From a virus (taxonomy: Duplodnaviria; Caudoviricetes), in the IMG/VR virus record IMGVR_UViG_3300030330_004289, positions 1-40,783 of that record: DNA of 40,783 nt; one strand, written 5' to 3'. Position numbers and translations under genes: made by a program. The notes below the pieces were generated by a model. It was given only the letters and a program-made list of their open reading frames with translations. It had not been told where the DNA came from and made no database searches. Numbering within the stretch: the first letter of the stretch is position 1; the number at the start of each line of letters is the position of its first letter. Of this stretch, positions 1 through 40,783 are shown piece by piece.

Positions 1-144
1 CATAGATTAGACAAACCACTTGTAGCTGTTCCGCATGAGGGCAAATTTATTATTGGCCCGTATGAAGAAATAAACCAGCAATTAGCTGAATACGGTCTCA
101 AAATTGACGAGGATGTGGTGCCACCAGAGCCATATAAAGGATGA
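1..144 (+). CDS. Partial CDS (3' end), hypothetical phage protein
   Basis: Frame 1 is open from base 1 (HRLDKPLVAVPHEGKFIIG...PPEPYKG*); stop overlaps the next start (ATGA at 141-144). Confidence 0.7.
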   Translation, partial: HRLDKPLVAVPHEGKFIIGPYEEINQQLAEYGLKIDEDVVPPEPYKG

Positions 145-428
145 GCGCAAAAAGCGATTTTGTTTTAGGCAAAGTAGGCGTTACTACAACTGAGGGCAAA
201 GGACATGATCCAGAGTTTTGGGCCGCTCAAGCTACAAAGAAAATATGCGACATATCTGATAGTGCACCCGACCACATCAAACAACAGGCTTTGGCTTTTC
301 AAAACCAAGTTTATACTGTAATCTTATATACTATAAAAAATGCAATTAAGTCGCAAAATACGACTTATGCAAATTTGTTAGAAAAACAAGGCCACAGCGA
401 CATGGCTAAAATATTGAAGGAGCTATAA
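141..428 (+). CDS. Hypothetical phage protein
   Basis: 95 aa ORF coupled to both neighbours (ATGA, TAATG). Confidence 0.75.
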   Translation: MSAKSDFVLGKVGVTTTEGKGHDPEFWAAQATKKICDISDSAPDHIKQQALAFQNQVYTVILYTIKNAIKSQNTTYANLLEKQGHSDMAKILKEL

Positions 429-856
429 TGGCAATAACATCAGCAATATGTACAAGCTTTAAACAAGAGTTGTTAGTCGGCACACATAACTTTACAGCGT
501 CTAGTGGTAATTCATTTAAACTAGCTTTATACACTAGCTCTGCAACATTAGGAGCAGGCACAACGGCTTTTGTCACAACAGGACAAGCAAGTGGCACAAA
601 CTATACTTCTGGGGGTTCTGCATTAACAAGCGTGACGCCTACCACATCAGGCACGACAGCTGTGTGTGACTTTGCAGATTTAACATTTAGTAATGCTACA
701 GTGACAGCAAGAGGATGTTTGATCTACAACGACACGCAATCAGACAAAGCTGTAGCAGCTATTGATTTTGGTGGAGACAAAACCTCAACCGCAGGAGATT
801 TTACTATAGTTTTTCCTAGCGCTACCGCGACTGGCGCAATCATTAGGTTAGCTTAG
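428..856 (+). CDS. Virion structural protein (tail-associated, MAITSAICTSFKQELL type)
   Basis: Thr/Ser/Gly-rich beta-type protein of a kind common in marine phage tail modules; SD AAGGAG upstream. Confidence 0.7.
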   Translation: MAITSAICTSFKQELLVGTHNFTASSGNSFKLALYTSSATLGAGTTAFVTTGQASGTNYTSGGSALTSVTPTTSGTTAVCDFADLTFSNATVTARGCLIYNDTQSDKAVAAIDFGGDKTSTAGDFTIVFPSATATGAIIRLA

Positions 857-866
857 ATGTCGCCTC

Positions 867-2759
867 ATGCCGCTATCAAAACTTAATTTTAAGCCTGGTA
901 TAAATAAAGAGGAGACCGATTACTCAAACGAAGGTGGTTGGGTAGACGGTGATAAAATACGTTTTAGAAAAGGTAGAGTCGAGAAAATAGGCGGTTGGGA
1001 AAAGTTATCTCCAGACACCCTAATAGGTTCAGCGAGAGCCTTACATTCATGGATTTCATTAGGCGGCAGAAAATATCTAGGCATTGGCACAACCAATAAG
1101 TACTACATCGAAGAAGGTGGTGCATATAACGACATAACGCCAATCAGAAAAACCACTACTAACTCAGCCACGTTTGCAGCTACTAACGGATCTTCAACCT
1201 TGACCGTAACAGATAGTGCTCACGGTGCTGTAAATGGTGATTTTGTTACATTTTCTAGCGCTGTTAGCTTAGGCGGAAATGTAACAGCAACTGTGCTCAA
1301 TCAAGAATATCAGATCTCATTAGTTACAGGCACAAACACTTATGAAATTACTGCAAAAGATACTAGCGGAGCTACCGTTACTGCAAATGCTAGTGATTCG
1401 GGAAACGGTGGTTCTGGCACTGATGCAGTATATTTATTAAATTCTGGCTTAGATGTATTCGTGCCTTCTACTGGTTGGGGTGTTGGAGCTTGGGGTGCTG
1501 GATCATGGGGATCGGCTACTGAACTATCAGACACAAACAATCTACGCTTATGGACGCATGATAATTATGGAGAGGATTTAATTATCAACCCTAGAGCTGG
1601 TGGTGTATTTAGGTGGATAGAAAACGATGGCGTTAGCACAAGAGCAGTCAATTTGGCTACCACAAGTGGTGCTAACTTAGTGCCAACTAAAGCTTTACAA
1701 GTTATTACCTCTGAAACGGATAGGCATTTAATTATTTTAGGAGCTGATCCTATTAGCAGCGGTGCAAGAACAGGCGTGCTAGATCCAATGTTGATTGCAT
1801 TTAGCGACCAAGAAAACCCATTAGAATTTGAGCCATTAGCTACTAATACTGCTGGATCGCTCAGATTATCTTCTGGTTCTGCAATAGTAGGTGGTATAAA
1901 AGCAAGACAAGAGGTGTTGATATGGACTGATACCTCACTATACTCAATGAATTTTATCGGACCACCTCTTACCTTTGCAGTCAACCTTATAAACGAAGGC
2001 GCAGGTTTAATAGGGCCTAAAGCCGCGACTAATTCACCGCGAGGTGTTTATTACATGTCTAAAAAAGGTTTTTATTATTACAACGGCTCAGTGCAAAAAC
2101 TACCATGTAGCGTGCAAGATTATGTATTTTCTGATCTCGATGATACGCAAGCCTTTAAGTGTTTTGCTGGTTTAAATGAAGAGTTTTCTGAGATTTGGTT
2201 TTTTTATCCATCGGTCACCGATAACGAAACTGAAATATCCAGATACGCAATATACAACTATGAAGAAGGCTCTTGGAGTATTGGCACGCTAGAGCGTTAC
2301 AGCTGGTTGGCCGCAGGCGTATTAGATAAACCATTAGCAGCTGGTGAAGAAAGCTCAACTAAACGCATCTACGAGCACGAGAAAGGGTTTAACGATGATG
2401 AAAGCGCCATGGATGGTGTGTTTGTTGAATCAGCCGACATAGACATTGCAGACGGCGATAGGTTTGTGTTTTTAAAGCGCATCTTGCCAGATATATTGTT
2501 TGTTAATCAGGTTGGTACAAGCCAAGATCCAGCTATAAATGTTGTGGTTAAAAGACGCGATTTTAACAATCAAACATTAGCAACAGATTCGACGACACAG
2601 ATTACCCCAAGCTCAACTTTTGGATCTTTGCGATCACGAGCTAGGCAGTTTGTACTGCGCTTTGAATCAGACGATGATAATGCAGTCAATGATAGAAAAA
2701 ATTACAAGTGGAGGCTTGGCAGCACAAGAGTAGAAGTTCAACCATCCGGGCGTAGATAA
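867..2759 (+). CDS. Tail tubular/nozzle (DNA stabilisation-type) protein
   Basis: 630 aa; FKPGINKE..Y..EGGWVDGDKIRF N-terminus and propeller-like repeats; lies just before the ejection proteins as in podoviruses. Confidence 0.7.
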   Translation: MPLSKLNFKPGINKEETDYSNEGGWVDGDKIRFRKGRVEKIGGWEKLSPDTLIGSARALHSWISLGGRKYLGIGTTNKYYIEEGGAYNDITPIRKTTTNSATFAATNGSSTLTVTDSAHGAVNGDFVTFSSAVSLGGNVTATVLNQEYQISLVTGTNTYEITAKDTSGATVTANASDSGNGGSGTDAVYLLNSGLDVFVPSTGWGVGAWGAGSWGSATELSDTNNLRLWTHDNYGEDLIINPRAGGVFRWIENDGVSTRAVNLATTSGANLVPTKALQVITSETDRHLIILGADPISSGARTGVLDPMLIAFSDQENPLEFEPLATNTAGSLRLSSGSAIVGGIKARQEVLIWTDTSLYSMNFIGPPLTFAVNLINEGAGLIGPKAATNSPRGVYYMSKKGFYYYNGSVQKLPCSVQDYVFSDLDDTQAFKCFAGLNEEFSEIWFFYPSVTDNETEISRYAIYNYEEGSWSIGTLERYSWLAAGVLDKPLAAGEESSTKRIYEHEKGFNDDESAMDGVFVESADIDIADGDRFVFLKRILPDILFVNQVGTSQDPAINVVVKRRDFNNQTLATDSTTQITPSSTFGSLRSRARQFVLRFESDDDNAVNDRKNYKWRLGSTRVEVQPSGRR

Positions 2760-3070
2760 TGAGCAAATTATTACCTACACAATTGCCGTTGGCTGATGGC
2801 GATACCGTTTCAGCAGATACTTTTAACAGATTGATAAGGATTTTAGAAATAAACCTAGGTTCTGTTGATCCTGATAGCATAAAATCGTTTAACTCCACAG
2901 ACCTTAGCGAGTTGCAATTTGCTACCGGTGCTATTATATTTAACTCAACGACAGAGGTTCACCAAGCCTTTGATGGAACGCAGTTTAGAAACCTGTATGA
3001 GCATCAAACTTATTTAACCGGAATCTCTGCAACGATGAGTATAGGAGCAGTAACAGTAAGCACGCCATGA
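2759..3070 (+). CDS. Small tail-associated hypothetical protein
   Basis: 103 aa, translationally coupled on both sides. Confidence 0.65.
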   Translation: MSKLLPTQLPLADGDTVSADTFNRLIRILEINLGSVDPDSIKSFNSTDLSELQFATGAIIFNSTTEVHQAFDGTQFRNLYEHQTYLTGISATMSIGAVTVSTP

Positions 3071-4611
3071 TAAGCGAAAGACTACAACAAAGAATAGCAA
3101 ATCTAACAGGTGATAGCATGGCAGAGATATCATCCGATCCTAAAGGCGCTTTATCTAATCGTGACATGCAAATGGGTGCAACTATGTCAGGTCTTAGCAG
3201 AGCGAAGGGAGTTCTTTCAAATCAAGATGTTGCAGCGGTAGAGCAAATACTTAAAGATCAGCAGAGTGCAGGTATGTCGCCACAAGACAAAGAAACTCTA
3301 GAGTCTATGCTACAAAGAGCACAACAATCAAGTATGGCTCCTATGTCAGGACAAGCTCAAGAGCTGGCTATGCAAGGCGAAGGCGAAGATACGCAGTTAG
3401 CACATTTACGTCCTGGCGAAGTTGTGCTACCACCAGAGTTTTTTGAAGATGCTAAGTTTGAAAAAGCTGTAGAAAATAAGTTTAAGCAAGCAGGCATAGA
3501 TCCTGAACAAGCAGTAGTCGGTGTGGGTATAGCAAGCCTTAATGAAATGACGGGTTTAGAGCAGTTTGGGTTTTTCAAAAAGATAGGTAAAAGTTTAAAG
3601 AAAATCGTAAAAAAAGTTGCACCGATAGCTGCCTTTATACCAGGCGTAGGCACTGCATTAGGTGGTGTTTTGGGTGGTGTTGCAGGTAAAGTTGGTGGCG
3701 CTTTGGGACTTAAAGGAACTGTTGCTAAAAAGGTTTTAGGTGGTATTGGTGGACTAAAGATACCAGGTATATCAAACATTGCAGGAGGCGCAGCTGGTGG
3801 TTTTGGCAGTCTAAAAGGTTTGGGTAGCTTAAGTGGTATGCTAAAAGGTGGTCCTTTTGGTGGATTAACTAATCAGACGACGCAAACAGGACAAATTAGC
3901 GAAGAAGAGTTTGCTGCCATGAGCCCATTAGAACAACAACTTTATTTAACACAATCGCAAAATCAACAAAGTGGTATTTTAAAAAACTTATTAGGCACCC
4001 AACAAAATGATGGTGGTCTATTTGGCGGTGGTTTTGGTGACATGCTTAAGTTAGGTGGTATTGGTGCGTTGGCGTCGGGGTTAGGTAAGTTAGCGTATGA
4101 GGATGCAAAAAAACAAAAAGGCGTGCCTCTAACACCATTAACAACCATGAGTCCGACAGGCAGATACAATATAGAAGCTGAGATCGCAAGAAGAATGGGA
4201 CAAGCTGCGCCAAACCCTGTAGAGTTTGGGTTATTGCCAAGAGGCACTCTGCCAGAACTATCGGGTGGTAAACCAAGAGGTATGCGAGCTGGCGGTATTA
4301 TGGCTTTCGCACAAGGCGGAGCCGTGCAAATGCAAGAAGGTGGAGAGATGGATCCAAGTCAGTTTCCAAGAAAAGATGGCGATATAAACGGTCCAGGCAC
4401 GGAAACCAGCGATGACATACCAGCTATGTTAAGCGATGGTGAGTTTGTGATGACAAGCAGAGCTGTGAGGGGTGCTGGAGCTTATGAAGTACAAGCTAAT
4501 CCAAACGGTATAATTAGTTTAGTGCCAGCCTTAGAAGAGGATAGAGAGCGCGGTATGGATAATATGTATAAAATGATGGATACCTTTGCTAACAGAGCGG
4601 AGCCTTCATAA
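3067..4611 (+). CDS. Putative internal virion/ejection protein
   Basis: Gly-rich hydrophobic centre, cationic amphipathic helix, GPGTETSDDIPAMLSDGEFV motif known from tape-measure/internal proteins, xxxGG motifs. Confidence 0.65.
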   Translation: MISERLQQRIANLTGDSMAEISSDPKGALSNRDMQMGATMSGLSRAKGVLSNQDVAAVEQILKDQQSAGMSPQDKETLESMLQRAQQSSMAPMSGQAQELAMQGEGEDTQLAHLRPGEVVLPPEFFEDAKFEKAVENKFKQAGIDPEQAVVGVGIASLNEMTGLEQFGFFKKIGKSLKKIVKKVAPIAAFIPGVGTALGGVLGGVAGKVGGALGLKGTVAKKVLGGIGGLKIPGISNIAGGAAGGFGSLKGLGSLSGMLKGGPFGGLTNQTTQTGQISEEEFAAMSPLEQQLYLTQSQNQQSGILKNLLGTQQNDGGLFGGGFGDMLKLGGIGALASGLGKLAYEDAKKQKGVPLTPLTTMSPTGRYNIEAEIARRMGQAAPNPVEFGLLPRGTLPELSGGKPRGMRAGGIMAFAQGGAVQMQEGGEMDPSQFPRKDGDINGPGTETSDDIPAMLSDGEFVMTSRAVRGAGAYEVQANPNGIISLVPALEEDRERGMDNMYKMMDTFANRAEPS

Positions 4612-4613
4612 TC

Positions 4614-7600
4614 ATGAGAATGTCAGCACCAAGTTTTAGCGTAGGTCGTAAAAAACCAAGTCCAGTTGCAGTTGGCAGACCTGTGCCACCGCCACCGAGC
4701 TTTGATGACTCTGAATTGCGTCGTAGACTTAGAGAGCTAGAGGGTAGAGTTATACCACAATTTGATCCAAGTGCATTACAAGCAAGACTGGCAGAACTAG
4801 AGGGTAGACAAGCACCCATGTTTGATCCAAGTGATTTGCAAAGACAAATTAGAGAGTTAGGACAAAGACCAGGTAGAGATGATTTTATGTCTATTGAGAG
4901 GCAATTACAGGATTTACGAAATAGAGATGTGCCTCAATTCGATCCGAGCGCGTTGCAAGCACAGATTGGAGGACTGCAACGACAGTTAGGCAATATTCCT
5001 CAGTTTGACGACTCAGCTTTAAGAGATAGGTTGCAAGCACTTGAGGGTAGAGAAATACCACAGTTTGATGCATCTGGTTTACAATCTCAAATAGGTGGTC
5101 TACAAGATAGATTAGCTAATTTGCCTCAGTTTGATCCGAGTAATTTACAATCTCAAATAGGTGGTCTACAAGATAGATTAGCAAACATACCTCAATTTGA
5201 TCCAAGCGGTTTACAAGAACAGATTGGAGGATTGCAACAACAATTAGGTGATATACCTCAATTTGATGATTCTGCTTTGCGTGAAAGATTGCAAGCTTTA
5301 GAAGGCAGAGAGATGCCTCAGTTTGATCCTTCACAGTTACAGGCTGGCATACAAGGATTAAGTGATCGTATATCCAATATACCTCAGTTTGATCCCTCTG
5401 CTTTACAAAACAGACTTAGTGCGTTAGAAAATAGACAAGCACCAACGTTTAACCCAGATGATTTTAGAGAACAGTTTTTAAATATAGCACGAGAAGGTAT
5501 AGATATACCACAACCAACACAAGCATTTGATCCGAGTGGTTTGCAAAAAAGACTACAAGCTTTAGAAAACCGAGAAATGCCGCAGTTTGATCCATCGCGA
5601 TTGCAAGAGCGTTTATCTGCTTTGGAGAATGTGCAACCAGTAGTACCGCCAGCAGCTTTTGATCCATCTGGGTTACAAGCTAGGTTAGATGCATTAGAAG
5701 GCAGAGAACCAGTTGCAGCAACTCCTGCATTTGATCCTAGTGGACTACAGGCTAGATTAGATGCATTAGAGAACAGAGAGCCAGTTGCTGCTCCACCAGC
5801 TTTTGATCCTAGTGGATTGATGGCAAGATTAGATGACTTTGAAAGCAGGCTTGGAGCTTTACAGCAACCATTACCAATACAGCCTCCAGGTGATACAGAT
5901 TTAGGTATTAAAGAAGGAGCACCAGACATACGAGACTTTGCAAAACCGTTGCCAGGAGGCGGTACCATTTTTGATCAGGTTCCTGATATTGGTATAAGTC
6001 CACCAAGACCACCTAAGCCAGCGGAGCAAGACTTTGGGTTTGGCCCAGGAATTAGACCAAGTGAAATAATTGGAAGAGATGGCGAATTTGTTGGTTCAGG
6101 TGGCGTAACACCACCAACAGATACGATCGAGTTGCCAACAGCAATATCATCACCTCTTGTCCCCCTTTTTGATAGTCAAGGTCTGCAAAGACCTAAACCA
6201 ACGCAACGAATAGCGGAAAAAATAAAAAGACAACAAGATCTAAACCGAGGACTACAACCTCCACAAGATGACAAGCTTATAAATGACGGGCCTATATTTG
6301 GTGAACCAACAGGTATAGACCTTAAACCTTTGCCAAGAATCGAGGGTGGTACAGTAAACACCACACCAGGCGGAGATCCCTTTAATCGACCTATAACAGG
6401 AGAGCCAGAACCACCAAGCGGATATTCAAATGTCCTTCCAGGACAATCACGATTGTACAGCAATGATTTACCTGGTAGCGAATTACCACCGATACCTGTA
6501 TCAGGAGCAGGAACTAATTTTAGACCACAACCCCCTATATCAATAGGCGGCGCAAGTGGAGGTGTAGGAAATATGTTGGCTATATCTCCTGGCGGGCCAA
6601 TACCAGTATCAAGAGGAGGTAGAGACGACTTAGTATTCCCAGGTGGTTCACGGACTTTTGATGAAAGAGGTGAAACTTTTGATCCTCCTTCTGCACCAAG
6701 GAGCATTTTTGATGTGGAAGATCTTTCAAATATTACAGATGAAGAAATAAGAAGGCGTGCACAGGAAACCCCTTTTGTAGGTATGCCCTCCCTTGAGGAA
6801 CAACAAGAAAGAATTTTAGGTGTTCAAAGAGAGTTATCAAGAAAACGTAACGAACAGAGAGCACAAAAGGGATTGCCTGCGTACGAAGATAGGGTAATAG
6901 AAGGCCTTGCTCCTACAGGCCCTGATAATATTGGTGGTGGTGCACCTGGTTTAGTAGATCAACAACAAGACTTAACCACAGGCGATGAAATGCAAACGCC
7001 TACAATCGCTAACGAGCAACCTTTTGCTGCTGGCGTAACTCAGGTCGCAACTGGCTTAGATCCGCTAACAGAGCAATTATTATTTGGTATCGGTGGTCAA
7101 GGTGGCTTTATTCCAGGAGCGATGCGAGCTGCCGAAAAAGTATTTTACGATGACCAAGGTAATCCTGTCGTTATTGACGAACAAGTAGCTGGTTTTAGTC
7201 CAGATCAATTACAAGCCATGCAAATGCAAAGAGAAGCGCTAGGCATGCAAGATCCATATTTACAAGGCGCAGGACAAGCTTTTGGTGCTGGCACGCAAGC
7301 CTTAGAAGAAGGCTTACAAAGAGGTAGAACTGCTGCCATCGGAGCGCTAGAAGCAACTAAGGGAGGAGTTGGATCTTTACAAGAGGGTTTAGGCGAATCA
7401 GCTGATATACTCAGAGGCACTTTAGGTGGCTATGATCCAAGTATGACGGATCGATTCTATGATCCGTTTGAAGATCGTGTAGTGCAACAAACTATCGAAG
7501 ATATTATGGAGCAAGGTGCTAAGTCAGATATTGGAGCACGAGCTAGCGATATTGCAAGAGGTGGTGAGTCTGCCTTTGGTTCTAGAGCTCGTCTCGGCGC

Positions 7601-8180
7601 AGGAGAGCGTCAAGAAGCACTAGGAAGGGGTTTGGCTGAGGCATTGGGTGGCATACGCTCTAGAGGCTTTAGAGAGGCTCAACAGACAGGTTTAGGCGAG
7701 TTTGCTCGACAAAAAGCTGCGGAAAGAGCTGCAAGCACAGGTTTAGCTAGTTTAGCAGGTCAAGGCTTTGGTGGTTCGCAAGCATTAGCGGGCGCTCTGA
7801 GTGGTTTAGGACAAACCGAGCAAGATATAGGACAACAAAGATATAGTGGGCAATTTGGTCTTGGAACAAGTTTACAGGGCCTAGGAGCGCAAGCAGCAGG
7901 CGCATCTGCATCTGACATAGCTGCACTTTATGGCATGGGATCACAGCAACAAGGACAAGCCCAAGCAATGTTAGATGCACAACGTCGTAATTTACAACAG
8001 CGACAGATGACACCATTGCTTCAATATCAAGCATTGGCTCCGTTTATTGGTATGGCGCCGGCAGGTCAGTTTACAACTACAACTCAATTTGCGCCACCGC
8101 CTAGTCCAATGCAGGCAGGACTTGGCGTTGGTCTATCGGCGTTTGGTGCATTAGGACAGTTGTACGGCGGAGGTAAATAG
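4614..8180 (+). CDS. Putative internal virion/DNA pilot protein with N-terminal PQFDPS repeats
   Basis: 1188 aa: repeat region, Pro-rich linker, Gln/Gly/Ala-rich helical C-terminus ending in a hydrophobic Gly-rich tail. Confidence 0.65.
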   Translation: MRMSAPSFSVGRKKPSPVAVGRPVPPPPSFDDSELRRRLRELEGRVIPQFDPSALQARLAELEGRQAPMFDPSDLQRQIRELGQRPGRDDFMSIERQLQDLRNRDVPQFDPSALQAQIGGLQRQLGNIPQFDDSALRDRLQALEGREIPQFDASGLQSQIGGLQDRLANLPQFDPSNLQSQIGGLQDRLANIPQFDPSGLQEQIGGLQQQLGDIPQFDDSALRERLQALEGREMPQFDPSQLQAGIQGLSDRISNIPQFDPSALQNRLSALENRQAPTFNPDDFREQFLNIAREGIDIPQPTQAFDPSGLQKRLQALENREMPQFDPSRLQERLSALENVQPVVPPAAFDPSGLQARLDALEGREPVAATPAFDPSGLQARLDALENREPVAAPPAFDPSGLMARLDDFESRLGALQQPLPIQPPGDTDLGIKEGAPDIRDFAKPLPGGGTIFDQVPDIGISPPRPPKPAEQDFGFGPGIRPSEIIGRDGEFVGSGGVTPPTDTIELPTAISSPLVPLFDSQGLQRPKPTQRIAEKIKRQQDLNRGLQPPQDDKLINDGPIFGEPTGIDLKPLPRIEGGTVNTTPGGDPFNRPITGEPEPPSGYSNVLPGQSRLYSNDLPGSELPPIPVSGAGTNFRPQPPISIGGASGGVGNMLAISPGGPIPVSRGGRDDLVFPGGSRTFDERGETFDPPSAPRSIFDVEDLSNITDEEIRRRAQETPFVGMPSLEEQQERILGVQRELSRKRNEQRAQKGLPAYEDRVIEGLAPTGPDNIGGGAPGLVDQQQDLTTGDEMQTPTIANEQPFAAGVTQVATGLDPLTEQLLFGIGGQGGFIPGAMRAAEKVFYDDQGNPVVIDEQVAGFSPDQLQAMQMQREALGMQDPYLQGAGQAFGAGTQALEEGLQRGRTAAIGALEATKGGVGSLQEGLGESADILRGTLGGYDPSMTDRFYDPFEDRVVQQTIEDIMEQGAKSDIGARASDIARGGESAFGSRARLGAGERQEALGRGLAEALGGIRSRGFREAQQTGLGEFARQKAAERAASTGLASLAGQGFGGSQALAGALSGLGQTEQDIGQQRYSGQFGLGTSLQGLGAQAAGASASDIAALYGMGSQQQGQAQAMLDAQRRNLQQRQMTPLLQYQALAPFIGMAPAGQFTTTTQFAPPPSPMQAGLGVGLSAFGALGQLYGGGK
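4700..5870 (+). repeat. Coding tandem repeat, about 21-25 aa unit (P[Q/A]FD[P/D]SxLQ...L..LE/GGLQ)
   Basis: More than 15 copies visible in the translation; exact 39-bp repeat at 5078-5116 and 5144-5182 (66-bp period). Confidence 0.9.
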
Positions 8181-9685
8181 TGGCTATATCACGAGCACAA
8201 ATACCTGAACAAGTAGACATATTTAATGAAGGCGGAGCTGCTGAATCAAATGCTGATTCATATACAGATCTATACGATCGATTGTCACAAGCAAACTACG
8301 AAGATAGCTACAACAAATACTTACAAAGATTGTCACAGTTTGCGCCTAAGCAGAAAAAGATGAGTATTTATGATGTAGCTTCTGAATTAGGAGCAGGTCT
8401 TTTGTCAACGCCAAATACAGGTATGGGTTCAACTTTTACTGGTTTAGGTGTAGGGTTTGGTAATATTTCAACGCGCATAAAGCAAGCAGAAAAAGAAAAT
8501 GAGGCAATGCGTAGACAAATAGGATTACAAGCAGCAGAGATGGCTATGCAAGACGAAAAATCGGCTTTGGATTTTTTAACAGAATATGAAATGAAAAACA
8601 TAGATTACCGCAATAAGCGAGGCGATTTATTAACCTTTGAGTACAAAAATGATGCAGGAGAGATAATAAGAACAACAGTAAGAGACAATTACAGTAATGA
8701 TGACATCATAGATGACCTTATATATGTGAAGGGTGCGGTCGAAGCAAAGGCACCTGGTAGTGTTGTAAACATAGCAGGTCAAGAAACTAGCGAAAGAGAC
8801 AAAGAGGCAATAAAGCGTCAGTTCAAACAAGAAGAAGAAATATTTACACAAAGAAAGGCCGGTGTTTCAAGCATTGCAAATCTCAACGAAGCAGAAGCTA
8901 TTGCAAAAAGACTGGGTAAAGAAAATTTTGGTACAGTAGCAAAATTGACTTTATACCCACGGCAATTGTTATCGGGTTTTGGACTTACCTCAGAAAACCA
9001 AGATCAAATTATAGGTGACCAAATTTTGGCTGGTCAGATATCTTTAGGTTTTACAATGGATATAGTAAGTAGAACCAAGGGTGCTATATCAAATAGAGAA
9101 ATGGAAATGTTTGAAAGGGCATCACCCGGCTTGGGCTCAAACTATGTAGGATATTTAAAACAGGTTGATTATTTAAAAAGAGTTGCACAAAGAGACATAG
9201 ATGCTGCCAACGCTTATGCCACAGAGGCAGATAGATTAGAAAAGTTAGAACAACAGGGCGAGCTCAGTGCGTCGCAGGTAACCAGACAATTAGACTTGTT
9301 TATGGGCGACTGGTATAACGATAACTTAATTTTTAATAAAGTAGTCGATGGCAAATTTGTAAAAAGTAATTATTCTCCAGAGGGTTCTACTAAAGATGAG
9401 TTTGGGGAATTGAGTAAAATAGCAACTGGTAATCATATAGATGAGGAGGGCAATGTTTATGTAACAGATGAAGGATTAAATGCAGACTTGTGGGCGAAAA
9501 ATTATAGAGAAGGACAAGATGCAGCAAGTCAACAAAAGTCTTCTTATACCATGAATAAGCTACCAGCTATAGATGCGCTAGAACGTAAGAAAGAATCAAT
9601 CCAAGCAAATGCAGGCCTAACTCCCGATCAAAAAAAAGAACTTATCCAAAAGATTGATGAAAAAATACAGGCATTACAAGAATGA
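8180..9685 (+). CDS. Putative internal virion/ejection protein
   Basis: 501 aa helical protein with GTG start; KGAISNREMEMF..ASPGLG motif; within the ejection gene run. Confidence 0.6.
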   Translation: MAISRAQIPEQVDIFNEGGAAESNADSYTDLYDRLSQANYEDSYNKYLQRLSQFAPKQKKMSIYDVASELGAGLLSTPNTGMGSTFTGLGVGFGNISTRIKQAEKENEAMRRQIGLQAAEMAMQDEKSALDFLTEYEMKNIDYRNKRGDLLTFEYKNDAGEIIRTTVRDNYSNDDIIDDLIYVKGAVEAKAPGSVVNIAGQETSERDKEAIKRQFKQEEEIFTQRKAGVSSIANLNEAEAIAKRLGKENFGTVAKLTLYPRQLLSGFGLTSENQDQIIGDQILAGQISLGFTMDIVSRTKGAISNREMEMFERASPGLGSNYVGYLKQVDYLKRVAQRDIDAANAYATEADRLEKLEQQGELSASQVTRQLDLFMGDWYNDNLIFNKVVDGKFVKSNYSPEGSTKDEFGELSKIATGNHIDEEGNVYVTDEGLNADLWAKNYREGQDAASQQKSSYTMNKLPAIDALERKKESIQANAGLTPDQKKELIQKIDEKIQALQE

Positions 9686-12006
9686 GTGAGAGCTACGAAG
9701 AAATATTAGAGGACATTAATGACATAAGCGACCAGGGTTTATCTCAACAACAAGATCAAGATAATTATACGATTAGAAAAGCTAAGTCTAATTTGTTTTT
9801 TGATGATGACACAAAAATTGAGTTTCTTGCACAAGAGAGGTTTCCAGGCGATAAAAATGCTGCAATGAAATATGTAAATATTGACGGCGACTTATACTAT
9901 GAAAATCCAGTCGGTGAAAAACTTTTTGCAGGCAAAAAATATACAAAAGAATTTCCAGACAATGAAGCTGTTGGTTTCTTTGGTGATAAAATTACGCCTA
10001 ACATTGTGCCTGCTTCTACTTTTGTATCTGATGTTGGTGGTGGAATGGCAGGAGCTCGACAAGGTTTTAAAACAGGTATCAGGTTGCAACAAACCATTCC
10101 TAATCCTTATGCAAAGGCAGCGGTGCTTATCGGAAGCACTGCGATAGGAGGATTTGGTGGTAATTACCTTATAGGCGGATTAAACAGGACTGCTAGAGAG
10201 GCGACCATAGACCAGTTTTATAGCCTCACTCCAGAGGAGATAGCAGCTGCACACAACGATTTGCTTATCTCATCTGCTTTTTCGTTAATACCTTTTGGTC
10301 AAGGCTCAGTCGGTACTTCGAGACTTTTAAATGTTTTTAACAAAGATCCAGACGCTTTAAGGTATTTAATTGAGCTTCGCGGGTCTACTGACGATACGAT
10401 TCGTGAGGCAAATAGACTAGGATTTGATTTGACGCCTGCACAAGCAAGCACGATTGGAAGTCGCGGTAAAGATATACAATATTTTTTAAGTAGACAGCCA
10501 GATGCTAGACAAGTTACACAGTTCTATGATAGTCAAGCAAGTCAGATAGCTGAAGCAATTACAGCATACGCAGATGATATTGGTTCACAGGCAGGAAAAG
10601 TTGGCGATGTAAATACACGTTTGGTAGATACAAGCAAAAGGGTTCTAGATGAGTTACAGAAAAAAAGAAAACAAAGAGCTACAAGGCTATATGACATTTT
10701 AAAACAAGCTCCCGAAGGTATAAAGGTTAATAATATAGACAGTGTCATTGATTTGATAGACAGCAAGATAGCTGGCGAGGTTTTAGATGATAGTGGTAAA
10801 GTAATTAGAGTTGTGGAGCCTCCACCGACAACAGTCGAGAACCTGAAAGAATTTAAGCAAATGTTTTATCGTCAAGATGGAACATTGGTGGATGATTTAA
10901 TGGAGCTTGACGCTAGAAGAACCACTGAGATGAAGCAATTAGCATTAGGTCTTCAAAGTAAAGGCACAGGAGACTCTGGAACAATATTTAGCATAATGAA
11001 TAGTATGACAGCACTGATGGATGAGTCTGCGCCTTTATATAGACAGGCTAGAAGGGTTTATGATCCCAACAAGCCGGCTTTGCAATTAGTTGAAAAAAGT
11101 GCCATTGGCAAATTTGGGAGGTTAATGACCGACAAACAAACCGCCACGGCTATGAAAAATTTATTTGACCCTAATGTATCATTGAAGTCTTTACGAAACT
11201 CTAGGAGAATCTTGCAAGCAGCTGATCCAGAGCTTTTTCAAGATGTAAAAAAACAATTTATATTAGATCAATATGATAGGTTTTTTAGAGCTGAACAATT
11301 GCAAAAAGGTATGCCAGGATTACAAAAACATTTTCAACAAAATAAGATAAAAGCAATGATGCAGGAGATGTTAAGTCCAGAAGAGTTTGAAAACTTTTAT
11401 AGGATGAATGAGTTGATGGGAAGAGCTTTTAGTATACCTGTGGGCGGTTCACCAACGCAGCCTTTAACGGAGATGGCTGGACAAATAGCCTATGAAGGTC
11501 TTGGTAGTGGCACTAAAGCTGCGCAAACTGCGTTAGCTCTGCTGAACTTACCTGGTCGTTATTTGTCAGGGAAATTGGGCGAAGATGTGGTTGCTAGAAT
11601 TGCAAAAGACCAACAACAAGGTTACTTAAAACTTTTAACCGATCAGCTTATAGCAGATCCAGATGTAGCAAAAACACTAGAAGATACTTACAGATTTTTT
11701 AATACTAATGAATTTCTTTTGAAACAGACAGGAGTTCGTGGAGCAGCAGAGGGAGTTGATGCTATAACTGATCCTAGTGTGCAACCATATCAGGGTGGTC
11801 AACAGCCTTCACAGCCAACTTATGAGGAGCTTTTACGAGAAATTGAAGGTGCTAGTGGCACCACACAAGCGCCGCAGCAACCAGCCTTTGACTTGCCCGG
11901 ATCAGATCTAGCGCCACCACAAATGTTGTCGCCGACTATATTGCCAGATGAAAGAGATCGTGAGATCGCAATGCGACAAATGGGTGGGTTGGGATCTTTA
12001 GCTTGA
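9682..12006 (+). CDS. Putative large internal virion/DNA transfer protein
   Basis: 774 aa; Gly/Ala hydrophobic segment then long helical region; last gene of the structural run; ends GGLGSLA. Confidence 0.6.
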   Translation: MSESYEEILEDINDISDQGLSQQQDQDNYTIRKAKSNLFFDDDTKIEFLAQERFPGDKNAAMKYVNIDGDLYYENPVGEKLFAGKKYTKEFPDNEAVGFFGDKITPNIVPASTFVSDVGGGMAGARQGFKTGIRLQQTIPNPYAKAAVLIGSTAIGGFGGNYLIGGLNRTAREATIDQFYSLTPEEIAAAHNDLLISSAFSLIPFGQGSVGTSRLLNVFNKDPDALRYLIELRGSTDDTIREANRLGFDLTPAQASTIGSRGKDIQYFLSRQPDARQVTQFYDSQASQIAEAITAYADDIGSQAGKVGDVNTRLVDTSKRVLDELQKKRKQRATRLYDILKQAPEGIKVNNIDSVIDLIDSKIAGEVLDDSGKVIRVVEPPPTTVENLKEFKQMFYRQDGTLVDDLMELDARRTTEMKQLALGLQSKGTGDSGTIFSIMNSMTALMDESAPLYRQARRVYDPNKPALQLVEKSAIGKFGRLMTDKQTATAMKNLFDPNVSLKSLRNSRRILQAADPELFQDVKKQFILDQYDRFFRAEQLQKGMPGLQKHFQQNKIKAMMQEMLSPEEFENFYRMNELMGRAFSIPVGGSPTQPLTEMAGQIAYEGLGSGTKAAQTALALLNLPGRYLSGKLGEDVVARIAKDQQQGYLKLLTDQLIADPDVAKTLEDTYRFFNTNEFLLKQTGVRGAAEGVDAITDPSVQPYQGGQQPSQPTYEELLREIEGASGTTQAPQQPAFDLPGSDLAPPQMLSPTILPDERDREIAMRQMGGLGSLA

Positions 12007-12246
12007 AGACTCAGTAGCTTTTATAATCGCGCCGTCAACTTCATAATCTAGATCTAAGCCATGAATATCTTGGCCATCTACATTAATAATGACGTTTCTT
12101 GAAATCAGTCTTAACAATGCAGCTTGTTGGTGTAGTGTGGTTCTACTAAACACATCGACAATCTCTTGCGCCTCCATAACCGGGCGATAAGACTGCGGTG
12201 TTGGTTTAGTTTTAGCCATGATTTTGTTAAACAGCTTCATCTGCAT
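11998..12246 (-). CDS. Hypothetical protein
   Basis: 82 aa ORF overlapping the RHH gene and converging on the structural operon; start uncertain. Confidence 0.55.
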   Translation of the reverse strand: MQMKLFNKIMAKTKPTPQSYRPVMEAQEIVDVFSRTTLHQQAALLRLISRNVIINVDGQDIHGLDLDYEVDGAIIKATESSS

Positions 12247-12397
12247 TGACCGTAGCTAATCGTTTGTGTTCTTTTTGTATTAACACTTTGAGCTGATCTA
12301 TTTTAGATCGGTGCTCACTTGCGCATATCTCACACAACAGATCATAAGTGCTAGGATCTACTGCTAAACTTTTTCTAATTTCTTTTCCTTCGCTCAT
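12227..12397 (-). CDS. Ribbon-helix-helix (CopG/Arc-like) DNA-binding protein
   Basis: Not in the ORF track; 56 aa MSEGKEIRKSLAVDPSTYDLLCEICASEHRSKIDQLKVLIQKEHKRLATVNADEAV with strand-helix-helix pattern; promoter upstream. Confidence 0.65.
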   Translation of the reverse strand: MSEGKEIRKSLAVDPSTYDLLCEICASEHRSKIDQLKVLIQKEHKRLATVNADEAV

Positions 12398-12431
12398 AAT
12401 TTTTTATATAAATATATTTATGGTTTGGTAT

Positions 12432-12460
12432 ATTCTATAAAAATTTACACAAATATACAA
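12432..12460 (-). promoter_or_regulatory. Sigma70-type promoter for the RHH operon
   Basis: TTGTAT-17 bp-TAGAAT on the minus strand. Confidence 0.6.
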
Positions 12461-12495
12461 CATCTTATTTATATTTATCTGATATACTAAATCGC

Positions 12496-13209
12496 ATGTA
12501 TAAACTTAGAAACTATCTGTTGAGCATGCAGTCGCATTGGATGATAAACCATACGACGTATCAAGCTGTCCAGGACAGTATTCCAGCCGTGATTAAATAT
12601 AAAGCTAGTAATGGTATGAAGGATATGGCCAAAACTCCGGTGCATAATGTGGTCAAAAAAATCTATCCAGAGATCTATCGCTTTCCTTTGTTTCGCAGAC
12701 ACTTTTGTACTATTTTGCTACGCGAGATAGAACACATGAAAAAGGAGATAGGCTTTGAGGGCAATGCTGAGGAAGATACACTGCGACAGATCCCAGAGAT
12801 AGTTCTAAAAGAACATGTGCCCGAGCTGTATCGGACCATGTGGTTTGTAGTGCAAACAGTATTAAATCCGATCTTCAATGCCATTTGGCAGCGCGACTGT
12901 AAAGATCCTGCAAGCATCCAAATAGCCAACTACAACCTCAAAGAAAAACAACAAGGCGCTTGGCACCATGATGAATCGGCAGATATATCAGTGGTGGTGC
13001 CGTTGAATACTGGTAAGTATAAAGGTGGCGGCACGGCGTTTCACAATTATGGTGAGGTAGCGCCCTTGCCGACAGGACATGCACTTATGTTTCCTTCGTT
13101 TAACAACCTACATAAAGGCTTGCCTGTTGAAGGTGGTGACAGATATCTATTGGTTTTCTGGCTATGTGATAAGCAAAAAACCGTAGATTTATACCATTCT
13201 TTAGACTAA
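12496..13209 (+). CDS. 2OG-Fe(II) oxygenase, PLOD/OGFOD2 (lysyl hydroxylase)-like
   Basis: HHD...H...R motif (WHHDES, LHKGLPVEGGDRYLLVFW), YKGGGT, and upstream IYRFPLF..FC..L..E.EH resembling the PLOD catalytic domain. Confidence 0.85.
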   Translation: MYKLRNYLLSMQSHWMINHTTYQAVQDSIPAVIKYKASNGMKDMAKTPVHNVVKKIYPEIYRFPLFRRHFCTILLREIEHMKKEIGFEGNAEEDTLRQIPEIVLKEHVPELYRTMWFVVQTVLNPIFNAIWQRDCKDPASIQIANYNLKEKQQGAWHHDESADISVVVPLNTGKYKGGGTAFHNYGEVAPLPTGHALMFPSFNNLHKGLPVEGGDRYLLVFWLCDKQKTVDLYHSLD

Positions 13210-13212
13210 AAA

Positions 13213-13992
13213 TTAATACAAATCTGAGATCTCTACAACTTGGACGCCGTCTAGGTTGTAAGGTCTAAAATCATCTTTATCTTTACACTTCAATAACAAA
13301 TCTAACGCTTGCTCATTACGAGCTCTGGCATACTCTAACGCTTCATCAGATAGCGTATAAACGCCGTATGGATAAGGGTGTGCCTTTTCCTGTGCAAGGA
13401 AGTTAAAACCATCAGCACGCAAGCCAGAGGCTTTACAGCCATCTACATACAACGCAGCTTGCATGTGATAGTTAAAACTGTTAATTGCGTTACGAAAGCC
13501 ACGCGGTGAAGCGTCACGACAGGTTTTTAGATCCCAGACGCGCTCACCGTCATACCAGTCGAGTCGACACTTAAAAGGATGGCCATGCAGCTCAAAGACG
13601 AGCGTCAGCTCAGTTTTATGATCTTTAGCTGGCACATAGTCTTGCACAACAGCACGCCTCTCCATACAAACGTCATACAGGTCCCGGCTGATTGCTGTAC
13701 GCTCACCGACGGTTTCCATAAAGTTAGCATAGTCTTCTTTGCCGACTTTGGTGCGGCGATCAATATTGGGTTGGATCACAAACTCTTTGTCAAAGTTGTG
13801 GTGTTCTAAAAATACAGTATGTTGAACTCGGCCTTCCAGTAGAGCTGGTGTTTGCGCCATTTCTTTTTGATGCTTCCAGCGATACGGGCATTTGATGACC
13901 GCAGTCAGATCGTGAGATCTAAACGCTGGGATCTGTGCATATTCTTCGTATGGTATATCTTCGTATATACCTGGTTTCATATCTTCAAACAT
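13213..13992 (-). CDS. RecE/exodeoxyribonuclease VIII-like PD-(D/E)XK nuclease (DUF3799 type)
   Basis: PGIY.DIP.EEY, GR..H...LE, KCRLD, DLKT, YHMQAALY. Confidence 0.88.
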   Translation of the reverse strand: MFEDMKPGIYEDIPYEEYAQIPAFRSHDLTAVIKCPYRWKHQKEMAQTPALLEGRVQHTVFLEHHNFDKEFVIQPNIDRRTKVGKEDYANFMETVGERTAISRDLYDVCMERRAVVQDYVPAKDHKTELTLVFELHGHPFKCRLDWYDGERVWDLKTCRDASPRGFRNAINSFNYHMQAALYVDGCKASGLRADGFNFLAQEKAHPYPYGVYTLSDEALEYARARNEQALDLLLKCKDKDDFRPYNLDGVQVVEISDLY

Positions 13993-14010
13993 AATGTCCT
14001 CGGTAAGGCA

Positions 14011-14059
14011 GCAGGCGACTCACTCATGGAGTAATGTGAGTAGGAGGGTTGTCGCCTGC
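14011..14059. other. Intergenic GC-rich stem-loop
   Basis: GCAGGCGAC (14011-19) pairs with GTCGCCTGC (14051-59); an inner ACTCA/TGAGT pair is also possible. Confidence 0.6.
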
Positions 14060-14066
14060 CTACAAA

Positions 14067-14825
14067 CTAAAACGGAATATTATCTTCAGTTAATCCGCCT
14101 TTGCTATCGTCGCTAGCAAAGTCAGGACTGTTCATTTCCGCCGCAGCTCGATCGGTTAAATTAGATAAATCATCAGCCATCGTGGTTTCGGGCATTTGTT
14201 TATCCGCAGCTATGTACTCAAAACTTTTTTGTATCTCGCCTTGAAGCCAATCGGGTAAGCCATCGAAAAGATCCGATGCTGCTTGCCCTGCTGGCGTTTT
14301 GTTGCCTTTTAGGTATTCACAATAAACATCAAGATCAAAAGACTGTTGTTGGTTATGAGTTTGTACTTGTTGAACACCGCCGTCTGGTCTTTGCAGATTA
14401 ACAATCTTTTGGTTGCCGCCTCCAGTGCCATCTGGTTTAGGTTTGGTGTGCCCAACCTCAATCCTTGCTGTGTTCCCTAGTAACTTTGTTATATCAAAGC
14501 CTTGCAGTTCTTGCTCTGTCAAACTTTTACCCTTCCAACTTTCTATATGTTTGCGCAACGCAGCCATTTCAAATAACGATGCTGTATAAGTTTTAGAAAC
14601 CACAAACGGTCTGCCATCTGGCATCAAAGTTTCGTTGTTGTTAGGATCTAATGCTTCGGTTACCTCAAAGGTTAGTTGCACTCTTTTTTTCTTACTTACT
14701 GTATCTTGGAAAGTAATGTTGGATTCACCCATATCAACAATTTGATAACAGGCGCCAAGATAAATGCCTGGTTGTAATTTTGGTCGGTCTTCACCGCTGT
14801 TCTCTCCGCTTATTGTTAAACTCAT
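14067..14825 (-). CDS. Phage ssDNA-binding/replication protein (NGO0469-like)
   Basis: PG.Y.G.CYQIVDMG, SKTYTASL...A.LRK..ESW.GK, acidic tail ending EDNIPF; start moved to the ATG at 14825 after SD GGAGG. Confidence 0.75.
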   Translation of the reverse strand: MSLTISGENSGEDRPKLQPGIYLGACYQIVDMGESNITFQDTVSKKKRVQLTFEVTEALDPNNNETLMPDGRPFVVSKTYTASLFEMAALRKHIESWKGKSLTEQELQGFDITKLLGNTARIEVGHTKPKPDGTGGGNQKIVNLQRPDGGVQQVQTHNQQQSFDLDVYCEYLKGNKTPAGQAASDLFDGLPDWLQGEIQKSFEYIAADKQMPETTMADDLSNLTDRAAAEMNSPDFASDDSKGGLTEDNIPF

Positions 14826-14846
14826 GTATATTCCTCCATAATGTGT

Positions 14847-14902
14847 TTGCAAATTATAATAAACTTGGGTAATATTCTATACACTTTTATAAAAGAAGTA
14901 AA
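14847..14902. promoter_or_regulatory. Overlapping opposed sigma70-type promoters with a palindrome
   Basis: Plus: TTGCAA(14847)-17-TAATAT; minus: TTTACT-17-TAGAAT; perfect palindrome CTTTTATAAAAG at 14884-14895. Confidence 0.6.
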
Positions 14903-14925
14903 CACAAAAAATAAGCGATGGATTG

Positions 14926-17088
14926 ATGTCATTAAAAATTAAAGGACCTAACAAAAATTTCAACAAACCTTTTACCAAGGATTACACCTCTCAATTTAGA
15001 GATTTCTTAGCCGAGCATGGCTATGAACCCGATCCCAATAAGGGATTGATTACCGATGGCTCTATAGGTCGAGCTTACATCAATATCGGCAATCAGCGTA
15101 AGCTCGTGGGTTGGTATCAGGCTTGGCTCGATCAATCATCCCCCTACGGTAGACTAGGCGATTATCGAGTCAGCACGGATCAACCCACAGCTACTTGGAA
15201 ACCAGAAAACAGTAAAAGGTATCGCATGACCAAAGCGCAGAAGGCGGAGATCGAGGAGCTACGACGCCAAGCTGAGGTCAAGACAGCCGAAAAATATACG
15301 CAGGCCGCACAGCGAGCGCAGTCCATTTGGGATCGAGCTGAGGATTGTGTTAAACATGAGTATTTGGAGAACAAACAGGTCTTATCGTATGGCTTGAAAA
15401 AGGACACGCATGATAACTTAGTGATCCCGATGAAGGATGGTCAAGGCACTATCGTTGGTCTTCAGTTTATCGCTACCGATGGTTCTAAGCGTTTTCTCAC
15501 TGGTTCTAAAAAAAGCGGTAGCTTTTTTCTGCTCGGCAGAGAGATCTTTAATAGTTCAGATACCCTCAATTATGCCGAAGGCTATGCGACCGCAGCGTCG
15601 ATTTATGCAGATAGATCGCAGCCGGTAGTGGTGGCTTTTGATGCGTTTAATCTCGCGCCAGTAGCTGAGGTTATGTATAAATACTTTCCTCATCACAAAC
15701 ACGTCTTTGTTGCCGATAACGACGATAGTAAAACAGGTGAGCGAGAAGCCAAGAAAGCGGCAGCTTACATTAAGAAAGTCGGTGGCTATGCTGAGATTCA
15801 AATGCCTGAGAGCAAGGGCGACTATAATGACCATAAGAACGAAGTTGCTGTCGTCGAAGGCGAAGTGGTCATGCAGAGTGTCGATGTCCCGGTGGAGTTC
15901 GACTTTGTCAGATCTGCAAGCGGACGCTTCTTGAACACCAAAGACAATATCGGTGGGGTGTTAGCAACGCATGGCGTTGATGTGCGCTACAACGTGATAA
16001 AGAAAAAGATGGAGATAGATATACCGAACATGGATTTTATTGCTGACATGTACGAGGAAGCCAGCCTGATAGAGATTGAAAATCGGTGCATTAATATGGG
16101 CATACCACATACTAAAGTGCGCGACTATCTCAAAGTGTTAGCACGCGAATACAACCCGGTGAAAGAATGGATAGAGAGCGAGCCGTGGGATGGAGTCGAT
16201 AGACTGCCAGACTTTTTGGACTCGTTGACAACGGAGGAGTCGGCGCAGTTACGCGATATGTTGTTGAAAAAATGGCTCATATCTTGCGTAGCTGCTGCCT
16301 TTGAAAAGAATGGCGTTGAGCTCGAAGGGATTCTCGTATTACAAGGCGCTCAAGGACTCGGGAAAACCTTATGGTTTAAGCGACTATGTGATTACAATAA
16401 AGGTTGGCTGTTAGAAGGTGCAACGCTGAATCCGTCGGATAAAGACAGCGTGAAGCGGGCGGTTAGCCATTGGATTGTCGAGCTAGGCGAGATCGAGTCG
16501 ACGTTTAAAAAATCGGACATCGATCAGCTGAAAGCGTTTGTGACGGCGAAGACGGATGAGCTGAGGTTGCCCTATGACCGGGCGTTTACGACCTATCAGC
16601 GCAGGACGGCGTTTTATGCGTCAGTCAATGCACGCGAGTTTTTGACGGATACGTCGGGGAATCGAAGATTTTGGGTGTTGGCGGTGCGTGATATCAATGT
16701 CAATCATGGCGTCAACATGCAACAGCTGTGGGCGCAGGTTAAAGAGACGATGTATGTGCCTGGACAGAAGAATTGGTTTTTGACGCCAGATGAGCGTGAG
16801 CTCTTGCAAAACAGCAACGAGCAATATCGTACGCAGTCGAGTGTGGAGGATCTGATCTTGGAGCATGTGGACTTTGAGAGTGAGGATACGAAGCCAGTAC
16901 AAATGACGAAATTGTTGCGTGATCTTGGCATTAAGGCGCCAAGGATGCCTGACTTCAAAGAAGCAAGTCGGGTGTTACACGATAGAGGCATCGAGCCGCG
17001 CCGCTCAAACGGCAAGAAGATCTTTGATCTGGATTACAGCGCAGCTGGAGATGACGAAAATTATGGCTCATACGCGGATAAATTTTGA
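14926..17088 (+). CDS. DNA primase-helicase (TOPRIM + VirE/VapE P-loop ATPase)
   Basis: AEGYATAAS, VAFDA.NL, ADND, DYND (TOPRIM); GAQGLGKT Walker A, IVELGE Walker B, FLTDTSGNRRFW. Confidence 0.93.
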   Translation: MSLKIKGPNKNFNKPFTKDYTSQFRDFLAEHGYEPDPNKGLITDGSIGRAYINIGNQRKLVGWYQAWLDQSSPYGRLGDYRVSTDQPTATWKPENSKRYRMTKAQKAEIEELRRQAEVKTAEKYTQAAQRAQSIWDRAEDCVKHEYLENKQVLSYGLKKDTHDNLVIPMKDGQGTIVGLQFIATDGSKRFLTGSKKSGSFFLLGREIFNSSDTLNYAEGYATAASIYADRSQPVVVAFDAFNLAPVAEVMYKYFPHHKHVFVADNDDSKTGEREAKKAAAYIKKVGGYAEIQMPESKGDYNDHKNEVAVVEGEVVMQSVDVPVEFDFVRSASGRFLNTKDNIGGVLATHGVDVRYNVIKKKMEIDIPNMDFIADMYEEASLIEIENRCINMGIPHTKVRDYLKVLAREYNPVKEWIESEPWDGVDRLPDFLDSLTTEESAQLRDMLLKKWLISCVAAAFEKNGVELEGILVLQGAQGLGKTLWFKRLCDYNKGWLLEGATLNPSDKDSVKRAVSHWIVELGEIESTFKKSDIDQLKAFVTAKTDELRLPYDRAFTTYQRRTAFYASVNAREFLTDTSGNRRFWVLAVRDINVNHGVNMQQLWAQVKETMYVPGQKNWFLTPDERELLQNSNEQYRTQSSVEDLILEHVDFESEDTKPVQMTKLLRDLGIKAPRMPDFKEASRVLHDRGIEPRRSNGKKIFDLDYSAAGDDENYGSYADKF

Positions 17089-18215
17089 TGATTGAGATTA
17101 TAAAAGGTGATTGTTTGCAGTCCCTAAAAAAACTAGAAGATCAAAGTATTAATACTTGTGTAACAAGTCCACCATATTGGGGTTTGCGTGATTATGGTAC
17201 TGCTGAATGGGAGGGCGGAGATCCAGACTGCGATCATGTAGCAAATCCAAATGCAACAAAAAAAATGGGAAATGAAGAATTTAATAAAAATCGCCCATCA
17301 AGAGAGAGTACAAAGACCAAAGGTTATTATGAAAAAGAATGTCCTAAATGTGGTGCAATCAAGAAAGACAGTCAACTTGGCATGGAAGATACACCAGAAG
17401 AATTTGTTGATAACTTGGTTAAGGTATTTAGAGAAGTAAAACGAGTATTGCGAGATGATGGCACAGTTTGGCTAAATCTTGGTGATAGTTATGGGCAACA
17501 AAAGGGCAAAGGATTTAATGCAAATGCGAAAGAAGGTTATATTGTTAGTAGGAGAAAAGAATTACAGAAAAAACAAGGTAATATAAATGTCAAAACAAAT
17601 TTACCTCCGAAAAATCTAATAGGCATACCTTGGAGAGTTGCATTAGCTTTACAACAAGACGGGTGGTATTTACGTCAAGATATTATTTGGCATAAACCTA
17701 ATCCCATGCCAGAGAGTGTCAAGGATAGATGTACAAAAGCACACGAATATATATTTTTATTAAGTAAGAGTCCTAAATATTATTTTGATAATGAAGCGAT
17801 TAAAGAGGATTGTGTTGGCAAAGATGAGCGTAAATGGGCAGATAGCTATGAAAAAGCAGGTTCTATAAAACAAGGTGAAACAAATGCTAACATTAAAAGA
17901 ACAAAAAGATATTCTAAAGATGGTAGTTTCAAAAGAAACAAACGCTCAGTCTGGACTGTTACCACTAAGCCATTCAAGGGAGCACACTTTGCAACTTTTC
18001 CTATGGATTTAATAAAGCCGTGTGTGTTAGCTGGTTGTCCTGTGGGTGGCACAGTTTTAGATCCTTTTGCTGGTAGTGGAACAACGGGTATTGTGGCTGC
18101 AGGCAATGATCGCAATGCTATTTTGTTAGAGCTGAACGAAGATTATATACAGCTAGCGTTAGATAGAATGAGAGCGGAGCTTGGTGTTTTTGGGGACTTT
18201 AAATACGATGATTGA
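17088..18215 (+). CDS. DNA methyltransferase, N4-C/N6-A beta class
   Basis: TSPPY catalytic motif, WHKPNPMPES, HFATFP, VLDPFAGSGTT SAM motif; Cys-containing insert (CDH...CPKCG). Confidence 0.95.
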   Translation: MIEIIKGDCLQSLKKLEDQSINTCVTSPPYWGLRDYGTAEWEGGDPDCDHVANPNATKKMGNEEFNKNRPSRESTKTKGYYEKECPKCGAIKKDSQLGMEDTPEEFVDNLVKVFREVKRVLRDDGTVWLNLGDSYGQQKGKGFNANAKEGYIVSRRKELQKKQGNINVKTNLPPKNLIGIPWRVALALQQDGWYLRQDIIWHKPNPMPESVKDRCTKAHEYIFLLSKSPKYYFDNEAIKEDCVGKDERKWADSYEKAGSIKQGETNANIKRTKRYSKDGSFKRNKRSVWTVTTKPFKGAHFATFPMDLIKPCVLAGCPVGGTVLDPFAGSGTTGIVAAGNDRNAILLELNEDYIQLALDRMRAELGVFGDFKYDD

Positions 18216-18327
18216 GGTGCTAAAAGAGATAATTGAGGTGGCAGCTGTTACCTTTTTTTCAGTGCTCGTGGCCTCGATTGTGGTCACGGGGATCGCCGCG
18301 ATTATCACGGATCGCTTCTTTCGATGA
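18208..18327 (+). CDS. Small single-TM hypothetical protein
   Basis: 39 aa MIEVLKEIIEVAAVTFFSVLVASIVVTGIAAIITDRFFR; overlaps the MTase stop; not in the ORF track. Confidence 0.5.
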   Translation: MIEVLKEIIEVAAVTFFSVLVASIVVTGIAAIITDRFFR

Positions 18328-18343
18328 GATTTCAAGGGGAAAA

Positions 18344-18527
18344 AGGGTATAGCACAGGGTATAGTAAAAGTAGCTGTACCCTGTCGCAATCCCTTGCTAT
18401 GACTACGTTTCCTATATATAAGTGTATAGTGTATATATATACTATAATAAGGTTAAGTATAAGAATACATTCTTACGCGTTACATAATATATATAATAGA
18501 AGTGCTATACACTCTACACTGTACACT
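18344..18527. repeat. Iteron-like 9-mer array in AT-rich DNA; candidate replication origin
   Basis: AG(G/T)GTANA(G/T) forward at 18344, 18356, 18421, 18428 and reverse at 18374, 18505, 18512, 18519, around (TA)n tracts. Confidence 0.7.
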
Positions 18528-18528
18528 G

Positions 18529-18642
18529 ATGAGTAAGGGTTCTAAAAGACGTCCCGGCAAACAGACGGTTTATAATCGGGAGTGGGAGAGAATATTTAAG
18601 AAGAAGGATAAACATGCCAAGACCAAAAAAGCCAACCAGTAA
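18529..18642 (+). CDS. Small basic phage protein (MSKGSKRRP...WERIF type)
   Basis: 37 aa ORF not in the track; pattern recurrent among small phage proteins; overlaps the terS start. Confidence 0.55.
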   Translation: MSKGSKRRPGKQTVYNREWERIFKKKDKHAKTKKANQ

Positions 18643-19123
18643 GAAATCACCAGCGCCGATTCAGTTTGATAAGGATAATGAATATAGCTTGACTGAAATG
18701 CAGGCCAGCTTTGTGTGGCACTACACCGAAGGTGCGTGCGGTATGACCGAGGCTGCCAGAAAAGCTGGTTATGAATTTCCGAGCGCAAGCGCGAACAAGC
18801 TGTTGAATGGGAAGACGTATCCGAACGTGGTAAAAGCAATCCGGATCAAACAAGATGAGCTGGCAGAGAAGTATGCGATCACGCCACAGAAGACAGGCAC
18901 GATGTTGTGGAAGGTGATGGAAAGTGCATACGAGAAAGGACAATACAATGCGGCCGTGTCAGCGATCAAAGAGCTGAACCAGCTAGCTGGTTTGTCTATC
19001 AATAGATCTCAGAACATCAACATTAACGCCAACCTTGAGAAGATGAGCCGGGAGCAAATTAAGGAAAGATTGGGACAATTACTCGGCGCAAATACTGACG
19101 ACTATTCGCATAAAGATAAATAG
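18614..19123 (+). CDS. terS: Terminase small subunit
   Basis: LTEMQASFV..Y...TEAARKAGY....A.KLL...P.V HTH, then AAVSAIKELNQLAGL helix. Confidence 0.8.
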   Translation: MPRPKKPTSKKSPAPIQFDKDNEYSLTEMQASFVWHYTEGACGMTEAARKAGYEFPSASANKLLNGKTYPNVVKAIRIKQDELAEKYAITPQKTGTMLWKVMESAYEKGQYNAAVSAIKELNQLAGLSINRSQNININANLEKMSREQIKERLGQLLGANTDDYSHKDK

Positions 19124-19190
19124 GTGTATAACTGCGTAATCGTGGTCGCTTTTTTTTAACGCCAAAATCTCAGAAAAAAAGCAAGATCCT

Positions 19191-19219
19191 CTGAAACCCT
19201 TATGTAGCAAGGCTTTCAG
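19191..19219. repeat. Imperfect palindrome CTGAAACCCTT-7-AAGGCTTTCAG
   Basis: 11-bp arms with one mismatch, in the non-coding gap after terS. Confidence 0.6.
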
Positions 19220-19425
19220 CCTATTGCAAACATGTATTGTTTTATGCAAATAAGTGCAAATTGTGAGCACAACAGTAACAGGAGTCCCTTGGAACCGCTT
19301 TTTTACAGGGAAAAAGACATATTAGGGACCCCTACACCCCAATATTGGCTAGCGCGTTTACAGTTGTAGTTATAACTAGGTTTGACACACTGAATCACAT
19401 GAAAAAATGATTCCTACCCCTCAAC

Positions 19426-19461
19426 TTTACTAGCCAACATTTCCTAAGCTACAATCACTAC
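19426..19461 (+). promoter_or_regulatory. Promoter, probably giving a leaderless mRNA
   Basis: TTTACT-18-TACAAT then 6 nt to ATG 19462; no SD. Confidence 0.5.
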
Positions 19462-21222
19462 ATGGAAACCGACGGCATCAACGCATTGAATCCTTATATC
19501 GGAATAGCTGAACCTGTTAGCCGCCAACCTTTTGGCAGTGTTGTGCTTGGACAATCCCAAGGACCAGTCATCGACTACCTCACTAGACCGATGGTTCCAT
19601 CGCCAAAGTCCAGGCGTCGCGACACCCTCAAAGGCATAGCTCAGTTTCTACCGTTTCTCAGTGGTGAATTAGCTAAAGCCGAAGGCGATAAACTCGGCGT
19701 GGCTTTATCCGGACTAGATTTTCTAGGTGCAGCTGGCGCACCAGCGAAAGCGGTTGTCAAAAAAGGCATAGACGCTATACCCGACCAGGCCACCAAAAAT
19801 TTTTCCGATGCTATGAAATCTAAAAACCTAATGTTTGTTCACAATACTTCTGAGGAAGCAATCCGCAGCTTTGATGCTATGGGCGGTTTACCTTCACCCA
19901 GTCTAGCCGTAACCGAAAGCGAGATCCCGCTCAAAGGCTTTGGTAAAATTCAACTAATTGGCAAGCCGGAAAAGTTTGATCCAGCCATAGATCCTCGCAA
20001 CAAGATATATTCAGCTGATGCCTACACACCAAGAGCGCCAAAGAAACTTCGTTTAGCCAAAGAAGGAGCTGAATCGAAACTTACCAAAGAGTACAAAGCG
20101 CTAGCAAAAGAGTATGGCGAACTAGATGAGCTTGAGCGAGGCCAATCTGCTTTACGCAATTTGCAAAAAGACAATATGTATTACCCAGAAAATCGGCTTG
20201 ATGAACTTGACAGGTTTTTTAACTCTGATTTAGGAAAACTTAAGTATCTAAAAGATCAAGGATTTGATCCAAGCCTACCAACATTCAAATCAGCCGCCGC
20301 TGATCCTAGACTCCTCGTATCTGGATTTGAAGGAACAAAAGGTTTCAAAAAATGGGCAAAAAAAGAAAAAAACAAATATCTCTCCCAAGACGGCGTGTTG
20401 CAATACTTTGACGACTTTGAAGAAACCATGGTTACCAAACCCTACACTCTCGAGAACGCAGTCAATAGCATGATAAAAGAAACGCAACGCGGTGGTGAAG
20501 GCTTTGCTGGTGGTTATTCGCCAGCCAGAATGAAAGCACTCATGTCCAAGGAGTTCAAAGATCTGCCTGATATAAAAGCCGAACGTGGGAGGCTTACTGA
20601 TAAACCACCTAGCGCAATGCATTTTGGCATACAAATAGATGAGCTATTAGCTAAATACAAATTTCCTGCAACTCTGGATGCAAAATTTACTCCAAAAGGT
20701 TCATTTTACGATGAAAATGTCGGCAGTAACATGCTTAACGACATCGGCATAGCTATTGAAGATGGCAAAAAATTTGACCAAAAATTATTAAAAGATGTTT
20801 ACAACCAAAACATCGACTTTGACGAGCTGGAAAAATTTACGCGCAATAAGTTTGAATACGACAACCCACCCAAAGGATTCCTAGACGACCTTGAAGATAT
20901 ATTTATCAAAAACGCTACCCGCAATGTCGAATACTTTGAGGCTAAACCAATCCGAGCTGTTGGCTTTGATGAATTTGCTGGCGCTATTGTACCCAAAGAT
21001 ACCAGCCAAGATGTTATTAATATCTTACAAAAACGCGGCTTAAAAGTTATCAAACAAACTGATGACGACTTTACCGAAGATTTTTTCAAAACTGGCGCCC
21101 GGAAACAATACTTCCAAGACCAGATGTTCTCCTTCGCGCCTGTCGCAGGCGCTGGTGGAGTAGCTGCGCTGTCAATCGAAAAAAATACTGAGGATGAAGA
21201 TAAAGGCTTAGGCTCACTATAA
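19462..21222 (+). CDS. Polyvalent-protein-type domain protein (possible ADP-ribosyltransferase-like fold) with a pre-toxin-like helical N-terminus
   Basis: NLMFVHN...GGLPSPSLAV...FGKI.L...DP...NKIYSADAYTP and YFEAKP.RAVGFDEF.GAIVP blocks that I recall from large polyvalent phage/plasmid proteins; activity is inferred only. Confidence 0.5.
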   Translation: METDGINALNPYIGIAEPVSRQPFGSVVLGQSQGPVIDYLTRPMVPSPKSRRRDTLKGIAQFLPFLSGELAKAEGDKLGVALSGLDFLGAAGAPAKAVVKKGIDAIPDQATKNFSDAMKSKNLMFVHNTSEEAIRSFDAMGGLPSPSLAVTESEIPLKGFGKIQLIGKPEKFDPAIDPRNKIYSADAYTPRAPKKLRLAKEGAESKLTKEYKALAKEYGELDELERGQSALRNLQKDNMYYPENRLDELDRFFNSDLGKLKYLKDQGFDPSLPTFKSAAADPRLLVSGFEGTKGFKKWAKKEKNKYLSQDGVLQYFDDFEETMVTKPYTLENAVNSMIKETQRGGEGFAGGYSPARMKALMSKEFKDLPDIKAERGRLTDKPPSAMHFGIQIDELLAKYKFPATLDAKFTPKGSFYDENVGSNMLNDIGIAIEDGKKFDQKLLKDVYNQNIDFDELEKFTRNKFEYDNPPKGFLDDLEDIFIKNATRNVEYFEAKPIRAVGFDEFAGAIVPKDTSQDVINILQKRGLKVIKQTDDDFTEDFFKTGARKQYFQDQMFSFAPVAGAGGVAALSIEKNTEDEDKGLGSL

Positions 21223-21264
21223 ATTTAGTTTGCAATTGTTTGCAAGTTTTGAGAAACTTTATCA

Positions 21265-21684
21265 ATGCCTATTAATTCTAGAAATAAGGGCGCACAATTT
21301 GAACGCGACGTAGCTAAGATTCTCAACGGCTTTTTTGCCGATAACAATATTGATTTCCAAACAAAACGCAATCTAGACCAATACCAACAAAAAGATCTAT
21401 GCGATCTCGACATACCCTTTCATGCGGTTGAATGTAAATTTTACAAAGCAGGCGAATGGCTGAAAAAAGCCTGGTGGGACCAAGTTTGCAGTGCCAGTGA
21501 TGGCAAGATCCCTGTCCTGATCTTTAAATTCAACCGCAGACCGATCCGCGTGTGCGTGCCGCTGCACGCCATGAACCTCGATTGGCCGCACGAAAACGAC
21601 AAAATATGTGTTATGGACATGGAGCATTGGCTCGATGTGCTCAAAAAGAACTGGCGCAGATATGACAAACACTTTACGAGCTAA
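21265..21684 (+). CDS. Holliday junction resolvase-like PD-(D/E)XK nuclease
   Basis: NSRNKGAQFER.VA, D-LD, VECK, WW.Q, PVLIFK.NR. Confidence 0.8.
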   Translation: MPINSRNKGAQFERDVAKILNGFFADNNIDFQTKRNLDQYQQKDLCDLDIPFHAVECKFYKAGEWLKKAWWDQVCSASDGKIPVLIFKFNRRPIRVCVPLHAMNLDWPHENDKICVMDMEHWLDVLKKNWRRYDKHFTS

Positions 21685-21686
21685 CG

Positions 21687-22016
21687 GTGCAATATAAATT
21701 TAACAAATTTTATTACAAACCATTGCCTGATAATCTGACGATTAAAAACAGTGCTATTGAAGGCTTAGGACTCTTTGCTACTGAAAATATTACCGCCGAT
21801 ACAGACCTTGGCATGACGCACATCAAAGTGCCAATTATTAACGGCTATGTGCGCACTCCGTTAGGTGGTTTTTTAAATCATCACGCCAACCCAAACTGCT
21901 GCTTGATTGAACTTTTGGATTGGGACGATTACAGAATTTTCCATTTGCACACCATAAGGCATATTAATCAGGGTGATGAGCTAACTTTAAACTATCATGT
22001 CGACGAACAAGAATGA
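21687..22016 (+). CDS. SET domain protein-lysine methyltransferase
   Basis: S.IEGLGLFATE.I, FLNHHANPNC, I..GDELTLNY; GTG start. Confidence 0.88.
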   Translation: MQYKFNKFYYKPLPDNLTIKNSAIEGLGLFATENITADTDLGMTHIKVPIINGYVRTPLGGFLNHHANPNCCLIELLDWDDYRIFHLHTIRHINQGDELTLNYHVDEQE

Positions 22017-22557
22017 AACACCCAATCACGGCGTTACTGGACTGTCGATCAGTCAAGATGAAGTAGATCTGTTCTTAGATTACTTGGTTGAAAGCGAGCC
22101 AGTGCAAGCAAAAGTGCACAAAAACGCTAAGGAGACAGCAAATATTGATATCCGGGATGCGCAGATTCACTACATTGACGCTAACCAAGACCGTCTCTAC
22201 AGAATCCTTAATAAAATCGCTGTTGTAGCCAATAAATACTTTAATTATCAAATTACTGGCATTGAAACAGCGCAACTTATCCACTATGAGGCTCCAAGTA
22301 ACGGCTATGGCTATCATATTGACATTGGACCTGACGGCACAGCTGCCACACGCAAGATAAGTATGACACTTTGCCTGAATGAAGAGTACGAAGGCGGCGA
22401 ATTGTGCTTTAGAACCGGCGAACAACCTAGTTGTACGCGTCCCAAGGTAGGTGAAATTGTAGCTTTTAGCTCATTTATCTCGCATCAGGTCAAACCGGTA
22501 ACCAAAGGCAATCGTTATGTAGTGGTTGCTTGGTTTACAGGCCCGCCGTTTCGTTAA
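21997..22557 (+). CDS. 2OG-Fe(II) oxygenase (prolyl hydroxylase/PKHD type)
   Basis: YHID, RKISMTL.L.EEYEGGEL, HQVKPVTKGNRYVVVAWF.GP.FR. Confidence 0.92.
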   Translation: MSTNKNETPNHGVTGLSISQDEVDLFLDYLVESEPVQAKVHKNAKETANIDIRDAQIHYIDANQDRLYRILNKIAVVANKYFNYQITGIETAQLIHYEAPSNGYGYHIDIGPDGTAATRKISMTLCLNEEYEGGELCFRTGEQPSCTRPKVGEIVAFSSFISHQVKPVTKGNRYVVVAWFTGPPFR

Positions 22558-22709
22558 AAGCGTGGCGCAAACATAGTGCGCAAGCTTGACATTTTATCAT
22601 CAGGCACATCGCGCAAATGTTTTGGCACTTCACCCTCACATTTGTGCCTTAGCAACTCACTGACAGGAATAGTCCTGCCACATTTTTCACATTTAGCTTT
22701 TGCTATCAT
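22554..22709 (-). CDS. Small C2HC zinc-finger protein
   Basis: 51 aa MIAKAKCEKCGRTIPVSELLRHKCEG...; not in the ORF track. Confidence 0.55.
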   Translation of the reverse strand: MIAKAKCEKCGRTIPVSELLRHKCEGEVPKHLRDVPDDKMSSLRTMFAPRF

Positions 22710-22911
22710 TTTCATACTTTACAATTAAAACCTCAGCGCGTCGATTCACTTCATCTGTCATCTCGTGCAACGTGTCGATCCGTTTTTGTAGATCCTCTCG
22801 TTCCACCGGATTGGTAACTTGTGGCAGTTGATCTTCTAGATCTTCGATCTGTTGTGAACAAACAAGGCGTAAATGTCGTGCTACACCCTCAATCTCGTCT
22901 TTCATCTTCAT
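22693..22911 (-). CDS. Hypothetical coiled-coil protein
   Basis: Start reassigned to the ATG after SD GGAGG; heptad pattern. Confidence 0.6.
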   Translation of the reverse strand: MKMKDEIEGVARHLRLVCSQQIEDLEDQLPQVTNPVEREDLQKRIDTLHEMTDEVNRRAEVLIVKYENDSKS

Positions 22912-23005
22912 GGCGTTTAACCTCCCTCTCAAATAATTTATTAGACTGGTTTTGCAACGATTTCTCAACGCATTTATCGATTAAGTTCCAAAACCAATCA
23001 AGCAT
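22889..23005 (-). CDS. Small hypothetical protein
   Basis: 38 aa MLDWFWNLIDKCVEKSLQ..., fills the gap in the leftward operon. Confidence 0.4.
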   Translation of the reverse strand: MLDWFWNLIDKCVEKSLQNQSNKLFEREVKRHEDERRD

Positions 23006-23010
23006 CACTC

Positions 23011-23274
23011 TTAATTACTGAAAAAATCCTCTGGTTTGTATTCATTTGCTTCTTTAATTTCTAGCTTTATAGCATCAACTCGTTTTATCATCTTCTCAAA
23101 CTTTTTATCCTGTGGCATAACTCCCTTTTTTGTAAAATCTCGCAAAACTTTGGGCAGAATATCAAGAGCTTTTGCCATACTTGTATTGTTGTGAAAATAA
23201 TGTTTTGTCAAAAACTGTATATCCTTATTAAGCTTTATTACTTCTATTTGTTTAATCATGCTCTTAATCATCAA
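23011..23274 (-). CDS. Hypothetical protein, possible Cro/XRE-like HTH
   Basis: NNTSMAKALDILPKVLRDFTKKG..P resembles an HTH. Confidence 0.5.
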   Translation of the reverse strand: MMIKSMIKQIEVIKLNKDIQFLTKHYFHNNTSMAKALDILPKVLRDFTKKGVMPQDKKFEKMIKRVDAIKLEIKEANEYKPEDFFSN

Positions 23275-23489
23275 TGCACCACCCTTGTCGCTGCATCGTC
23301 TTTATAAACCACGCCAACCTTGCGGCCATTCATCTCTTCAATCTCTTGCCACAGCTTAAGATCCTCTGGCGCCATCTCAGACATAGCTATCTGATTGTAT
23401 GGCTTGTCATGTTTTCTGGACAAGTAGCGAATAAAAATTTCTATTAACACTGGATACAAAGTATCTTTGATATGTTTTGGTGCACTCAT
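23271..23489 (-). CDS. Hypothetical protein
   Basis: Likely start MSAPKH at 23489, overlapping the upstream stop. Confidence 0.55.
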   Translation of the reverse strand: MSAPKHIKDTLYPVLIEIFIRYLSRKHDKPYNQIAMSEMAPEDLKLWQEIEEMNGRKVGVVYKDDAATRVVH

Positions 23490-23785
23490 TATAAAACCCT
23501 CCAAACTCTTATACCTTCATCTACTCGGCGTTGTTTAAATTTTATACCTTTTTGATAACCAGCTTGACGCAAAACCCTAACTTTATCTTCATTATCAAAT
23601 AATACAGAATCACCAACCTCCATCTTGGTTGCTAGCTTAACCCATATAAAAGGTTTTTTTTGACCAGGCATAGGTATATCTTTGTCGATTTTTACAGGCA
23701 ACTCAGCATCCTCTATATATTTGTCATAAGAGCTTCTGTCTCTTGTTGGCTTTATAAGCTGCCACTCCATTTTTTCTTCACTCAT
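23489..23785 (-). CDS. Small phage protein, probably DNA-binding (IDKDIPMP...MEVGDS...GIRVWR type)
   Basis: Motif set recurrent in phage early proteins; SD GAGGG upstream. Confidence 0.65.
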   Translation of the reverse strand: MSEEKMEWQLIKPTRDRSSYDKYIEDAELPVKIDKDIPMPGQKKPFIWVKLATKMEVGDSVLFDNEDKVRVLRQAGYQKGIKFKQRRVDEGIRVWRVL

Positions 23786-23819
23786 AATAATTTTCCCTCA
23801 AAATTAATTTATAAAAACT

Positions 23820-23870
23820 AATATACTAAATTTTATAAATAGTTGCAAATATCTGCTCATTTGTTATTAT
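23820..23870. promoter_or_regulatory. Back-to-back promoters sharing one palindromic -35 (TTGCAA)
   Basis: TTGCAA 23843-48; plus: 16 bp then TGn-TATTAT; minus: 17 bp then TATATT. Confidence 0.65.
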
Positions 23871-23905
23871 TGTATCGTGAGTAACAAATTTTTTATGGAG
23901 GGACT

Positions 23906-24136
23906 ATGAATTATACGATAAACGCAATAAAACCAAGAGCCAAGGAGCAAGAGTACGGGTTTCAGATAAATTCTGTAAAGCCTTGCTGGTCATTTTTCTT
24001 TTGGTTAGATTTTACGAAAAGAAGATACAAGTATCCAAGACCTATCTTTGAGTATTCAAAATGTGATTTTTATGGACTGCATATCAAAGCAGGCAAGCTA
24101 CATATTCAGTTTACAAATTACACGGAGGCAGCATGA
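23906..24136 (+). CDS. Hypothetical protein
   Basis: 76 aa, strong SD GGAGGG, aromatic-rich. Confidence 0.6.
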   Translation: MNYTINAIKPRAKEQEYGFQINSVKPCWSFFFWLDFTKRRYKYPRPIFEYSKCDFYGLHIKAGKLHIQFTNYTEAA

Positions 24137-24924
24137 TTGAACCAAGAAAACAAGTAAACCATATCTATGGCTATATCAGAGTATCGTCTGAGCAACAGGT
24201 CAAAGACGGTTCTTCACTCGAAGAACAAAAAAGATCGATTGAGGAGTTTGTCGCTAACAAATATGGTGGCAGGAAAGTTGATAAGTTCTTTACCGACGCT
24301 GGTATCAGTGGCATGAAGCCATTGTTAGAGCGACCAGGCTCTAGGGAGCTGACCGACGTGATGGACGCCAACGATGTGATAGTAGCAACCAAATTAGACA
24401 GGCTTGCAAGATCTTTTCTAGAAATGCTGAACATGATACCTACACTTGAGGAGACTGGTATTACACTGTATTTCTGCGATATGTTTAATGATATACCTGT
24501 GGTTTTACCGAAAGAAAAAGCCAAAACAGGATTAGCTGCAAAGATGGATATGACAAGGATCGCCAACCAACAACTGGTCACTAATATGGCTATGTTTGCT
24601 GAAATTGAAAGAGAAACGATTATGTCAAGACTTAACGGTGGCAAACTTGTCTATGCAGAGAAAGGCTACTCAATCGGTGGACATGTGCCGTTTGGTTATC
24701 GCAAGGAGTATGACGACTCTGGCAGCAGACGCAGAACGAAGTTAGTGCCTATACCAGAGGAGTTTGCAGTGCTCAAACATATTTGGGCATTACGCGAAAA
24801 AGGCTTAGGCGCAAGGAAAATAGCCAAACAGATTCAAAGCTCTCATCCCGGCTATGAGGATTTTCCGTATCACAAGGTCCACAGGATCCTAAAACGTAAG
24901 TTCCAAGGACTGCACCACGAATAG
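24133..24924 (+). CDS. Serine recombinase (resolvase catalytic domain + short recombinase DNA-binding domain)
   Basis: YGYIRVSSEQQ, D.GISG, RPG, KLDRLARS, FAE.ERE.I..R, GGHVPFGY; SD GGAGG. Confidence 0.93.
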   Translation: MIEPRKQVNHIYGYIRVSSEQQVKDGSSLEEQKRSIEEFVANKYGGRKVDKFFTDAGISGMKPLLERPGSRELTDVMDANDVIVATKLDRLARSFLEMLNMIPTLEETGITLYFCDMFNDIPVVLPKEKAKTGLAAKMDMTRIANQQLVTNMAMFAEIERETIMSRLNGGKLVYAEKGYSIGGHVPFGYRKEYDDSGSRRRTKLVPIPEEFAVLKHIWALREKGLGARKIAKQIQSSHPGYEDFPYHKVHRILKRKFQGLHHE

Positions 24925-24955
24925 AAAAAGTTAGCGTTTCAGTTATAATCATGGA
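24922..24955 (+). promoter_or_regulatory. Promoter, probably giving a leaderless mRNA
   Basis: TATAAT at 24944-49, 6 nt before ATG 24956; weak -35 TAGAAA; no SD. Confidence 0.5.
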
Positions 24956-26140
24956 ATGTATCAAAATATTGACATATTCCAACAAGGTGGAGCAGCTGAC
25001 AAAGATCTTTTAGATCGAGTGGTTGAAGGCTACGAAGAGAATGTGCCAATACCAGCGCAGATATTAGCTGGTTTTACACCGCCCGGAATGGCAGCAGATT
25101 TAGTCGCTGGCGGTAAATATGGCCGCGATGCAATCGAAGAGTTTAGAGAGGGCAATATCAAACCTGGCTTAATGTATGCAGGTATCGCTGGACTCTCAAC
25201 CCTTGGTGCGCTACCGCTGATTGGTGATTTATTACGACCAGGTAAACAAGCGCTAAAAAGCGGCATTGCTGTCTTAGATGATGATATGCTGGATCTTAAA
25301 AAAATACTTGATGATCCTAAGCTTTCAAACGCTGATAAATTAGAACAAGCTAAAAACCACCCTGCGGTGGTACAAGCAACAAAAGCTATGGAAGATATAC
25401 CATTAACAAGAGATATGCCAGGATACGGCACTGATGACTTTGTTAAAAACAGAAAATTTAACATCGCAGGTAAATCAGTAACGGGTTATGACGATGCAGT
25501 TGATGAGCTTTACAAAGGAGGCAGAACTTTAGCATACCGAGAAGAAAATTTGGCTATACCCATAAATGTTATGGCAAAAAATACAGGTGAAAAGTCGGCA
25601 ACAATAGTAATAGGTCCACCAGCAGCAGGGAAAAGCAGAATATCTAATCCTATTGCAATTAAAAACAAAGCCACAATAATTGATGCTGATGAATCAAAAA
25701 AAATACTACCCGAATACCAAGGCGGAATCGGATCTAATGCAACGCACCACGAGTCTAAAATTTTATCCAACAAAGTGATGGAAACAGCCATTGCAAGAGG
25801 TGACAATTTAGTTTTACCTAAAGTTGGTAATGACACTGATGCGATACGCACATTAACAAATAATTTAAAAAACGAAGGCTATAGAGTGAATTTGGTTTTA
25901 ACAGAAATAGATCCTGATTTAGCATTGATTAGAATGAATGATAGATTTATAAGAAAGGGCAGACTGATTCCGTCAGATTACGCCTTAGCTAATAGAGGTA
26001 AACAAAATATAACTTATAATAAACTTAGAAAGGAGGGAATAGCAGATGGTTATGGAAAAATCGACACGACTACGAGGGTTGGCGAGCCTAAAAAAATCTT
26101 CGAAGACACAGCAGACATCTTCACCGACACTGGTCTTTGA
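24956..26140 (+). CDS. Zeta-toxin/P-loop kinase domain protein with a pre-toxin-like helical N-terminus
   Basis: GPPAAGKS Walker A, IIDADESKKILPEY, HHES, GDNLV, GY.V.LV, R...R....GR.IP. Confidence 0.82.
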   Translation: MYQNIDIFQQGGAADKDLLDRVVEGYEENVPIPAQILAGFTPPGMAADLVAGGKYGRDAIEEFREGNIKPGLMYAGIAGLSTLGALPLIGDLLRPGKQALKSGIAVLDDDMLDLKKILDDPKLSNADKLEQAKNHPAVVQATKAMEDIPLTRDMPGYGTDDFVKNRKFNIAGKSVTGYDDAVDELYKGGRTLAYREENLAIPINVMAKNTGEKSATIVIGPPAAGKSRISNPIAIKNKATIIDADESKKILPEYQGGIGSNATHHESKILSNKVMETAIARGDNLVLPKVGNDTDAIRTLTNNLKNEGYRVNLVLTEIDPDLALIRMNDRFIRKGRLIPSDYALANRGKQNITYNKLRKEGIADGYGKIDTTTRVGEPKKIFEDTADIFTDTGL

Positions 26141-26231
26141 TTACGATAAAGAAGAAAAAGACGCAGATATAGCGTCTAAATCACGAGCTTATCGTAATAT
26201 TGTAAAAAATGTTTTATCAAGATATGACTAA
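26046..26231 (+). CDS. Small hypothetical protein overlapping the zeta-toxin 3' end (immunity candidate)
   Basis: 61 aa; SD AAGGAGGG upstream inside the toxin gene. Confidence 0.45.
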   Translation: MVMEKSTRLRGLASLKKSSKTQQTSSPTLVFDYDKEEKDADIASKSRAYRNIVKNVLSRYD

Positions 26232-26233
26232 TT

Positions 26234-26374
26234 ATGACCGATAAAGAAAAAATTATTAGCGCCATAGCTACTATTGACTCTATGCTTACACTTGATTTTA
26301 TGACAGATCCAGTGCGCGCAGATCTTAATAATATTAAGACTTTGTTAGTTGCAGTTAGAGATAATCTAAGCTAA
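26234..26374 (+). CDS. Small helical hypothetical protein
   Basis: 46 aa MTDKEKIISAIATIDSML...; TAATG coupling to the next gene; not in the track. Confidence 0.55.
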   Translation: MTDKEKIISAIATIDSMLTLDFMTDPVRADLNNIKTLLVAVRDNLS

Positions 26375-27231
26375 TGAGCAACAATACCTTAACAGGCTGG
26401 GGCCGAGGATCCTGGGGAGAAGCCGCATGGGGAACGCCTTTACCAGCAGAAGTATCTTCTGCTGGCGCGATAACCTCTGCGGTTGGCTCAGTTAGCGTAG
26501 TCGCCAAGGCCGATGTAACTCCAGCTAGTCAATCGATTACAGCATCGACTGGATCACTGAGCGTTATTGCCGCAGCCATAGTACAAGTCAGTGGCACCGC
26601 CGCAACCACTAGCTTAGGAGCTCCAAGCGTTACCGCAGCAGCCGATGTTTCAGTTACGGGAGTTGCAGCCACAGGAAGCACAGGCGCTCTAACCATAACT
26701 GGCAAAGCCAACATCATACCAACAGGTCAAGCAGCTACCAGTGCTGTAGGATCTATAGCACCGACAGCAGATGCAAATACAACTGTGTCAACGGTTGGTG
26801 TAATGACCGCAAGTTCAGGATCTGTAACTACTAATGCTGCGGCAAATGTAACACCGAACTCGCAAGTTGCCACATCGCAATTAGGCACACCGACTATCAC
26901 CTTTGGCATAACTTTAGAGCTTACAGGGCAAGCATCTAACAGTAGTGTTGGCGCAATTAGTCCAACGGCAGCAGCTGATGTTAATATCACAGGTGTTGAT
27001 ATAACAACGAATCCAGGCTTTATTTTGGTATACGGAGAGATAGATACAGACCAAAACGCAAGCTTTGCAGAAGTCTCCACCACGCAAACTGCAAGCTATA
27101 GTGAGATTAGCACATCACAGACACCTAGCTTTAGCGAAGTTTCAACCTCACAAACTGCTAGCTATTCAGAGGTTGCGACGAGTCAATCTCCCAATTATAC
27201 TAATATAAAAGCAGGAAGAGACGCGGCGTAA
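26374..27231 (+). CDS. Virion fibre/tail-associated protein
   Basis: GWGRGSWG..AWG N-terminus, Ala/Ser/Thr/Val beta repeats, C-terminal 11-aa repeats. Confidence 0.65.
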   Translation: MSNNTLTGWGRGSWGEAAWGTPLPAEVSSAGAITSAVGSVSVVAKADVTPASQSITASTGSLSVIAAAIVQVSGTAATTSLGAPSVTAAADVSVTGVAATGSTGALTITGKANIIPTGQAATSAVGSIAPTADANTTVSTVGVMTASSGSVTTNAAANVTPNSQVATSQLGTPTITFGITLELTGQASNSSVGAISPTAAADVNITGVDITTNPGFILVYGEIDTDQNASFAEVSTTQTASYSEISTSQTPSFSEVSTSQTASYSEVATSQSPNYTNIKAGRDAA

Positions 27232-27250
27232 TAATTAGAGGACATAACGT

Positions 27251-30200
27251 ATGGCTGAATATACAAATGATTTAAGATTAAAAGAGATTGGCACTGGTGA
27301 ATCTTCTGGTACTTGGGGTACAGAAACTAATACTAATTTAGAGCTTATCGCCGAGGCGTTTAGCTTTGGTACAGAGGCTATAACCACCAACGCAGACACC
27401 CACACTACTACTATTGCAGACGGTTCTACTGATCCGGGAAGATCTTTGTACATAAAATATACAGGTACACTAGATTCAGCTTGTACTATAACAATAGGCC
27501 CAAATACCGTATCTAAACTATGGTTTATTGAAAACGGTACTTCTGGATCACAAAATATCATTATTTCGCAAGGCTCTGGAGCAAGTGTCACGATTCCAGC
27601 AGGGCATGTAAAAGCTATTTATTCAGACGGAGCTGGCTCTGGTGCAGCTATGGTAGATGCCTTTACCAACCTAAATCTTGGCGGCACTACTACAGTAGAC
27701 GACTTAACTATTTCAGACGACCTTACAGTAACTGATGATTTAATTGTTAATGGCGATATTGACCTTGAAGGCAATATGGATATAAACGGTTCACTCGAAA
27801 CAGATGCTCTGTCGTTGAACGGCACTACTGTTTCATCAACCGCAGCTGAACTAAATTTACTTGATGGCTCTAGTGCTAATACCGTTGTCAATAGCAAAGC
27901 CGTCATTTATGGATCTAGCGGAGAGTTAGCAGGAACTTTATCAACAGCAGCGCAAGGAAACATTACAAGTCTTGGTACGCTTACAACACTTACAGTAGAC
28001 GATATAACAATTAATGGATCTACTATTTCTGATAGTGGTGATTTCACTATTGATTCAGGTGGAGATATTACTCTTGATGCTGATGGAAGTGATGTATTTT
28101 TTAAAGATGGCGGCACTACAACATACAGGTTTAAACTAGACTCAACGCCTAGTATGGAAGTAACAGGTGGAACTTTAGATATTCAGACAATGACAGATGA
28201 TGCTGATATTCTATTTAAAGGAAGCGATGGTGGCTCAAGTGTTACTGCCCTTACCCTTGATATGTCAGATGCAGGTACTGCAACCTTTAATCACGATATA
28301 AAACTTGGTGATGGTGGTATAGCTGCATTTGGTGCTAGTGATGACCTTCAAATTTATCATGATGGTTCAAATTCTTATATAAATGAAGCAGGTAATGGAG
28401 ATTTATTAATTAGAGGTATTAATGTTCAAATTTCAAATACTTCAGATGTAAAAATGTTTAGAGGTGTGTCAAATGGAGAAGCTATACTTTATCACAACAA
28501 CTCTTTAAAGTTTCAAACAACAAGTTCAGGTATAGATGTTACAGGTACAGTTGTTGCTGATGGTTTAGACCTTGGTGACAACTCAGTAATAAATGTAGAT
28601 ACGATTGCCCTTGATAAGATTAAAGGTGATGCAGACGATAATACTAACATTACGTTTGCAGGTAGTGACACAACTACGTTTACTCAAGGCGGAACATCAA
28701 TTATGTCAGTAAATACATCAGGTATAGATGTTACAGGTACAGCAGTCACAGACGGTCTTACAGTAGCTGGTAACGTCTCAGTAGATGGTGGCACAATAAA
28801 ACTTGATGGTAATTATCCAACTGGTACAAACAACGTAGCTTTAGGTGATACAGCTTTAGATAGTCTTACAACAGGTACTTTAAATACAGTAATAGGTTCT
28901 TTAGCTGGTACTAATTTAACTACAGGAAATAGTAATACAGTATTAGGTTATAACGCTTTAAATGCAGATACACTAGGCGACAGAAATGTTGCTATTGGTT
29001 TATCAACTTTATCTTCACAAAATTTTACTACTAGCACAGACTCTTATAATGTAGCAGTTGGTTATGCAGCTGGTAGAGATAACACTACAGGTACTAATAA
29101 CACCTTTGTTGGTGGTGAAGCAGGTCTTGCAAACACTACAGGTATTAACAATGTAGCAGTAGGTTCTTTTGCCTTAGATGCAAGTACTACAGCTAATAAT
29201 CTTACAGCTGTAGGAAAATCAGCTTTAAGTGCGAACACCACAGGTAGTGCTAATACTGCTGTAGGCACATCGGCATTACTAGCGAATACAACAGGTAGTG
29301 ATAATACAGCATTAGGTTTAGGTGCTTTAGCTGTAAACACTACAGCTAGTGATAATACAGCAGTAGGTCACGATGCACTTTTATCAAACACTACAGGTGC
29401 TAGTAATGTTGCTGTCGGCTCTCATGCTTTAGATAAAAACACCACAGGAAGTTTTAATGTTGCAGTAGGTATAGCAGCTCTAGATGCAAATACCACAGCC
29501 GATAACAATACAGCAATTGGTAGAGCATCGTTAGGTCAAAACACTACAGGTCATTCAAATGTAGCAGTAGGTTCTTTAGCCTTAAGTGCTAATACTACAG
29601 CAAACAGTAATACTGCTGTAGGCTTTGAAGCCCTAAATGACAACACTACAGGTGCTAACAATGTTGCTGTTGGTAAAGGATCTTTAGACGCTAATACTAC
29701 CGCAGATAATAATACCGCAATAGGTACATCTGCATTAGGTGCTAATACTGAAGGTCATTCAAACACAGCAGTAGGTAGTTTATCTCTAGATGCTAATACT
29801 ACTGCCGATGAAAATACAGCAGTAGGGTATGCATCTTTAGGAGCTAATACTACTGGAATTAGACAAGTAGCAATTGGTATGAATGCATTACTAGCTAATA
29901 CCACAGGAGACTCAAACGTAGCTATTGGTAGAGCTGCTTTGCAAGAAAATACCACAGCAGACGATAATGTTGCTGTAGGTCGACAAGCACTCTTTGCTAA
30001 TACAACAGGTGAAGATAATGTAGCAATCGGTAATTTTGCTTTAGATGCTAATACTACAGCTTCAAACAATACTGCAATTGGTAGGTCAGCTTTAGGTGAC
30101 AATACAACAGGTGTTAATAACGTAGCAGTTGGTTCTTTAGCATTAGATGCTAATACTACTGCAAGTAAAAATACTGCAATCGGTCAAGCATCTTTAAGTG

Positions 30201-31723
30201 GTAATTCAACTGGAGCTAGTAATACAGCAGTTGGTCAAGGCTCACTACAAAATAATACTACAGCTGATAACAATACAGCTGTTGGTGTTGACGCTTTAGG
30301 AACAAACACTACAGGAGCTTTTAATACTGCTGTAGGTTCTTTAGCACTAGATGCTAATACTACAGCTAGTAACAACACAGCCATTGGATATAACGCAGCA
30401 ACAGCGAACACTACAGGTGCTAACAATACAGCTGTAGGTTTTATTTCTCTTGGTTCAAGCACTACTGGTGACCAAAATACTGGATTAGGTAGAGGTACTT
30501 TAGCATCAAATACTACAGCAGATGATAATACTGCTGTTGGATATAACGCTTTAAATCAAAACACTACAGGTGTTAACAATACAGCAATAGGTTCTTTAGC
30601 ACTAGATGCTAACACCACAGCTAATAACAATACAGCAGTCGGTACAACTGCATTAGGTGCTAACACTACAGGTAATTTGAACGTAGCTGTAGGTGTTTCA
30701 AGTTTAGCAACTAACATAGTAGCTGATAGGAACGTAGCAGTAGGTGTTGAGGCTTTAAAAACTTTTAACCCTGCATCAAATGCTGATACTTATAACACAG
30801 CTGTGGGTCATGTTGCATTAAAAGCTCTTACCACAGGTACAACTAACACAGCGATTGGTGGTCAAGCCATGGAACTGGCTACCACAGGCTCAAATAATAC
30901 AGCATTAGGTTATGGTTCTCTTAATGCAAACACTACAGGTGCTAACAATGTTGCTGTTGGTAAAAGTGCTTTAGATGCAAATACGACAGCAGATAATAAC
31001 GTAGCTGTTGGTGTTGATGCATTAGGAGCAAATACTACAGGTACACAAAATACTTGCTTAGGAAGAACAGCGGGTTCAGCTTTAACTACAGGGGCTGACA
31101 ATACTTTTGTCGGTTTTACAGCTGGAGGCGTAGGCACAGTAACAGGTGATAATAATACTACTCTTGGTTCTAGTGCTGGTAAGAATTTATCAAGTGGTAG
31201 CAACAATCTTTTATTAGGACATGATGCAGGACTTTCAGGAAGTCCAGGTGGACCTATAGATACTGAATCTAATGAAATTGTATTAGGTGATGAAAATATT
31301 TCAGCTGCACATATACAAGTAAGCTTTACAGTAGCATCTGATAAAAGAGATAAAACAGATGTAGAACCTGTGAAAATGGGTTTAGACTTTGTTAATAAAT
31401 TAGAGCCTGTAACATATAAGTGGGATAAACGAAGTTTATATGTAGAAAAAGGTGAAGATTTTAATGACGTAGTACCAGATGGTTCACATAAGGAAAATTG
31501 GTTAGATGTAGGATTTCTTGCTCAAGATGTTGAAAAGCTTGAATCAGAATATGGCTATAATATAGCTGACAAAACTAATTTAACTACAAATGTTTCTGAA
31601 AATGGTCAACAGTACGGATTGACCTATTCTAAATTTGTACCTATGCTTGTAAAAGCAGTACAAGAACTGTCTACCCAGGTAGATGAATTAAAAGCCGAAA
31701 TACAAACCTTAAAGGAGGATTAA
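27251..31723 (+). CDS. Tail fibre with NTAVG repeats and C-terminal peptidase S74 intramolecular chaperone
   Basis: TGE.SGTWGT.TNTNL attachment region; dozens of 17-aa N[T/V]A[V/I]GxxALxxNTT[G/A] repeats; SDKRDK, L.PV.Y.W, GFLAQDV, L.YSKF.P.LVKAVQEL. Confidence 0.92.
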   Translation: MAEYTNDLRLKEIGTGESSGTWGTETNTNLELIAEAFSFGTEAITTNADTHTTTIADGSTDPGRSLYIKYTGTLDSACTITIGPNTVSKLWFIENGTSGSQNIIISQGSGASVTIPAGHVKAIYSDGAGSGAAMVDAFTNLNLGGTTTVDDLTISDDLTVTDDLIVNGDIDLEGNMDINGSLETDALSLNGTTVSSTAAELNLLDGSSANTVVNSKAVIYGSSGELAGTLSTAAQGNITSLGTLTTLTVDDITINGSTISDSGDFTIDSGGDITLDADGSDVFFKDGGTTTYRFKLDSTPSMEVTGGTLDIQTMTDDADILFKGSDGGSSVTALTLDMSDAGTATFNHDIKLGDGGIAAFGASDDLQIYHDGSNSYINEAGNGDLLIRGINVQISNTSDVKMFRGVSNGEAILYHNNSLKFQTTSSGIDVTGTVVADGLDLGDNSVINVDTIALDKIKGDADDNTNITFAGSDTTTFTQGGTSIMSVNTSGIDVTGTAVTDGLTVAGNVSVDGGTIKLDGNYPTGTNNVALGDTALDSLTTGTLNTVIGSLAGTNLTTGNSNTVLGYNALNADTLGDRNVAIGLSTLSSQNFTTSTDSYNVAVGYAAGRDNTTGTNNTFVGGEAGLANTTGINNVAVGSFALDASTTANNLTAVGKSALSANTTGSANTAVGTSALLANTTGSDNTALGLGALAVNTTASDNTAVGHDALLSNTTGASNVAVGSHALDKNTTGSFNVAVGIAALDANTTADNNTAIGRASLGQNTTGHSNVAVGSLALSANTTANSNTAVGFEALNDNTTGANNVAVGKGSLDANTTADNNTAIGTSALGANTEGHSNTAVGSLSLDANTTADENTAVGYASLGANTTGIRQVAIGMNALLANTTGDSNVAIGRAALQENTTADDNVAVGRQALFANTTGEDNVAIGNFALDANTTASNNTAIGRSALGDNTTGVNNVAVGSLALDANTTASKNTAIGQASLSGNSTGASNTAVGQGSLQNNTTADNNTAVGVDALGTNTTGAFNTAVGSLALDANTTASNNTAIGYNAATANTTGANNTAVGFISLGSSTTGDQNTGLGRGTLASNTTADDNTAVGYNALNQNTTGVNNTAIGSLALDANTTANNNTAVGTTALGANTTGNLNVAVGVSSLATNIVADRNVAVGVEALKTFNPASNADTYNTAVGHVALKALTTGTTNTAIGGQAMELATTGSNNTALGYGSLNANTTGANNVAVGKSALDANTTADNNVAVGVDALGANTTGTQNTCLGRTAGSALTTGADNTFVGFTAGGVGTVTGDNNTTLGSSAGKNLSSGSNNLLLGHDAGLSGSPGGPIDTESNEIVLGDENISAAHIQVSFTVASDKRDKTDVEPVKMGLDFVNKLEPVTYKWDKRSLYVEKGEDFNDVVPDGSHKENWLDVGFLAQDVEKLESEYGYNIADKTNLTTNVSENGQQYGLTYSKFVPMLVKAVQELSTQVDELKAEIQTLKED
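28820..31220 (+). repeat. Coding 51-bp (17 aa) tandem repeat, YadA-head-like beta-roll
   Basis: Visible in the translation; exact DNA repeats e.g. 25 bp at 30333/30588 and 36 bp at 29642/30929. Confidence 0.9.
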
Positions 31724-31724
31724 T

Positions 31725-32009
31725 ATGGCAACAGTAGCAGAAGTATTAGCAGCAGGGTTAGATAGCGTTGCGTTAATCGACAGTATAGATGCAGATGCAT
31801 CAAGCGTACCAGCATGTGAGGGACTATCGCAGTCTGAAATTAACGAGTTGGTACAAAGAAACGTAGATCATTTAGAGATCATTTTATTGTATGAACCAGT
31901 AGATAGTGATGATGATACACCTAATGTTAAAGGTTCATCTAGCAGTAAAAAAACTGATTGTTCTAATGCAATTACTAAAGGAAAAGCGTATATTAGTTCA
32001 AATAGTTAA
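31725..32009 (+). CDS. Tail-fibre-associated hypothetical protein
   Basis: 94 aa, SD AGGAGG, directly after the fibre gene. Confidence 0.6.
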   Translation: MATVAEVLAAGLDSVALIDSIDADASSVPACEGLSQSEINELVQRNVDHLEIILLYEPVDSDDDTPNVKGSSSSKKTDCSNAITKGKAYISSNS

Positions 32010-32026
32010 TTTTTTAGGAGAATTTT

Positions 32027-32278
32027 ATGGCGACGAATAAAAATGAAGAACCAGTAGTGGTATTGGACGATAAAGAATTTAAAGTAAGTGATTTATCAGA
32101 ACAACAACAATACATACACTCGCATGTTATAGATCTTAGAAACCAAAGAGCAAGACTGCAATATCAACTTGACCAGGTAAACGCTGGTCTCAATGTTTTT
32201 GAAACCTCATTGCTGAACTCTGTTAAAGAGCAAGCTGAGGAAGTGTTATCAGATGATGAATCTGAGGGAGAAAAATAA
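32027..32278 (+). CDS. Hypothetical coiled-coil protein
   Basis: 83 aa, SD AGGAG. Confidence 0.65.
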   Translation: MATNKNEEPVVVLDDKEFKVSDLSEQQQYIHSHVIDLRNQRARLQYQLDQVNAGLNVFETSLLNSVKEQAEEVLSDDESEGEK

Positions 32279-32280
32279 TT

Positions 32281-32454
32281 ATGAGCATTTTAGCAAACAT
32301 AGTAGGCGTGGTAACAGCCATCGTAACGGCGGCCAGTCTAATAGCCGCATCTACCAAGACACCAAAAGATGACGTGTGGATCGGTAAGTTGTATAAATTA
32401 ATAGATTTATTGGCTTTAAATGTAGGCAACGCCAAACAAAAACCTGGAGAGTAA
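32281..32454 (+). CDS. Small membrane protein, holin-like
   Basis: 57 aa MSILANIVGVVTAIVTAASLIAASTKTPKDDVWIGKLYKLIDLLALNVG.AK; not in the track. Confidence 0.65.
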   Translation: MSILANIVGVVTAIVTAASLIAASTKTPKDDVWIGKLYKLIDLLALNVGNAKQKPGE

Positions 32455-32455
32455 G

Positions 32456-32614
32456 ATGAAATTTTTTAGTAATCTATGGGACAAAGTTACTGGCACTGAA
32501 AAAGTAAAAGTAAGAGCTAGAAACAAAAAAGGTCGTTATGTGGCAGATGATAAATCTACCCCAAATGTCAACGAGGCTTATACAACCAAAAGAGTAAAGA
32601 AAAAGAAAACATAA
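32456..32614 (+). CDS. Small basic protein (RARNKKGRYVADD.STP.VNEA type)
   Basis: 52 aa, SD GGAG, TAATG coupling; not in the track. Confidence 0.6.
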   Translation: MKFFSNLWDKVTGTEKVKVRARNKKGRYVADDKSTPNVNEAYTTKRVKKKKT

Positions 32615-32796
32615 TGGCAACCGTCAAAGACGCAATCAAAGCCATTGAATCACATGAAAGAGAGTGCAAGATTCTCTACAAAAGTATTGATAGGCGTCTT
32701 GAGGAAGGCTCAAAGCGATTTGATAAATTAGAAAATATGATTTGGGCCGTTTATCCATTTATTGTCGGAGCAATAGTTATCGCGGAGTTTATCTAA
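32614..32796 (+). CDS. XhlA-like coiled-coil protein with C-terminal TM helix (lysis-associated)
   Basis: HERECK..Y..I..RLEEG..RF.KLE followed by a hydrophobic tail. Confidence 0.6.
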   Translation: MATVKDAIKAIESHERECKILYKSIDRRLEEGSKRFDKLENMIWAVYPFIVGAIVIAEFI

Positions 32797-33147
32797 ATGG
32801 ACTCAGCTGTACAATTAATTAACGAGGTTGGATTCCCAATAGCAGCAGCTATTGGTCTTGGTCTATTTATTTGGAAACTTATCAACAAAATCATTGACGG
32901 CATGGAAACCAAAGTAGATGTCTTGGATGAAAAAGTATCAGCACAAATATCAGAAATAGAACAAAGATTAGGCCAAAAGCTTGATTCTCAGCACGGTATC
33001 TTGGTTGCACTTATCGACAGAGTTAGATCCGTAGACAATGAGATCATTAGACAAGACACTTTGTTAAAGACTATACTTGGAGTACCCCAACTTATGCATA
33101 CAGATAGGTTGGCAAAGGCAAATAGAGATGACCAAAGAAAAGATTAA
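32797..33147 (+). CDS. Holin-like membrane protein
   Basis: LINEVGFPIAAAIGLGLFIW N-terminal TM then coiled coil. Confidence 0.55.
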   Translation: MDSAVQLINEVGFPIAAAIGLGLFIWKLINKIIDGMETKVDVLDEKVSAQISEIEQRLGQKLDSQHGILVALIDRVRSVDNEIIRQDTLLKTILGVPQLMHTDRLAKANRDDQRKD

Positions 33148-33622
33148 GCTACCACTACATTACAAAATAATTGTTGTTTGGGCTGTAGTTTTGTTTATAG
33201 GTATTTTAGCTACAAATATAAAAGCAGACGAAATTAAATTTAATTTTAAATCACCATCTTTCAGTGGTATTGGCACCTCAGCACATTATCTTACGATTGA
33301 GCAACAAGAGTTTTCAAGACGTGAGCAACTCCGAGCTGACCTGAAGGCTCTGGAAGAACAAAGAAAGAGAGATGAGGAAAACTCAGTAATTTCTAGATTC
33401 ACCAAAAATCTTGAATCACGCATCTTTGCACAAATCAGCAGACAGATCGTAGAGCAGTTATTTGGTGAGAATCCAGAGACGACAGGATCTTTTACTTTAT
33501 TTGATAACATAATCAGTTGGTCCAGCGACGGGACTTACATAACCCTAACTATTTTTAATACTTTAGATGGCACGACTACTGAAATTATTGTACCAATCGG
33601 CGACTTTGGTTTTGGTAATTAG
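33128..33622 (+). CDS. csgF: Curli assembly protein CsgF-like
   Basis: Signal peptide ending IKA, mature start DEIKFNFKSPSFSG (cf. CsgF NP.FGG), F..NLESRI.AQ.S.Q, C-terminal TTEI.VP; directly before csgG. Confidence 0.78.
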   Translation: MTKEKIKLPLHYKIIVVWAVVLFIGILATNIKADEIKFNFKSPSFSGIGTSAHYLTIEQQEFSRREQLRADLKALEEQRKRDEENSVISRFTKNLESRIFAQISRQIVEQLFGENPETTGSFTLFDNIISWSSDGTYITLTIFNTLDGTTTEIIVPIGDFGFGN

Positions 33623-34412
33623 TTGCACTTCGCACGCTAAATTAATATCACCATGTCTCACTAATCCAGAAGGAGATTACAAAGATCTTGTCTCCATCGT
33701 TGGTAAAGCTCAATGTTTTTCCAAAGATGCTTTTATTAATTTACCGATAACGGAAGAAATACTTAACATACCCAAACCCAAAGATCAGCCTATAGTTGCA
33801 GTGTATAAGTTTGGCGACTTCACTGGACAAAGAAAATCAGTAGACGGCTATGCTAATTTCAGCACAGCTATGACGCAAGCACCTGAGACTTATTTAATAA
33901 GAGCTTTAAAACAATCTGGTTTTTTTCGTGTGGTCGAGCGCGTAAATATAGATCACATCACTCGTGAGCGCCAGATAATTAGATCTACTCGTGAGAAGTT
34001 TGAAGATGAAACAGAACAACTACCGTTACTATTTGCTGGCCTTATTATCGAAGGCGGTATAGTGGATTACAACACGAATCTACGCACAGGAGGTGCGGGT
34101 GCCAGAACGCTCGGAATCGGCAGATCTAAGCAATACCGAGAGGATACTGTTTTGGTTTCAATCAGAGTTGTCTCCGTTAGCACTGGCGAGATCTTATTAG
34201 AAAACTTAACGACTAGGACTATTTTATCAGTTGGTATTTCTAGCGATGTATTTAGGTTTACCAATAACTCTACTGAGTTAATAGAGTTTGAAACGGGAAA
34301 TGCTATGAATGAAAGTAAGTCCATCGCTTTGCAATCAGCTATAGAAATTGGTATCGTAGATATTGTAAAACAAGGGCGCGAACGAAATTTTTGGGAATAT
34401 TATGATGAATAA
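33567..34412 (+). CDS. csgG: Curli secretion channel CsgG lipoprotein
   Basis: Lipobox-like LVISC; VAVY.F.D.TGQRK, FSTA.TQ, F.VVER.....I..ERQIIR, EGGIV.Y..N..TGGAGAR.LGIG...QYR.D. Confidence 0.93.
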   Translation: MARLLKLLYQSATLVLVISCTSHAKLISPCLTNPEGDYKDLVSIVGKAQCFSKDAFINLPITEEILNIPKPKDQPIVAVYKFGDFTGQRKSVDGYANFSTAMTQAPETYLIRALKQSGFFRVVERVNIDHITRERQIIRSTREKFEDETEQLPLLFAGLIIEGGIVDYNTNLRTGGAGARTLGIGRSKQYREDTVLVSIRVVSVSTGEILLENLTTRTILSVGISSDVFRFTNNSTELIEFETGNAMNESKSIALQSAIEIGIVDIVKQGRERNFWEYYDE

Positions 34413-35127
34413 ACTCTTGTTTTTTTTATTGTTTAGCACAACTGTTTTTGCAGACAACGAAATCTTTGTAGATCAAACTGGGAACTCAGCTACTATAGAT
34501 CTAGAACAGCTTGGCTCTTCAAACCTTATTGGCGGGACCAGTGCCACTACAACTTCGATGACTGCAATGGATCTCGATGGAGTGTCAATGACACTTGACA
34601 TCAATCAAATAGGATCTTCAAACGTCTTTAGATCTGACGCAATCGATGGCGATAATTTTACTGGTTTTTTTGAGTTTGATGGCGATAGCAATGTTTGGGA
34701 CTTGTTAATGAACTCTACAGGCTTAATTACAGCTGATTATGTTGACCTGAATATTGATGTTACAGGATCTAGTAATGAGGCAGATATTAAAATAGCAGAA
34801 AACGCTGACTCCTCTTACCTCAATCTAGATTGGATTATTACTGGTGACTCTAACGTGTTTGATTTTGATATAGATTATGAAAACGCAGTCAACTATATGG
34901 ATATAAATGGCAGTACTAACACAATAAATTTTACAGCTAGCGGATACTCTGGTACTACAGCATCTGATTCTGGTTATTTCAATCTAGATCTTGATGGCAG
35001 CAATAATACGCTAGACATCACACAATCTTCAACTTTAGCTCGTGATTGGTTATCCATCTCAACTAATTCTTCAAATTCTAATATTTGCGTCGTTCAAAAT
35101 GATGGTGGCACCACCACTTCATGCTGA
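34402..35127 (+). CDS. Secreted curlin-like/beta-solenoid repeat protein
   Basis: Sec signal ending VFA; repeats such as IFVDQTGNS, IDLEQLGSSN, LDINQIGSSN, IDVTGSSN, DINGSTN, DLDGSNN. Confidence 0.7.
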   Translation: MMNKLLFFLLFSTTVFADNEIFVDQTGNSATIDLEQLGSSNLIGGTSATTTSMTAMDLDGVSMTLDINQIGSSNVFRSDAIDGDNFTGFFEFDGDSNVWDLLMNSTGLITADYVDLNIDVTGSSNEADIKIAENADSSYLNLDWIITGDSNVFDFDIDYENAVNYMDINGSTNTINFTASGYSGTTASDSGYFNLDLDGSNNTLDITQSSTLARDWLSISTNSSNSNICVVQNDGGTTTSC

Positions 35128-36163
35128 TGCGATAGGAGATATTACTGAATTAAAAGGATACGGCAGAGTTGTAAGAGACGAGACTTTTGCTGCTGAGTTA
35201 GATTTTGACATTAACTCGTTAGATAATGTCGAAACTTCTGCTGGCCGCATAGCCATTACATTTCTTGATGAATCTACTGTAAAACTTACAGAGCATAGCA
35301 ATCTTCTTATAGACGAATATGTCTTTAATAGTAACCCCGATAAATCTAAAATGGCTTTACAGTTTGCTAGTGGCACAATACGGTTTATCAGTGGTAACGC
35401 AAATAAACTAAATAAGAAAAACATCACGCTGTCTACGCCTACTTCACAAATTTTTGTCCAAGGTACTGATTTTGTGTGTTCCGTAGATCTTTTGGGCAAG
35501 GCACTCGTAATTTTACTCCCGGATGAATTTGGTAACGCTAGTGGTGAAATCCTAGTACAAACCGCAGCTGGGCAAACTTTACTGAATCAGCCTTATCAGG
35601 CAACTACCACTTCGATGTATGAGAAAGCACCAACCAAACCAATAACTTTAGACATAGATCTTAATTTTATTGACAACATGCTTATTGTCTCGCCACCTAA
35701 AGAAGAAGTGATTAATGAGGAACAACAACAAAATGAACAATCTGATTACTTAGATTTCTATGATTTAGAAATAGATGCTTTGGCAGAGGACTTTTTGGAA
35801 GAGGAGGAGGATATGTCTTTTTCGGAGCTCGATATAGATTATTTAGCAACTGATTTCTTTGAAAACCTATTAGATGTGTTAGACGGTCTTGGTATTGAAG
35901 AGGAAGAAGATCAACTAACAAACTTTTCCAACGGCGTTCAGTTAGTAGGCACGAAGTTCGGACAAGACCTAGAAACGCAGATTACGACCATTATTCAAGG
36001 CAATCAAGTAAAGCTGATGCGTATGGTCAATCAGAACGCGCAAGTTTTAGTCAATGGCGACGATTCCTACACGGTTATCTTTATACAAGATGGCGTAACA
36101 AAAACAGTACAAATCAATGGTGCATCTTCATCAGTTATAACCATTAAACAAAGTTCTGGATGA
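35042..36163 (+). CDS. FecR-domain periplasmic protein
   Basis: Signal-like N-terminus; IG.I....G.G.V.R, D.VET..GR..ITF.D.S...L.E.S.L.IDEY, GT.RF.SG, TPTS.I.V.GTDF; acidic C-terminal region; start may be 35099. Confidence 0.85.
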   Translation: MIGYPSQLILQILIFASFKMMVAPPLHADAIGDITELKGYGRVVRDETFAAELDFDINSLDNVETSAGRIAITFLDESTVKLTEHSNLLIDEYVFNSNPDKSKMALQFASGTIRFISGNANKLNKKNITLSTPTSQIFVQGTDFVCSVDLLGKALVILLPDEFGNASGEILVQTAAGQTLLNQPYQATTTSMYEKAPTKPITLDIDLNFIDNMLIVSPPKEEVINEEQQQNEQSDYLDFYDLEIDALAEDFLEEEEDMSFSELDIDYLATDFFENLLDVLDGLGIEEEEDQLTNFSNGVQLVGTKFGQDLETQITTIIQGNQVKLMRMVNQNAQVLVNGDDSYTVIFIQDGVTKTVQINGASSSVITIKQSSG

Positions 36164-37911
36164 AAAAGACAATATTCACAGTATTTATAATACTATTGTT
36201 GCCGTTATTGTTTCAGTCTTATCCTTTACAAATTCTAAAACTACAAACCTTTGATATGTTTGTTAAAGAATATGAGCCTAGTGGTAACTTTGCTATTCTC
36301 AATATTACACAAGAAGATATTTTTAAATCTGGTGGTTGGCCTTTTCCAAGACAGGAGCTTGCTCAAATACATGTAGATCTGCTTAATGCAGGTGCTATGG
36401 GAGTTGGTTGGGTAATCTCATTCCCACAGCCTGATCGTTTTGGCGGTGATGCTGTATTTTTAGAGGCATTAAATTATAGTCCTAGTGTCTTAGCAATGTT
36501 TGAGTACGACAACGGTTTTTATCCGCCAACTAGCGGTACTGTTTTACTTGGTGAAAATATAAGTGGTATCATGGCAAAGGGAGTTGTCTCGAACAGCCAC
36601 GATTACCTCCAAATCCCCCAAGGTCTGTCATCAGCTCCCACTGAAGTTGATAATCTTGTAAGACGGTTACCATTGTTAATGCAAACACCAGATGGTTTTG
36701 TCTCTTCGTATGGTACAGAAGTCTTAAAGGTCTTAGCTGGCGCCGATACTTACATCATTAAAGGCGATGAAAATGGCATGCAACAAATAACTGTGCAAGG
36801 GTTACCACCAGTCGACGTTGACCGCTTGGGCAGAAAATGGATAAGTTGGGTAAAAACCCCAGAAACCACATTAGATGAAATGAACGTCGATGGTAAGTTT
36901 GTTTTTGTCTCTGTAGATGCTCCAGGCGTGTATCCTCAAGTTGCAACTCCTGTCGGTTTGCTTGGTCCACACAAAGTTCAAGCAGCTTTAGCTGAGTCAA
37001 TTTTGATCCAAGATTCTCCAAAAATACCAGATTGGGCACTCGCAGCCGAAATTTTGATTTTCGCAATTTTTGTGCTCACAGTTTCGCTTGTATGCGCATA
37101 TCTTAGCATGACCAAGGCGTTAGCCTTCGGCGTCATTTTCATGGCCATGACAGGCTTCTTAGGCGTTTTTAGCATAAAAAATGGCATTTTACTGGACTTT
37201 TCATGGACTTTAGTGTCAGAATTTGTTGTTGGCAGCGTTATTTTCTATTTACGCTTCAGAAAAGAGTATTTATTACGCCAACAGATCAAAAAACAATTTG
37301 AACATTATTTAGATCCGCGACAAGTTAAACAACTTCAAGACAATCCAGACTTGTTAAAACTAGGTGGCGAGAAAAAATATTGCAGTTATCTTTTCACCGA
37401 TTTGCGCGGCTTCACTTCGTTAAGCGAAAAATTATCACCAGAGGAAGTTACAGATATTATGAACAAAACTTTGACTGTCCAGGTAAACGCAGTTCAAAAA
37501 TTAGGTGGCATGACAGACAAATTCATCGGCGATGCAGGCATGTTCATTTTTGGAGCGCCCTTAGATTGTGAAGATCACGAAACCAAAGTGGTACAAGCTG
37601 CAATAGATATACAAAAAGGCATAGCCGAACTAAACGAAACATTATCTACTCCGGTTGCAGTAGGCGTAGGCTGTCAGTCTGGATATGCAGTTATAGCTAA
37701 TATGGGATCAGATACTCGGTTTGATTATTCTGCTATTGGAGATCCTGTCAACACAGCTGCAAGGCTAGAGTCGGCAACCAAAGAAGTTGGTGTAGATATC
37801 TTAATTGGCGATCAAACTGCAAAAAATTGTAAAATTGTATTAAAATTACTAAAACCTATAAATGTTAAAGGTAAAAAAGATAAATTAACAATATGGACAG
37901 TCGATGAGTAA
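36160..37911 (+). CDS. CHASE2-domain class III adenylate cyclase
   Basis: G.WPFPR CHASE2, D..VRR.PL, TP.G...G...QA, three TM helices, FTDLRGFT.LSE, DKFIGDA, DYSAIGD.VN.AARLE. Confidence 0.95.
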   Translation: MKKTIFTVFIILLLPLLFQSYPLQILKLQTFDMFVKEYEPSGNFAILNITQEDIFKSGGWPFPRQELAQIHVDLLNAGAMGVGWVISFPQPDRFGGDAVFLEALNYSPSVLAMFEYDNGFYPPTSGTVLLGENISGIMAKGVVSNSHDYLQIPQGLSSAPTEVDNLVRRLPLLMQTPDGFVSSYGTEVLKVLAGADTYIIKGDENGMQQITVQGLPPVDVDRLGRKWISWVKTPETTLDEMNVDGKFVFVSVDAPGVYPQVATPVGLLGPHKVQAALAESILIQDSPKIPDWALAAEILIFAIFVLTVSLVCAYLSMTKALAFGVIFMAMTGFLGVFSIKNGILLDFSWTLVSEFVVGSVIFYLRFRKEYLLRQQIKKQFEHYLDPRQVKQLQDNPDLLKLGGEKKYCSYLFTDLRGFTSLSEKLSPEEVTDIMNKTLTVQVNAVQKLGGMTDKFIGDAGMFIFGAPLDCEDHETKVVQAAIDIQKGIAELNETLSTPVAVGVGCQSGYAVIANMGSDTRFDYSAIGDPVNTAARLESATKEVGVDILIGDQTAKNCKIVLKLLKPINVKGKKDKLTIWTVDE

Positions 37912-38299
37912 AATATTATTTGGGGTTGTAGGCGTATTGATTATGTTGTGTAGTTTTTTGTATTGGCAAAATAATAAATTATCTACACTGAATGACGCTT
38001 ACGCTGTAAGGGATAGTGAGCAAAAAGCGACAATTGAAAATTTACAAAATGATTTTACATTGCAAACAAACAGTTTGTTGGAGCTTCAGTCTAAGAACCA
38101 AGAAATTGAAGCAGAGATGTCAAGATACCTTGACATTTTTAAAAGACATAACTTGTCCAAATTAGCAATAGCTAAACCCGGACTTATTGAAACAAGGGTA
38201 AACAATGGAACTAAAGATGTATTTGATAGCATTGAAAAAGATACTGCTAGTATCGACGATCTTGATAACGGCTTGCAGTTGCAGCCTAATACCGACTAA
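37904..38299 (+). CDS. Inner-membrane spanin (Rz-like)
   Basis: N-terminal TM, periplasmic coiled coil, overlapped by a lipoprotein gene. Confidence 0.7.
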   Translation: MSKILFGVVGVLIMLCSFLYWQNNKLSTLNDAYAVRDSEQKATIENLQNDFTLQTNSLLELQSKNQEIEAEMSRYLDIFKRHNLSKLAIAKPGLIETRVNNGTKDVFDSIEKDTASIDDLDNGLQLQPNTD

Positions 38300-38594
38300 A
38301 AAAGTAGAGGTAATTAGTAAGCCAATAGAGCGCAAGATTGTGCAACCAATTCTTCCAAGAGCGGTAGCTTTACAAGAACCCTATTGGTATGTCGTATCGG
38401 AAAAGAATATTGATGAATTTCTGGAGCGCGTTGAAAAGGAACATGGCTCAGTAGTCTTTGTGGCTATGTCTGTACCTGACTACGAATTGATGGCATATAA
38501 TATGCAAGAGCTTAAAAGATATATTAAAGAGCTTAAAGAAGTAGTTATTTATTACAGAAAAGTAACAACAAACGAAGGAGAGGAGAATGAGTAA
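38205..38594 (+). CDS. Outer-membrane spanin lipoprotein (Rz1-like)
   Basis: Lipobox LITAC/CSC, Pro-rich segment, overlaps the i-spanin gene in another frame. Confidence 0.7.
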   Translation: MELKMYLIALKKILLVSTILITACSCSLIPTKKVEVISKPIERKIVQPILPRAVALQEPYWYVVSEKNIDEFLERVEKEHGSVVFVAMSVPDYELMAYNMQELKRYIKELKEVVIYYRKVTTNEGEENE

Positions 38595-38982
38595 ATCACC
38601 AGAGGCTTTTGTATATAAGTGCAAACTTCGATCTGTTACCGACGGGGACACAATTCGTCTAGAAACTATAGATCTTGGTTTTTCGGTACAATTACATAAT
38701 AAAGCAGTACGAATAGCCAAAATTGACACTCCGGAATCCCGGATCAACATTAAAAGATATCCTGAACGCACTAAAGAAAAGGAGCTTGGCTTATTAGCAA
38801 AAGCAAAATTGAAAGAGTGGTTGGTTGGTGATATAACATTAAGATCTTATGGAACAGATAAATATGGAAGAGTTTTAGGCGATGTATTCTGCGATCAAGG
38901 CAATGTTGCAGACTTGCTTAAAAAAGAAAACCTTGCAGTCGACTACGACGGCGGGAAGAAAACAAAAGTATGGGGAGAATAA
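38587..38982 (+). CDS. Thermonuclease (SNase-like)
   Basis: V.DGDT, VRIAKIDTPE, DKYGRVLG. Confidence 0.9.
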   Translation: MSKSPEAFVYKCKLRSVTDGDTIRLETIDLGFSVQLHNKAVRIAKIDTPESRINIKRYPERTKEKELGLLAKAKLKEWLVGDITLRSYGTDKYGRVLGDVFCDQGNVADLLKKENLAVDYDGGKKTKVWGE

Positions 38983-38983
38983 C

Positions 38984-39439
38984 ATGCAAATTTCAGAAGA
39001 AGGCAAACAATTAATTAAAAAGTTTGAAGGCTGTGAGCTAGAAGCCTATAAATGTGCCGCAGGAAAATGGACAATTGGCTATGGTCGAACTAAACAGGTA
39101 AAAGAAGGCGACGTTTGTACACAAGAACAGGCAGATCAATGGCTTTCTGAAGAGTTGCCTGTGTATGGTGCTTATGTCAGCGATGCTGTGTTAGTGCCGA
39201 TTAATCAGAACGAGTTTGATGCATTAGTAGCATGGACATATAACCTAGGTCCTTCAAATCTTAATAGCAGCACTATGTTAAAAGTTTTAAATGACAATAA
39301 AAAAGATGAGGTGCCACATCAAATGCGTAAATGGAACAAAGCCAGAGTAAACGGTGAAAAGGTTGTTTTACCAGGCTTAGAGCGTAGGAGACTGGCTGAA
39401 TCTTTGTTATTTGAAGGCAAGGAATGGCACGAAGTATAA
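38984..39439 (+). CDS. Endolysin, GH24 phage lysozyme
   Basis: MQISEEG..LIKKFEGC.LEAY.C.AG.WTIGYG, FDALV...YNLG, GL.RRR.AE; start after SD GGAG. Confidence 0.95.
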   Translation: MQISEEGKQLIKKFEGCELEAYKCAAGKWTIGYGRTKQVKEGDVCTQEQADQWLSEELPVYGAYVSDAVLVPINQNEFDALVAWTYNLGPSNLNSSTMLKVLNDNKKDEVPHQMRKWNKARVNGEKVVLPGLERRRLAESLLFEGKEWHEV

Positions 39440-39475
39440 CAGTATGTAATACTACAGCTAGGCGTAAAAAGCTTA

Positions 39476-39520
39476 GAGCTGAGTTGCAAAAAATATCGTC
39501 GCTACCTTGTTTCTCAGCTC
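39476..39520 (+). promoter_or_regulatory. Stem-loop directly upstream of terL
   Basis: GAGCTGAG/CTCAGCTC 8-bp inverted repeat ending 4 nt before the ATG. Confidence 0.45.
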
Positions 39521-39524
39521 GATT

Positions 39525-40783
39525 ATGAGCGACGTTTCTTTCAAAGACTTTGATATTTTATCTGAACAAGATAAAGCTGAGGCTGTAGCCTTATTACAAA
39601 GGTATGACCAATTAGAGAAGCAAGACGGTTGTCAAAGCGATTTTATTAGTTTTATTAAGCACATGTGGCCAGAGTTTATTGAAGGCAGACACCACAAAAT
39701 AATAGCTGATAAATTCAACAAGATTGCCGACGGTAAACTGAAAAGGTTAATTGTTTGTTTGCCACCTCGACACTCTAAGTCAGAGTTTGCATCAACCTTT
39801 TTTCCTGCTTGGATGATGGGCAGAAGAGGTAACTTAAAAATAATACAAACCACTCACACGGCTGAACTTGCAGTTAGGTTTGGTAGAAAGGTAAGAAACA
39901 TTATTGATAGCACCGAATATCAACACATTTTTCCTGAGCTTAAATTGCAGGCAGATAACAAATCAGCTGGGCGTTGGACAAGTAACCAAGAGGGTGAGTT
40001 CTTTGCTGCTGGTGTCGGCGGAGCTATTACAGGTCGTGGTGCGGATCTATTAATTATTGACGATCCACACTCCGAACAGGACGCGCTTTCACCCAAAGCT
40101 TTAGAATCAGCTTACGAATGGTACACATCTGGACCACGACAGCGTTTACAACCAGGCGGAATCATAGTGATAGTAATGACTAGATGGAGTACTAAAGATT
40201 TGGTTGGCAAAGTGCTTAACAAACAAGGCGACGAAAACGCCGATCAATGGGAAGTAGTTGAGTTTCCAGCAATCATGCCAGATTCAGAGAAGCCATTATG
40301 GCCTGAGTTTTGGAAAAAAGAGGAATTATTAGGAGTCAAAGCATCGCTGCCTATATCTAAATGGAATAGTCAATGGATGCAAAACCCCACAGCTGAGGAA
40401 GGATCTATTGTTAAAAGAGAGTGGTGGAATCGTTGGGAGGATGATGATGTGCCACCGTACAGCTACGTCATACAAAGCTATGATACTGCGTTCTCAAAAA
40501 AAGAAACAGCTGACTACTCAGCCATAACTACATGGGCGATCTTTAATCGTGGTGATGAAAATAATGACGAGATTATATTGCTTGATGCAAAAAGAGTGAG
40601 ATGTGACTTTCCAGAGTTAAAAAAACTAGCTTTGGAGGAGTATAGATATTGGGAACCAGATTGTGTACTCATTGAAGCAAAAGCTTCTGGTACTCCGCTA
40701 ACACATGAATTAAGACGCATGGGAATACCAGTTACTTCATATACACCAAGCCGAGGACAGGACAAGGTAGCGCGTATGAATAG
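39525..40783 (+). CDS. terL: Terminase large subunit (3'-partial)
   Basis: Not in the ORF track because it has no stop in the window. KRLIVCLPPRHSKSE Walker A, GAITGRGADLLIIDDP Walker B, MTRW, QSYDTAF...ETADYSA nuclease, IEAKASG. Confidence 0.96.
   Translation, partial: MSDVSFKDFDILSEQDKAEAVALLQRYDQLEKQDGCQSDFISFIKHMWPEFIEGRHHKIIADKFNKIADGKLKRLIVCLPPRHSKSEFASTFFPAWMMGRRGNLKIIQTTHTAELAVRFGRKVRNIIDSTEYQHIFPELKLQADNKSAGRWTSNQEGEFFAAGVGGAITGRGADLLIIDDPHSEQDALSPKALESAYEWYTSGPRQRLQPGGIIVIVMTRWSTKDLVGKVLNKQGDENADQWEVVEFPAIMPDSEKPLWPEFWKKEELLGVKASLPISKWNSQWMQNPTAEEGSIVKREWWNRWEDDDVPPYSYVIQSYDTAFSKKETADYSAITTWAIFNRGDENNDEIILLDAKRVRCDFPELKKLALEEYRYWEPDCVLIEAKASGTPLTHELRRMGIPVTSYTPSRGQDKVARMN

What the first reader, a model, noticed from the sequence alone, without database searches (positions are those of the whole stretch)
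8180..26140. Candidate virion-packaged effector system: ejection-protein motifs on stand-alone toxin/enzyme genes
Seen: the zeta-domain protein begins QNIDIFQQGGAAD, nearly the same as EQVDIFNEGGAAE at the start of ejection-type protein 8180. The 19462 protein ends KGLGSL, like GGLGSLA ending protein 9682. Protein 3067 carries MRAGG/FAQGG/MQEGG and GIASL. Both stand-alone proteins also have a Gly/Ala helical-hairpin segment (GFTPPG...LGALPLIG..L...K; QFLPF...LDFLGAAG..AK...K) like the pre-toxin linkers of polymorphic toxins, ahead of unrelated enzymatic domains. Known: phages do inject head-packaged enzymes (T4 Alt, P1 DarB, MuF fusions). Inference: short xxxGG and GLxSL motifs act as capsid-loading or processing tags for interchangeable injected effectors.
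Basis: partly seen in the sequence, partly recalled or inferred. Interest (0 to 1): 0.85.

Follow-up and report, generated by a model that had tools for sequence, protein, structure and literature searches.

The report
Tagged phage cargo toxins, hidden antitoxins
This marine phage and its relatives put the same few short peptide tags on the proteins they likely inject with their DNA and on free-standing, swappable toxin-like enzymes, one of which overlaps a hidden gene for a predicted antitoxin, so the tags probably work as address labels that load these enzymes into the virus particle.

Summary
In relatives G[IL]xSL occurs 26 times in ejection-block proteins (2.3 expected) and 0 times in non-virion proteins (1.9 expected). 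Bare xxGG is only weakly specific. The N-terminal modules of 24956 and 19462 carry swappable zeta-kinase, RelA/SpoT-like, PBECR5, ART-like and ParB-like domains. Several inserted domains are bounded by tags. New here: a conserved 61-aa gene hidden in the +1 frame at 26046-26231, itself GLASL-tagged, predicted to bind the zeta domain (0.85 against best control 0.00). RelA-type variants carry a nested antisense partner gene instead (25 of 25). Best reading (0.55): a MuF-free, tag-addressed polymorphic toxin/immunity system carried in the virion. Loading, cleavage, the receptor and toxicity are all untested. The two hairpins are not demonstrably homologous and match PT-TG only as a weak lead. The scan noted the Gly-Gly tag before on other DNA. 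I found no paper on the tags in 10 searches. New variant of a known kind; interest 0.7.

The parts
3067..4611 (+). First ejection-block protein (514 aa): GIASL, GLGSL, GIISL, three xxxGG copies and a conserved C-terminal small domain related to tape-measure C-termini
   Evidence: PHROG tape-measure hits over aa 416-480; PDB 8rk3_A tape measure E=0.0018; 5195 clusters match aa 405-514
4282..4344 (+). MRAGG / FAQGG / MQEGG triplet (aa 406-426 of 3067)
4372..4476 (+). Core of the conserved small domain of 3067 (candidate docking or reader domain; role inferred)
   Evidence: found in 3067 orthologues including HTVC023P, HTVC027P, DSL-LC04, psg01; model pLDDT 60, no fold match
4614..8180 (+). Pilot-type ejection protein with GLASL at aa 1043
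   Evidence: similar to HTVC023P gp81 (E=2e-10), which matches phrog_4287 DNA ejection protein
8180..9685 (+). Ejection-block protein; starts like the major-capsid N-terminus of relatives, then VDIFNEGG (8213-8236)
   Evidence: ejection role inferred from gene position only
9682..12006 (+). Last ejection-block protein; C-terminal GLGSL (11986-12000)
   Evidence: orthologues end in GIASL/GLGSL
19462..21222 (+). Stand-alone candidate cargo: N-terminal GINAL tag, hairpin (19561-19779), PBECR5 domain (19816-20271), C-terminal GLGSL (21205-21219)
   Evidence: Pfam PBECR5 E=2.9e-24; modules exchanged in relatives; no conserved partner gene found
24956..26140 (+). Stand-alone candidate cargo: IDIFQQGG tag (24968-24991), hairpin (25004-25270), zeta-type kinase domain
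   Evidence: Pfam Zeta_toxin E=7.7e-16; Foldseek best hits PezT/zeta E=6e-6; same N-module carries RelA-like, ART-like and ParB-like domains in relatives
26030..26036 (+). Shine-Dalgarno-like AAGGAGG inside the zeta gene, 9 nt before the hidden ATG
   Evidence: GGAGG present in 22 of 22 distinct loci with upstream DNA
26046..26231 (+). Hidden 61-aa gene in the +1 frame over the last 31 zeta codons; GLASL at aa 11-15; predicted antitoxin
   Evidence: ORF present in 23 of 23 distinct zeta loci; synonymous diversity 0.45 falls to 0.195 in the overlap, 24 genes; complex score 0.85 vs best control 0.00

Best explanation
[quoted passage not shown] Shown: the tags are protein-level motifs enriched in ejection-block and stand-alone proteins; they sit at termini and at the edges of several inserted domains; modules are exchanged; and the zeta and RelA-like enzymes each come with their own small conserved partner gene. 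Inferred: late in infection the tags bind a head-assembly component (scaffold or capsid inner wall, or the conserved small domain of 3067; no receptor is shown). The hairpin helps the unfolded cargo cross the inner membrane. The enzyme then acts on host cell-wall precursors (zeta type), nucleotide pools or tRNA (RelA-like) or RNA (PBECR5). The partner protein protects the producing cell. The 26046 partner carries a GLASL tag of its own outside its predicted binding surface, so it may be packaged together with the kinase.
For: Enrichment with negative classes at chance. Degenerate codon use: 45 distinct DNA strings for 52 G[IL]xSL sites. A hairpin profile lacking the N-terminal tags found 65 clusters at 50% identity; of the 57 not seen before, 38 carry a terminal tag (shuffle mean 2.6, maximum 7). 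Of 47 of those scanned, 20 have zeta, RelA_SpoT, PBECR5 or ART-PolyVal hits, 24 have none and 3 have unrelated hits. Both N-modules carry zeta and RelA-like domains among 195 distinct proteins. In 5 of 12 aligned pairs the insert is bounded by KGIxSL or [FY]QEGG copies. The same domains are described as MuF fusions or virion-associated polyvalent domains (PMC5512222 passages); the zeta domain also hits a minor-head PHROG. In distant relatives such genes lie next to portal or large terminase. RelA-type proteins keep their frame open through about 100 codons of an antisense gene and most end in a DIF tag. Partner genes are strictly matched: the antisense partner goes with 25 of 25 RelA-type and 0 of 22 zeta-type proteins. 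Zeta/partner complex: 0.85, best of 3 controls 0.00; that mark was reached by 116 of 157 solved complexes and 2 of 215 mismatched pairs; runs agree in at least 75% of contacts; partner pLDDT at least 62. The proven crAss001 virion cargo gp45 has DIF-GG-like, FAEGG, FAYGG and GLASL matches.
Against: No virion proteome or experiment. 22 of 67 ejection-block proteins have no tag match. CRP-901 gp66, a PBECR5 protein in a cultured relative's head operon, has none. In the window both stand-alone genes lie outside the structural operon among replication and accessory genes. [FYM]xxGG is only 1.6-fold enriched in the ejection block and is conserved in non-virion enzymes. DIF is at chance in the ejection block of relatives (0 vs 1.4), so that tag links stand-alone proteins to ejection proteins only through 8180 itself. 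All RelA_SpoT hits are below Pfam's cut-off. No partner gene was found for PBECR5. A tagged antitoxin travelling with its toxin would blunt it. The complex pass could owe something to solved epsilon/zeta structures. crAss001 gp46, also proven cargo, has no tag.
Confidence: 0.55

Rival explanations
1. The tags mark maturation cuts: a protease or self-cleaving domain would cut just after the hydrophobic residue of the xxxGG motif and at GIxSL joints, releasing single enzymes from polyproteins. This can coexist with loading.
For: The mapped cut in T5 pb2 is after R1127 (PMC10038345 passage) and the next residues are AEGG. Lambda gpH loses about 14 kDa at an unknown site (PMC12617516 passages) and has FATGG at 733, where a cut would release 12-13 kDa. 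Inserted domains are bounded by tags. An xxxGG separates the RelA-like domain from its antisense-coded tail.
Against: No protease domain among 27 head, neck and neighbouring genes of G001/G002 scanned (the capsid hit to protease-capsid fusion families covers only their capsid part). Tags 1-5 residues from a C-terminus would release almost nothing. The pb2 likeness is by eye and not significant by profile. An INEGG at 444-448 lies inside the crAss001 gp45 stretch 425-552 reported as one folded domain.
Confidence: 0.2
2. The stand-alone genes are ordinary phage toxin-antitoxin or superinfection-exclusion modules that act in the infected cell, anchored by the hairpin, and never enter the virion; the tags would be oligomerisation or membrane-association motifs.
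For: Matched partner genes; position outside the structural operon with own -10-like boxes just upstream; a serine resolvase next door; moderately hydrophobic second hairpin helix (1.54 and 1.18).
Against: It does not explain why G[IL]xSL is shared with ejection proteins and absent from 162 non-virion proteins, nor the portal- or terminase-adjacent position in distant relatives.
Confidence: 0.17
3. The motifs are recombination scars or generic linkers: short homologies at which cassettes are swapped, with no protein function.
For: Insert boundaries coincide with the motifs.
Against: Codons are degenerate and copies within one gene differ in DNA. Tags occur at free termini. The GL[AET]SL of the hidden gene is kept by fixing synonymous codons of the zeta frame, and in two loci the zeta residue changes while the +1 motif stays GLxSL or the codon shifts conservatively.
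Confidence: 0.08

Closest known systems
MuF polymorphic toxins (PMC5576092, PMC12226406; passages read)
   Same: Phage-encoded, constant N-terminal part with variable C-terminal toxin domains (nuclease, ART, RelA-like), small cognate immunity gene, proposed delivery in the head.
   Different: No MuF domain; short tags plus a hairpin instead. Immunity candidates are overprinted (+1 frame) or antisense. Genes move around the genome. Tags are shared with ejection proteins.
Phage polyvalent proteins (PMC5512222; passages read)
   Same: Same domain stock (PBECR, RelA/SpoT, ParB-like, ART, zeta-like kinase), mosaic architectures, predicted virion packaging and injection.
   Different: Small proteins with 1-3 domains; each window protein has one recognised domain. 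The passages I read describe no recurring terminal or junction tags.
T4 capsid targeting sequence of IPI-III and Alt (PMC9026906; passages read)
   Same: A short peptide shared by unrelated internal proteins, proposed as a way to load varied cargo.
   Different: The CTS is N-terminal, proven sufficient, and removed by gp21. Here there are three or four motif types, N-terminal, internal and C-terminal, none tested, and no protease was found.
epsilon/zeta and PezAT toxin-antitoxin systems (PDB 1gvn, 2p5t, 3q8x)
   Same: Zeta-type kinase fold with intact Walker A motif and a small helical partner predicted to cover a substrate-side helix.
   Different: The partner is downstream and overlapping, matches no Pfam family and carries a cargo tag; the toxin has a tag and hairpin in front; identity to solved zeta toxins is 15-20%.
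crAss001 cargo protein C1/gp45 and tape-measure C-termini (lambda gpH, T5 pb2, PDB 8rk3)
   Same: Ejected proteins bearing xxxGG motifs; gp45 also has GLASL; the 3067 small domain resembles tape-measure C-termini.
   Different: Different phage groups. Homology of the 3067 domain to the gp45 portal-bound domain or to pb2 was not supported.

Membership tests
MuF polymorphic toxins | N-terminal MuF domain | tested here: not met
   no MuF-family Pfam hit in window proteins or scanned relatives
MuF polymorphic toxins | Variable C-terminal toxin domain on a constant N-terminus | tested here: met
MuF polymorphic toxins | Small cognate immunity gene next to the toxin | tested here: inconclusive
   conserved partner genes for zeta and RelA types, binding predicted for zeta; none found for PBECR5; immunity untested
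MuF polymorphic toxins | Gene lies in the head-packaging module | tested here: inconclusive
   yes in distant relatives, no in the window
MuF polymorphic toxins | Temperate phage | not tested
   a serine resolvase is present; lifestyle not examined
Phage polyvalent proteins | Two or more effector domains in one chain | tested here: inconclusive
   one recognised domain in each window protein; two or three in many relatives
Phage polyvalent proteins | Domains from the polyvalent repertoire | tested here: met
   PBECR5 and ART-PolyVal above cut-off, RelA_SpoT below
Phage polyvalent proteins | Packaged and injected | not testable with these tools
   no virion proteome found
T4-type capsid targeting sequence | Short peptide shared by unrelated internal proteins | tested here: met
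   internal location itself is inferred from gene position
T4-type capsid targeting sequence | N-terminal only and removed by a prohead protease | tested here: not met
   tags are also internal and C-terminal; no protease among 27 genes scanned
T4-type capsid targeting sequence | Sufficient to package a foreign protein | not testable with these tools
   needs a fusion experiment
PT-TG pre-toxin domain (PF14449) | Match to the family profile | tested here: not met
   0 of 17 hairpins match at E<=10; atlas neighbours are PT-TG clusters at 0.88 and 0.83, leads only
epsilon/zeta toxin-antitoxin | Zeta-type kinase with intact Walker A | tested here: met
   Pfam E=7.7e-16; motif invariant in 10 of 10 aligned; Foldseek
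epsilon/zeta toxin-antitoxin | Upstream epsilon/PezA antitoxin (definition recalled, not from a call) | tested here: not met
   upstream gene is a resolvase; the partner is downstream and has no Pfam match
epsilon/zeta toxin-antitoxin | UDP-GlcNAc kinase activity and toxicity | not testable with these tools
   needs assays

The most novel reading that the evidence does not exclude
A very abundant marine podophage lineage uses a small code of interchangeable peptide tags (xxxGG, GIxSL, DIF and a mimic of the capsid N-arm) as a universal head-loading signal. Any enzyme cassette that acquires a tag becomes an injected effector, and toxin and tagged antitoxin are packaged as a pair from overprinted genes. 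The Gly-Gly and GLxSL code would reach as far as crassvirus cargo and tape-measure proteins.
Probability: 0.3. Interest if true: 0.88.

Novelty: new variant of a known kind. Interest (0 to 1): 0.7.

Why it matters
How podophages choose internal cargo is little understood; T4's tag is the tested case I found in print. A five-residue code shared by ejection proteins and swappable toxins gives direct mutational and fusion tests in cultured relatives (HTVC023P, HTVC027P, CRP-901). It would also define a MuF-free polymorphic toxin system in a very common ocean phage group: about 19,000 stored viral stretches match the capsid protein. The hidden partner genes (overprinted and antisense) are easy to miss in annotation and are two unnamed candidate antitoxin families. 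Pelagiphage infection is reported to create ribosome-deprived cells by an unknown route (PMC11066056 passages); injected RNase- or RelA-like enzymes are a speculative but testable candidate.

Tried and rejected
Homology between the two hairpins: BLAST not significant; profiles 1.5% and 0.7%; local iteration did not merge them. PT-TG/VENN/LXG membership: no Pfam match. Fold of the 3067 small domain: pLDDT 60, no match at E<=0.001. Homology of that domain to crAss001 gp45 or T5 pb2: not supported; to lambda gpH only 64% over 19 columns. Solved structures by sequence: none for the capsid protein or 24956. The hairpin region of the 24956 model is below pLDDT 50. Partner gene for PBECR5: none conserved in 15 genes. 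A +1 frameshift at the CTT-TGA stop of the zeta gene (the prfB analogy is recalled, not from a call) would fuse the predicted binding helix in cis; set aside as minor because the SD, the ATG and the synonymous constraint begin 31 codons earlier and the codon before the stop is ATT in some loci. Promoter-like sites are not above chance in number (21 vs 17.3). PMC10386132 and PMC8954989 passages held nothing on tags. Earlier-note look-ups by sequence and for the antisense gene returned nothing.
Full report
What the window is. G000 is a 40,783-base virus record. It has terminase, nozzle-like, tail-fibre, lysis, primase and curli (CsgF/CsgG/FecR/cyclase) genes but lacks portal and capsid. Its near-twin G001 supplies those. 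The capsid protein of relative G002 is 55-62% identical to those of DSL-LC04, 023Pt_psg01, pelagiphages HTVC023P and HTVC027P and roseophages CRP-901/902. The host of this phage was not determined.

Observation. To avoid circularity I fixed the patterns and counted them in 16 other genomes or large genome parts, de-duplicated at 70% identity, with window-like proteins removed. Classes were my own: ejection block by gene position after the nozzle gene; non-virion and outer structural by family; stand-alone by inspection, after I had seen the motifs. G[IL]xSL: 26 vs 2.3 expected (58 ejection proteins), 9 vs 0.2 (10 stand-alone), 0 vs 1.9 (162 non-virion), 3 vs 2.8 (155 outer), 3 vs 2.9 (523 unassigned). 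[FYM]xxGG: 74 vs 45, 10 vs 3.1, 15 vs 15.6, 32 vs 38 and 39 vs 31 in the same classes, and 17 vs 4.2 in 30 small basic proteins. [IV][DN][IV]F, which I defined from the window and its first relatives: 13 vs 0.5 in stand-alone proteins, 0 vs 1.4 in the ejection block, 9 vs 4.0 in unassigned proteins. The bare GG motif is also conserved in terminase, resolvase, a 2OG enzyme and a tail protein, so it means little away from termini and joints. 45 of 67 ejection-block proteins carry a tag and 22 do not. A fourth shared start, MAISRAQ-like, occurs in 12 capsid proteins and 9 other proteins of 1181, including 8180 (shuffle mean 0.01; pattern post hoc). The ejection label is supported for 4614 and 3067 (tape-measure similarity), and rests on position for 8180 and 9682.

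Modularity. The N-terminal 110 residues of 24956 are attached to a zeta kinase in a minority of relatives and to a RelA/SpoT-like domain, with or without ART-like or ParB-like inserts, in most. Those of 19462 carry PBECR5, ART-like, RelA-like, zeta and unknown domains. A signature census of 195 distinct proteins, many of them close relatives, gave for the 24956 type 115 RelA-containing, 27 zeta, 2 ParB-only and 16 other; for the 19462 type 15 PBECR5, 9 zeta, 2 RelA, 4 ART-like and 5 other (the ART and ParB labels are my motif readings). The N-terminal tag itself is exchanged: 19462-type proteins begin with GIxAL (17 of 35) or DIF (17 of 35). In 5 of 12 aligned pairs the insert runs from one KGIxSL-type or [FY]QEGG copy to the next; in the others it ends at the xxxGG or is unrelated to tags. 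A profile of 17 hairpins without their N-terminal tags found 65 clusters in 1.84 billion representatives. Of the 57 new ones, at least three of them evidently false hits that I left in the count, 38 have a terminal tag against a shuffle mean of 2.6. Pfam on 47 of them (10 short ones left out) gave zeta 6, RelA_SpoT 6 (all under cut-off), PBECR5 2, ART-PolyVal 7 (one shared with RelA), unrelated hits 3, nothing 24. The two hairpins look alike in pattern but their homology is not shown. PT-TG is the nearest named family for both, as a lead only.

Hidden partner genes. The window has a 61-codon frame at 26046-26231, shifted +1 over the last 31 zeta codons, with AAGGAGG 9 nt upstream. It is present, starts with ATG and contains GL[AET]SL in 23 of 23 distinct zeta loci. 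Those loci were fetched with a pattern that fixed the amino acids, not the synonymous codons, of the first 11 overlap codons. Synonymous diversity of zeta codons falls from 0.45 to 0.195 in the overlap (24 genes). It has no Pfam, NCBIfam or PHROG match. Co-folding supports binding to the zeta domain: 0.85, best of 3 controls 0.00; this mark was reached by 116 of 157 solved complexes and 2 of 215 mismatched pairs; runs agree in at least 75% of contacts; partner pLDDT at least 62. The counts hold only roughly with my alignments, and solved epsilon/zeta complexes could bias the pass. Contacts use partner residues 30-60 and include zeta N261-R281, leaving the tag free. RelA-type relatives lack this zeta partner context and carry a ~77-aa antisense gene with its own conserved ATG inside their last ~100 codons: 25 of 25 RelA-type and 0 of 22 zeta-type proteins. 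In L131 the toxin stops just after its xxxGG and the same partner stands as an almost separate convergent gene (E=2.6e-22), so it is a real gene; 77 clusters match it. No partner was found for PBECR5.

Mechanism. Shown: protein-level tags, class enrichment, exchange of modules, matched partner genes, zeta fold. Inferred: virion loading, receptor, membrane crossing, toxicity, immunity. I favour loading labels (0.55). Tags at free C-termini would release nothing if cut; no protease was found among 27 head-region genes; frames are kept open through an antisense gene to reach a terminal DIF; and distant relatives encode such proteins beside portal or terminase (portal read from N-terminus and size by likeness to the annotated DSL-LC04 portal). 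Cleavage (0.2) remains live because T5 pb2 is cut at R1127 just before AEGG and lambda gpH has FATGG near the expected size, though neither likeness is statistically firm. A non-virion toxin-antitoxin role (0.17) fits the window's gene positions and the partners, but not the tag sharing. Against universality: CRP-901 gp66 (PBECR5, head operon) and crAss001 gp46 have no tag.

Comparison with what is known. It works like MuF polymorphic toxins and phage polyvalent proteins, with a T4-CTS-like label in place of MuF. It fails membership of MuF toxins, PT-TG by profile, canonical epsilon/zeta operons and the T4 CTS as defined. Papers seen, all as search passages only: PMC5512222, PMC10386132, PMC8954989, PMC10038345, PMC12617516, PMC9026906, PMC3482391, PMC5576092, PMC11066056, PMC10149686, PMC10172136, PMC9599517, PMC12226406. 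No supplements were read; those of PMC5512222 and PMC9599517 could list some of these proteins. Ten searches showed no paper on these tags or genes; the library lacks most subscription papers. Earlier notes of this scan already report a Gly-Gly tag in other marine and crAss-like phages; they gave me the T5 and crAss001 leads, which I checked in part.

Verdict. A real feature and a new variant of virion-delivered polymorphic toxin systems. Interest 0.7.

Noticed in passing
L002:2266-2490 (-), L012:9727-9963 (-), L131:861-1100 (-): Unnamed ~77-aa protein encoded antisense inside or beside every RelA/SpoT-like cargo gene examined; candidate new antitoxin family, no Pfam match; binding not modelled.
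   Followed up: partly
window 8180-8200; L052:3156-4073 (-): 8180, some other ejection proteins and small basic proteins begin like the major capsid protein (MAISRAQ-like); the capsid N-arm also has GLN[AS]L at 15-19. Possible capsid-arm mimicry.
   Followed up: partly
L050:11588-11917 (+); L058:17047-17457 (-): Small very basic head-region proteins made of repeated M/YxxGG units, possibly DNA-condensing internal proteins.
   Followed up: partly
window 26234-26374 (+): 46-aa ORF conserved directly downstream of both zeta- and RelA-type genes, before the tail-fibre genes; no confident family match.
   Followed up: partly
L020:3898-4539 (+); L023:2697-3293 (+): Small tagged proteins next to cargo genes whose C-terminal halves look beta-barrel-like by eye and end in xxxGG plus DIF or GIxxL.
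   Followed up: no
window 33077-37911 (+): Curli module (CsgF, CsgG, curlin-repeat, FecR, CHASE2-cyclase), already described for HTVC023P-type phages (PMC9599517 passages).
   Followed up: partly
window 4614-5900 (+): N-terminal part of 4614 is a variable array of PQFDxSxLQ repeats followed by a Pro-rich stretch; its length differs strongly among near relatives.
   Followed up: no
window 24944-24949 and 19450-19455 (+): Both stand-alone genes have a -10-like box a few bases before the start and no Shine-Dalgarno, suggesting own, near-leaderless transcripts.
   Followed up: partly
window 26135-26143 (+): The zeta gene ends CTT-TGA with the +1 frame open; a frameshift would append the predicted inhibitory helix in cis.
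   Followed up: partly
L023:3352-5757, L009:4782-7061, L141:994-3282, L164:1454-3568 (+): A family of ~700-800-aa tagged stand-alone proteins with a shared acidic core and no confident Pfam match; unknown cargo enzyme.
   Followed up: partly
L052:16740-19828 (-): In G002 the PBECR5-type and RelA-type cargo genes are tandem, whereas in the window they are 3.7 kb apart; cargo genes move between a few slots.
   Followed up: partly
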